A stretch of 63,955 nt of DNA, filler included, from Reclinomonas americana ATCC 50394 (taxonomy: Eukaryota): NCBI GenBank assembly GCA_048213135.1. It is 13 parts of 13 records of this genome, joined end to end, with 100 filler letters (N's around TTAATTAATTAA, not from the genome) between each part and the next. Parts side by side here need not be neighbours in the genome. Positions count along the whole stretch, not along the records: positions 1 to 7,330 come from AFZH01019865.1; positions 7,431 to 15,131 come from AFZH01019867.1; positions 15,232 to 22,824 come from AFZH01019868.1; positions 22,925 to 24,654 come from AFZH01019869.1; positions 24,755 to 30,037 come from AFZH01019870.1; positions 30,138 to 32,471 come from AFZH01019872.1; 7 more parts are not named here. The stretch is one strand, 5' to 3'. Under the pieces are notes generated by a model. That model saw only the letters and a program-made list of their open reading frames with translations, had not been told where the DNA came from and made no database searches. The translations under genes were made by a program, and so were the position numbers. The stretch's first letter is position 1. Each line of letters begins with the position of its first letter. Positions 1 through 63,955 of the stretch are shown piece by piece.

Positions 1-70
1 TAGGAGTTGTTGTTGTTGTTGTTGTTGTTGTTGAGTGAGGGCGTGGAGGAAGAGGACGCCGAGCGGCCAT
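1..70 (-). CDS. Start of exon 1 of a further array gene copy (copy 0), running off the left edge
   Basis: ATG at 70-68 (ATGGCCGCTCGG) sits in the same conserved upstream context as the ATGs at 7804, 15687 and 23245. Confidence 0.7.
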   Translation of the reverse strand, partial: MAARRPLPPRPHSTTTTTTTTTP

Positions 71-1257
71 TTATGTGTGTCTTGGTTGTTGTTCTGCACA
101 CACACGCGCGCTGCGTGATGCAAGAAACGAAGAGAGAGTGAGAAAGCAATACGATTCGTTGATCCGAACAGCGTGATGAAAGGTGACAAGTCGTGATGTG
201 AAGGGAGGAGGAGAAGAAGGAGGAAGAGTGTGGTGAGGAGGGTGAGAAGGGGGAGAAGGGAGTGTCAGAGAACTGGGCAACTTTGGATGCATCGTAAACT
301 GCGATTGTTTGTCTCTTTGTTTTGATCATGGAGAGAACATGGATCAGGGGAAGGCGGTGCTGAGATGATGATGGACAACAACTCCACACTGGGAACAACA
401 GGGCACATGATGAGCTGCATAATGGCAGCATCATCTCCTCGATGGACACCGAGGAAGAGCCTCAGACAGATACAATGAAAAGGTCACGATATCGCATCCA
501 GCTGAAAACCACAAACCTGATCGCCATCAAGACTGCATTCCAACTGCACCCGCTGCAGTGGAGCCGATAGGAGGCGCAGGAGTATCAACAGGACCAACAA
601 AGCAGCATTGCGTGCTGCTTAATCCACATCGATCCACAGGAAATACGAGTCACTTGTACAATCTCGCGACCGACGACTCCTTCCCGCAGCTGCTGGTGGG
701 CCATCATGCACCAGCGATGTACTGCTCTGCCGCTGTCATGAACAGAGAAGAAGCAAGTGTCGTTGATTTCGAATATGGCTGGCCTTGGTCAACAACATTG
801 CCATTCTCATGCAATATCACGACAGCAAATGCATGCCTCCGTGGCGGCTACATGCACAATAGCAGCATTCATTCGCCCACCGAGTCAAATGAAGGCCCCG
901 GTTCCAATCCTTCACTCGCCTTGCTCTTCCTCCTGCGACAACAACAGGCAATCAGCTGCATGAAGTGAAAACTCACAAACAGTCCGTCTCTCATCCCTCA
1001 CAACACAGGACAGCTGTTCAAAATACTGATGCACTGGGTTTCTGCTTCCTTCTTCTTCAACAAGCTTTATCGACCTCACAACACCATGCATGCACTGCTT
1101 GGCCAGTGAACCGTCTTCCCCTCTCTCATCCCACCCGCTGCCGACTCATTCACACTCCCCCGCCACTCACCGACGCAGGCATACTGTCGTTCATCCTAGG
1201 CAGCGTCCGGCTCCTCATATCCAGCCCCTCCTCCTCCACCACCGTGAATTGCTTGTT

Positions 1258-4200
1258 CTACATGTCCTCGTCCTCCTCCTCCTCCTCCTCCTCCTCACCC
1301 TAGTCCTCCTCCTCCTCTTGCTTCACCACCTCCATCTTCACCGGCTTCTCGTCGCCCACCACTACATCACGCATGTCAGTGCTGATGCCGGGACGACATC
1401 CACCAACACAAGGTGCTCCCACATTGTTGCATTTGGGAGCTCTCACCAGCACGCGCAATCTCCGCCTTTGAAAGGCAACCGTCTCGAAGCAGAGTGGCCA
1501 GTAGGCCAGGGCAATTGTGGAGCAGATACGTGGCCTGTTTGACAAAAGGCAGAAGAGTATTTGGAGTGCTTCCCTTCTGAATGTGCTCGGCACATTCCTA
1601 CAATCCGAGAAAAGCAAAGTAAGTCAGCATCGTCAAATCACAACGGAACACACAACCAGGGTCCACATGCCTCAGAGTGCCCACGCTCGTCAATCACAAT
1701 CAGTGGTCTCTCGACAGCATCCACCAGCTCATCTCCTCGAAGATCGCTCTTCTAATGATTCCACATGCACACAATGTAAGCTCGGTCAGTTGCCAGGCAC
1801 ACCACAAGCGAATGTGACACAGAAATAACAAACTGGCACTCACCTCGATGAAGTTACTCACGCTCTCGAGCACACCCTCCACTGACTTGAGCGTCTCGCT
1901 GCGTGCATTCTTGGCACTGCTGGCAAGACTCTTGCTGAATGCAGCCATGACTGCAGATGATGGACAGCCACGTCCCTCTGACGGTATGCCGCAGTCGTCA
2001 CAGGCAAGCTGGAGGAGAACACGCTGATGATGGACGACTGTAGACTCCATCACCACGGGTGCCATGAGACCGAATGCCTTCACCATCATCCTCTTCTTGT
2101 TGCAACCCTGCTCTCAGGTGTGACGGATGGGTGGGAGCGAGTGAGGAGCCGACGATGTCAGCAATGTCGGCGATACAAAGAAAAACGCAACAAGCAATCT
2201 CGCCAGCATCAATTGCTCGTTGATGCTCAACTTCGCAGTATCAATCCTGCGGCACTGTAAAACACAGGCCACGCAGTATTGAGAAGTATATCGCATGACA
2301 TAGAACGCAGCGTCGGGAGTACCTTGTTTCTCTTCGCGTCATCGTCCTCATTGTCGCTGTCGTCATCATCTCCCTTCGCATCCTTCCTCTCCTCCTCTTT
2401 CTTCACCATCTCCATGTCCCTCAGGGCTGTTCACTCATTTCTCAGCACAAGTAAGCAATGAAACCACGGCACAAGCAGCCAAACCTCTTTTACTGCACCA
2501 TTCGGCGGCACGTGCAATCTCCGCCTGCAAAAGGCAGCCGTCCCGAAGCAGAGTGGCCAGCAGGTCTGGACAGCCGTGGAGAGCCTGCATGGCCTGTCTG
2601 ACGTGCGGCAGAAGAGCATTAGGAGTGCCTCCCGTCTGCAACTTTGCTGATTCCTGGCATCCAAGCCACGGCCATGTAAGTCAGCTTTCAGTGACGCGCA
2701 TCAGCGCACACAGTTTCACACGCGCCTCTGAGTAACCACGTTCGTCAACCACAATCAGTGGCTTCTCGACGGCATCCACCAGCTCAGCTCCCCGAATACC
2801 ACTTTTCTGATGGTGACATCCACGTCAAAGTCGAGTCAGTTACCACGCATATAACAATCGAAAGGATACTGAAACAACACACCGACACTCACCTCTATGA
2901 AGTTGCTCACGCTCTCGAGAACACCCTCAGCTGACTTGGGCGTCGTACTGCGTGTATCTCGGGCACTGCTGGCAAGGCTCTCTCCAAATGCAGCCATGAC
3001 TGCGGATGATGGGCTGCCACGTCCCTCTGACGGTATTCCGCAATCGTCACAGGCAAGTTGGAGGAGAACGCGCTGATGATGCATGACTGTGGATCGCATC
3101 ACCACGGGTGCCATGAGACCGAGTGCCTTCACCATCATCCTCTTCTTGTTACCGCCCTGCTCTCGGGTGTAACAGATGGAGTGAGTGAGGAGCCGACGAT
3201 GACAGCAATGTCGGCGATACAAAGAACACGTAACAAGCAATCTCGCCAGCATCAATTGCTCGTTGATGCTCAACTTCGCAGGATCAATCTTGCGGCGCTG
3301 TGAGGCGCAAGCCATACAGAGTCAGCACTGTCTCGCATCTAACGGAAACGAGCGATGGGCGTACCTTGCCATCGTCCTCATCCTCCTGCTCTTCCTCCCT
3401 CTTCTCCTCTTTCTTCACCATCATCATCTCCCTCAGTGCTGTTCAGTCAATGTTGAGCACATGCGCACACTATGCAGCAATGCTAGTCACGCAGCCCAAC
3501 CTCGTTCACCGCACCACTCGGTGGCACGTGTGATCTCTGTCTTCGAAAGACAGCCTTCTCGAAGCAGAGTGGCCAGCAGGCCAGGACAGTTGTGGAGAGC
3601 TTGCATTGCCAGCGCGATGAATGGTTGATGGAGTGTCTGCCGGTTGTGCCGCACCCTTGGCAAGCGTGATGACTCCTGACAACCAAATTCCAGAACACAA
3701 AGCATGAGAATATGGCAGCCAATATGCACAACGCACACTGAGTGCAAGGAAGCCGCACCTCCGAATAACCACGCTCATCCACCACAACCAGGGGTCTCTC
3801 AATGGCATCCGCCAGAGCAGCGCCACGCAGTTCACTCTTCTGCATAATGCCATATACGTTAGCGATGATATTGATTCAGTCGCGCGAAATGGACGCTGCT
3901 CACCTCGATAAAGTCGCTCATCATCTGCAGCACTCTCTCAACTGACTTGGGCGTCTTGTCGCGTACCTGTTGGCAGAGCTTGGCCAAGACTCTTGCCGAA
4001 AGAGCTCACGACTGCCGCCGAAAGGCAGCCTGCTTTCGATGAAGGGATGCCACACTCCTTGCTTGCCAAGTCAAAAAGAATGCGCTGATGATGACAGATT
4101 GTGGATCCCATCACAATCGGTGCCATGACGCCGAACGCCATCACCAATATCTTCCTCTTATTGCAGCACTGCTCTCCCATGAATCAGATGAGTGGTGCAA

Positions 4201-7200
4201 TGTGCACTCAATCAGCAAGATGACTACCGAAGGAGGTCATGAATGCAATCAAACGCAACGACTAGCCTCGCCAGCATCAGTTGCTCGTCCTTGCTCATTG
4301 TGAGAGAATCACTCTCTTGTCGCTGTGAATGCGCACCATGAGATGATGCCATTGTGTGTACCCGCCACACCATCTATGGTCATACCTTGCTCCTGTCACC
4401 TTCATCGTCCTCATCTTCTTCCCCGTCGACCCTCGGTTCGTCCTCCTGTTCCTCCTCCTTTTTCTCATTCACCTCCTCTTTCTTCAGCACCTTGGCCTCC
4501 AGCAGAGCTGCATGTCGTTCGTCAGCCGAGACCCAACGCACACAGCAAAACGCATCCGATGCCTCCAAACCTCTCTCACTGCACCACTCAACGGCCCGTG
4601 CGATCTCCTCGTCGGAGAGACAGCCGTCTCGAAGCAGCGACGCTTGCAAGCCAGGACACTCACGCAGGGCCTGCGCGGCTTGGGCGATGAGAGGCAGGAG
4701 AAGGCCGTTGCCCTTCAGCTTCTTCTTCATCATCTTCCATGACTCCTGCAGCAAGATCGACATCGTGAAAAAAGAGGGCGAGTGGGCACAAACCGGGAAA
4801 TGTAGAAAGAGCACACAATGGAAAGTTTGCACACCTCCGAATGACCCCGTTCATCAACCACAATCAGTGGTCTCTCAATGGCATCCGCCAGAGCACCACC
4901 GCGCAGTTCACTCTTCTGCAAGAGTTACAAATGTATTAATGCTGGCTCACTTTCCAGTCGCACCAGAGATGGAGAGCACAGACCGATGCTCACCTCGATG
5001 AACTTGCTCATGCTCTGGAGCACTCCCTCAACTGATTTGGGCGTGTTGGTGCGTGACTTGTTGCCGACACGGCCAAGACTCTTGCCGAATGAATCCGTGA
5101 CTGCGGGCGACGGACTGCCAGCTCCCGATGAAGGAATACCACACTCATTGCAGGCGAGTTCAACGAGAACGCGCTGATGATGCCAGACTGTGTTTCGTTT
5201 CAGAATCGGTGCCATGAAACCGAATGCCGTCACCAGTAGCTTCTTATTGTTGCACTGCTGTTCGCACACATGCACGCACGCATCAAATGTCATTACGTGA
5301 CAGGCAAGCACATGGCAGAGTGCAACTAATCTGCCTTGCTGGGGTATTGCACACGCAACAAGCAGTCTGTCTAGCACGACTCGCTCGTCCATGCTCAAAT
5401 CCGCATTGAATGCATAGCGACCGCACTTGACGCGCTGCAAATACGCACTCCATGAGACATCGACAATCAACACAACTGCCTGCCAAGCCATACACAGGCG
5501 GCGACAACGCAGTACCTTGCTCGTCTTTGTTTCTTCACCATCATCACTTCCTGCATCCTCCTGTGAACGCAACGCATCAGCGCGTGGCCGAGTCCACGAA
5601 GACATACCCAGTCTCCGTCCTTCATGAACTGTTGAAGCTCACCTTAATGTCATCTTCTTCATGCTTGATGTCATCGTCGTCTTTCTTCACCACCATTTTC
5701 ACATCGCCAGATTCTGCGAGGTGCTGGTCAATAACCAAAGCAAGCACCAGTAACAGTGGCATGAGAGGGATTGCTGACCTCGCAAATGGCACCACGTGAC
5801 GGCGCGTGTAATCTCGGTCTCAGAGAGGTGGTTGTCTCGAAGCAGAAAACTCAGAAGACCATTACACTCGCGCAATGCATCCATGGCCTCCGTGACAAAT
5901 GGCTGAAGATGGTCTTTCCTGGTCTTGGTTGCTGGAGGCATTCTCTCCCATGATTCCTATCTCGAACAAGCCGAGAGAATAAACGTCAGTTGGCATGATC
6001 ACAATCAACACAAGATCGAGTAACATAAGCGCACCTCCGTATATCCGCGATCATCCACAACTATCAGTGGTCTCTCAACAGCATCCACCAGAGCCGCGCC
6101 ACTGAGCTGGCTCATCTGCAGATTGCAATCATCTGCTTGTTGGTTCAATATGCCACGGCCGTCACAACGCACACGCATGCTCACCTGGATGTACTTGCTC
6201 ACGCTCTGGAGCACACCCTTCACGGACCTGGGCGTTCGGTTGCGTGAACGTTGGGCAGTCTGACCAAGCTTCTTGCCAAATGCACACTGGACTGCCGACG
6301 ACATGCGACCCGGTGCCGACATTGGAATTCTGCAGTCGTCGCAGGCAAGCTCAAAGATAACACTCTGATGGTGGATGACGGTGGACGGCTGAACAATTGA
6401 TGCCATCAGGCCAAACGCCTTCACCAGGATCCTCTTCCGATTACATCGCTGCGAGTGAGTGATACAAGAAGAATGGTGAGTGCGACGAGGAGAAAGAGGA
6501 GCGAGGCGGGTTGCAACGATGTCAGAGAGAGCATGCACACGCAACAAGCAGCTTGTTCAGCAGCAGCTTCTCGTCTGCGCTCAATTCCACTGGTTCTTTC
6601 GCAGCTCGAGTCCTGACACGCTGTGAATCCACAACATGCGTCATTGACCCAAATGCACATCGATGAACAAGCACAACAATGTCAGCCACAGAATCCACAC
6701 CTTCCTCTTCTTTGGCGGCGCAAGCTCGTCATCGCTGGATGCATCCACCTGCAAAGAATGAAGAACAACATCAGGTGCCAACTGCCAAGCACGATCGAGA
6801 GGTAAGTGAGGCGCATGTCTCATCGGAGTTCACCTCCAGCGAACGCTTGCGGGCTGACGTCTCAACTGAGTCACGTGCAGGCAAGTCCTCGCTGTGATCC
6901 ACCAGAGACGAGTCGACTCGCTGCCTCCTCGCATGTTGCTGTGCAATCATGCCATGAAAGAGAAAGAGAGAGAGTACAGTGAGAGACATGCTCATCTTGG
7001 GATGACGCACAATCACTATACCTCGACAATGCCTTCCATCGCTGTGCGTTCCATGTGCTCCTGGTGGGCAGCTGTGTGGCATGCATCGCCCAGATGAGAC
7101 ATCACGTGACACGAGAACACCAAGGACTGCAGGAGGGAGAGAGAGAGACGCACCCTGCTCAGTGTGATTCTCCGAGTCACTTTGGGCAGCGGCAATGGCG

Positions 7201-7804
7201 GCTGTGCTCTCGTCGGTGTGCTTCTTCTTCTTCTTGTCCTTCAACAAGCCAGCTGGTTCTGCAACACGGAATGAAACAACGACAATCCATGATGAGGAAG
7301 AACAAGAAGAAGAAGAAGAATAAGAAGAAGNNNNNNNNNNNNNNNNNNNNNNNNNNNNNNNNNNNNNNNNNNNNTTAATTAATTAANNNNNNNNNNNNNN
7401 NNNNNNNNNNNNNNNNNNNNNNNNNNNNNNCACACACACACACACACACCTTTCTTGGCAGTGACACTGGTGGTGGTGACAGACGTGGAAGAAGAAGAGG
7501 AGGAAGAAGAAGAGGAGGCAGGTACTCGTCGCCTCGCCATCGCATGCGCAGGCACACCAAGATGAGCAGACGACCCCAATGCGCTCTTCTTCTTCTCATT
7601 ATCATCATCGTTGATGTTGCTGTTGATGGAGAGAGAGGAGGAATGCATCATCATCGTCGTCACATGCTGCTGCTTGCTGTCGATGAGCATCATGTCTGCT
7701 TTCTCGTCGTCGCACAGAGACGAGGAAGACATTGGCAGTGAAGGGGTTGTTGTTGTTGCTGTTGAGTGAGGGCGTGTTGGTGGAGGAGGTGGTCGAGAAG
7801 CCAT
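1258..7804 (-). pseudogene. Array gene copy A: five-domain repeat protein of unknown family, carrying a +1 frameshift and an early TAG
   Basis: Exon 1 (MASRPPPP..TAKK) splices in phase 1 across the gap to EPAGLLKDKKKK. Domains: R1 ~5640-6620, R2 ~4385-5435, R3 ~3363-4325, R4 ~2321-3300, R5 ~1258-2255. The R3 core exon is 265 nt instead of 264 (extra C near 3984); TAG at 1300-1302 is 14 codons before the conserved stop. Confidence 0.65.
7331..7430. other. Artificial 100-nt scaffold spacer (N44-TTAATTAATTAA-N44). Identical spacers start at 15132, 22825, 24655, 30038, 32472, 37283, 43076, 45881, 48553, 60363 and 61630
   Basis: Identical length and a six-frame-stop linker in all 12 gaps; most are flanked by microsatellite or low-complexity sequence. 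Confidence 0.98.
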
Positions 7805-8939
7805 TTGTGTGTGTGTCTCTGTTGTTGTTTCGCACACACGCGCGCGCTGCGTGATTCAAGAAACCAATAGATAAGAGAACAATGAAGTTCGTTGATCCGA
7901 ACAGCAAGATGAAATGGTGACAAGTCGTGAAGGGAAGGAAGAGGAGGAGGAGGGAGGGAGGGTGAGAAGGGGGAGAGGAGTGTCAGAGAACTGGGCAACT
8001 TTGGATGCATCGTAAACTGCGATTGTTCTCCATGACCAGCATATGCATGTCTGTTTTGATCTCTCTCTCACGGAGAGAACATGGATCAGGGAAGCTGCAG
8101 CTGGGATGCTAATGGACTACAACTCCACAGAGAGTACAACAGGGCACATGAGCAGCATCAACCTGGATGGACACCGAGGAAGAGCCGCAGCAGATACAAT
8201 GAAAAGGGTCAATATCATCCAGCTGAACACCACAACCCTGATCGTCATCGAGACTGCATGCGAACCGCACCCGCTGCAGTGGAGCTGGTAGGAGGTGCAG
8301 GGGTATCAACAGGACAAACAATGCAGCATTGCCTGCTGCTCAATCCACATCGATCCACTGGAAATACGAGTCACTTGCACAATCCCGCGATGAGTCATAC
8401 TCCTTCCCCCGCAGCTGGTGGTGGCCATCGTGCACCAGCGGTCTGCTGCTCTGCCGCTGCCATGAACAGAGAAGAAGCAGGTGTCGCTGATTACGAATAA
8501 GGCCGGCCTTGGTCAACAAGACAGCCATTCTCATGCAAAATCACGACAGCAAATGCATGCCTCCGTGGCGGCTACATGCACAACAGCATTCATTCGCCTT
8601 GCAAGTTGCACCATGGCCTCGGTTCCAATCCTTCACTCATCTTGCTCTTGCTCCTGCGATAACAACAGCAGTCAGCTGCATGCAGAGAAAAACACACATG
8701 CAGAGTCCATGGCTCACAACACAAGGCACTTGCTCACAAATATCACTCTTGGTGCACTGGATTTCTGCCATCTTCTTCCCCGACAAGCTGCCTATGCACG
8801 TGCTGCTTGCCCAGCGAAATCTCTTCCCCTCTCCCATCCCTCCTGCTGCCGCTCACTCCCACTCTCTCGCCACGCACCTGTGCATCATCCATCCACAGCG
8901 GATATTCAGTTCCTCCTTCGTCACCTTGAATTGCTTGTT

Positions 8940-11900
8940 CTACATGTCCTCGTCTTCCTCCTCCTCCTCCTCCTCCTCCTCCTCCTCATCCTCCTCCTCC
9001 TCCTCATTCTCCTCCTCCTTTTTCCTCCTCCTCCTCTTTCTTCACCACCTCCATCTTCACCGCCTTCTCGTCGCCCACCACTGCATTCATGCTCGTCAGT
9101 GCTGCTGCCGGGACGACATGCAACACCACAAGGTGCTCCCACATTGTTGCATTTGGGAGCACTCACCGGCACGCGCAATCTCCGCTTTCGAAAGACAACC
9201 GTCTTGAAGCAGAGTGGCCAGAAGTCCAGGGCAATTGTGGAGCAGATGCATGGCCTGTGATACAAAAGGCAGAAGAGTATTTGGAGTGCTGCTCTTTCGC
9301 AACTTGTCTGATTTCTGCCACTCGAGAATACGACAGCAAGGTCAGTCATCACATCCTCGGAGCACAACAGCGATCCCAATAGTCGTCGTCCACATGCCTC
9401 AGAGTAACCGCGCTCGTCAATCACAATCAGTGGTCTCTCAACAGCACCCACCAGTGCAGCGTCGCGAAGTCCGCTCTTCTATTGATTCCACATGCACACG
9501 ACGCAAGGCAGGTCAGTTGCCAGGCACACCACAGGCGGATGTGCAACATAAAACATCACACAGGCACTCACCTCGATGAAGCTGCTCACCATTTCGAGCA
9601 CACCCTCAACTGACTTGAGCGTCTCGCTGCGTGCATTCTTGGCACTGCAGGCAAGACTCTTGCCAAATGCAGCCATGACTGCGGATGATGGACAGCCCGG
9701 TCCCCTCGATGGTATTCCGCAGTCGTCACAGGCCAGCTGGAGGAGAACTCGCTGATAATGGCGGACAGTGGATTCCATCACCACGGGTGCCATGAGACCG
9801 AATGCCTTCACCAGAACCCTCTTTTTGTTACCGCCCTGCTCTCAGGTGTGACGGACAACCAGAGTGGGAAACCAGGGTGGGAGTGAGTGAGGAGTTTATG
9901 ACAGCAATGCCGGCAATACGAAGAACACGCAACAACCAATCTCGCCAGCATCAATTGCTCGTTGATGCTCAACTTCGCAGGATCAATCTTGCGACGCTGT
10001 GAAACACAAGCCACGCAGTTTTCAGAAGACAAATATCATGCATCACAAAGAGCGCAGCGTCGGGCGTACCTTCTTTCTATTCGCGTCATCGTCCACATTG
10101 TCGCTGTCGTCATCATCTTCCTGCTCACCCTCCCTCTCCTCCTCTTTCTCCATCATCTCCATCTCCCTCACAGCTGTCGCTCATCTCTCAGCACACGTAA
10201 GCATCAAAGCCGCGAGCACAAGCAGCCAAACCTCTTTTACTGCACCATTCGGCGGCACGTGCAATCTCCGCCTGCGAAAGGCAGCCGTCCCGAAGCAGAG
10301 TGGCCAGCAGGTCTGGACAGCCGTGGAGAGCCTGTATGGCCTGCATGACGTGTGGCAAAAGAGCATTAGAAGTGGCTCCCTTCTGCGACTTTGCAGCTGA
10401 TTCCTGTCATCCGAGCCAGCAATGTAAGTCAGCTTTCAATGACGCGCATCAGCACACACAGTTTCACACGCACCTCAGAGTAACCACGTTCGTCAATCAC
10501 AATCAGTGGCTTCTCGACGGCATCCACCAGCTCAGCTCCCCGAAGACCACTCTTCTGATGGTGACATCCACGTCGAAGTCGAGTAACGTACCACACACAA
10601 AACAATCGGAAGGATACTGAAACAACACACCGACACACTCACCTCTATGAAATTGCTGACACTCTTGAGCACACCCTCAACTGACTTGGGCGTCTCACCA
10701 CGTGCTCTATTGGCACTATCGGCAAGACTCTTGCTGAATGCAGCCATGACTGCGGCCGAAGGGCAGCCCCGTCCCTCCAACGGTATTCCGCATTCGTCAC
10801 AGGCAAGTTGGAGGAGAACACGCTGATGATGGAGGACTGTGGGTCTGAGCACCACGGTTGCCATCAGGCCGAATGCCTTCACCAGCATCCTCTTCTTGTT
10901 GCGACCCTGCTCCGAGGCAAGGTGAGCAGATGGGAGTAACAGCATTGTCGGTGACATGCAGAGAGATAACAGCAACACGCAACAAGCAGTTTCGCCAACA
11001 TCAGTTGCTCGTTGATGCTCAGCTTCCCATGACCACTCTTGCGGCGCTGTGAAGCGCAAACCACACAGAATTAGGACACGCACCTGCCTCGCATCTAACG
11101 GAAACGAGCGACGGGCGTACCTTGCCATCGTCCTCGTCCTCCTGCTCTTCCTCCATCTTCTCCTCTTTCTTCACCATCTCCATCTCTCTCAGAGCTGTTC
11201 AGTCGTTGGTGAGCATATGCACACACTGTGCAGCTATGCAAGTCACGCAGCCAACCTTGTTCACCACGCCACTCGGCGGCGCGTGCAATCTCTGACTTCG
11301 AAAGACAACCATCTCGAAGCAGAGTGGACAGCAGGCCAGGGCAGTTGTGGAGAGCTTGCACTGCCAGCGTGACGAATGGCTGATGGAGTGTCTGCGTGCT
11401 GCGCTGCATCGTCGGCAACTTTGACGATTCCTGACAACCAAATTCCAGAACACGGAGTATGAGAATATGGCAGCCCATATGAACAACGCACACTGAGTGC
11501 GGGGCAGCCGCACCTCAGAAATGCCACGTTCATCAACCACAACCAGGGGTCTCTCAATGGCATTCGCCAGAGCAGCGCCACGCAGTTCACTCTTCTGCAT
11601 AATGCCACACATACATTAGCGATGATATTGATTCAGTCGCGCGAAATGAATGCAGCTCACCTCGATAAAGTCGCTCATCATCTGCAGCACTCCCTCAACA
11701 GACCTGGGCGTCTTGTCGCGTACCTGTTGGCAGAGCTTGGCAAGGCTCTTGCCGAGTGAGCTCACAACTGCCGACGAAAGACAGCCTGCTTTCGATGAAG
11801 GGATGCCACACTCCTTGCTTGTCAAGTCAAAAAGAATGCGCTGATGATGGCGGACGGTGGATCCCATAACCATCGGAGCCATGACGCCAAATGTCATCAC

Positions 11901-14900
11901 CAATATCTTCCTCTTATTGCAGCACTGCTCTCCCATGAATCATATGGGTGGCGCGATGAACACTCAAGTAGCCAGACAACTACCGAAGAAGGACAAGACT
12001 GCATGCACACGCAACAAGTAGCCTCGCCAGCATCAGCTGCTCATCCTTGCTAATTGTGTGAGAATCACTCTCTTGTCGCTGTGAATGCGCTCCATGAGAC
12101 GATGCCTGTATGCACGCACCCCATCATCCATGGTCATACCTTGCTCCTGTCACTCTCACCCATATCGTCCTTCCCGCTCTCCTCCCCGTCGACCCTCGAA
12201 TCATCCTCTTCCTCCTCCTCCTCCTCCTTCCTCTCTTCTTTCTTCAGCACCTTGGCCTCCAGAAGAGCTGCATCTTGCTTGTCAGACCTGACAGCAGGAC
12301 ACGCCCGATGCCATCAAACCTCTTTCGCTGCACCACTCGACTGCCCGTACGATCTCCGCCTCGGAGAGACAGCCATTTCGAATCAGCGACGCTTGCAAGC
12401 CAGGGCACTCACGCACGACCAGCGCAGCTTGGGCGATGAGAGGCAGGAGAAGGTCGTTGCCCTTCAGCTTCATCTTCATCATATTCCATGACTCCTGCAG
12501 CACGTTCGACACCGTGAAAGAAGCGAGTGAGTGGACACAACCGGGAAATGTAGAAAGCGCACGAAGGAAAGTTTGCACACCTCCGAATGACCCCGTTCAT
12601 CAACCACAATCAGTGGCCTCACAATGGCATCCGCCAGGGCAGCGCCGCGCAGTTCACTCTTCTGCAAGAGTTACATGTATTAATGCTGGTTCACTTTGCA
12701 GTCATGTCTGAAATGAATTGCACAGACAGCTGCTCACCTTGATGAAGTCGCTCATGCTCTGGAGCACTCCATCAACTGACTTGGGCATGTCCCTGCGTGC
12801 AGACTTGACGGCATGGCCAAGAGTCTTTCCGAATGAATCCGTGACTGCGGGCGACGGGCTGCCAGCTCCCGATGAAGGAATACCACACTCATTGCAGGCG
12901 AGTTCAACGAGAACGCGCCGATGATGCAAAACAGTGGATGGCTTCAGAACTGGTGCCATAATGCCGAATGCCGTCACCAGTAGCTTCTTATTGTTGCACC
13001 GCTGTTCGCACACATGCACGCACGCACCAGGTGTTATGACAGTCAAGCACATGGCAAGGTGTAACTAATCTGCCTTGCTGGGGTATTGCAGCACATAAAC
13101 ACGCAACAAGCAGTCTGTGCAGCATCATTCGCTCGTCCGTGCTCAACTCTGCATTGAATGCATAGCGACCGCACTTGACGCGCTGCAAATACGCACCACA
13201 TGACATCGACTTATCAACACAACTGCCTCCCAAGCCATACACGGGCGACGACAACGCCGTACCTTACTCGTCTTTGATTCTTCACCATCATCACTTCCTG
13301 CATCCTCCTGTCAAAGCAACGCATCAACGCGTGGCCGAGTCCAAGAAGACACAGCCAGTCTTCGTCATTCATGAACTGCTGATGCTCACCTTGGTGTCAA
13401 CTTCTTCACGCTTGATGTCATCGTCGTTTTTCTTCACCACCATTTTCACATCGCCAGATTCTGCGTAATGCTGGTCAACACCAGTGCATGCAACAACAAC
13501 AGTCGCACGAAATCACAGACCTTTTGATTGGCACCACGTGACGGCGCGTGCAATCTCGGCCTCACAGAGGTGGTTGTCTCGAAGCAGTGCAGTCATGAGA
13601 CCATCGCACTCGCGCAGCGCATCCATGAACTGCTTGACAAACGGCTGAAGATGGTCTTTCCTGGTCTTGGTTGCTGTTGGCATTCTCTCCCATGATTCCT
13701 ATCTCGAACAAGCCGAGATAATAAACGTCAGTTGGCATGATCACAACCAACACAAGATCGAGTAACATAAGCGCACCTCCGTATATCCGCGATCATCCAC
13801 CACAATCAGTGATCTCACAACAGCATCCGCCAGAGCCGCGCCACTGAGCTGGCTCATCTGCAGATTGCAATCATCTGCTTGTTGGTTCAATATGCCACAA
13901 TCGCCGCAGGGACACATGCTTGCTCACCTCGATATAGTTGCTCACGCTCCGAAGCACGCCCTCAACTGATTTGGGCGTTCTGTTGCGTGAATCACTTGCA
14001 GTTTGACCAAGCTTCTTGCCGAATGCACACTGGACTGCAGACGACGTACGATCCGGTGCTGACAATTGAATCCCGCAATCGTCACAAGCCAGCTCAAAGA
14101 TAACACTCTGATGGTGGATGACGGTGGACGGCTGAACAATTGATGCCATCAGGCCAAACGCCTTCACCAGGATCCTCTTCCGATTACATCGCTGCGAGTG
14201 AGTGATACAAGAAGAATGGTGAGTGCGACGACGAGAAAGAGGAGGCTGAAGGGGTTACAATGATGTCGGAGAGAGCATGCACACGCAACAAGCAGCTTGT
14301 TCAGCAACAGCTCCTCGTCAGCGCTCAACTCCACTGGTTCTTTCGCAGCTCGAGTCTTGCCGAGCTGTGAATTCACAACACGCAGGATTGACACAAGAGA
14401 ACCCACATGCACATCAATGAAGAAACACAACAATGTCAGTGACAAAGAATCCATACCATCTTCTTCTTCTTTGGCGGTGCAAGCTCGTCGTCGCTGGATG
14501 AATCCACCTGCAGAGAATGGAGAGAACATTAGGTGTCAACTGCCATGCATGAGCGAGAAGCAAAGTGAGACGCGCGCCTCATCGGAGCTCACCTCCAGAG
14601 AACGCTTGCGGGATGATGTCTCATCTGAGCCACGTGCAGGCAAGTTCTCACCGTGATCAACCAGGGACGAATCTACTCGCCGCCTCCTCGCATGTTGCTG
14701 TGCAATCATGCCATGAAAGAGAGAGCGAGAGAGTTCAGTTAGAGACATGCTCATCCTGGGATGACACACACAATCACTATACCTCGACGATGCCTTCCAT
14801 CGCTGTGTGTTCCATGTGCTCCTGGTGGGCAGCTGCGTGGCATGTACCACCCAGGTGAGACACTACGCGACACGAGAACACCAATGACTGCAGGGGAGAG

Positions 14901-15100
14901 AGAGAGAGAGAGACGCACCCTGCTCAGTGCGATTCTCCGCGTCACTTCGGGCAGCGGCAACGGCGGCTGTGCTCTCGTTGGTCTTCCTGTCCTTCAACAA
15001 GCCAGCTGGTTCTGCAACACGGAATGGAACACACGACAATCCATGATGAGAAAGAAGAAGAAGAAGAAGAAGAAGAAGAAGAAGAAGAAGAAGAAGAAGA

Positions 15101-15131
<31 letters not shown>

Positions 15132-15271
15132 NNNNNNNNNNNNNNNNNNNNNNNNNNNNNNNNNNNNNNNNNNNNTTAATTAATTAANNNNNNNNNNNNN
15201 NNNNNNNNNNNNNNNNNNNNNNNNNNNNNNNGTCGAACAAGGCGACAAGACACGAAGGAGGAGAGATAAAC

Positions 15272-15326
<55 letters not shown>

Positions 15327-15687
15327 ACACACCTTTCTTGGCAGTGACACTGGTGGTGGTGACAGACGTGGAAAAGGAAGAAGAAGAAGAGGAAGAGGCA
15401 GGCACTCGTCGCCTCGCCATCGCAGGCACGCCACGATGAGCAGACGACCCCGATGCGCTCTTCTTCTTCTTCTCATCATCATCGTCGTTGATGTTGATGG
15501 AGAGAGAGGAGGAGGAATGCATCATCATCATCATTGGCGTCGTCACATGCTGCTTGCTGTCGATGAGCATCATGTCTGCTTTCTCGTCTTCGTCGCACGG
15601 AGGCGAGGCCGACATTGGCAGCGAAAGAGTTGTTGTTGTTGAGCGAGAGCGCGGTGGTGGAGGAGGAGGAGGAGGTCGAGCGGCCAT
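8940..15687 (-). CDS. Array gene copy B: five-domain repeat protein of unknown family (roughly 1,200-1,300 aa after splicing)
   Basis: Same exon series as copy A. Each domain is exon a (..LS.DE.LML.RL), exon b (CNKKR..AFGLMAP..HHQRVL.LAC..CGIP..TPKSVEGVL..FIE, 88 aa), exon c (KSELRGAAL.DA.ERPL.V.DERG.SE) and exon d (LLP.V.QA..AL..CPGL...LLRDGCLS..EI.RA..WC), then an acidic linker. Ends EDEDM*. No disruption seen in the exons I checked. Confidence 0.8.
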
Positions 15688-16839
15688 TTGTGTGTGTCTT
15701 GGTTGTTGTTGTTCCACACACGCGCGCGCTGCGTGATTCAAGAAACCAAGAGATAAGAGAACAATGAAGATTCGTTGATCCGAACAGCAAGATGAAATGG
15801 TGACAAGTCGTGATGGAAGGTGAGGAGGAGGAGTGTGGTGGGGAGAAGGGGGAGAGGAGTGTCAGAGAACGGGGCAACCTTGGGTGCATCGTCAACTGCG
15901 ATTGTTCTCCACGACCAGCAATGCATATCTCCTTGCAATTGGTTTGATCATGGAGAGAGCATGGATCAGGGGAAGCTGCAGCTGAGGTGATGATGGACAA
16001 CAACTCCACACTGAGTACAACAGGGCAGATGAGCAGCATCCCCTCGATGGACACTGAGGAAGAGCCACGGACAGATACAATGAAAAGGTCACGATATCGC
16101 ATCCAGCTGAAAACCACAAACCTGATCGCCATCAAGACTGCATTCCAACTGCACCCGCTGCAGTGGAGCCGATAGGAGGCGCAGGAGTATCAACAGGACC
16201 AACAAAGCAGCATTGCGTGCTGCTTAATCCACATCGATCCACAGGAAATACGAGTCACTTGCACAATCTCGCGATGAGTCTGTTGGTTGCCATCGTGCAC
16301 CAGCGATGTACTGCTCTGCCGTTGCCATTAACACGGAAGAAGCAAGTGTCGCGGCCTTCGAATATGGCTGGCCTTGGTCAACAAGACAGCCATTCTCGTG
16401 CAAAATCACGACAGCAAATGCATGCCTCCGTGGCGGCTACACGTACAGCAACATTCATTCGCCCACCAAGTCAAATGTTGGCCCTGGTTCCACTCTTCAT
16501 TCACTCAACTTGTTCTTCCTCCTGCGGCAACAACAGGCAATCAGCTGCATGCAGAGAAAAACACACATGCAGAGTCCATGGCTCACAACACAAGGCACTT
16601 GCTCACAAATATCACTCTTAGTGCACTGGGGTACTGCCTTCTTCTTCCCCGACAAGCTGCCAATGCATGTGCTGCCTGCCCAATGAATTCTCTTCCGCTC
16701 TCTCATTCCTCCTGCTGCCACTCACTCCCACTCTCTCGCCACGCACCGGTGTCGGTACGTCATCGTTCATCCAGGCTTAAGGCAGCGTCTTGCTCTTCAC
16801 ATCCAGCCTCTCCTCCTCCACTACCTTGAATTGGTTGCT

Positions 16840-23245
<6,406 letters not shown>

Positions 23246-24416
23246 TTGTGTGTGTCTCTGTTCTTGTCTCGCACACACGCGCGTGCTGCGTGATGCAAGC
23301 AACGAAGAGAGAGAATGAAGATTCGTTGATCCGAACAGCAAAGATGAAAGGTGACAAGTCGTGATGTGGGAAGAGGAGGAGGATGGAGTGTGGTGGGGAG
23401 AAGGGGAACAGAGAGGAGAGAAGATGGTGTCGAACTGGGCATCCTTGGGTGCATCGTCAATCTGCCATTGTTCCCCATGACCAGCAATGCATGCCTCTTT
23501 GTTTTGGATCTCTCTCAGACGGAGAGAACATGGATCAGGGAAGCTGGTGCCGAGATGATGATGGACTCCACAGAAAGTACAACAGGGCAGATGAGCAGCA
23601 TACCCTCGATGGACACCGAGGAAGAGCCACGGACAGAGAAAATGAGAAAGGTCACGATATTGCGATCCAGCTGAACACCACAACCCTGATCGCCATCGAG
23701 ACTGCATGCCGCTGAGATGGTGTCGAGTGAAGGTGCAGGAGTATCAACAGGACCAACAAAGCAGCATTGCCTGCTGCTCAATCCACATCGATCCACAGGA
23801 AATACGAGTCACTTGCACAATCTCGCTATCGACGACTCCCTCACCCGCAGCTGCTGGTGGGCCACCATGCACCAGCGATGTGCTGCTCTGCCGCTGTCAT
23901 GAACACAGAAGAAGCAAGTGTCGTTGATTACGAATATGGCTGGCCTTGGTCAACAAGACAGCCATTCTCATGCAAATCACGACAGCAAATGCATGCCTCC
24001 GTGGCGGCTACATGCACTACAGCAGCACTCATTCGCCCACCAAGTCCAATGAAGGCCCCGGTTCCAATCCTTCACTCATCTTGCTCTTCCTCCTGCGACA
24101 ACAACAGGCAATCAGCTGCAAGAAGAGAAAACTCACATGCAGAGTCTATCCCTCACAACACAGGACAGCTGTAAAAAATACTGATGCACTGGGTTTCTGC
24201 TTCTTTCTTCTTCGACAGGCTCCATCGACCTCACAACGCCATGCATGCGCTGCTTACCCAGTGAACTGTCTTTCCCTCTCCCATCCCTCCTGCTGCCGCT
24301 CACTCCCACTCTCTCGCCACTCACCGACGCAGGCATATATCATCGTCCATCCACGGCAGCGTCTAGCTCTTCACATCCAGCCCCTCCTCCTCCACCACCA
24401 CCGTGAATTGCTTGCC

Positions 24417-27400
24417 CTACATGTATTCCTCCTCGTCCTCCTCGTCCTCCTCCTCCTCCTCCTCCTCCCCCTCCTCCTCCTCCTCCTCTTCCTCCTCCTC
24501 CTCCTCCTCCTCCTCCTCCTCCTCTTCCTCCTCCTTTTTCTTCACCACCTCCATCTTCACCGGCTTCTCGTCGCCCACCACTGCATTATGCTCGTTAGAA
24601 ATGACGGTGGCACGACATGCAAAAACAGCAGATGCTCCCACATTGTTGCATTTGNNNNNNNNNNNNNNNNNNNNNNNNNNNNNNNNNNNNNNNNNNNNTT
24701 AATTAATTAANNNNNNNNNNNNNNNNNNNNNNNNNNNNNNNNNNNNNNNNNNNNAATGCCTTCACCAGAACCCTCTTCTTGTTGCAACCCTGCTCTCAGG
24801 TGTGACGCATGGGTGGGAGCGAGTGAGTAGCTTATGACAGCAATGCCGGCAATACGAAGAACACGCAACAACCAATCTCGCAAGCATCAATTGCTCGTTG
24901 ATGCTCAACTTCGCAGGATCAATCTTGCGGCGCTGTGAAACACAGGCCACGCAGTATTGAGACGTATATCATGCATCACAAAGAGCGCAGCGTCGGGCGT
25001 ACCTTGTTTCTCTTCGCGTCATCGTCCACATTCTCGCTGTCGTCATCATGTTCCTGCTCAACCTCCCTCTCCTCCTCTTTCTCCATCATCTCCATCTCCC
25101 TGACAACTGGCCACTTGCTTGTCAGCACAAGTAAGCAACAAAGCCACGAGCACAAGCAACCAAACCTCTTTCACTGCACCATTCGGCGGCACGTGCAATC
25201 TCCGCCTGCGAAAGGCAGCCGTCCCGAAGCAGAGTGGCCAGCAGGTCTGGACAGCCGTGGAGAGCTTGTATGGCCTGTCTGACGTGTGGCAGAAGAGCAC
25301 TAGAAGTGGCTCCCTTCTGCCACTTTGCTGCCGATTCCTGTCATCCGAGCCTCAGCAATGTGAGCCAGCTTTCAATGACGCGCATTAGCAAACACAATCT
25401 CACACGCGCCTCAGAGTAGCCACGTTCGCCAATCACAATCAGCGGTCTCTCGACGGCATCCACCAACTCAGCTCCCCGAAGACCACTCTTCTGATGGCGA
25501 CATCCACGTCGAAGTCGAGTCAGGTACCACGAACATAGCAATCGGAAGGATACTGAAACAACACACCGACACACTCACCTCTATGAAATTGTTGAAACTC
25601 TTGAGCACACCCTCCACCGACTTGGGCGTCTCACCACGTGCTCTATTGGCACTATCGGCAAGACTCTTAACAAATGCAGACAAGACTGCGGCCGAAGGGC
25701 AGCCCCGTCCCTCCAACGATATTCCGCATTCGTCACAGGCAAGTTGGAGGAGAACGCGCTGATGATGGAGGACTGTGGATCTCAGCACCACGGGTGCCAT
25801 CAAACCGAATGCCTTCACCAGCATCCTCTTCTTGTTGCAACCCTGCTCCGAGGCGCAGTGAGCAGACGGGAGTAACAGCATTGTCGGTGACATGCAGAGA
25901 TAACAGCAACACGCAACAAGTAACTTCGCCAACATCAGTTGCTCGGTGACGCTCAGCTTCCCAGGACCGCTCTTGCGGCGCTGTGAAGCGCAAACCACAC
26001 AAAGTTAGGACACGCATCTGTCTCGCATCTAACGGAAACGAGCGACGGGCGTACCTTGCCATCGTCCTCGTCCTCCTGCTCTTCCTCCCTCTTCTCCTCT
26101 TTCTTCACCATCTCCATCTCCCTCAGTGCTGTTCAATCGTTGTTGAGCATATGCACACACTGTACAGCTATGCAAGTCACGCAGCCAAACCTCGTTCACC
26201 GCACCACTGGACAGCACGTGTGATCTCTGTCTTTGAAAAACAGCCGTCTCGAAGCAGAGTGTACAGCAGGCCAGGGCAGTTGTGGAGAGCCTCTATAGCT
26301 TGTGTAAAAAACGGCAGAAGAGGACTCTGCCTTCTGTGCTGCATCCCCGGCAACTTTGACGATTCCTGACAACCAAATTCCAGAACAGAAAGCATGAGAA
26401 TATGGCAGCCAATATGTACAACGCACACTGAGTGCGGGGCAGCCAACCTCCGAATAGCCACGTTCATCCACCACAACCAGGGGTCTGTCAATGGCATCCG
26501 CCAGAGCAGCGCCACGCAGTTCACTCTTCTGCATAATGCCACATACATTAGCGATGGTATTGATTCAGTCGCGCGAAATGGACGCTGCTCACCTCGATAA
26601 AGTCGCCCATCATGTGCAGCACTCTCCCAACTGACTTGGGCGTCTTATCGCGTACCTGTTGGACGACACTGCCAAAATTCTTGCCGAGTGAACTCACGAC
26701 TACCGCCGAAAGGCAGCCTGCTTTCGATGAAGGGATGCCACACTCCTTGCTTGCCAAGTCAAAAAGAATGCGCTGGTGATGCCGGACGGTGGATGGCAGC
26801 ACAATTGGCGCCATGATGCCAAACGCCATCACCAGTACCTTCCTCTTATTGCAGCACTGCTCTCGCATGAATCACATGGGTGGTGCGGTGAAAACTCAAT
26901 CAGCCAGACAACTACCAAAGAAGGACAAGACTGCAATCAAACGCAACAAGCAGCCTCGCCAACATCAGTTGCTCGTCCTTGCTCATCGTTGTTGGAGCAG
27001 TCCCTTGTCGCTGTGAATGCGCTCCATGAGACGATGCCAGTATGCACTCACCCCATCATCCAAGGTCATACCTTGCTCCTGTCACCTTCGCCGGAGTCGT
27101 CCTCATCTTCCTCCCCGTCGACCCTCGAATCATCCTCTTCCTCCTCCTCCTCCTCCTCCTTTTTCATCATTTCTTCCTTCAGCACCTTCACATCCAGCAG
27201 AGCTGCATCTCGTTCGTCAGTTCTGGCAAGTTGCACAGGAGAACGTATTCGACGCCGTCAAACCTCTGTTGCTGCACCACTCGACGGCCCGTGCGATCTC
27301 CTCCTCGGAGAGACAGCCGTCTCGAATCAGCAACGCTTGCAAGCCAGGACACTCACGCAGGGCCTGCGCGGCTTGGACGACGAGCGGCAGGAGACGGTTG

Positions 27401-29943
27401 CTGCCATTCGGCTTCTTCTTCATCATATTCCATGACTCCTGAAGCACGATCGACATCGACGCGGGTGAGTGGACACAAACCGGGAAATGCAGAAAGCACA
27501 CAAAGGAAAGTTTGCACACCTCCGAATGGCCCCGTTCGTCAACCACAATCAGTGGTCTCTCAATGGTATCTGTCAGAGCAGCGCCGCGCAGTTCGCTCTT
27601 CTGCAAGAGTTACATATGTATTAATGCTGGTTCACTTTGCAGTCACGTGTGAAATAGACAGCACAGGCAGATGCTCACCTTGATGAAATCGCTCATGCTC
27701 CGGAGAATTCCCTCAACTGATTTGGATGTCTTGGTGCGCGCTTGCTGGACGACATGGACAAGAGTCTTGGCGACTAAATCCATGACTGCGGGCGACGGAC
27801 TGCCACCTCCCGATGAAGGAACACCACACGCATTGCAGGCGAGTTCAACGAGAACGCGCTGATGATGAAAGACTGTGTTTCGTTTCAGAATCGGTGCCAT
27901 GATACCGAATGCCATCACCAGTAGCTTCTTCTTGTTGCACCGCTGTTCGCACACATCCACGCACGCACCAGGTGTTATGACAGGCAAGCACATGGCAGAG
28001 TGCAACTAATCTGCCTTGCTGGGGTATTGCACACGCAACAAGAAGTCTGTCCAGCACGGTTCGCTCGTCCATGCTCAAATCCGCATTGAATACATAGCGA
28101 CTGCACTTGACGCGCTGCAAATACGCACCCCATGAGACATCGACAATTAACACAACTGCCACCCAAGCCGTACACAAGTGGCGACAACGTCGTACCTTGC
28201 TCGGCTTTGATTCTTCACCATCATCACTTCCTGCATCCTCCTGTGAACGCAACGCATCAGCGCGTGGCCGAATCCACGAAGACACGCCCAGTTTCTGTCA
28301 TTCATGAGCTGTTGATGCTCACCTTGCTGTCAACTTCTTCATGCTTGATGCCATCGTCGTCTTTCTTCACCACCATTCTCACATCGCCAGATTCTGCGAG
28401 GTGCTGGTCAACACCGATGCAAGCAACAACAACAGTCTTATGAAATCGCAGACCTTTTGATTGGCACCAAGCGACGGCGCGTACAATCTCGGCCTCAGAG
28501 AGGTGGTTGCGTCGAAGCAGAGAAGTCAGAAGACCATCACACTCGCGCAGCGCATCCATTGCCTGCTTGACAAACGGCAGGAGATGGTCTTTCTGACTCT
28601 TGTTCTGAGGCGCCAATCTCTTCCACGATTCCTATCTCGAACAAGCCGAGAGAATAAACGTCAGTCGGCATGATCACAACCAACATAAGATCGAGTAACA
28701 TAAACGCACCTCCGTATATCCGTGCTCATCCACCACAATAAGTGGTCTCTCAACGGCATCCACCAGAGCCGCGCCACTGAGCTGGCTCACCTGCATTGTG
28801 CAATCATCTGCACGTTGGTTCATCTGTCACTATCGTTCACTGATACGTATGCATGTTCACCTCGATGCAATTGCTCACGCTCTGGAGCACACCCTTCACG
28901 GACCTGGGCGTTCTGTTGCGTGAATCACTTGCAGCTTGACCAAGCTTCTTGCCGAATGCGCACTTGACTGCAGACGACGAGCAACTCAGCTCCGACGATG
29001 GAATTCTGCAGTCGTCGCAGGCAACGTCGAAGATAGCACTCTGATGGTGGATGACGGTGGATTTCTGAACAACGGGTGCCATCAACCCGAATGCCTTCAC
29101 CAGCACCCTCTTCCGATTGCATCGCTGTGAGTGATACAAGAAGAATTGTGAGTGCGACGAGGAGAAGGAGGAGACTGAAGGGGTTGCAACGATGTCAGAG
29201 AGAGCATGCACACGCAACAAGCAGCTTGTTCAGCAGCAGCTCCTCGTCTGCGCTCAACTCCACTGGGGTTTTCGCAGCTCGAGTCTTGTCACGCTGTGAA
29301 TTCACACCATGCGTCATTGACACACAAGAGCCCAAATGCAGATCGACGAACAAGTACAACAATGTCAGCGACAGAGAATTCACACCTTCTTCTTCTTCTT
29401 CTTTGGCGGCGCAAGCTCGTCATCACTGGATGCATCCACCTGCGGAGAATGAACAGAAACATCAGGTGTCAACTGCCAAGCACGAGCAGGAGCAAGTGTG
29501 ATGCATGCCTCATCGGAGTTCACCTCCAGAGAACGTTTGCGGGCTGACGTCTCAATTGAGTCACGTGCAGGCAAGTCCTCGCTGTGATCCACGAGAGACG
29601 AGTCGACTCGCCGCCTCCTCGCGTGTTGCTGTGCAATCATGCCCAGAGAGAGAGAGAGAGAGAGTTCAGTTAGAGACATGCTCATAATGGGATGACACAC
29701 AATCACTGTACCTCGACGATGCCTTCCATTGCTGTGTATTCCATGTGCTCCTGGTGAGCAGCTGGGTGCATGCATCGCCCAGGTGAGAACTACGCGACAC
29801 GAGAACACCAATGACTGCAGGAGAGAGAGAGAGAGACGCACCCTGCTCAGTGCGGTTCTCCGCGTCACTTCGGGCAGCGGCAATAGCGGCCGTGCTCTCG
29901 TCAGCGTGCTTCTTCTTGTGGCCCTTCATGAAGTCAGCTGGTT
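24417..29943 (-). CDS. Array gene copy D, 5'-partial (exon 1 not visible; most of domain R5 lost in gap 24655-24754)
   Basis: Exon 2 (EPADFMKGHKKKH) starts at 29943; domains R1-R4 are complete; ends EEEYM* at 24417. Confidence 0.78.
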
Positions 29944-30265
29944 CTGCAACACGGAATGGAACACACGACAATCCATAATGAGAAAGAAGAAGAAGAAGAA
30001 GAAGAAGAAGACAAGAGAAGAAGAAGAACAAGAAGAANNNNNNNNNNNNNNNNNNNNNNNNNNNNNNNNNNNNNNNNNNNNTTAATTAATTAANNNNNNN
30101 NNNNNNNNNNNNNNNNNNNNNNNNNNNNNNNNNNNNNTCTCTCTCTGTCTCTGTCTCACTCGTTCTCTCTCAGTCTCTCCCTCTCCCTCTCTCTCCCTCT
30201 CTCTCCCTTCCCCTTCACCGCTCTCCATCTCCCTTCCCCTTCACCGCTCTCTCACCCATTCACAG

Positions 30266-31762
30266 GTGATGGACGAGGTTCGATCGTCGGGCACCAGTGC
30301 GCCACTAATGGCCAGTCCCGAGCGCGTGCAACTGGAGCGCGCTCTGCGACACTACGAGCTGGAGGACGCAGTGGGGATGATGGGCGGCGGGGAGCTGACG
30401 TGGTCGGTTCCGTCGTCGCGGGTGAGTGAGCGTGCGCAGCGCGAGGCCGGGTGGTCGGCCGAGGATCGTGCGGCGGTCGTCGTGCAAAAGTGGGTGCGAA
30501 GGTGCGGATACGGCGAGAGAAAGAGAGAGAGTGAAACAACGCAAAGTGAGCGAAGCACGTGAGCAAGAGGTCACGCGCGCAAGATATATGTGCGAGTGGA
30601 AGAGAGTGATGCATTGTGTTTTTCGTCTCTCCTCCGTCTGCTCACCGGATGTGTGTGTGGTGATGCTTGCAGGTGGCTGGCGCAGCAGCAGTTTATGCAG
30701 TTGCTGTTGGAGCAGTACGAGGAGAGCGGGCGGGAGCGTGATATTGTGGAGCGAGAGGTCGCCGAGGAGGTGGCGATGGAGCAGAAGCTGTTGCGGTTGC
30801 GGTGGTGATAAAGGGAAAGGGCCCGTGTGGAAAGGAGCTCACCTCGGTGATTGGTTGCAGGGAGGAACTCAGTGCGTCGCGTGAGTTGCGCGAATTGGCG
30901 AGGGAGGCGCGGGAAGCGCGGCGGTGGCATGCTGCGTTTGTCATTCAAATGGCCTGGTTGCGGTGGTGGCCGCAGGAGAAGGCAGTTGCGTGGAGTTGGG
31001 GGGAAAGGGAAATAGGGAGGGTGAAAGGAAGGACGCAGATTGTGAGGCTGAATAGAAGAAGCGACCGCGCTTGCATTCCGAAGTGAGGTGTCATGCAGTG
31101 TCCATTTTCGTATGTCGCGCCTCGAGAACAGCTAACAGAGGTGGGGAGGAAGGGAGGAGAGGGTGGACGCAGAGTATGAGGCTGAAGTAATGTGCAGAAC
31201 GCTGCCCTGGAACTGAGAAGCTAAACAGACTTCCACATCCCATGCTTTCCGAAGTGAGGTGTGATGCTGTCTCCATTTCATATCTCGCGCCTCGTGAACT
31301 GCGAACTGAGCTGGGGCACGATGGTCTGAAGTCTCGACAGCGCAGTCGGGCTACAGTCTGAGAGAGAATGGTGGGATGCTGCATCTGTGCGGAGAGGCCC
31401 ACAGCCTTTACTCTCTCTCTCTCTCTTTTCTCTCGTTCCACAGCGCCGCCTGATGACCGCCCCTTCCTCACACGACGCAGCCAGCCGCCGTGTGGCTGCT
31501 CTGCTGGCTGACATCGAGTCGTCCGCTTTGTGGCGTCACCGGCACGTTTCCAAGCTGCAGCAGGCGGAATTGGAGCACCTGGTGACGGCACTGGACCGGC
31601 GACTGCAACGTTGCGTGCACGGCATTGCTAGTATATCGTTGTCGTCTTGATCTCACTGCGTGCTCGGTAGTGGCCAACGTATCACTGGTCCACGCGCTGG
31701 AGGAGCGCGACGACCTGCTCGATATAGTGGCCTCTCGCGCCCCCACACTCGACGACGATTGA
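30266..31762 (+). CDS. IQ-motif (calmodulin-binding) coiled-coil protein, 5'-partial, multi-exon
   Basis: Spliced exons give AAVVVQKWVRR|WLAQQQF and AAFVIQMAWLR (two IQ-like motifs). Later exons give SKLQQAELEHLVTALDRRLQ|LANVSLVHALEERDDLLD..DDD* (TGA 31760-31762). Joining the two halves is inferred. Confidence 0.6.
31076..31299. repeat. Imperfect ~54-bp direct repeat pair (31076-31129 and 31247-31299)
   Basis: ttccgaagtgaggtgtcatgcagtgtccattttcgtatgtcgcgcctcgagaac versus ttccgaagtgaggtgtgatgctgtctccatttcatatctcgcgcctcgtgaac. Confidence 0.85.
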
Positions 31763-32192
31763 CGCGCCTCTTTGACGAATGGGTGACAAAAGAAGGGTGC
31801 AACCGCAGCGAAATACGCTCGCAAATGCGGGTCGGATCACAATGGCCGTCGCCAGCCCTGACCGAGAGGGCAAATGCATGAAGCGTCAAGAGATGCAACT
31901 GCCAAAAATGACGAATAGTGAACCGCGAGGGCGAGCATGACAGCCGCTGAGTGGGTACTTTTTGAGGCCGACACTGAGTGGGAAGTTGGAGACGAGAAAT
32001 GTGTTTGTATATCGTTGGTGTGCAAAGGTCATTATCGGCAAGGGATTTGTGGACATTTGTCGTGTAGTGAATGTAGTGGATGGAAGTGTCTTGCTTGGCA
32101 CAAGCCGCGAGAACTTCGCATCTTCTTATGTGTCCGAGTGTCCGCACAACGCATTGATTGTTCCGCCCCCTCCCTTCCCTCCTCAGCAACGA

Positions 32193-35100
32193 ATGAGCGA
32201 CCAGGCGGCCATTGAGATGAGCACGCGCGTTGCAGCGCACATGCGACCACACCGCGAGTCCAGTGTGACTGCACACGCCACGTCACCCTTCCGTCGCGGT
32301 CGCATCTTGGCCGAGTTCATTGCAGCACTCATTCTCTCAGTGAGTGTCAAAGAGAGACAGAGAAAGTGAGTAAGGGATGCTAACTTGTGCTCTTTCTGTG
32401 TGTGTATGTGTGTGTCTGTGTGTGTCTGTGTGTGTGTGCGTGTGTGTGCGTGTGTGTGTGTGCCTCTGTGTNNNNNNNNNNNNNNNNNNNNNNNNNNNNN
32501 NNNNNNNNNNNNNNNTTAATTAATTAANNNNNNNNNNNNNNNNNNNNNNNNNNNNNNNNNNNNNNNNNNNNTTCCCCTCTTTTCCTCTTTTCCCCCTCTT
32601 TCCCCCTCTTTCCCCTCTTTCCCCTCTTTCCCCTCTTTCCCCTCTTTCCCCCTCTTTCCCCCTCTTCCCCAATCTGTTTCCTCTCTCCTTCCCCTCCCCT
32701 CTCCCTTCCCCTCTCCCTCCCCTCTTTCCCCCTCACTTCTCCTTCTCCCTTTTCCCATCCCTCTCACGCCGCAGGTCGAGCGCCTGATCACCTCCTACCC
32801 CGACGACGGAGTCACGGTGCTCTCCGACGAGGACATTGCCGGCAACAACTACAAGGGTAAGCCGAGCGATTTCACCCGCCATCTCATCTCTCCTCTCACC
32901 ATCCACCTCAGCCATTCCGGTCAACGCCACCGTCAGCGACGCCATGATTCCCGCCTTTGTGCAAAAGATGCACCCGCGAACTGGAGAGGTTGCGTCGTGT
33001 CTCGGCGCATTGTATCGACACGCTCGTCGCCACTCATTTTGCAGATGCAGTCCTTCTCGTCCACCACCAACTTGTACAAGCGCGTGGAGGGTCTCCTCGG
33101 CACCGTCATGCCTGACCGCCTCCGACAGTCGAACAACTGGGTGCGCGAGATTTGGTGAATGCTGCGCTGGCAAAAACTCATTTCTTTTGTGTGAAAACAG
33201 GTGGTGGGCAAGAACACCAAATCCGGCAAGCCCCTGCTGGCCAACGGTGCGTGCGGAGGGAGATGATGCGCAGCCCTGTTGCTGTTTCTGACGAGTTCAT
33301 GATGCAGACCCGCATCTGGAACTCACGCTGCCGTCAATCTGGATCCTCAACCATTTGCGCTCGGCCAACTTTGAGGTCATTGGCGCTGCATTCCCTGGTT
33401 TGTGGATTAATCACTGTGTGCTTTTGTCGCTAGTGCGTGGCTCAAGGCAATTGTGCGCGACAGGTGCTCCGGGTGTGATTATTGGTCGCAATGAAGTGAT
33501 TGCGTGGGGAGTGACCAATGCCGGTACTGATGTGCAGGCGAGTGTGGATTGAGGCAGCCTTGCTCCTCATGAAATCCTCTCACATACCACTACAGGACCA
33601 CTTTATCATGGACGGCACCGCCACCCAGTACAAGTGAGTTGTTGACTGGCGCTGCTCCTCCTTCTTTCTCACTTCTCACTCGCTCATCAGGCACGAGGGC
33701 GAGATGAAGCCGTACACCATGCGACAGGTCCGTTTCCTTACTGTGGTGTTGTTGTCGATCTTGTTTCTTCTTTCTTCCTCTCTTCGTCTTCTCTTCCTCG
33801 TTCTGCGCTTACTCCTCCTCTCCTCGTTGTGTTCTTCCATTTCCTTCATTCTGTTGCGCTCTTTCGCAGCACTCACTTTCGTGATCGCAGGAGGTGATCA
33901 AGATCAAGGGAAAGAGCTCGGTGAGTGCCGCTCGCTTGCTTTTCCGGGCAACTAAATCATCGTTGCTCACCGCCTCGTTGTCGCAGAAAACCATCCAAGT
34001 CCGCGAGTCCGTGTACGGTCCCGTGATCAATGAAGAGGGCGTGACTTCAAGCGGCGAGCAGCCTCTGTGCTTGCACTGGATCGGACTGTTCCCGGGTGAC
34101 ACGACGTTGCGTGTGCGGTGTCGGACGGTGGTCGTTGATGAGCAGCACGCTGACGGTATCATGCGCAGCCTCGATTCAATGTACAAGATGGCGCGTGCGG
34201 CCAGCTGGGCCGATTTTGAGGATGCCTTGCGGTCGTACACGGCACCGGCTCAGGTCTTGCTGTCTTGCTGCAGTTGTTTGCTGTTGGTGGTCACTTACAC
34301 GCTTTGCGATTGCAGAACTTTGTGTATGCCGACGTCAAGGTTTGACATGAGTTGTGTGCTTGCTGTGTTGGATTTGTTGCTGATTGGCTCTCTCCACTTG
34401 CAGGGCAATTTTGGTTATCGCACGAGTGGACTGGTGCCCGTTCGCAGTTGCGTTTGGACAAACAGCGCGGAGCATGATCATTTTTCCGTTCTTCCTCCGC
34501 AGAGGGAGAGGGGCAGGCAGCGAGACGTAAGGATCTTCTCTCCTTCCCCGTTTTCTTTCAAGTCGCACCCATCGTTCTCTTCCCAGTCCCTTCCCTCAAT
34601 CCCTTCCCATCCCCTTCCTCCTCAATCTCTTCTCTCTTCTCCTTCCCCCTCCCTTCCCATTCCCCCTTTCCTTCCTACTCCCTTCCCATTCCCGCTTCCC
34701 TTCCCCTTCCCCTTCCTCCTCAATCCCTCCGCTCTTCTCCTTCCTCTTCAGTCCTTTCTCTCTTCTCCCTTCCTCCTCAATCCTCATCCCCTTCCCTTCT
34801 CCCTCCCTTCCGATTCCCGCTTCCCTTGCGTTCCCTTTTTTTCAATCCCTTCCCCTTCCTCTTCAATCCTTTCTCTCTTCTTCCTTCCTCCTCCCTTCCC
34901 TTTCCTCCTTCCTTGCCTTCCCCTTCCCCTTCAATCCCTACCCCTTCCCTTGCGTTCCCTTTTTTCCCATCCCTTCCCCTTCCTCTTCAGTCCTTTCTCT
35001 CTCTTCCCTTCCTCCTCAATCCTCATCCCCTCCTCCATCGCTTTTCCCTTCCCCTTCCCTTCCCCTTCAATCCCTTCACCCTCCCCTCAATCCCTCCCGC

Positions 35101-37795
35101 TTCATTCCCCAGACGGTTACTCCGGCAAGTACCCCGCCCCTGGCAACGGCGATTTCAAGTGGGTCCAGTTCCTTCCATTCGGTACGCAGCATCCCACTTT
35201 CCCTCTCCCTCCCTCGTTCCTTTTTCTCACCCACCGCCACAGACCAAATGCCATACACCCTCAACCCGGCCAAGGGCTACGTCGTCTCCGCCAACAACAA
35301 GATCACGCCAAACTCGTACCCGCACACGATTGCCACCGACTGGGAGGATCCCTACCGGTACGCTCCCCATCGCATGTCCTTTCTTTGTGCAATCCTCGCC
35401 AACCAACTTTGGCACAGCGCTCAGCAAATCACCAACATGCTCACCTCGCAAATTGCCCGTGGTCGAGTGTCACGCGAAGACATGGCCGCCATCCAAATGA
35501 GCCAGCACTCGCTGTTCTTTGACGCCGTCAAGCCGCTGCTGATGGGCTATCAGGCCAAGGCCGTCGTCAAGTGGTTTGCTCGCGACATCTTTGTGATATG
35601 ATGATTTTGCTTGTCGTCGACTCATTTGTGTGATTGCAGCTCGGCGCAAGCTTCCGATTTCTTCTCCGTTATTGGCGCGCACAATGGTGACGCGACGGTG
35701 GGCTCGTTTGGGCCGACGTACTTTGCCATGTGGTGCGTGTGCGATGGAGGTGTGTTGTTGGGAAGGATCAAGATGCTGACCCACCGCAGGTATCGCTCGA
35801 TTGCGCGAGTGGCCGCCAAGCGCACCGGGGAGACGTATTGGAGGTGTGTGGTGGGAGGTCAAGGGGGAGGGAGGGAGAAAGAAGAGAGAGAGGAAAGTGA
35901 GAGAACAATGTGTCATGCTGACGTGTACTCGCGAAAGAGAATGCGAATGAGACGGACGAAGAGAAGAATCAGTGACTGCAATCTTTGCAACTGAGAAAGA
36001 TAGAGGGTATCGACGAAAAGAGCTTGAGTGTGTGGAGAGTAGAGGAGACAGAGAACGGGGAAGAGAGCGCTGGCAATTGAGGGCGTGGGAAAGCAGCGTA
36101 TTTGCTCACAATTGCAAAGAAGTAATCACATGTGAATCGGGGCGCAGTCTCTGCCACATTCTCTCACGCTCACATTCTTTTTTCCGCTCACTCACTCTCT
36201 CGTACGCGCCCATTCTCACAAACCCACTCACTCGATCACTTTTTCCACCCTTTCAATGTCTCTCGCTCTCTCTCTCTCCGCCTCTCCTCCTCACTCTCTT
36301 GCACCCTGTGTTAAATGCCTGATTGCATCTGTTTGGCGTTCTGTGCTGGTGCATGAGAGCTGGAGATCTCATTGCACGAGTAATGGTTGTTGTGATTTTT
36401 TGGAGTTGGAAGACCAAGAGCAATCTCGTGTCCTTTCCTTCTATTATTCGCTCGTTCTATTCCCATGCCCACGCCTTTGCGTGTCCTCTTTCCCTCCCTT
36501 GCCATGCTCACTGCCTCTCCTTTTGCCTTCCCCGCAGGGACCTCGGATTCACACTTTCCGGTTCGTATTCCAGCTCTCCCCCCGTTCCCCTGTCCACATT
36601 GGCGCCTCACTTTGCATCGTAGTCCTGAAGACTCCCGCCGACTACGACACCTACTGCCTGGCCGACTTTGGAGTGACGTGCGAACAAGCGATCGTCCAAT
36701 CGGTGTGCGAGGCTGCGACGGCGGCCAAGGGTCACGCGTGGGGCAAGGATGTTGCGTCGTCGCCAATCTCTCTTTCTGGTGATGCACAGACCTTTTCTCA
36801 CCTGCCGTGCGCTACAGGAGCACATTATGATGATTTCACACCGAGTGCTGGGCCAGTCTTCTCTGGCCTGCTGCGCCAACCGTGCGGTCGGTGTCGGCGG
36901 CGATCAGTGGACGTGCGTTACTGCTGCACTCGAAGCTCCTTCCCTTGGTTTGAACCAAGAGTCTATGTCTGTGTTGCAGTCCAAACGTGTCGGCGTACAC
37001 ACTGCGAAGCGATATGCACTTTGAGTCGCACCACGGCGCCTCGTATCGACAGATTGTCGACCTCGGTTCTCCAGAATCAAGGTGCGGCCTTCGTCACTAT
37101 GCACTGCACTCTCTCGTTCACAGCCTTCTGCACTCAATCAATGCACCCATATTCTTGCACTCACTCACTCTGTCACGCACACGCTCTGGCAGCACTCTCT
37201 CCCCCACTCACTCCCCCACCCCCACTCACTCCCCCGCCCTTACTCGCTCCCCCACTCTTCCCCCACTCTTCCCCCACTCACTNNNNNNNNNNNNNNNNNN
37301 NNNNNNNNNNNNNNNNNNNNNNNNNNTTAATTAATTAANNNNNNNNNNNNNNNNNNNNNNNNNNNNNNNNNNNNNNNNNNNNCCCACCTCCACTCCCCTA
37401 CCTCACTCCCCACCTCCACTCCCCACCTCCACTCCCCACCTCACTCCCCCACTCACTCCCCCACTCCCTCTTCCCACTCACTCCCCCACTCACTCTTCCC
37501 CTTCCTCCCTCTCACAAACTCTCCCCCTTGCCCCTTCCTCCTTCCCTCCCCCTTCTCTGTGCAGCATGTTCGTGCTGCCTGCCGGGCAGTCGGGACACCT
37601 GCTGAGCCCGCAGTACGACGACCAGATTAGCTTGTGGTTGTCGGGCCAGTATCTGCAGTTGCGTTGCCATTTCGATTCTTTTCTTCCCTCTGCAGCAGAG
37701 CTGATTCTCGTGGCACCCCCAGAATGGACATTGTGTCGTTTGATGCGGTCAAGGAACTTGATCTGGTGCCGCCGAACTACACGCCGGGCATGTAG
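32193..37795 (+). CDS. Penicillin acylase / AHL-acylase family Ntn-hydrolase (peptidase S45), many small exons; most of the alpha subunit lies in a gap
   Basis: Spliced: SNNW|VVGKNTKSGKPLLAN|DPHLELTLPSIW..GAAFP|GAPGVIIGRNEVIAWGVTNAGTDVQ|D; ESVYGPVI; APAQ|NFVYADVK|GNFGYRTSGLVPVR; NPAKGYVVSANNK; LPAGQSGHLLSPQYDDQISLW. Catalytic Ser codon at 33129; stop TAG 37793-37795. Exon 1 (32193-32339) is inferred across the gap. Confidence 0.93.
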
Positions 37796-37895
37796 TATCG
37801 CGTCTAGAAAAGGAAGATGTAATGGCGTGCGCACAGAATCGTTTTGCATTGTTTTTTCTCTCGCTCTCCTCTCCTTTCCTATTTTGTATGGACTC

Positions 37896-40800
37896 TTAAA
37901 CTGTGCCACCTGATGACGATGGACCGCTCGCGAGCTTCTGGGTGATCATGCTGTACGTGTCCACGATGATGGCATTGTCGGGATCGTCGACCGGTGCCGC
38001 GCCGTGCTCGTCCACCAGCAGCATGTTGAATTCGATGGCTGCCGTGCTCCACTTTTCCGCACTGCCAAATTGACTCAGTCTGCGGAGAGGATAAAGTGAG
38101 CGATCGCTGCGTTTTCGACGTGGCACTGAAAGCACTCACCGATACAGCTGGTATGCGGCGTTGTGGCAGAGTGCTCTCAGATCTTTCACAGCCGCCACCG
38201 CCGTCGACGAGTCCACCGCAATCGCTGTCAGTGGCATACCGCCACGCTGTTGCATGCGCTGTGCAGAACGATAAAATCAGTCAAAGATCGTGCACTTGCA
38301 GGCTCTCAATCTCGTCAATGGCCGCGCACACCGTCCGAGACAAGACCCTTGCTCTCTCTCTCTCTCTCGCTAACCTGCTGGCACTCTTGCAGCACGAGTT
38401 GCATGTACGGAACACAAGCCGCCGATTGATGTTGCACCGCGCAAAGTCGCTCCACCGTTGTCACTGTCAACACAGTCAGCACATATTGCACAAAAGCACC
38501 ATGCTCGGCAACGCACCAACAGCAGGCAGGTCGAGTGCGTTGCCGCCACGCAACAGCACTTGGAGACAATGCTCCAACACCAGTCGAGAAGTCTCTGCAG
38601 GTGCTTCCATCGTAAGAGGGAATGCCCGGATGGAGACAACTTACATGCCTTACCAAAGCGTTGTGGATTGTCCGAGTCCGCCAGCACGAGGCCGGCCACG
38701 TTGCCGAACAGTAGAGTTGGATTCAACAGTGGCGATGCGGTGGGACAACTGGCCAACCACCGCGGTACATCCAGCCTGCCGAGCCCACTCAGTGCCTCAA
38801 ACTGGAAGCTCAGCGCCGAATGCAGTGCTGAAGATCGCCGATCGCCGTTCATCGCGTCACTGTGCATCGCGGTGGTTAGCAGTGAGAGCACAGTGTCCAC
38901 GTGCTTGGTGTATTCACACAGAACTCAGGCTGGTGTCGCAGAAGAAAGTTCAGCACAGTCTCGCACTTGTCGAGCACCAGCTGCCACTTTGCACTTCCAA
39001 GCTGAGTGCGCAAGGTGAGTCGAGGAGCAGCGTACGCCGAGCATTATTGCAGAGGCGCACCTCGCTGTGCCCTCCTCGAGCCGCCTGGGAGGCTGCGGCA
39101 ATCAGTCGCATCATCGCCGTCAGCCGGCGCTCGTCACTCGCATCGCCGGCTTCGTCGACAAACGTGCACCACTGTAACGCACACTCTGTTACGACACTGT
39201 GATGACAATGTGAGCGCACGTACATACCTCCAGAAACAGCTGTGCACACTCGACGATCATCTCGCAGTCACGCCTCTCGCATACCACGGCACTGGCAGTG
39301 AAGGAAGTTCAGTAGAAATACAGCGAGTGAGAGCATGGTGAGCTTGTCGCAACAGCAAGTTCCAGGCAGCATCGCGAAACCACGGTGTGTGCTGGAAGGG
39401 TACACCATCGGCGGCCATTGATAGCTGCACGGCTTGGCGGAGCAGTGCAATGGCACGGCTGTCATCCCCATGACCGCTGCGCTCGGGCACGTGAGAATAC
39501 GAGACGACACCGAAGTGAACTGTCTCTCCTCCGCAAACCTCGCAAGATGTTGTGCCACAAGAGACTTGAGGACAGAGGCACGATCGTCTGCCGACAATGC
39601 ATCCATGTCCAACAGCCCCTCCAGCGCAAACACGGCCACCTCTGTCATGCCGCTCTGTGATGCGATGAAGTGTGAGTGAAATACAAAGAGCGAATGACAA
39701 CATTGACATGCATGCCTTCTGCGCCCGACCCGCCATGAGCAGATACACATCCGAGTCGAACGATGAACACTGTCCAATGGTGCGGATCTCGTGCAGAGCT
39801 GCGTAGACATGAGGTGAGCACGGAAGGGGAAGAGCAGCGCTTGGCAAGCAGCACCACTTACCGGCCTGAACATTCTCACGAAGCACAGCAATCTCGAATC
39901 GCAGAACGCAGGCGAGGGAGGTGCCCGGCTGCGTGAGGCAATACAGTGAGAAGGCTCCACAAGCAAACAAGGGACCGACAAGGAGCGCCACGAAGACTCG
40001 CAAAATGGACCAAATGCAACTTTAGTGAGACACAATAATGAAAAGGAGGAGGCAGAGACAATGTTGACGACAGCTGCGCAACGATATGAAGCACCTACAA
40101 TCTCTCACTCACGCACGTGCAGCAAAACAAGAGGAAACAATCCCTCACCCGCACATATGCAGCAAAACAAGAAGAATCAATCTCCCACTCGCGTACATGC
40201 AACAAACAAGAAGAAAAAATGTTTCACTCACACATATGCAACAAAACAAGAAGAAACAATCTCCCACTCACCCACATGCAACAAAACAAGAGGAAACAAT
40301 ATCCCACTCACACACATGCAGGAAAACACAAAAGATCGATGTCTCACTCACTTGCACACATGCAACAAATCAAGAAGAAACAGTCTCTCACTCACGCACA
40401 TGCAGCAAACGAGTAGAAACAATGTCTCACTCGTGCACATACAACAATACAAGAAGAAACAATGTCTCACTCGCGTACATACAACAAGCACGAAGGAACA
40501 ATCTCTCACTCACGCACATGCAACTACTGCAGAAAGAACTGTTTGTTCCACTTCCTCTCCAATCCTCTCCCTCCTTTCCCAACCTCCCACTCACCTGCAT
40601 CAGCTCACTGACATGCACACACTGCGCCGCGGCATCCACATTGTGAGTGGCGAGGTGCAAGCGACAGTTCTCTCTGCGCCAGAAAATGCAGAGCATGAGT
40701 TCACACTGGCAGGCAACTCTTCCGCTTTCAATCTGCTCACCGCAAAATGCACGCCGACAAGTGCCGGCAATTGTCATCCGCGGGGTCCAGCAAGCGCAGC

Positions 40801-43800
40801 GCCAATGAGTGCCACGAAATGATGCTCTCGCACAGTTGCATGTTGGGTGGCGTCGACTGCCAGCGTATATCAGCTCACAGACAAGAACTGAGCAGACTCC
40901 CAACCCGACACACGTACCTCCTCATCGTGCAGGCCTGCCTCGCGCACCACCTGGCTCGTGCGCGACCACACCAGCTGGCACACGTGCTGTACCTGCGCTG
41001 CAGTCAGCTGATGCTCGCCACTCTCATGCAACTGCACCAGTCGCTGAAGCACGGTGATGGAAGGTGGCCATCTGCGGCAAATGAGTGTGAGCGCCAGAGC
41101 AGGGAGCACTAGTTGAAGGGCTGCTGTCCACGAACTCGTCGAGCAGCTGTTTCTCCAGCAAGCCAATGCGTGCCTCAGCCAGCTGCGGAATCGTGCCACC
41201 AGTGCCGCCGCGTTCCCACCGGCTAATGACTGACACATACAAAGCCACGCTGGCATCCTCACTGCGCAGACAATCAGAAGAGAGAAAGGCTGCAAGAAGG
41301 CAAGAATCACGCAACATGCCACTCTCCCACATCAGCTGACACACGGCCACGGCACTGATTGAAAAGAAAGGGTCAGCTTCGTCAGCAGAGTCAACACTCT
41401 TTCGAGAGCGCGACGCAACATGGGCGGTGGGCACATCATGTCGTTGACCAAGGCACTGGCAAGTGATTGTGCTTCGTCGATGCGACCCAGACGGAGCAGG
41501 AGCCGCAGATGCAGATACTGGTTGCTGGCATTGGCTTGCAACTGCACATAATTCAGCTCAACAGAGACTCCGCAAACACATTAAGGATTAACACGCACCC
41601 GCTGTGCCTCACGGCACGTTGCGATAGCATCCTCCAAATCTCCCATCTCCAGCATCACCAGCGCCTGCAGGCGGCACAGCGCAGCGTGTCGGTCCGCTGA
41701 CTCGCTGACCACGCGCACAAAGACGAGAAGGTGAGCTGGAACGATGGATCAAGTGATCCGTGCAGCAGACACAACTTCGGCGACAGACGAGACCACAGCG
41801 GCTCGAGCTGCTCACACGTTGTGTGCAGCACCGACAACGCCATTTCGAGCTGGTGGGCGCGGTACATGCGTGAAGCCAGCGGAAGAATGTGCTCCACGGC
41901 GGCGCCCACCAGTGCGGGCGGCAGTGCGGGAAGCAGTGTCTGCAGCTGAGAGATGCTGTCGAGGCACCAGTCGGCGAGTGAAAAGTCAAGGGCCTGTGCG
42001 AGGACAAAGTAAATGACAGCAGGCCGCATGAGGGAAGAGACGACAGCAACGAACCCATGTGGCTTGCGATGTCAGCAAGTCGAATCCGGCCAGCAGCACA
42101 AACTGGTCAGGGTCGTGCAGCTCCTTTCGCCGAGCAATGTCCCAGATCTGTGCAGCGGGGAAGGGAGAGGAAAGGATGAAGTCTCGCCAGCCAGCAAGGG
42201 AGGGAGCAAAGATGTCGTTTTGATCAGCAAAGAAGATACAGATCAGGTGTCTCCCATTGCTCTTCTCCAGCATGCCCTTCTGCAACATGCTCTTCCCCAA
42301 CATACTCTTCTCAAAAATAGTTCATGCCGCACAGTAACAATGAAACCCCAAGGACTATCCAGCTCCTCTCATCATCTACTTGATGGCCCGTACCCTCACG
42401 CAACAAACGAAAAGCAGAGACTCTCTTCTCATGTCTACATGATGGCTCGTACTCTCATGGACAGCACAACAACAAACAGGAAAGCACAGACTCTCCTGCT
42501 CTTCCCATCGTCTGATTGATTGTCTGTGCCCACAAGCACAGCATTGCAACGCACAGACTCTCTTCTCATCGTCTACCTGATGATCCGTGCCCTCACGTAC
42601 TGCACAGCAACAAACAAGAAAGCACAGACTCTCCTGCTCCTCTCATCGTGTACTTGATGGTCTGCACCCTCACGGACAGCATAAAAACAAATGAGAAAGT
42701 GGCAGCCTCTCATCTTCCACCTGATGGTCCGTGCACAGAACCAAGCTTCCTTCCTCAGCCCCGACTCACCATCATGGCGCTTTCGACACACGCTCGGCAC
42801 CGCTGCGGCTCCTCGCACTCTACAACAGCGATAAGTGAGCTCATGAGAGAACTGGAGCACCTGCTCGCAAAAAGCAACCTGCCCACAGCGCCGCCGTTCG
42901 CGTGTACTGTCGCACGAGGCCAGCAGCCGTGTGCACCTCCCGGGCACACCGTTCGCCACCAAGAAACTGCAGATCGCAGGCCATGTTGCATACTGACGCA
43001 CGAGTTGGTGGAGGGGAAGGAGGGAAAGAGGGGGAAGGAGGGGAAGGCGGGGAAGGAGGGGAAGGTGAGGCAAGANNNNNNNNNNNNNNNNNNNNNNNNN
43101 NNNNNNNNNNNNNNNNNNNTTAATTAATTAANNNNNNNNNNNNNNNNNNNNNNNNNNNNNNNNNNNNNNNNNNNNGGAAGGAGGGGAAGGAGGGGAAAGG
43201 AGAGGAAGGAGGGGAAGGAGGGGAAGGAGGGGAAGGAGGGGAAGGAGGGGAAGGAGGAGAAAGGAGGGGAAGGAGAGGGGAAGGAGAAGGGGAAGGAGAG
43301 GGGAAGGAGAGAAGAAAGAGAAGGGAGGGTGCAGTGGAGAGGAGAACAAGCAGGAGAAGGAGGCAAAGGTGGACAATGAGGTCAGAAAAGAACAACGAGG
43401 ACAAGAATGAGAAATCTGGAAAGAAGGGGAAGCATGAGAAAAGGGGACGAGGGAAGAAGAAACAGAAGAGAGAAGGGAGCGGCAGAGTAGGGGGTACAAG
43501 GAGAAGACAAAGAGGTGAAGGTGGAGAAAGAGGAGAGATTGTGAAGGAGAACCAGTGAAAGAGAAAAAGGGAGCAATGAAGAAAGAGCTGAACGAGGAGA
43601 AGGTGGAGAAGGAGGGGAAGGAGGGGGAAGGAGGGGGAAGGAGGGGGAAGGTGGAGAGGAGTACGCACAGCTGTCTAGCACACCTTCTGTGACCTCCGCC
43701 GCCGTCAACAGCTGCTGCTGTCGCAACTCGAGACACCGCCGGAAAATTCGCACGCCTGCACACCGCGATCATGAAACGCCCACCTCCAAAACGACGACTT

Positions 43801-43973
43801 GCCCCTTTCCACCTCTCCCCACCTGCATGATAGAGCTCCGCAAACTGCGAGTCAGAGAGCGTCGGCAATCCACTAATGTGCCGCCTCAACGCATCCTGTG
43901 CCTCACAAAACGCACTGGCGCCCTCCTCCTCGCTCACATCCGCCACCAACAGCACCTCAGCAGCCTCTGTCAT
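37896..43973 (-). CDS. ZIP4: Meiotic ZMM TPR protein ZIP4/SPO22/TEX11-like
   Basis: WFRDAAWNLLLR resembles TEX11 WFRKTAWNLA; LCHNAAYQLYR|LSQFGSAEKW resembles the TEX11 C-terminal WN.G....SKYASAEKW; N-terminal ELYHAG|VRIFRRC; helical-repeat character throughout. The 5' exons lie across gap 43076-43175. Confidence 0.78.
40097..40525. repeat. Intronic minisatellite, ~40-bp unit, about 11 copies
   Basis: Unit approximately acaatctctcactcacgcacatgcaacaaaacaagaagaa, repeated without unique spacers inside a ZIP4 intron. Confidence 0.9.
42258..42735. repeat. Degenerate intronic tandem repeats (15-bp x4, then a ~60-75-bp unit x5-6)
   Basis: gctcttctccagcat-like units at ~42259-42320; ctctcttctcat..tac.tgatgg..cgt.ccctcac..caac.aaca.gaaagcacaga units at ~42355-42735. 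Confidence 0.7.
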
Positions 43974-44153
43974 TGCAGTGAGACAAGCGCACAAGCAAAC
44001 AAGCAAACAAAGAGAGACACGCACCAAGAACACCCTGCAACGCCATCGCTCTCCCACTCTCACTTCAACTCGGTTTTTTTGCACGAAAGTGACGTCATCA
44101 TCAGCATTTGTCCGTGTTCACTTCCTGCAAATTTTCATCGATTTGTGTATATA

Positions 44154-45640
44154 TCACTCCACCTTGCGATGATCGCCACTCTGTTCCGCGACTGCGTGGC
44201 GACGGCTGCTGCCGCCGCCGAGCTTGGCGCGTCGCTGAGCAAACATGTGCATCATCATCTTGGGCGACAGGACCGGATAGAGGGCCAGCAGGAAGCGCAG
44301 GCAGAGGCCGTAGTCGAAGACGACGTTCCATGTGTTGGGCAGGGTCCAGGTGAACAGGCGGAAGAGCTCGACGTATTTGAGGCTGTACCAGATGACGCCG
44401 GCTGGAAGGGGAAGGGGGTGGGGTGAGAGGGGGAAAGGGACAAAGGGAAAGGGGGAGAACGGGGAAGGGAGAAGGAGAAGGAGAGGCGGGCAGGGAGGGG
44501 AAGAATACGAAGGAATAAGGAGAAGGCAAAAGGGAAGACGAGAAGGTGAGAAAAGGGGGAAAGAGAAGGGAGAGGAGTGAGCAACACGAGGCTTGCAGTA
44601 TTGCGCGAAGGGAGAGTGCCTTATGGATTGTGAGGATCTCAGAGCGAAGGGAGAGGATTTTGCAAGAGGAGGTGAGGGTCTGGAGACGCATGAGCCAGGG
44701 TTGTGAAAGTGAAACGAAATACGGGCGAGCACGAATCGAAGAGCTTGTTCCGAGAGTGATTGATGCGGAAAGACTGACAAGAGAGAAGTATGGGCACAAG
44801 CTAATGGCTATTGCTCGCTGCTGCTGCACGGATTGCAAAAACGATTCTGCTTTAGCTACAAGAGAGAAACAGATGGAGGATATCGTGAACAATCCATCAG
44901 CTTCGGAATGATGAAACAGCGAAAGAAAGAAAGAGAGAGAGAGAGATAGATAGATAGATAGATAGAAAGAGGAACAGAGAGAGAGAGAGAGTAAGAAAGA
45001 AAGAAAGAGAGAAAGTGAGAATGAGAGAAAAAGTGAATGAGAGAAAGAGAGAAAAATAGAAAGAAAGAGGAACAGAGAGAGAGAGAGCAAATGAAGAGTG
45101 AAACGGAGATCTGCAACAAAAGGAACAGCTTCTTTCAACCAACTGTGTCACACGATGATAGCTCACTATATGGTGGTCCGTGAATGCCTCAATCTCGCTT
45201 GCAGTCGGACAAGGGAGAGGAATAACAGCAGCGTGCGACCATCAGCTTTGCACGACCATGCATTCACCCCTCACGCACCTTCCGTGACAAACCCGACGGG
45301 GTACAGCGGAATGAACAGCGAGTAGCGCAACCACAGCAGCCAATGCGGTGCGGCCGAGCCGAGAATGTACATGGGATAGCGCACAAGCTGCAACATACAT
45401 GAGCCTCAACTCCGCGTCATCTCCGCTGACCATTGCCATTCGCAAACCTCAATCATGCTCCAGGCCAGGAAGAGCGGCAGCACCCACCCGGAGGTCTGCA
45501 CCGACGGTATGCGCCACAGCAGCGCCAGCAGCACGTGATTGCGCCCAAACACTTGCATGAGGGTCGGAACAATACCGCCCGACAAGCCCATGAAAGCGTG
45601 CACGAGCTCGAGGAAGGCCATGGTCTGCAGCACGACTGAG
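44154..45640 (-). CDS. HACD: Very-long-chain 3-hydroxyacyl-CoA dehydratase (PTPLA/HACD/PHS1), 5'-partial
   Basis: LQTMAFLELVHAFMGL..TLMQVFGRNHVL..LAWSMIE; LRYSLFIPLYPVGFVTE; LPNTWNVVFDY..HMFAQRRAKLG; stop ends at 44154. Confidence 0.92.
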
Positions 45641-45990
45641 GAGGGGAGCAGTGAGTCAAGGACGACAAGAAGGAAAGGATGGGAGAGGAAAGAGGAGGAG
45701 AGGAACGAGGAGAGGAACGAGGAGGAGAGGAACGAGGAGACGAGGAGACGAGGAACGAGGAGGAGAGGAACGAGGAGAAGTGGAACGAAGAGGAGAGCAA
45801 CGAGGGGGAGGAGAGCAACGAGGGGGAGAGGAGCAACGAGGGGGAGAGGAGCAAGGAGGAGAGGAGCGAGGAGGAGAGGANNNNNNNNNNNNNNNNNNNN
45901 NNNNNNNNNNNNNNNNNNNNNNNNTTAATTAATTAANNNNNNNNNNNNNNNNNNNNNNNNNNNNNNNNNNNNNNNNNNNNCCGACGATTT

Positions 45991-48372
45991 TTATTTCGAT
46001 TTGAAGAAGGATGAAATGGACTTGCAGTTTTTGGCGGCATCTGCGGCCTTTTTCTGCGTTTTTGATTGTGTGCCGGAGGAGGAGGCGGCAGAGGCCGCTG
46101 CGGACTTTTTCTGCAAGGAAACGAGCGAGAGTAAGGGCGCGTTTTCTGCGTTGAGAAGTTGTCTCTGATTGCAGTTTTTTCGGAACTTTGTGTGCCTCTT
46201 CCTTGACTTCTCCTCTCGCCTTCTTCGCTCCACGTTCTGATCTTCTCCTTGTTTGCCCCCATTCTAACCTCTCCATTCCCTTCTCCCCTCGCTTCTCTTC
46301 TTTCTTTAACTGTCGCCTCTCTCATTCCTCCAGTCGCTTCTATCACTTTCCTGCTCCTTCTCCACTCTCAGTTCCCATATTCCTTCCTTCTCCCCTCCCT
46401 TCTTCCTTCCTTCACCTCTCACATTCCCAGTCAGTTCTTCTCCCTCCTTTCAACCTTCTTTCCTTTGCTCTCTTCTCCCCTTTCGCATCGCTACTCCCCC
46501 ATTTCCCCTCACTTCCCCTCCCCCTTCCCCTCGCTTCCCCAGTTAGTTCTTCGCCCCTCTTTCCACTTCGCTTCACCACTCGCATCCACATCGATTCTCT
46601 TCTCCCTTCTCCTTCCGGCTCCCCTCACACCTCTGCTCACTTCTCCTATCCCTTCTCCCGTCTCCCCCTTCTCCCATCTACTCCTTCCCCTTCTCTTCTC
46701 CCTTCTCCCTTCACTCCTTCCCTCCTTTACCCCCTCCATTCCTCCCTACTCCCCTCCCCCTTCCCTCCCCCCCCCTTCTCCCTCTTCCGCAAACCTTCCC
46801 ATCTGCAGCCTTGGTGTTGGCCTTCTTCTTTGGTTGCTCGCCATCATCCTCCCCATCATCGTGCGCACGCTTCCGACTGCCACTGCCACTGCCCGCCGCT
46901 GATGCTGCTGTTGTTGTCTCGCTCTCGTCCGCCAGCGGCGCTCCATAGTCGCTGGCACTCGGACGATGACCGCCACCCGCCATCCACGGCATGCTACGCG
47001 GCAGTGTAAAAATTAGCAACGCGAAAAGGAGAGTGCACAAGCGCACGAAACGCACCCAGTCTTGGCGCACAGCTTCTCCATCCACACCGCCGGCACGTAC
47101 TCTGCCAAGAAGTGCACGGCCTCCTCGCGCACCTCCTCCAGTCCGCGAATCACACCATCCACCGCGCGCCCCTCATCCACCCGCTGCTGCTCAAAGGCAA
47201 AGCATCGGGAGACAAACTTCTCGAACTGCACACCCACCCAGCGTGAGCACAGGATCTTTGCACGCGAAAAGAGAGCGGTTCTACCTTTGCCTGCAACCAC
47301 GCCAGCGCGCGCTCCTCACTGAACCGATAGACAACGCACTCGGCTCCGACGCGCTTCATCTCACACACTCGCTGCAAGCGCAGCGCCGGGCACCCTCGCA
47401 ACGCCGCACACTTGCCCGTCACCACCTGCTCCTCGGGCAGAAAGAACGCCCCGCCCGCCTCCAAGTGCGGCAACAGCACAAAGAGCGGGTCGATGGGGGT
47501 CGCCAGAATGCAGCCCGTGTCGCCGGCCATTACATCGCCAAACAACCAGGAGCCGTACTTGGGCCGGCACTGTTGCAGCTCCAGCAGTTGGCGCGTGGGG
47601 GAGGAGAGGAGGAATTGGTGCGCGAGGCCGGTGACCGGGTGGGGGAGGTCGAGGAGGTGGGCGGAGAGCGCGGTTTCTGAGGGGGTTAGAAGGGAGAGAG
47701 TGAGGGGAGGGAGAAGGGAGGGGGAAGGAGGAGAAGGAGGAGGGAGGGAGGATGAGAAAGAGATGGAGAAGAAGAAGGAGGAGAAGCAGGAGAAGAAGAA
47801 GGGGGAGAAGGTGGAGGAGGATGAGAAAGTGAAGGACAAGAAGAAGAGGAACAAGAAGACAATCAGGACGGAGAGCAAGAAGCAGAAAAAGAAGAAGAAG
47901 AAAAAGAAACTGAAGGAAGACAAGAAGGAGGAGGTGGAGAAGGTGAAAGGGGAAAGAAGGAGGAGAACGAGGAGGAGGAGGAGAAGGATGAGAAGGAGGG
48001 GGGAGAATGACGAGGAGAAAGAGAAGAACATGAAGAAGAAGAACAAGAAGACGATGAAGACGGAGAGAAAGAAGAACAAGGAGGAGGACAAGGTGGAAGA
48101 GGAGGAGAAGAAGAACGAGGAGGACGAGGAGGTGGATAAGGTGAAGGGGGGAAACAAGGAGGAGAACGAGGAGGAGGAGGAGGATGAGAACAAGGGGGAG
48201 AAGGTGGAGGAGGACGAGAAAGAGAAGAACAGGAAGAAGAACAAGAAGATAATGAAGACGGAGAGGAAGAAGCAGAAGAAGGAGGAGGACAAGGCGGAGG
48301 AGGAGGAGAAGAAGAATGAGTAGTCCAAGAACAAGGAGAAGAGGAGCAAGAAGAAGAATAAGAGCAAGAATA

Positions 48373-48403
<31 letters not shown>

Positions 48404-48448
48404 GCAATGAGAGTGCGCACCTGGGAGAATGAGCAGTCGCGCGGCCAT
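45991..48448 (-). CDS. RNASEH2B: Ribonuclease H2 subunit B
   Basis: MAARLLILP|..LPHPVTG..LLELQ..GSWLFGD..ATPIDPLFVLLPHL..VYRFSEERALAWLQAK; C-terminal PIP-box-like KSISSFFKSK*. Confidence 0.92.
47690..48405. repeat. Purine-rich low-complexity tract in RNASEH2B intron 1, with a degenerate ~195-bp unit in about three copies
   Basis: gggggagaaggtggaggagga.gagaaag.gaag.aca.gaagaaga..aacaagaaga..at.a.gacggagag recurs at ~47801, ~48000 and ~48194. Confidence 0.75.
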
Positions 48449-48478
48449 GGAGGGGTTTGCAGTGATTGAGATAAAGAA

Positions 48479-48487
48479 GGCGGGAAA
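48479..48487 (-). promoter_or_regulatory. E2F-consensus site (TTTCCCGCC) just upstream of RNASEH2B
   Basis: GGCGGGAAA on + lies about 30 nt upstream of the ATG at 48448; a short motif, so chance occurrence is possible. Confidence 0.35.
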
Positions 48488-48652
48488 AGAAGAGTGAGTC
48501 ACTCTTTTATGTCTCTCTCTCTCTCTTTTGCGATTGTGATGGAGCGCGCTTCNNNNNNNNNNNNNNNNNNNNNNNNNNNNNNNNNNNNNNNNNNNNTTAA
48601 TTAATTAANNNNNNNNNNNNNNNNNNNNNNNNNNNNNNNNNNNNNNNNNNNN

Positions 48653-48698
<46 letters not shown>

Positions 48699-48809
48699 AC
48701 ACACACACACACACACACACCCACCCACCCCCCCACCCACCACACACACACTGCACACACACACACTCACTCTCTCTCTCTCTCTCTCTCTCTCTGTCTG
48801 TCTGTGAAG

Positions 48810-49216
48810 AGCGGTGATTGGCACTGGCAATGGTGCAGTGCAGTCGATTGAGCTGCTACCTGCGCGTCGACTTGCGTATCCTGTGCGCGATCGAGGTGCG
48901 CGCACTGGTGCCGCAAAGCTGCGAGAAGGTAAGAGTGAGAGAGATGCGTTGCTGTGTGTGTGTGTTGTGTCACTCACTTGTGTGCAGGCCGCTATGCATT
49001 CATGCGCTATGTGGCGCCGCCGGATAGTGTGGCCGAGGTGTCGCGTTTGGCGCGCATTGATGAGCGTGTTGTGCGCGAGGTGATTGCTGTGTGTCTCTCT
49101 CTTACTCATTCACTGTGTCTCTCTCTCACACACTGCGTGCTGCTGTGCAGATGACGGTCAAGCAGACAGACGCAGCGCCTCCAACGACTGCACCGCCGCC
49201 ACCTGCTGACAAGTGA
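48810..49216 (+). CDS. MRPS6: Bacterial-type ribosomal protein bS6 (probably mitochondrial), 5'-partial, three exons visible
   Basis: GAVQSIELLPARRLAYPVR..LRE|GRYAFMRYVAPPDSVAEVSRLARIDERVVRE|MTVK matches the bS6 pattern G.R.LAYPI..EG.Y..V.R; TGA at 49214-49216. Confidence 0.85.
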
Positions 49217-49272
49217 TCGCGCGCACGCGTGTGTGTGTTTTGAATGCAGTATAGAATGCCGATCGTCTTTCA

Positions 49273-52200
49273 TTAGCGGAACAGCAGCTGCACGACAAAG
49301 GGGATGGTGTGTGTGAAGATGAGTGGTGTGGTGGTATCGCGTGGAAGCAGGTCGGAGAGCGCGGCTGTGGGTTGGACGGTGGGCGGTAGGTCGGGTTTGG
49401 CGGTGCTGTCGACGAGGTGCACGCGTGCGGCCAGTGTTGGATCGTGTCCCAGGCGCAGGAGGAGCAAGCAGAAGACGGCGTCGGGGTCGCCGTGTGTGTA
49501 GAGGACGTGGAGGAGGCGCTGTGCGGCGTCGCGTACTTGTTCGTGTTGTCGGTCGTCGAGGCAGAAGATGAGATGGTCGACGAGGTCGCCCGCTGCCTCG
49601 GCGGCGAGTAGTTCGGCGGTGGTGGCGGCGTAGGCGAGCAGCTCCAGTGTTGAGCAGAGGAGGCGGTGGCGGAAGGAGAAGCGCTCCGTGTCGTCGGCGG
49701 TGGCGAGCACCGGCACCATTTGCATGTCGGGTCGAAGGCGCTCCTTCTTCTTCTTGCGCGACGGACCGCTGCGCACCGGCCGAGTGAGACAAAGAATCGC
49801 ACGCGCGGGGTAAGGAGTTTGTGCTCGTACAGTACCTTGACGCCGCGGCGGGTGGCACAATGTTTCGCAACTCCGCCATGGTGAGCAGAGAACTGGAGGC
49901 CGACGACGCCGAGGCCGCCGTCGCCTGCTGCTTCAGGCGTTGCGAGTACAAATCGCGCTCGCGACGAAGCACGCCGAGCAGCGTCGGCAGCAAGTCGCGT
50001 GAGAAACGCTGGTGCATGAACTCGCCGCCGGCGGCACGCACAATCGAGTGTACGAGGGTGACGGCGGCGAGTCGCACCGGTCGTTCATCGGCACTCTGTG
50101 TGTGAGCACAAGTCGTGAGCAACTAACTGCTGGCCACAAATCGAGGAGCTCGATGCAGCGCACCTCCAGACGACGGCACACATGTGGCCACAATCGCGGC
50201 ACGGTCGGTCGGCTGGTGCGCGGGTACTGCAGGAGACAGGCGGAGAGCGCCCGATCCAGCAGCGACAGTGTGCTCACGCGCACACGCACCGCCGGGTGAC
50301 CAATAAAGTGTTGTAGCTTGTCGACCACCTTGCGACACAGCTCCGCCACCGCACTGGGTGCGGGCGCGGCAGCCGTCGGGTCGTCGCTCTCCTCGGGTTC
50401 CGGAAAGGCAGGCGCGCACACGGCGAGGTAGTCGATCATGTTGCGCAGAGCGCCGAGAAACGCGAGCAGTGCTGCTTCGCGATGGTACACGTCGTCCAAC
50501 GACAGCATCACCGTGTCGATGGTGTCGGCCACCAGCGGCAGGCTGCGAGCGGCAGCCTCGGCCGTCGCCATTGACGTTGCATCCAGGCACGCCAAGGCCG
50601 CCTGCAACGCCGTGACGGCACCACTGGAGATGTCGTTGAATCTGCGTAAAGGAGGTGAGGAAGCATGGTGTGATGCATGCGACGAGTGTGTGCACGTTGC
50701 GCAACTTGAGGTTGCGGCACACGACATCGATAATGTAATCGAGGTTGTCGCGCATCAACTGCGACACGCCCTCAGTGCATCCCGTGGCAACAGCAATGCG
50801 TGCCAGCGTGGCCCTGCACCATTAGCAGGTGAGTGTGTCTCCCCCTTCGAGTCCAATTACACCGACCGTGCTCTCAATCGCTCACCTGGCACTCTCTGCC
50901 ACACGCGCATCCACCGCCTGCGACCACTCGAGCACCACGCACAGCAAGTGGCGCAGCTTGCGCGCAAACCGAGCTCCCATCACCAGTGCGACATTGCCGA
51001 TGCCTTCCAGAGCGATCGCTCGGCAGTAACTCGTCACGGCCACCGAGTGCGCTGTGGCGGTCGTACAACCCGCTGTCAGTTGCAGAATTGTGCGATGAGA
51101 AAGACAAGCACACAAACACACACACCAGAAGCCGTCTCTGCAGTCGATTCCGACAGGCGACCAGTGTCGACAAACTCATCCAGCAACATATCCAACACTC
51201 CTGCGCACGGTGAGCACGACAGCAAGGCAGAAGAGAGAGAGAGGGTATGGACGACGACTAACCCGACTCTGCGCGCACGCCACTGGCCACAGCTGCGAGT
51301 ACCGTCAGCGCTGCGGCGCGATCAATGGACCTGCCGACGACAAAAAAAGTCGGCACACAAGAATGAAGAGCCCATCTGCAATCGACACTCGAACGCAACG
51401 TGTGCTGCACAACCTCCATGCACAGGGTACGCGCGACCGATCCCGGTGCGTTGCCGAGAGAGCGACACAACTCGACAGCGCACTGCACGGTGTTTGCGTC
51501 GCGCGTGTTCACAAAGAATTTGCGTGGATACGACGGAAGCGAGGGTGACGATGAGCTCGCGCCACCGTCACTCACTGCCGAGCAGAGCAGCGTCAGGACT
51601 CGTGTGCAAAAAACGATGGAAATAACGTGCAGCAGCACAACACACCTCCTGCCGGCAGCACTTCTTCCACGTGTACCAGAGCCGACTCGTCGAGATCCGG
51701 CTGCAGCGCGAGGCACAATGTGCGCGATAACCTCGTCACCACGGTCGGCAAAACGTCGTTCAACGACGGGCCCAGCAGCTGCACGTAGGCACGCAGCAGG
51801 AGCAATGACTGACGCTTCTCCTCCTCCGAGAGTGACACACGCAGGCACTTGGCGAGATCAAACTGCAGCTGGTGGACGCGCTCCGCAACAATGGCAGCCA
51901 ACGTGCCCGTGGTCGACTGCCCAACTCAGGCGATGAGTGCATTGTTAAGCATCCTCAACCACACAGCGGGTACACAAACCCCCTGGGAGACGGCGGTTGC
52001 GAGGCGCTCCAACTCGGCCCGACAGCGACTGCCGAGTGTGGAATCATGGTCAGCGGTCGAACCGAGAATAATCAGATCGAGGGCCGGTGGCAAGCATGCC
52101 GCCAGTGAGCGTTGACATGAGTGGACAAGCGACACTGCCAGCTCTGTGAGAGCCAGTCGCACACGCACATCAGAGGCCGAGTAGTGCGCGAGACTGCAAG

Positions 52201-53704
52201 AGGGTGATGAGGTCATTGACTCCTCCACAGAATTCGCATGCACAGACCTGAGAGCTTGCTGCAGAACCTTGCCGAGGCGGGCCGCCGTCTCCGCCACCCA
52301 CCGCTCATCAACGCGTACTTGCGGAAGACGTGACTTGTCATCCGAAAACGACGACGGCGTCTCCGCGCGGTTCGCCGACGACGATCCACCACCACCACCA
52401 CCACTGTCCAGCAAGCCCATCATGCGCATCTCATCGACGAGACTGTCAAACGAAGTCGGCGCCCGTGCCGACGGCAACAGCGTTTGCACGGCCTCGTCTG
52501 ACAGCACTCGCAGCACCGTGCGTCGCATAATGTCCACTGCATGCAACAAGAAGAAGGTGAGATGCGAGGATATAAAACTCCGTCACCGCCGTGCCACTCC
52601 TCACACACCGGCCTTGGCGCGTGCTGCCGAGGCCACAGTCACCGACGGCACCTGTGCGGCCAGCAGTCGAAGAGCCGACACGATGCCAGGGAGTGCGCCG
52701 ATCAAGTGCACCTGTCGCACCCACTCGTTGCCACACAGGGCGGCCACCACATCCAGCGCCGTCTCCAGCACTGCGCCAAACGCGAGTGAGCCACGAGACG
52801 CACACACCAAGCACACGACTGACGACACACCTTCACGCGCCACACCCGTGCCCGTGCCGTGTCGCGACTGCGCCGCCTGTCGACACACGCCGAGAGCGGC
52901 CGTCAAGAACAGTGCATGAGAGCCCTGCAGCCGCTCGTCTGCGAACGCCAGCGCATGTGAGCAACTGCTGCCTTTTGCAGCTGCCTCTCTCTTGTTCGCA
53001 CACGCACCATGCGCTGCCGGGTCCAGCTCCGTCAGCCTCTCATCGCTCAGCGCCCGACCAAACGAAGTCAGAAACTGGGCGACTGCGGCGAGCGTGGCCA
53101 GCTGCAGCTCCTCCAACGAGGTGCCGGCCTTGGATCCTGTTGTCCGCATAAGACATGAGCACAGTGTGGGGGGGGTGTGCGAGGAAGGGCACCAAGGGTA
53201 CCATCGGGTGCGCTGGAGAATGTCTCGCGAGTCAACAACATGAGCATCTCTGCAGTCATCCACAGCGCAGGATCCGGAGGCGGTGGCAGTGCAGAGTCTG
53301 CAGAGGCCACCAGCAGGGCTCGGAGACACGACAGTCCACTTTCACGCACGCGCAGAGGGCACTTGCTGCTTCCCGAGTGTGTGAGGAGAGAGAGAGATTG
53401 ATGGAGGAGAGAATGCATGCGCACACACCGCTCAAGGCACACAAAACGCAGTGGAAGCAACACGTACTCGTATGCTCCACGCATCATGTCCACAGGCGAT
53501 GATTGCAGGAGGGCAGTGAGCGCCTGCAAGTGCGACAGCACAGTTGCTGTGTGACGAGTTTCCTTGAGAGATGAGAGAGGATCGCACTCTTCTCATACAC
53601 ACACACGCACCTGCTGAGGAGGCATCACCTGCGCGCACCATCTGCGACACGGCCTCGAGTAGAGGCACGCATGTGAGTCGCAGAGTGGGAAAGCGTGCGT
53701 CCAT
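49273..53704 (-). CDS. TTI1: TELO2-interacting protein 1 (TTT complex HEAT-repeat protein)
   Basis: N-terminal FPTLRLTCVPL..YEYVLLPLRFV; SLEELQLA; LPGIVSAL; EEEKRQSLLLLRAYVQLLG; LMRDNLDYIIDVVCRNL; PTVPRLWPHVCRRL; GEFMHQRF; DPDAVF. Confidence 0.9.
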
Positions 53705-53758
53705 GCACTTGTCGACCACTTGTCAATGATTGAAGAAGGGAGGACGGACGAGGACAAC

Positions 53759-55846
53759 TCAAGTGTACATTGGCGCAGCAGTGGGCGGTGGAGGAAGCAC
53801 AAGCGCAGAGTCTGCACAGTGCATCTCTTCTTCCTCTCCAACCTCTTCCTCCTCGTCCTCCTCGCCTTCCATCGGCTGTGCTGGTGGTGGTGGCGGGGGC
53901 GGAGGGCCGCCGGCACTCGGATCTTCGCAGATCTGCATCCACTTGTGTCGAGGGCGGCCCGGCTCGGCCCATCTGCACACAGAGGATGAGCAACAAAAGA
54001 GGTTGTTGCATCGGCGGCAGGCAAACAAACGCAACAGTTCCAGCATCGACAGCGGCTCGACGTACGGCAACATGGTCTCCAGAATTTCGTACCCACAGAG
54101 TGGTTTCCTCTCGCCGCCATCTGCAAAGCAACGACCCGTGAGTGGCACTATGCCTGCTGCCTTGACATCAAGCCACACTGACCACTGGCCACTTGCACAA
54201 AATCGAAAAACACGTCGGAGCTGGCTTGATTGTTCAGCTCCAGTTCCGAGTCCTTGGCTTTCGAGGCCTGCAGCACACATTCAGCAGCATATAGTCACAC
54301 CATCATCGCTCGACACACGCGACTCAACTTGTCGAAACATGAACATGGTGAGATGGGAACGCTGGAAGAACCGCGACGGCTGCATCTCAAACGTGTCGTT
54401 GGCGCGCAGCTTGATCCACGCCATGTTCTCCACATACGTGAAACCAATCTCCTCCATCAAGTCGAACGTCTGCCACGATTGTTCAGCGCACCCCACTACA
54501 CGCAGAGACACACTCGCTCAAAACACACTGCACCTCCATGATGAAATGCTTCTCCAGCCAGATGCAAATGTAGCCGCGAGGAACAACACGCTGCAACTGA
54601 AGTGGTCTCTGCCAGCAGCACAACGCATGTCAGCACGGAACAAATTCCCTCTCTATTCCCATGCCGCCACGCACCAGCCACGACGGTACAAAGCCCTTGT
54701 GCATCGGCGGATTGATGAGCACGACGTTAAAGTCGCGTCCGAGTGTGGCGAGATCAAATGCGCGGACGTCGGGAACCGTGTGGCATCTGTGCACATGGCA
54801 GTGAGACTGCCGATCGCGAAGCATCTCCTGCCAATGGAAGGAGACGACGCACTGATACGGTTCTGCCACGGGTGGTGGTCGGGAGGAGAACGGTTGGACG
54901 GTGAAACCCCACGTGAACGGCAGCGGTTCCTTGTCGACATTGGGCAACTGCGTGCGCTCCGGCTGGAACCCAGTGTCGTGCGTCTCCACTTCGGTGCTGC
55001 ACCTATCGTCAGAACACGTGCACAAAGCAACCTTGTGGCAAGCAGCACGCACCCCACACGCTTGCGAAAGGCAAACGGACGACCACGAGCGTCGGTGAAC
55101 AGCGCACCACCACGCATGTTCTTCACCGACGACTCCTGCATGGAACCACTCGACGCCCTGCCTCGCAGACTTCCACCCTTGCGTCTCCGTCGCGCCCGAT
55201 CCATATCCGCCTCCTCGTCTACCTCCACCGGCAGCACATCCTCGTCGACCCACCTGACACGCACCTCGTTGAGCGCACTGCCAACAAGCCAACAAACGAA
55301 GAGCCACTCCAGTCTCACATTGCCGCGCTGTCATCACTGTAGAAGCCCTCCTCATCGTCCATGATCGCTGCCGACGAAGTCGCACGTCGCATCGTCGACT
55401 TGTGCGTTTGCTCCTCCAGCGCGGCCAGTGTCTCCGGAGTCACATACGAAGTCTGCTGGAAGCACAGTTGCTGGAACTCGGCATCCTCCTGTCTCACACG
55501 TGAGCGCAAGACACGCATAGAGGAAAGGCACACACAGTCTCTGACCTCGCGGTTAATGTCCTCGGGCTCTGTGCTTCCGCGTGTGAGACAACTGATCATC
55601 ATCTTTCTCTCTCTCTCTCTCTGTCTTACTCTCACCTATGCCGCGTTCTCGTGCCAGTTGTTCAGCAATCTGATCGGCGATCTTGAACTTGAGCGCCACC
55701 ATCTCGGGTGACTCTTGATCGAGAGCATAGCCGAGCCAAAAGATGCTGAGAGAGAGTGAGCAAGACTGTGTGTGCACTCTTTCTCTCTCTCTGTGCGCCC
55801 ACCTTGGTGCCGTGTTTTCGTGACGCGTCTTTCTCCTCGTCTGCAT
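53759..55846 (-). CDS. MT-A70 family protein, MTA9/AMT6-7-like
   Basis: GYALDQESPEMVALKF; DVRAFDLATLGRDFNVVLINPPM (NPPM in place of DPPW); GYICIWLEK; GFTYVENMAWIK; SRFFQRSHLTMFMFR; ELELNNQASSDVFFDFV; RKPLCGYEILETMLP..MLEL..WAEPG..W. The MT-A70 call is firm; the subfamily is less certain. Confidence 0.85.
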
Positions 55847-55971
55847 TCGTGTTTGTGTTGTAACCTTCCCGCGTTTTCCATGGGAAACGGGACGCTTCAC
55901 TCTTACATTTCTTTTTTTTCCGGTGTTTTTTCTTTTCCCCTTCGTGCGCTACATGCAGCAGCCGTGCCTCG

Positions 55972-58900
55972 CTACATGCGAACAACAGAGTGGCAGAGAG
56001 GGCACGATGCGCGCTCGAAGAAGAGGCTCTTGAGGCCTTGTCGATGGCACGTCTGGCACGTGTACGTCTCGCTGGCGGAGACGAGCAGCGAGGCTCCCGA
56101 CACCACGCATGGTGGGTGCTTGAGACCGCACTGCTCGCACTCGGTCTGCCAGTCCTGTGCGTCGGCTGCGCAGCCGGGGCAGCGGCATCGTGGACGCAAC
56201 GTCGGGTCGGTGGGTGTGTGACTGTGCGAACACACCTCAAATTAACTTCATGTCTTCTCACTGCGTCGCCTTCTCATGCTCCTCCCGAACTCACCGAGTG
56301 AAAATCTTGACTGCGAGTCGCTTGTACGCATCACGGTCCTCCTGACTCGTGTCGAGCGACTCCAGCTTGATAAAGGCGCGTGAGCACTGACCGTAGAAGC
56401 TGCGTGGTGCCGAGACAAATGAGTGGGAGAGGGGACAGCAACAGCGACTTGCGCGGCCAACACGTCACGCACCGATTGAGGAACGTGGCCAAGGCAATCA
56501 GATTGTACACGTCCTTGGTGTCGAGAATGTCTTCGTAGTCGCGCAACCGCAGCGCAGTGCACATGGCCTCGTGGATCTTCTTGTTGTACAACTGGCGCTG
56601 GCACAGCATGAAGAAGTGATAGGCCTCGGCACCCCTCCAGCCGCCCTCGGTTCCACTCACGGCCGCCGTGGTTGAGGCCTCGTACTGCATGAGACCCTCC
56701 AGCACACGTGCGTGCTGCTGACCCGCTCGTGAAGGCTGCTCGAACAACTTCTTGCGGAGCTCATTGATCTGTGCGCGCCGCAAGCATGAGCAACGCACCC
56801 CGACGCGAGAAATCCAACACTCGAAACAACGCACCTCGAGTGCAGCCAGCACAAAGAGCTTCTTGGCGCGAAGCGGATTGGATTTGCCGTTCGAGGGACC
56901 CGTGGCAATCTGTACCATCACCACACTATGTGAGATACCCGCCCGCAGCACGACGAATGAGCACCCGGCTTGTGCGACTCAGACCTCGCCAAGTAGCCGT
57001 GCAGCCTCGCTGTGCTGCTTGGCTTTTTGGTACAACTCAATGGCCTGGAACTTTTCCTCCTTCTCCAGCAAGTGGTTGGCGTACTGCGACAGCAGACCCG
57101 TGATGTCCTCCAAGTGGAATTCCTCGGCGAGCTGCACAGCTCGATCCCACTATCACGGCGAAGAGGCAAACAGGTAAGTACATCATCACACCAAGGCAGG
57201 GGGAGAAAGAGCAACACTGGGGAGCACCTGGTTGAGTTCCACACACGTGTCGATCGCCATGCGAATCTGGTTGGCCTTGCGGAAGGCACGAATGGCCTCG
57301 TCGCACAGACCAACGCTGCGGAACTTGTCACCAATGTCCTGCGTTGATGAAATGAGCATCACCTCCTTGTCAGGTAAGCAACACGCCCCCGCACGTACCG
57401 TCAGCAGCGGGGAGTGATCCGAGGGCGGCAGCGTGTCGGTGAGACTCGACAGGCTGTCAAAGTCCTCCAGTCGGTAGTAGCACTCGGCCAGCCGATCGTA
57501 GCTCTTGGCTTGCGCAAAGTACTGCATGGCCTTGGACCACTTTTGCCGATCGGCGTAGTACTCGCCAAGGTGATGCCACGCCTCAATGGTGGTCGTGTCA
57601 TCGCCGCCACCTTCTTGCACCAGCTGCACGACGCGGAACCAGTTGCCGAGCTTCTTGCGCAAATCCACAGCCAGATCCTTGCGATCGATCTCCTTGTAGA
57701 TCTCTTCGGCCTCGTCGAAACGCTTAAAGTATGCCGCCACTTCGGCGCGCTGTTTCTGCTTGTCACCGAGAATCTGTAGCCGCTTGACAAAGTCGATGCC
57801 CTGGTAGTCCTTGGAGCGGACAAAGGCCTGCTCGGCCACCAAGAAGTCGAGCTTGTCCAGTGCCTTGTCTGCACGCACGCAAGGGAGAGAGAGAGATGAT
57901 GAGCATGATGCGCAAGGTACGGCAGGGAGAATCGGAAGACGAACTCACCGGCAAGGAGCTTCCACAGGCGCGGATGCGAGTTGTTCTCGATAAAGGAGAA
58001 CGAGTCCTGAATGCTGATGCCGCTGGCCTCCAGCATTTCTCGCGTGTCGCGCAACGAGCGCGTCTCAAAGTCGATCAGGTCGTCTTTGGACGGGTGATCG
58101 GGTTCACGCATGACGTCGTCCAGGTTGACGGCCTTGATCTTCAGGTTCTTAAACTTGCAAATCTGCGCCGACGACAGGCGCGGCTCCTCGGGGTCGAGAC
58201 CGCGGAAAATGTACATGCGAGTCTTTTCCATCGTGGCAAACACGTCTGGGTTGTCGTCGGCCCTGAGCAGCACAAATCATCGTCAGTCGCCAAGTCACGA
58301 CAGAAGAACACACGTGAATCAAGTGACACGCACCATCGGACATCCCACACATCCTTACGCTCAAAGCCCTCCATCATCTTGCCTCGATCCTACGGAAGAG
58401 TGCACAAAAGAGAGCGAGTGAGAGGGAGGAACTTCATGTGCCTTTGCAAAGCGCAAGTCTCGCACCTGACTGCCATCATCCATGTTGACCATGGTCATGA
58501 TGCCGTTGATGTCGACAACGGCGAGGCGCGACGACGTGTTGTTCAGCGTCATGGTGTGTGGCCGGCAGTTGAGCACAAACTTGAAATCGAGGTACAAGCT
58601 GGCCATCGAGTACAGCTGCACAGTGCCGGAGGTACGCGCCACCACCAACCACTTGGAGGAGCACGTGACGCTCGAGATGACATCACTTGTCGACAAGCCA
58701 GTCGCCACAAACGTCTCGGTGGCCTGCGAGCCGCCGTGTGGATCGTCGACGCTGAAGCAGCGCACACGGGCATTCGAACGACGCAGTGCCAGGGCTGGTG
58801 GAAGTCACAGATGATGAGGATGGATGTGCGGAAGACAACACACTCTCTCTCTCGCGCTTCTGCACACCAGTGGTGTCGTACGAGGTGGCTCCCGAGTGCG

Positions 58901-60362
58901 AGCGGTACTGCCAAAAGTAGATCGAGTCCTCCGAAGCCACCACCACGTGCGTCCTGTGGCGACACCCGAGGAGATGAGATGCAGGGCACGGCTTGGAGGG
59001 TACATCAAGGCAACGCAACGGTGTCATGGCCATGTAGATCGGCTCGACCTGAATGTACTTGGAGTCCATGGGGCTTCCGATGGCATTGCACAGGATGAGA
59101 ATGTACCTGCGTGATGAACACGGGTAAGAAACTGCGCTCCACGAGGCAGACAAGAGACAGAAGCGCGCAACTCTCCGCTATTGTCGTCCGTCTTGGTGGC
59201 CAGGCAGCAGAAATCGCCGGCAGCGCGAATGTCAATCAGCTTCTTCACGTACTTGATGTACTTCTCGTTGGTCTTTGTGTTCCAAAACACGACACACTGC
59301 TCCACGCGGTCGGGTTTGGTGTACGCATACACCAGCGTCTGCGGCGAAACACAATGTGAGGAATGAGACCGCAAGAGATCAAGGACAGGTAGCGCATGCG
59401 GCCGACCTTGCCAAAGTAACCCCACTTGTAGTCGGGTCGCACATTGGCAAAGTAGATGAACGAGTCGACGGCGAGACACACGCGTAACCCGTTGCCCTCC
59501 CACGAGAGCCCGTTAAAGGTCGTGCCTGGTACACGCAGCGTGCGCAGGTGCTGACCGTAGGGCGAGTAGAACTGCACAATGTTGAAGTTCTTCTGCTCGC
59601 CGGTGCTGAGGCGCATGTTCTGTGATCCAGAAATCGCCAGCACGGTGCCTGAGGCATTCCAGCAGACATGCGTCGCTCGCATGTCGGTGATCAGAATGAC
59701 AGGCTCTGCGAGGGAGAATCAGTGTCCGTGACGTCTAGAGCAAGGATGGCACGCCCGCAACTGTCGTCCAACTCGTGACGCATGAGCTGGCATCGACCAT
59801 TCTCGTAAGCAATGGCCAACACGGGTGCGTCTGGGTCGGCGTAACCCTCGGCACCATCGTACCAGTCGATGCCCACGCAGAGTGAGCCGTCTGGCACATC
59901 CTCCAGTGCGTACACTGGCAGGCGGGCCTGCGCGCGGAAAGAGAGTGAGACGGCCGCCCGATCGTTCATGGTTGCAGGGGTAACGCAACAATCGATGTGC
60001 CCGAGACGCCATCATACATGAAGACGTCGCCGCTGACGGTGCCGAAGAGCAGCAACCGACCGTCGGGTGACCAGTCGACACGCGACAGGTTCAGCTTGGT
60101 CTCCTGACCCCACAGGCGATTGCCCTCCACCGAACCGGAAATGACGGCACCTGCGACGACGATCACGATGATCACGCTGGGCATACGCGCGCACACAGCA
60201 CACACAGTGACACACTCACCATCCTGGTAAATGATGCAGATCTTGCGGCCGTCGGGAGTCCACTTCATGTCGGTGACCACGCTCTTGTTGCGCGAGTTGA
60301 TCATCTCCTCGTACCACGTGCCCTTGTGCAGCATCCACACAATGATCAGGCCCTGCTCGTCG
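55972..60362 (-). CDS. WDR35: Intraflagellar transport protein 121 / WDR35, 5'-partial
   Basis: [105 protein letters not shown]-terminal Zn-binding CxxC pairs ending CPLCH. Confidence 0.97.
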
Positions 60363-60462
60363 NNNNNNNNNNNNNNNNNNNNNNNNNNNNNNNNNNNNNN
60401 NNNNNNTTAATTAATTAANNNNNNNNNNNNNNNNNNNNNNNNNNNNNNNNNNNNNNNNNNNN

Positions 60463-61500
60463 GGTGAGCGCGCTCTCCAGGTCGTCGTCATGCGTTCCTC
60501 CAGGTTCGTCACTACTGCAAGCACGAGTGAGCGCTCCAGTGGGCCGAAGGAAAGACAGAGAGCAGCGAGTCACGCACAATCGCTTGGGGAGCTTGTGACT
60601 TGGACCGCCGATACGCACTCCGTTCAGCGTGCCCGACTTGACGTTGATCTTGCCGGGATCCATAAAGTTCTCCGCCGCCACCACTCCGTCAATGTACAAT
60701 TGAAACCTGCAGCGCACACACACACGCATTCAACAAGGCAGGAAGGAGGTCATTGTTACACAGATGACCAGGCACGCACATCATGCCGCTCTTCTTCTGC
60801 TGTTTGTGTGGAAACTGCGAGAGTGCCACGTGGTGCCACTTTTTGTCGCACAGCGACATGGTGGCCGGTAATCGCAGCGCACACACTTGAGCCGGCACGC
60901 GGGAGCCCAACCAGCCCGCCTCGTCATCATCCGAACTACCGCGCCCCGAACTCAGCAGCGAGAAGTGCACAGTGCTCCCGAGCGTATCGGTTGACACGCT
61001 GGACGCAGAGGCTGTCGAGCCCGATGCCGCCGACACGTCAAACAGCCGAATCTCCACCTCCTCGCTCCTGCACGTGGGGAGTGAGACTGAGAGCCGGAAG
61101 GCAGACGAACACACACAACCGCACAACACAACACACCGTGTCAGGGAGCCACGACGGTCTGCCGGATGCAACACATGCACCACGTCCATGAGGTACTTGC
61201 GTGTGCGAAACGACAACAACAGCATCTGCCGCTCGCCGCCCAGCACCGACGCATCGCCACCTGTGCTGAAAAAGAGACCTGTCGGCGACATCGCGTACTC
61301 GAGACGCATCCACAGCGTGACAGTGTGGCCCGCTGGTGGTGGCCACGGAGTCCATGTCAGCTCCGGCAGCAAGATCGTACTGGCCAGCGGGCCGTACGCG
61401 CACTCTGTGCGCATCATCGCGACTATCAGCATCACGCAAATGACACTCACACAAATGAGACCCCTCACCTCCCAAATCGTCGGCCTCCTCGGCACTCGCC
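60463..61500 (-). CDS. Internal fragment with a ConA/LamG-like domain of the type found in BEACH proteins (LYST/WDFY/neurobeachin)
   Basis: WPPPAGHTVTLWMRLE ... LCDKKWHHVALS ... |FQLYIDG; flanked by gaps on both sides. Confidence 0.5.
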
Positions 61501-61729
61501 AGAGTCGTGGTCACTGGTGGGAGGTCACTTGTGCTCGATTGCTCCACCAATCCGGTCAGTCGCCAACGTGCCTCCCGCTTCCTCCGCACTCGCCGCACCA
61601 TGCCTCCATTCTCCATTGGCAGTCCAACTNNNNNNNNNNNNNNNNNNNNNNNNNNNNNNNNNNNNNNNNNNNNTTAATTAATTAANNNNNNNNNNNNNNN
61701 NNNNNNNNNNNNNNNNNNNNNNNNNNNNN

Positions 61730-63914
61730 CACACACACGAACCATTGCTTGAACTCGGTGGGGAACATACGGTGCTCCGACAGCTCAATGACCGGCCACA
61801 ATTGCAAGGGGTAGCTGAGAAGCAGGCACACGGCGAGTGTGACCTTCACAAGAGCTAGGGGGAGAAGTGAGTTCGTGTGGCAGCAGCAGCACGAGGTCTC
61901 ATGCAACGCACATGCCGCCGACTGGTCAGCAATGTTCTCAAACACCAGCGCGCTGGTGTGCTCCTCGAACGCAAAGTACCCGCACAACCCAAACGCAGTG
62001 ACCAAGATGGCCGTCGCTGCAAAGGCCACACTGAGTACCCACGAGAAGCGTTCGCGTCGGCGCAGATTTTGTTGAATCGGCAGCACGACCTGTGCGACGG
62101 TGAGTGAACGCACAGACAGGCAAGCGCTCACATAAAATGAATGCCCACCGCAATTCTGCACGGAGATGGTGATAGGGAAAGGGTAAGCATCTTAGCAGAG
62201 TGACATGAACCAAGGGGAACACAGGTACGCACCCCTCCATGGTGTACGCAAAGGTGCCGAGACCGACTGCAGCCACGCTTCAGCGCAGGAACGGATGAGG
62301 ACACTGGTGCTGTGCGAGCGTACAGACCTGGGAATGACCACTGTGCCACAGAGGTGTGTTGAATGGTTTCGGTCGAGATGTGTCCGACATAGTTCCACAG
62401 CACGACCACGTAGCCAATCAGAAACGCCACACTCGAAATGACACTGCAGACGACAGCGTCCATGTGAGTGATCCGATAGCGATGCACCGATGTGCCCTCC
62501 TGCGTACCTGAGTGGAGCAATGTACTTGAGACTCGGGGCACAGCAGAGTGGATAGAGAATGAGAATGCAGATGCACACGCCGCCGAGGAACGAGATGCTT
62601 CCCGTCATGGACGACAGTGTCTCGGCTGCGCAGTGAGTGGTGAGCAACGCGATGAATGACCGACGCCTGTCTCGTCCCTCAACAAAGCAAGCAACGCACC
62701 AATAAAGATCAAGTAGGCGCACAGGCAGCCGACTTGCGTGAACAGAACCATGGCGTCGACCTGCATGCACAAGTAAGTCTCGATCGGCGCACCTGTCATG
62801 CACCATTTCACAACGTACCGAGAGCGAGCCGATAGTTCCGAAAGCTGCGTACCCCACCTGTCCGTCTGTGCGCACGTGTGTTTTTCGAGTCAACATGACA
62901 TCCGCCACTTCTCTGCCGCATGTGCGCATGCAACTCAACAATTCAGCACTTTGTGTCCCTGGTGATTTTGGTACGCCTCCTTGGCGATCACCAACAGCCG
63001 GATGCATGAAAACGTGCACACAAACACCATGGACAGGAGAATCAAGCCGAGCTGCGCCGCCACGACAATGTAAGTCAGCAGATCTCGAGGAAAGCACACC
63101 ATCATGATCCGGACACACCACAGAGCCCGTCTGCCGAAATGCAAACGGCACCGCTGCAGAGGGCAAGAGACCACGTGAGGCCCACGGCATCGCCACACTC
63201 TCTTCCCCCCTTGACCACCCTCTCACGCAACACAAGATACCGCTGCCCACGAACGCCTTGAAGGTGTTGAGCAGAGCGGCCGCAACTCTGCATACAGCAG
63301 TAACACTTGTCAGCAGGAATCCAATGGTGGCATGCTCGCTGCTGCACACGTAACGAGGACTCGCCGGCACCACCACTACTGCCCGTGCGCCCTGTCGGTG
63401 ACGAAACGCCGCCACCCTTGACCCGCGCACGCATGACACCATCCGAGGACAGCTCAAGCTCCTCCAGCTCGATCTGCTCATCCTCATCGTCGTCGCCGCC
63501 GACATCGGTCGGTGCGGAACGCAGCATGAGAGAGGCCGACTCGACACCGTGCTTCGCCACTTGTCGTCGCAACTGCTGCGCCTGAGCACGAGTGGGACCA
63601 GTGCCCACAACATCATCGTCGTCGTCATCGTCATCGAACAAATCGTCCTGTGCTGCGGCCTCCGACAGCGGCGAGGAGGCAGACGATCGTGGTCTCCGAT
63701 CGGCGGTGGTGGACGAGAGCACGAGTGACGACGAGGAGGAGGCTGAGGAGATGGCAGAGGAGGACGACGACGAGAAGGGACGACGACCGATCAGTGGCAC
63801 CGACAGAATCGCCGGCGGCGGTGGCGCGAGTGAGGGAGAGGAGGCTAGCAGTGCTGAGCTCCGTGGCGAGAGGACACCATCGTCGGAGGGTCGTGCAACG
63901 TGTGCGTACGACAT
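61730..63914 (-). CDS. Amino acid transporter, AAAP / Aa_trans (SLC36/AVT-like) family, 3'-partial
   Basis: ALLNTFKAFVGSGIL..VPFAFRQTG; GQVGYAAFG; TQVGCLCAYLIFI; GTFAYTMEG..VVLPIQ; FGLCGYFAF; LLLSYPLQLWP; long Ser/Asp-rich cytosolic N-terminus. Confidence 0.92.
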
Positions 63915-63955
63915 TCCGAAAAAAACTGACCGTTGCAAAATCGTGGCGGAGAGAA

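Follow-up and report, generated by a model that had tools for sequence, protein, structure and literature searches.

A cluster of four predicted intron-rich paralogues encoding five-module proteins in Reclinomonas americana

Introduction

The KRAB zinc-finger genes of vertebrates form tandem clusters of paralogues; their nuclear products consist of modules repeated in series, and amino-acid change from one paralogue to another is elevated. A different arrangement, in which basic DNA- or RNA-binding modules alternate with acidic stretches, is found in proteins of the UBF, HMGB and nucleolin types. In protists, fast-evolving orphan families arranged in tandem are a common feature.

Here we describe a repeat array in the genome of Reclinomonas americana ATCC 50394 (GenBank assembly GCA_048213135.1), contained in a window, the whole stretch of DNA analysed, of 63,955 nucleotides including linkers. 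By analogy, the locus resembles the KRAB zinc-finger clusters in being a group of paralogues with a presumed nuclear product, serial modules and elevated amino-acid change. However, its module of ~195 aa is spread over four exons and is predicted to be mostly helical, and none of the exons and read-through pieces matches zf-C2H2, KRAB or SET in Pfam at E ≤ 1, which sets it apart from both KRAB zinc-finger proteins and PRDM9. With UBF, HMGB and nucleolin the predicted proteins share repeated basic modules, acidic linkers, a poly-acidic tail and a basic, NLS-like N-terminus; they differ in the greater size of their modules, and neither an HMG-box nor an RRM nor any other known module was detected.

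Four repeat units joined by scaffold linkers

Self-BLAST of the window shows that a nested direct repeat occupies positions 1-30037. It is made up of four gene units (U1 to U4) of ~7.8 kb each, all on the minus strand, which align with one another at 83.4-87.0 % identity across 5.1-7.6 kb; sub-repeats of ~1.06 kb within every unit align at about 67-72 %. Each unit holds five of these ~1.06-kb modules (D1 to D5). A tblastn search with an 88-aa exon query recovered 19 copies in the window, all on the minus strand and distributed 5+5+5+4, with none past 30 kb; the twentieth copy, module 5 of U4, is present but split by the gap at 24655-24754. The estimate of about 20 domain copies, five per gene, in 30 kb given in the preliminary description therefore holds, with 19 complete and one cut by the gap, although its count of at least five gene copies is too high, as the window has four. 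The array stops after U4, and may extend leftward of base 1. The linkers and a representative spacer are as follows.

7331..7430, unstranded: scaffold linker between U1 and U2, with microsatellites on either side
15132..15231, unstranded: scaffold linker between U2 and U3
22825..22924, unstranded: scaffold linker between U3 and U4
24655..24754, unstranded: scaffold linker within module 5 of U4, with ~0.55 kb hidden and no deletion
30038..30137, unstranded: scaffold linker on the upstream side of U4, past which the array is absent (self-BLAST, tblastn)
7431..9003, minus strand: U2 3' flank and intergenic spacer

All of the unit junctions (7331-7430, 15132-15231, 22825-22924 and 30038-30137) are 100-bp linkers, each a 12-mer with 44 N on either side, set within a microsatellite. 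Each unit is a separate contig and no contiguous sequence spans any junction. Because every unit boundary is a linker in a microsatellite, the tandem order is known from scaffolding alone, and the head-to-tail order proposed earlier is not borne out by continuous sequence. The units could be genuine paralogues that are not all arrayed head to tail at a single locus, the scaffolder having chained similar microsatellite-ended contigs, as the unsized linkers and the placement of each unit on its own contig would allow. We consider this improbable, as the contigs are 13-17 % diverged and so are not collapsed copies, the units have one orientation and the same start and end points, as for a tandem array broken at spacer microsatellites, and the right-hand flank runs into unique housekeeping genes. 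The U2 flank and spacer is conserved between units to about the same degree as the introns, and its open reading frames match no Pfam family. Searches with Rfam (gathering scores) and ARAGORN gave no match anywhere in the window.

Predicted gene models

Gene models covering U1 to U4 were predicted exon by exon by alignment anchoring, with the following results.

1300..7054, minus strand: U1, 29-exon model with five modules and one frame break
9004..14815, minus strand: U2, complete 29-exon ORF of 1,199 aa with 28 introns of 52-106 nt
16840..22647, minus strand: U3, complete 29-exon ORF of 1,213 aa with 28 introns of 59-111 nt
24417..29744, minus strand: U4, 23 exons open (956 aa) up to the gap, which interrupts module 5

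The last exon of U4, carrying a poly-Glu tail and the stop codon, lies at 24417-24580, beyond the gap. The frame break in U1 is a single extra nucleotide in the main exon of D3 (3904-4168, 265 nt versus 264). The modules (exons Eb to Ee) are located as listed, all on the minus strand.

5779..6620, minus strand: U1 module D1
4571..5434, minus strand: U1 module D2
3501..4322, minus strand: U1 module D3, with the frameshifted main exon
2485..3297, minus strand: U1 module D4
1447..2254, minus strand: U1 module D5
13521..14364, minus strand: U2 module D1
12320..13182, minus strand: U2 module D2
11256..12078, minus strand: U2 module D3
10232..11046, minus strand: U2 module D4, the reference module (Eb 10984-11046, Ec 10643-10906, Ed 10474-10554, Ee 10232-10403)
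9167..9996, minus strand: U2 module D5
21377..22212, minus strand: U3 module D1
20173..21033, minus strand: U3 module D2
19104..19925, minus strand: U3 module D3
18090..18893, minus strand: U3 module D4
17050..17856, minus strand: U3 module D5
28454..29293, minus strand: U4 module D1
27264..28114, minus strand: U4 module D2
26191..27010, minus strand: U4 module D3
25166..25980, minus strand: U4 module D4
24755..24932, minus strand: U4 module D5, part before the gap (Eb 24870-24932; Ec from 24789, cut at 24755)

The module exons measure 63 or 75 nt (Eb), 264 nt (Ec), 81 nt (Ed) and 169-178 nt (Ee) and are separated by phase-0 introns at fixed positions. The three module-internal introns occupy the same positions in all 19 complete copies, just as the preliminary description had it for every domain. 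Exons are bounded by AG and GT throughout, save for a GC donor after Ed in five modules; these GT/GC-AG sites are conserved, and the reading frames are open only once spliced. Each 7.8-kb unit is predicted to hold one minus-strand, protein-coding gene rich in introns, the four genes being paralogues, and the earlier proposal of spliced, multi-module protein-coding genes is supported by these models.

Protein architecture and predicted fold

The encoded proteins are ~1,200 aa long, with five modules of about 195-200 aa each. Charge is distributed unevenly: the modules are basic (pI 8.2-9.5, net charge +2 to +9) and the exons that link them are acidic (pI 4.0-4.7, net charge -2 to -11). Three non-module segments of U2 serve as examples.

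14457..14815, minus strand: U2 N-terminal exons (14783-14815, 14593-14697 and 14457-14507)
12140..12267, minus strand: acidic linker exon between U2 D2 and D3, net charge -10, pI 4.3
9004..9080, minus strand: U2 last exon, with the acidic tail and stop codon

The start codon and basic N-terminus are kept in all four units. The N-terminus has Arg/Lys runs, including a lysine run preceded by a proline, and is NLS-like by composition; it is hydrophilic (Kyte-Doolittle -1.1) and has no signal-peptide-like segment. The poly-Glu run is longer in U3 and U4 than in U2.

Exon-sized or read-through pieces were used as input for folding and similarity searches, and U4 D2 was chosen for the read-through fold because the intron between Ed and Ee there keeps the frame and contains no stop. 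AF2 predicts four helices for the main exon (pLDDT 72), and in the last exon a unit of three helices (pLDDT blocks of 79-87). The modules are predicted to be mostly alpha-helical. Profiles of the main and last exons align with an hhalign probability of 0.5 %, and the module therefore has no internal sub-repeat. A zinc site was entertained and dropped: the copies share just one invariant His and two invariant Cys, and a single continuous predicted helix carries this His along with the Cys pair near it.

Each module also holds a hydrophobic helix, with a Kyte-Doolittle (19) value of 1.6-1.7. One such helix per module, in tandem and fast-evolving paralogues, might be expected of a membrane-anchored or secreted variant family, for example one of surface antigens or an array of receptor-like proteins, and the sole sequence match in the PDB is to a membrane protein, sarcospan (E 0.15). 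We regard this as highly unlikely, as the N-terminus lacks the hydrophobic character of a signal, the hydrophobic stretch includes Lys as well as Ser/Thr and is placed by AF2 within a helical bundle, and strongly acidic linkers with basic runs are atypical of ectodomains.

Searches for relatives

Relatives were sought using single exons or exon profiles, read-through pieces and ORFs in other frames as queries. No Pfam family was matched at its cut-off by gene exons, read-through pieces or ORFs of the other frames and strand. A profile of 18 main exons searched against 1.84 billion representative proteins gave a sole match, P0001 (E 3.4e-8 over six stretches), which we judged spurious; it is a bacterial-type repeat protein with none of the module's motifs, and its score is inflated because repeated weak matches were summed. 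In a collection of 5.8 billion proteins the main exon yielded 69 candidates among longer proteins, none of which scored, and the last-exon profile yielded 7,996 candidates that were scored, none at E ≤ 0.01. Pattern matches in metagenome contigs (394) and viral contigs (13) were not confirmed in any instance, PDB sequence profiles reached at best E 0.15 and 0.12, the ESM Atlas offered no usable match, and a full-text literature search with three of the module's short motifs found no paper. Foldseek against the PDB gave no match at E ≤ 0.001 (best E 2.9), and fold comparison singled out no winged helix-turn-helix structure. With exon-sized queries, then, the impression that the proteins belong to no recognised family was upheld by Pfam, PDB, protein, metagenome, viral and fold searches alike. 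For comparison, a control gene of the same window has its nearest database match at 58-61 % identity, which indicates that neither this organism's proteome nor any close relative is represented in the databases searched.

The strongest sub-threshold similarity is to HTH_24 (PF13412), which matches 4 of 19 last exons with a best score of 13.4 bits (E 0.059) over profile positions 8-26 of 48, coinciding with the most conserved last-exon motif. This alignment and the three-helix unit predicted by AF2 are reminiscent of a winged helix-turn-helix, but the score falls below the gathering score of 21.9 and the would-be recognition-helix segment runs into the acidic linker. Elsewhere in the module, the pattern of Eb and early Ec may resemble a psq/CENP-B-type helix-turn-helix with a longer turn. 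The module might thus be a known fold that single-exon queries miss, such as a helix-turn-helix or histone-fold-like binder or a domesticated transposase DNA-binding domain, and this would be compatible with the gene models, altering nothing but the novelty of the module. The HTH_24 matches speak for it; with no Pfam cut-off reached, PDB profiles at E 0.12-0.15 and the best Foldseek match at E 2.9, we think it rather unlikely.

The presence of multiple 7.8-kb copies with common non-coding flanks could also suggest that the units represent a large mobile element in several copies, or that such an element encodes their protein. However, transposase, integrase, reverse transcriptase and other element domains have no Pfam match in any frame of the array, self-BLAST finds no terminal repeats around the units beyond the tandem repeat itself, and the gene has 28 spliceosomal-type introns, making such an origin very unlikely.

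Possible roles

Composition, charge pattern and the sub-threshold similarity lead us to propose, tentatively and with less than even confidence, a nuclear nucleic-acid or chromatin binder. In this proposal nucleic acid or chromatin would be the ligand of the basic helical modules, the acidic linkers and tail would either tune this interaction or engage basic proteins, and the paralogues would diverge in specificity. We give an even chance to the overall explanation, in which four paralogous predicted genes encode a putative nuclear binder. The biological weight of the finding is modest. Nevertheless, the module is without a detectable relative among 1.84 billion representative proteins, protist transcriptome sets included, when queried with exon-sized pieces, and it could be the first member of a new domain family and represent a new class of nuclear factor in an unsampled eukaryotic lineage.

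Duplication history

Modules at the same position in different genes are 67-91 % identical, and modules at different positions 41-59 %, save for D4 versus D5 at 69-78 %. In the tree every position forms its own clade (support 100/100/100/83/98), with the D4 and D5 clades as sisters (100/99). Because both the identity matrix and the tree group modules by position, the five-module gene predates the amplification, in agreement with the preliminary description, which had noted the greater likeness of same-position domains and placed the five-module gene first. Judged from these sequence relationships, the modules were first duplicated within one gene, with D4 and D5 as the latest pair, after which at least three further copies of the entire gene arose, introns and spacer included. 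Provided that the models are correct, the cluster offers a clean natural case of two-level duplication, of modules and then of the whole gene, with all 28 intron positions kept and clear selection on the frames.

Selection and rate of amino-acid change

The frames of U2, U3 and U4 contain no stops over about 3,370 codons, and simulated random substitution at 4-7.8 % introduces 5.5-10 stops per gene, with only 0-0.4 % of 500 simulations remaining stop-free. Indels in introns number 29-36 per pair and are mostly not multiples of three; those in exons number 5-7 per pair and mostly are. An array of decaying pseudogenes or satellite might be suspected from the frameshift in U1 and the similar divergence of exons and introns. 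This is exceedingly unlikely given the open frames, against 5-10 stops per gene expected under neutrality, the keeping of frame by exon indels but not by intron indels, and dN/dS values of 0.14-0.3 in windows of the module core.

Selection holds the frames open, and amino-acid change is fast and focused on a surface-like patch. Divergence is 0.116-0.126 in exons versus 0.122-0.156 in introns, and the closeness of these values shows that protein constraint is weak outside the core. Mean dN/dS is 0.50 (27 pairs), and a 12-codon hot spot at main-exon codons 61-72 has a pN/pS of 0.94-1.24. Together these values bear out only moderately the label "fast-evolving" applied earlier to the family. The present results lend no support to the comparison with KRAB-ZNF or PRDM9 arrays, immune-receptor arrays or driver/suppressor clusters offered in the preliminary description. 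Diversification at this patch would be expected of paralogues that keep pace with rapidly changing targets, selfish DNA or satellite repeats for instance. It is a long shot that the module is an undescribed nucleic-acid- or chromatin-binding domain and the paralogues rapidly diversifying readers of sequence or chromatin state in a poorly sampled protist lineage, with changes focused on this patch. In the reference module the hot spot is located as follows.

10691..10726, minus strand: main-exon codons 61-72 of U2 D4, where amino-acid change is concentrated

The repeat units and their order

Self-BLAST of the window reveals four units of ~7.8 kb (U1 to U4), each with one five-module gene on the minus strand:

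1-7330: U1
7431-15131: U2
15232-22824: U3
22925-24654 and 24755-30037: U4

U2 and U3 share 85.4% identity (7,566 alignment columns), U1 and U2 83.8% (7,500 columns), and U1 and U3 83.4% (7,257 columns); U4 is 85.6-87.0% identical to each of the other three over 5.1-5.3 kb. Every unit contains sub-repeats of ~1.06 kb with a mutual identity of about 67-72%, and a tblastn search of the window finds 19 copies of one 88-aa exon, all on the minus strand and distributed 5+5+5+4 over the units, with no copy to the right of 30 kb. Both searches thus give four units in the window and not the 'at least 5 gene copies' of the preliminary description, although its estimate of about 20 domain copies agrees with the 19 complete modules plus module 5 of U4, which is cut by a gap. 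A deletion of this twentieth copy is ruled out, because the module starts normally (linker exon 25003-25106, exon Eb 24870-24932, main exon Ec from 24789), enters the gap at 24655-24754, and has its last exon beyond it at 24417-24580. The array ends upstream of U4 and could extend to the left of base 1.

There are 12 gaps in the window, the first at 7331-7430 and the last at 61630-61729, and each is exactly 100 bp long, consisting of 44 N, an identical 12-base six-frame stop spacer, and a further 44 N. This composition indicates that gap sizes are placeholders and that contig order comes from scaffolding only. Microsatellites border almost all of the gaps which, together with their uniform length, marks the window as a scaffold of short contigs. 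Because every unit junction is a gap, the head-to-tail order of U1 to U4 is deduced from scaffolding. The orphan gene family itself is real and neatly organised, with four genes.

Gene structure

Splice columns were read from the 19 modules aligned at the DNA level. Each module has four core exons, Eb (63 or 75 nt), Ec (264 nt), Ed (81 nt), and Ee, the last exon of the module (169-178 nt), with AG acceptors and GT donors at identical columns in 19/19 modules, in agreement with the earlier claim that every domain is split at equal positions. The intron after Ed is GC-AG in five of the 19 (module positions D4 and D5 of U1, D5 of U2, D5 of U3, and D4 of U4; e.g. 9396-9397), and all other introns in the models are GT-AG. 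Phase is 0 for the three inner introns of a module and 1 for the intron between modules. Full models, built from sequence alone by adding linker exons, N-terminal exons and a last exon to the core exons, predict the following genes:

7054-1300, minus strand: U1 gene, 29 exons, open save for one extra base in Ec of module 3
14815-9004, minus strand: U2 gene, 29 exons, 1,199 aa, complete ORF
22647-16840, minus strand: U3 gene, 29 exons, 1,213 aa, complete ORF
29744 to the gap, minus strand: U4 gene, 23 exons, 956 aa, open

Introns measure 52-111 nt (median near 80). The sole frame defect of the array lies in Ec of U1 module 3 (3904-4168, minus strand; 265 nt versus 264 nt), and could be either an assembly error or the onset of pseudogenisation.

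Selection and divergence

When the U2 coding sequence was randomly substituted in a neutral simulation (500 replicates), substitution levels of 4, 6, and 7.8% gave means of 5.5, 8.2, and 10.2 stop codons, with 0.4%, 0%, and 0% of replicates free of stops, whereas the actual U2, U3, and U4 models contain none. Between units there are 29-36 intron indels, 25-31 of which are not multiples of three, and 5-7 exon indels, nearly all of which are; the exceptions are the 1-nt U1 frameshift, events of 16 plus 32 nt, and one of 10 nt. All but the frameshift probably sit in the last exon with its poly-Glu stretch, in which the stop position varies between the genes. The absence of stops relative to the simulation and the frame-keeping exon indels show that the reading frames are under selection.

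The proteins nonetheless change fast. Same-position module pairs (n=27) have a mean dN of 0.115, a mean dS of 0.249, and a mean dN/dS of 0.50 (range 0.25-1.16), and raw mismatch differs little between exons (0.116-0.126) and introns (0.122-0.156). The hydrophobic cores of the main exon have a pN/pS of 0.17-0.3, codons 61-72 reach 0.94-1.24, and in Ed the ratio falls to 0.14 across a conserved strand-like motif; such a profile is that of a domain that folds and has a single variable patch.

Duplication history

Modules at the same position in different units are 67-91% identical and those at different positions 41-59%, apart from D4 versus D5 at 69-78%. A maximum-likelihood tree that retains every row of the 19 complete modules recovers one clade per position (UFboot/SH-aLRT 100/100, 100/99, 100/100, 83/82, and 98/97), and D4 and D5 are sisters (100/99), theirs being the youngest internal duplication. 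The clades and the identity pattern show that the five-module gene predates its amplification, as the preliminary description had proposed.

Searches for relatives

Four main exons match no Pfam family at E ≤ 1. Among 19 last exons HTH_24 appears in four (best 13.4 bits, below the cut-off of 21.9) and RTX in two; nine read-through or N-terminal pieces give just two sub-threshold rows, at chance level, and other-frame and plus-strand ORFs in or beside the array match no family. The main-exon profile has a single match among 1.84 billion representatives, a repeat protein that we judged spurious. A word-indexed collection of 5.8 billion yields no match to the main exon or to the last-exon profile, metagenome and viral contig scans give no confirmed matches, PDB sequence profiles none below E 0.1, and the ESM Atlas none that is usable. 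All of these queries were unspliced and no longer than 88 real residues, versus a 195-aa module. The strongest rival explanation places the module in a known superfamily that would come to light from the spliced module. As a control, an IFT121/WDR35 exon (59969-60361, minus strand) matches 367 proteins at E ≤ 1e-10, scattered over dinoflagellates, green algae, stramenopiles, and others, with identity of at most 58-61%. This ceiling indicates that the organism's proteome and close relatives are missing from the collections, and the blank searches therefore say nothing on lineage specificity.

Protein features and possible function

Net charge is positive in the basic modules (+2 to +9, pI 8.2-9.5) and negative in the acidic linkers and tail (-2 to -11, pI 4.0-4.7). 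The N-terminal 60 residues, kept in all four units, combine a run of arginines with a basic triplet and with a proline that precedes four to six lysines or arginines, which we take to be a putative classical basic NLS. Hydropathy of the models gives no signal-peptide-like N-terminus, and the hydrophobic peak over 19 residues (KD 1.6-1.7) coincides with helix 1 of the main exon. AF2 predicts four helices for the main exon (mean pLDDT 72.3, pTM 0.48; 18-row alignment). For a read-through query of U4 D2 (Ed, the in-frame stop-free intron, and Ee) it confidently predicts three helices as one unit in Ee, with pLDDT blocks 79-87; confidence is low over Ed because that part has no alignment rows.

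The window thus holds four selected paralogous genes with modular architecture, charge alternation, and a variable patch. Three candidate leads to function are the sub-threshold HTH_24 match, the histone-fold-complex chains among weak rows of the structural search, and a pattern in Eb and early Ec that presumably resembles psq/CENP-B-type HTH. Nuclear localisation, with nucleic-acid or chromatin binding by the basic helical modules, is a tentative reading, somewhat doubtful at present, under which the acidic linkers and tail would serve as internal competitors or binders of basic proteins. Under-sampled protists commonly harbour tandem families that are orphan and evolve fast.

The remainder of the window

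The right half of this eukaryotic sequence contains pieces of housekeeping genes split by short introns:

44157-44807, minus strand: PTPLA-type dehydratase
47150-48604, minus strand: RNase H2 subunit B
about 49.1-52.6 kb, minus strand: TTI1
about 56.3-60.4 kb, minus strand: IFT121/WDR35
61730-62191, minus strand: Aa_trans amino-acid transporter

That IFT121 is among them points to a flagellated organism. Two long low-complexity tracts are strand-asymmetric, one pyrimidine-rich on the plus strand (32572-37282; AT skew about -0.25) and one purine-rich (about 42000-45880; AT and GC skews of up to +0.385 and +0.27, respectively), with tandem repeats of 88-98 bp (34600-34984), 138 bp (42353-42682), and 40/79 bp (40097-40524). 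Within the pyrimidine-rich region, two overlapping-frame ORF pieces at 33885-35601 (plus strand) match Pfam Penicil_amidase, one over profile positions 272-347 (E 3e-10) and the other over 390-471 (E 3.3e-15), and mark a split penicillin-amidase-like gene.

Follow-up and report, generated by a model that had tools for sequence, protein, structure and literature searches.

A short basic segment with variation among the copies of a modular protein repeat in Reclinomonas americana

Genes, modules and exons in the window

The window, i.e., the whole stretch of 63,955 nucleotides that was analysed, contains four tandem paralogous genes, U1 to U4, each consisting of five modules (R1 to R5) with five exons (a to e) per module. 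Each unit is a separate contig, and the contigs are joined by spacers in the window. Exon b is present in at least 19 copies of intact length, plus one that is cut by a contig join, and all of them are located on the minus strand. The features are listed below.

1300..6950, minus strand: gene U1, modules R1-R5 and a poly-Glu tail; start codon at 6950, stop codon at 1300-1302
6700..6950, minus strand: N-terminal exons 1 and 2 of U1, reading MIAQQHARRQRVDSS...SARKRSLE and then VDASSDDELAPPKKRK; basic, NLS-like
6185-6451, 4994-5260, 3905-4171 (frameshifted), 2893-3159 and 1844-2110, minus strand: copies of exon b in U1
4323..5434, minus strand: module U1R2, with exon a at 5360-5434, b at 4994-5260, c at 4835-4915, d at 4572-4745 and an acidic exon e to about 4386
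4994..5260, minus strand: exon b of U1R2, 89 codons; AG acceptor, GT donor at 4993-4992
5045..5083, minus strand: hypervariable segment, codons 60-72 of exon b of U1R2, translated as KSLGRVGNKSRTN; the sliding window with the highest pN
4701..4745, minus strand: second hypervariable basic stretch, the first 15 or so codons of exon d, ESWKMMKKKLKGNGL; indels between copies, low model confidence
9004..14709, minus strand: gene U2, five modules; exon b at 13928-14194, 12738-13004, 11661-11927, 10643-10909 and 9572-9838
16840..22547, minus strand: gene U3, five modules; exon b at 21780-22046, 20584-20850, 19508-19774, 18492-18758 and 17450-17716
24417..29640, minus strand: gene U4, four complete modules; exon b at 28861-29127, 27679-27945, 26593-26859 and 25579-25845; candidate stop read from the sequence

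In U4, the fifth module is interrupted by the contig-join spacer at 24655-24754. The modules recur with a period of approximately 1.03-1.19 kb of DNA, corresponding to about 260 residues, and the introns of U1R2 measure about 70-130 nt. Exon phases and AG acceptors are conserved, and the donors are GT or, at intron 3 in five of the 19 modules, GC. The junction of exons a and b, which requires a phase-0 donor, is ambiguous, with GTT|GCG and CTT|GTT as candidate readings. By tally, 75 of the 76 copies of exons a to d are free of stops and in the phase that was expected, and exon e is open to its donor or stop in all 19 modules. Exon b comprises 89 codons in each of its 19 copies, with no indels (the U1R3 copy being frameshifted by an extra G), while the introns do contain indels. 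Per same-position pair, there are 0-0.7 gap columns in exons and 2.5-7.2 in introns, and the p-distance amounts to 0.084-0.141 and 0.130-0.172, respectively.

Acidic linkers separate the modules. In U1, the sequence RVRTRAAKEP, encoded by exon a of R1, comes after the N-terminal exons. A basic, NLS-like N-terminal cluster is kept in all four genes, the NLS reading being based on the motif and not on the output of a prediction tool. At the N-termini of the four genes, no conserved signal peptide or export signal was found. Together with the acidic linkers and the poly-Glu tail of each gene, the NLS-like N-terminus suggests that the encoded proteins are probably nuclear. The motif PPKKRK likewise predicts localisation to the nucleus.

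The interval 4990-5260, which the earlier note had singled out for a hypervariable basic segment, corresponds to exon b of U1R2, at 4994-5260 on the minus strand. Straight translation reproduces the strings quoted there for R2 (KSLGRVGNKSRTN / KTLGHAVKSARRD / KTLGKAVQQARTK / KTLVHVVQQARTK), those for R1, ending in QTAQRSRNR / QTASDSRNR / STAMNSRHE / QAASDSRNR, and those for R3 (SLAKLCQQVR versus NFGSVVQQVR). As exon b of U1R3 has one extra G within the segment, which shifts the frame, the R3 string given for that copy is a frame-corrected reading. The retained Lys and Arg were recovered as well: of 18 copies, 17 have Lys60 and all have Arg70. The net charge of the segment is positive in 17 of the 18 copies and zero in the remaining one, with two to five Lys and Arg residues and zero to two Asp and Glu residues. 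It is thereby confirmed that the repeated module contains a short basic stretch differing from copy to copy.

Divergence of the segment and tests for selection

Among same-position copies, pN is 0.224 in codons 60-72 versus 0.090 in the other 76 codons of exon b, while pS is about equal (0.234 in the segment, 0.229 in the rest). Moreover, of the 77 sliding 13-codon windows of exon b, those at codons 60-75 have the highest pN. The maximum-likelihood omega is 0.97-1.00 for the segment and 0.37 for the rest of the exon, with a fairly high overall value of 0.44, and equality of the two parts is rejected by a likelihood-ratio test, both on the full tree (p = 8e-11) and with module types treated as independent, i.e., on separate trees (p = 1e-8). 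Tree-free minimal counts give N42:S10 for the segment versus N119:S94 for the rest of exon b (Fisher p = 8e-4). The sharp difference between same-position domains is thus above chance, and the dN/dS comparison proposed for it does place the segment higher than the rest of exon b. The flanks had additionally been described as near-identical, which overstates their similarity: with a pN of 0.09 and an omega of 0.37, they are more conserved only.

Neither is the domain otherwise conserved, as had been claimed. The first 18 or so codons of exon d, which also contain indels, are as variable as the segment in exon b (pN about 0.25, omega 0.6-0.9), with minimal counts of N62:S15 over 18 columns. The hypervariable segment is therefore not unique within the module, since the start of exon d varies too.

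A comparison of models M2a and M1a in three designs yields a 2dl of 20.4-26.5; the sites picked out are 64, 67 and 68, each at P > 0.94, and omega is about 3.6. When the whole 229-codon module is analysed, 2dl amounts to 19.96, and P = 0.5 is exceeded only at sites within exon b. The core polar sites 64, 67, 68 and 71 have an omega of 2.33 (p = 2e-4), this set of sites having been picked post hoc. However, 2dl drops to 6.26 (p = 0.044) once two mosaic copies are left out, P >= 0.9 then being left only at sites 22 and 64.

The segment as a whole does not differ from an omega of 1 (0.97-1.00, p = 0.88-1), and its tree-free N:S count of 41:11 fits neutrality (neutral fraction 0.736, p = 0.25). 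Diversifying selection on the segment is hence not established. The rest of exon b, with N118:S96 versus a neutral expectation of 0.74, lies below neutral (p = 2e-9). Minimal counts are conservative against an omega above 1, so that real diversifying selection could still act on three or four residues.

Different module types have multi-nucleotide blocks in common at codons 64, 67 and 68, which is a mark of gene conversion. One such block, CGA GAT .. AG[TC] ACG, is shared by U1R4 and U3R5, and the V-Q-Q of the R2 modules of U3 and U4 equals that of R3. The exon-b tree places U1R4 with R5, and the whole-module tree places it with R4, at 99% support. Site tests are known to produce false positives where recombination is high, where gene conversion occurs and where several nucleotides change at once (PMC10127084), and all three conditions are present in the exon-b copies. 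The segment evolves at about the neutral rate. Read soberly, these copies are a clean example of a common trap, in which a site-model test on a tandem family can indicate positive selection where conversion between genes and multi-nucleotide changes are at work: the removal of two sequences takes 2dl from about 20 to 6.

Predicted structure and searches for relatives

An AlphaFold2 model of exon b alone, built from the 18-copy alignment, has a mean pLDDT of 73.5 and contains helices at 2-16, 22-39, 52-72 and 77-88. The segment forms the C-terminal half of the predicted helix 3 (52-72). Over codons 58-74, a peak at 100 degrees is found in both entropy (3.6 times the mean power) and hydrophobicity (4.3 times). 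The variable polar residues 60, 61, 64, 67, 68, 71 and 72 fall on one arc, and L62, A/V66, A69 and R70 on the opposite one. This shared periodicity is what would be expected of a helix with one polar, variable face and one hydrophobic, conserved face, in agreement with the amphipathic helix postulated earlier. Omega differs between the faces, being 0.42 on the packing side and 1.49 on the polar side (p = 0.034 versus 1 for the latter). The segment is probably on the exposed side of the helix. For exon d, three helices are predicted (16-29, 31-39 and 45-57), and pLDDT is 48-68 at residues 1-20; the variable stretch at its start is thus probably disordered. When exons b, c and d were entered as individual chains in a complex prediction, the score was 0.02, which is evidence in neither direction.

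Searches for relatives covered sequence, profile and fold comparisons. In Pfam, no family was matched at E <= 1 by the ORFs, and the 18 exon-b copies gave weak chance-level rows only. Among the 18 exon-b and 18 exon-d copies, single-copy rows were obtained for zf-Mss51 (E = 0.073) and Zn_ribbon_DUF2089 (E = 0.14). With the exon-b ORF as query, a word-indexed search found no longer proteins, and the same type of search with the exon-d alignment found none at E <= 0.1. Comparison with PDB sequence profiles yielded chance-level rows only, with no DNA- or RNA-binding family among them. Scans of metagenome and viral contigs revealed no relatives. Searching the window for Rfam families and tRNAs gave no match, and the antisense ORFs over exon b (4845-5177 and 6024-6263, plus strand) matched no Pfam family. 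For the exon-b model, Foldseek returned nothing at E <= 0.001, and the best Z in a wide VIA-align search was 5.3; for the exon-d model, Foldseek returned nothing and the best VIA-align Z was 4.0. Both Z values are below the noise mark. The sole hmmsearch match of the exon-b profile among 1.84e9 representatives, P0001 (E = 5e-8), is a repetitive protein in which six stretches of a ...YAVDNSAVQSLGKDQTKVETFTV... unit were matched; it was judged spurious because the match is to a low-complexity repeat, which we read as a bacterial adhesin-type repeat.

The module family is therefore without a detectable relative among 1.84 billion representative proteins. A conserved host exon, that of WDR35, has 54-66% identity to proteins of very diverse eukaryotes. 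With no entry of the collection exceeding 66% identity to this exon, sampling of the host lineage is poor, and the module may be unsampled rather than unique.

Some faint likenesses to known folds were encountered. The Pfam family HTH_24, a winged helix-turn-helix, was matched by four of the 18 exon-d copies (best E = 0.059, none at E <= 0.001); any third HTH helix or wing would fall in exon e, outside the exon-d model. F-box/LRR proteins contain several consecutive cysteine-containing LRR units of about 26 residues with the motif LxxLxLxxC, in which beta-strands and helices alternate. In exon d, C-P-x-L-x-x-L-L-R-D-G-C-L-S-x-x-E-I-A-R-A aligns without gaps to one COI1 repeat (E = 0.086). In comparison with such cysteine-containing LRRs (F-box/LRR, COI1), a single unit-like match and no repeat periodicity were found in U1-U4, and the isolated-exon models contain helices and no strands; the COI1-like motif is in exon d, the variable segment in exon b. 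Alpha-solenoids of the HEAT/ARM/TPR type appear among Atlas feature matches (0.87-0.90, with 110-143 shared features) of low recognition (1671); the Pfam scans of ORFs and exon-b copies contain no such family, and the best VIA-align Z is the 5.3 mentioned above.

Possible roles of the variable segment

The account that we hold with somewhat more belief than doubt is that the segment is the exposed polar face of the amphipathic helix 3, a contact patch that changes at a neutral rate and in which blocks are moved by conversion. On this account, the module would be lineage-specific, all-alpha and about 200 residues long, and the segment would be the polar side that helix 3 turns to the solvent in its C-terminal half. 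Purifying selection would hold the packing side (L62, A/V66 and A69) and the basic anchors K60 and R70. At positions 61, 64, 67, 68, 71 and 72, the identity of the residue would be unconstrained and change at about the neutral rate, with a polar, mostly basic character being kept. Gene conversion would shift short variant codon blocks between modules and genes, making same-position modules look sharply different within a conserved frame. Each module might in this way carry an exposed, positively charged and fast-evolving contact patch. The segment, along with the disordered basic start of exon d, could make contact with a partner that is polyanionic or variable, no fixed code of residues being needed. 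What we infer here is the exposure, the nuclear location and any binding. If the polar face of helix 3 is a binding surface, this would be a new protein module with compact, mappable specificity positions and 19 natural variants.

A rather unlikely alternative assigns the polar face to protein-protein contacts under real diversifying selection, driven by an arms race or by diversification of the partners of paralogues, with gene conversion as the generator of variants. Such a role is consistent with the significance of M2a over M1a in all designs (still p = 0.044 after pruning) and with the polar-face omega of 1.49 (p = 0.034 versus 1), but the tree-free counts fit neutrality. Variant codon blocks are shared between module types in a cassette-like way, and the four paralogues form a tandem array. 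U1-U4 resemble fast-evolving tandem multigene families in their array of paralogues, in the mosaic sharing of short blocks of variants and in a hypervariable patch on the surface of an otherwise conserved frame; unlike those families, they have no secretion signal (neither a conserved signal peptide nor an export signal was found), and the sign of positive selection in them is not robust. In addition, no host or partner is known, and site tests are prone to false positives under recombination, conversion and multi-nucleotide changes (PMC10127084).

Less probable still is the proposal of a modular array that binds nucleic acids, with helix 3 as the recognition helix that determines specificity and with residues 64, 67, 68 and 71/72 setting the target under diversifying selection. 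The variable residues are indeed spaced i, i+3, i+4, i+7 on one face, between the near-invariant K60 and the invariant R70, and 64, 67 and 68 are the only sites with a site-model signal within the 229-codon module. The segment is net positive in 17 of 18 copies, the N-terminus is NLS-like, and four of 18 exon-d copies have the weak winged-helix matches (best E = 0.059), which alone prove nothing. Yet no DNA- or RNA-binding family was found with Pfam (ORFs and exon-b copies) or PDB profiles, the fold searches remain at noise (best Z 5.3 and 4.0), omega of the segment is not above 1, the selection signal is reduced to p = 0.044 once the two mosaics are removed, and the second variable stretch, in exon d, is probably disordered. 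The modules are about 260 residues long with long acidic linkers, as opposed to the 28-35 residues of code repeats. None of the results supports the parallel that the earlier note drew with modular DNA-binding arrays, the NLS-like N-terminus and the acidic linkers being the sole hints of DNA binding.

The comparison with such arrays can be specified further. A C2H2 unit has the pattern C-x2-4-C-x12-H-x3-5-H and measures about 28 residues. The C2H2 family is absent from the Pfam scans of the ORFs, the 18 exon-b and the 18 exon-d copies, and H27/H28 with C37/C40 in exon b do not have C2H2 spacing. TALE, PUF and PPR repeats, of about 33-36 residues each, form a single stacked solenoid. U1-U4 share with them the presence of several modules per protein and, by analogy, the idea that a few residues may set the target, but differ by their long modules with disordered acidic linkers in between. 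Homologous tandem units of 30-40 residues as in TALEs were not found, the period being about 260 residues, and a comparison of exon b with exon d for an internal repeat gave a probability of 0.55% (hhalign). The zinc-finger analogy would lie in polymorphisms that concentrate in the DNA-contacting residues of arrays such as PRDM9 and in variants that are reshuffled between repeats by recombination or conversion, as in U1-U4 (PMC6116924). C2H2 arrays (PRDM9, KRAB-ZNF) are also alike in having tandem units, a conserved scaffold and variation on a few helix positions of one face. In contrast, their recognition-helix residues are positively selected, while omega of the segment in U1-U4 is not above 1, and their 28-residue fingers differ from five-exon units of about 260 residues with acidic linkers.

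A bolder version, which we regard as quite doubtful, holds that U1-U4 represent modular nuclear proteins of a class not seen before. In each all-alpha module, about 200 residues in length, the helix 3 residues 64, 67, 68, 71 and 72 would serve to read DNA, RNA or a chromatin mark, with K60 and R70 as anchors, and conversion would shuffle these 'reader cassettes' to create new specificities. If true, a long-module counterpart of the zinc-finger and TALE codes would exist in a poorly sampled protist lineage.

Very improbable, finally, is a decaying or non-functional array (young duplicated pseudogenes or an assembly artefact, with the variable stretch as noise under little constraint), for although U1R3 has a frameshift inside the segment (one of 19 exon-b copies), overall omega is fairly high (0.44), exon p-distances (0.084-0.141) are little below those of introns (0.130-0.172), each unit is a separate spacer-joined contig and no search found a homologue, exon b outside the segment lies far below the neutral expectation (N118:S96 versus 0.74, p = 2e-9), 75 of 76 copies of exons a to d are in phase and stop-free with exon e open in 19 of 19, all 19 exon-b copies keep their 89 codons next to introns with indels, and the variability is periodic along the helix rather than uniform.

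Organization of the genes and their modules

Four tandem paralogous genes (U1 to U4, first to fourth), one per unit of about 7.8 kb, lie on the minus strand between approximately 1.3 and 29.6 kb of the window. The DNA is eukaryotic, with short introns of the GT/GC-AG type. The N-terminus of each gene is encoded by two small exons (MIAQQHARRQRVDSS...SARKRSLE, then VDASSDDELAPPKK(R/K)K...), each gene has five modules (R1 to R5) of 1.03–1.19 kb, and a poly-Glu tail precedes the stop codon. Every module is built from five exons, a to e. With tblastn, 19 copies of exon b were found, all on the minus strand, while the twentieth (fifth module of U4) is interrupted by a spacer. The interval 4990–5260, flagged by the earlier note, corresponds to exon b of the second module of the first gene (U1R2).

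Main features of the genes and modules
6950, 14709, 22547 and 29640, minus strand: start codons, kept in all four genes
Exon a: motif ..LSxxEQLMLARLL
Exon b: 89 codons
Exon c: 27 codons, KSELRG..PLIVVDERGYSE
Exon d: about 58 codons, ending in ..EWCSER, phase 1
Exon e: acidic, ending in AAG|GT
4994–5260, minus strand: exon b of U1R2
5045–5083, minus strand: variable segment, codons 60–72 of U1R2 exon b
About 2725, 1670, 9397, 17286 and 25409: GC donors of intron 3
7331–7430, 15132–15231, 22825–22924, 24655–24754, 30038–30137, plus seven more: N blocks

All twelve N blocks consist of 44 N, TTAATTAATTAA and another 44 N, and are read as contig-join spacers carrying stops in six frames. Each gene unit is thus a contig of its own, and how many units there are, and in what order, depends on scaffolding. 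Intron 3, which follows exon c, has a GC donor in 5 of the 19 modules (GAG|GCGCGT or GAG|GCATGT) whereas close paralogs use GT, indicating that both donors are freely interchangeable in this organism. The exon a/b junction is ambiguous in all modules (e.g., 5261–5359, minus strand). As the acceptors are exclusively phase 0, the exon-a donor must be CTT|GTTGCG or the GC donor GTT|GCGTGT; splicing at GC|GTGTGC, prominent as it is, would disrupt the reading frame.

The sequence argues in several ways for functional genes. Phase and frame are intact in 75 of the 76 copies of exons a to d (a tally from per-module readings), exon e is open in all 19 readings, indels occur in the introns but are absent from exon b, and the exon frame is under purifying selection. 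Against this stand an overall ω of 0.44 and exon b of U1R3 (3905–4171, minus strand), which has one extra G inside the segment at about 3985 (CTTGGCC vs CTT-GCC in the second gene) that shifts the frame to a stop. The extra G could be a true lesion or a base-calling error.

A variable face on a predicted helix

All peptide strings quoted in the earlier note were reproduced, and the sharp variability it described, here placed at codons 60–72, is statistically solid. Between same-position modules of different genes, pN is 0.224 in this segment vs 0.090 for the other codons of exon b, and among 77 sliding windows of 13 codons the maximum falls at windows 60–72 to 63–75. The corresponding pS values are nearly equal (0.234 and 0.229), which argues both against a mutational hot spot at the segment and against conversion homogenizing the flanks alone. 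The retained Lys near its start and Arg near its end were likewise found (K60 in 17 of 18 copies, R70 in all 18). The segment is not, however, a single variable island in an otherwise conserved domain, since over the whole module pN has two peaks of about 0.25 each. The second lies where exon d begins (ESW..KKSTKN); there, 18 columns hold N62:S15 changes and the copies differ by indels.

Second hypervariable stretch
Opening ~45 nt of each exon d (4701–4745, minus strand, is one example): basic, low model confidence

The amphipathic helix proposed earlier is supported by structure prediction. With exon b folded alone from an 18-copy alignment, AlphaFold2 gave a mean pLDDT of 73.5 and helices at 2–16, 22–39, 52–72 and 77–88, placing the segment in the C-terminal half of predicted helix 3. 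Independent backing for this helix comes from per-column entropy and mean hydrophobicity over codons 58–74, which have spectral peaks at 100 degrees (3.6 and 4.3 times the mean power, respectively). Plotted on a helical wheel, the polar positions that vary (60, 61, 64, 67, 68, 71 and 72) occupy the arc from 340 to 120 degrees, and the arc from 180 to 280 degrees holds the conserved L62, A/V66 and A69 with the invariant R70.

Selection and gene conversion

Codon likelihoods were computed with our own GY94/F3x4 engine, with branch lengths either optimized under M0 or taken, after scaling, from an IQ-TREE nucleotide tree; naive empirical Bayes supplied the site posteriors. In a partition model, ω is 1.00 for the segment vs 0.38 for the rest; equality is rejected (2Δl = 42.3, p = 8e-11), while ω = 1 for the segment is not. 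Placing the module types on separate trees gives 0.97 vs 0.37 (equality, p = 1e-8; segment ω = 1, p = 0.88). Splitting by helix geometry gives an ω of 1.49 for the polar face (p = 0.034 vs 1) and 0.42 for the other face.

The diversifying selection inferred in the earlier note has the site models on its side: M2a is preferred to M1a with 2Δl of 20.4 (exon-b tree), 26.5 (whole-module tree) and 20.6 (separate trees), with a positive class of ~5% of sites at ω about 3.6. Posteriors exceed 0.9 at sites 22, 64, 67 and 68 in exon b; over the whole module (229 columns, 2Δl = 19.96) they do so only at 64, 67 and 68, and outside exon b all posteriors stay at or below 0.5.

Yet codons 67–68 and 71–72 differ among copies by multi-nucleotide blocks, which recur across module types. 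CGA GAT .. AG(T/C) ACG is common to U1R4 (first gene, module 4) and U3R5 (third gene, module 5), and V-Q-Q to the R2 modules of genes 3 and 4 and to R3. This sharing across genes and module types speaks for short tracts of gene conversion. U1R4 moreover clusters with R5 on the exon-b tree and with R4 on the whole-module tree (99% support), a conflict that we read as gene conversion.

Shared blocks
2944–2982 and 17501–17539, minus strand: block common to U1R4 and U3R5
20635–20673, 27730–27768 and 19559–19597, minus strand: V-Q-Q sharing, R2 of genes 3 and 4 with R3

Where it treats site tests, the PAML guide warns of very high false-positive rates under high recombination, and it attributes false positives to gene conversion and multi-nucleotide changes as well (PMC10127084). 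Without U1R4 and U3R5, 2Δl drops to 6.26 (p = 0.044) and P ≥ 0.9 is kept only at 22 and 64. Tree-free minimal changes are near neutral in the segment (N41:S11 vs a neutral N fraction of 0.736, p = 0.25) and on its polar face (N31:S6 vs 0.80, p = 0.37), and far under neutral in the rest of exon b (N118:S96, p = 2e-9). Because of the blocks, the conversion, the known false positives, the drop in 2Δl and the neutral counts, diversifying selection is not accepted as proven; the signal is suggestive and not robust to the visible gene conversion. As minimal counts are conservative, ω may still be somewhat above 1 at a few segment sites. The robust statement is a segment ω of about 1: which amino acid stands at a polar-face position is free of constraint, within a frame under purifying selection.

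Relatives, probable role and surroundings

The module was not recognized as any known family or fold. A Pfam scan of large ORFs gave nothing at E ≤ 1 except one chance-level row, and 18 exon-b copies gave single weak rows only. HTH_24 matches 4 of 18 exon-d copies weakly (best E = 0.059), and the strongest PDB match to the exon-d profile, at E = 0.086, is a single LRR unit of the cysteine-containing type in COI1; both leads are weak and find no backing in the structure models. The exon-d model has three helices, with residues 1–15 at low confidence. Foldseek and VIA-align searches with the exon-b and exon-d models reached Z of 5.3 and 4.0 at best, under the tools' noise marks, and Atlas feature matches were generic alpha-solenoid families with low recognition. 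Exons b and d, compared with each other, are not repeats of one another. Word-indexed protein searches, metagenome scans and viral scans returned zero relatives. The sole hmmsearch match of the exon-b profile among 1.84e9 representatives was a repetitive protein, judged spurious. The host lineage is poorly sampled, so that absence of a homolog is weak evidence of uniqueness; a conserved WDR35 exon has 54–66% identity to the matches listed, from very diverse eukaryotes.

All four genes keep an N-terminal basic cluster (PPKKRK/PPKKKKKK, then RVRTR), presumably NLS-like, going by classical NLS motifs. The linkers are acidic, the C-terminal tail is poly-Glu, and both variable stretches are polar and mostly basic. 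These features would fit a nuclear protein with one basic, fast-evolving patch per module. Its partner may be DNA, RNA, an acidic protein or, intramolecularly, the acidic linkers, and these indirect hints do not distinguish among them; the DNA-recognition helix stays a hypothesis that no result here supports. On the most likely reading, the segment is an exposed, basic face of the predicted helix that is unconstrained and perhaps weakly diversified, its variants being shuffled among modules by gene conversion, and the modular family to which it belongs is an orphan and probably nuclear.

Elsewhere in the window, the genes at 45406–63790 are ordinary eukaryotic ones.

Neighboring genes
45.4–45.9 kb: PTPLA
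About 47.2–47.7 kb: RNase H2 subunit B
49.9–52.6 kb: TTI1
56.3–60.4 kb: WDR35/IFT121
61.7–62.2 kb: Aa_trans amino-acid transporter

Two ORFs on a eukaryotic contig match Pfam Penicil_amidase (34531–35601, plus strand, E = 3e-15; 37335–37913, plus strand, E = 8e-8) and are broken up by low-complexity stretches and a spacer. Long purine-rich simple repeats occur at 47331–48323 (plus strand), 43176–43283 and 44897–45103; some are (GA)n/(GATA)n runs and one is (GGAAGGAGGG)n-like. Opposite the RNase H2B region, the plus strand carries an ORF rich in Lys and Glu.
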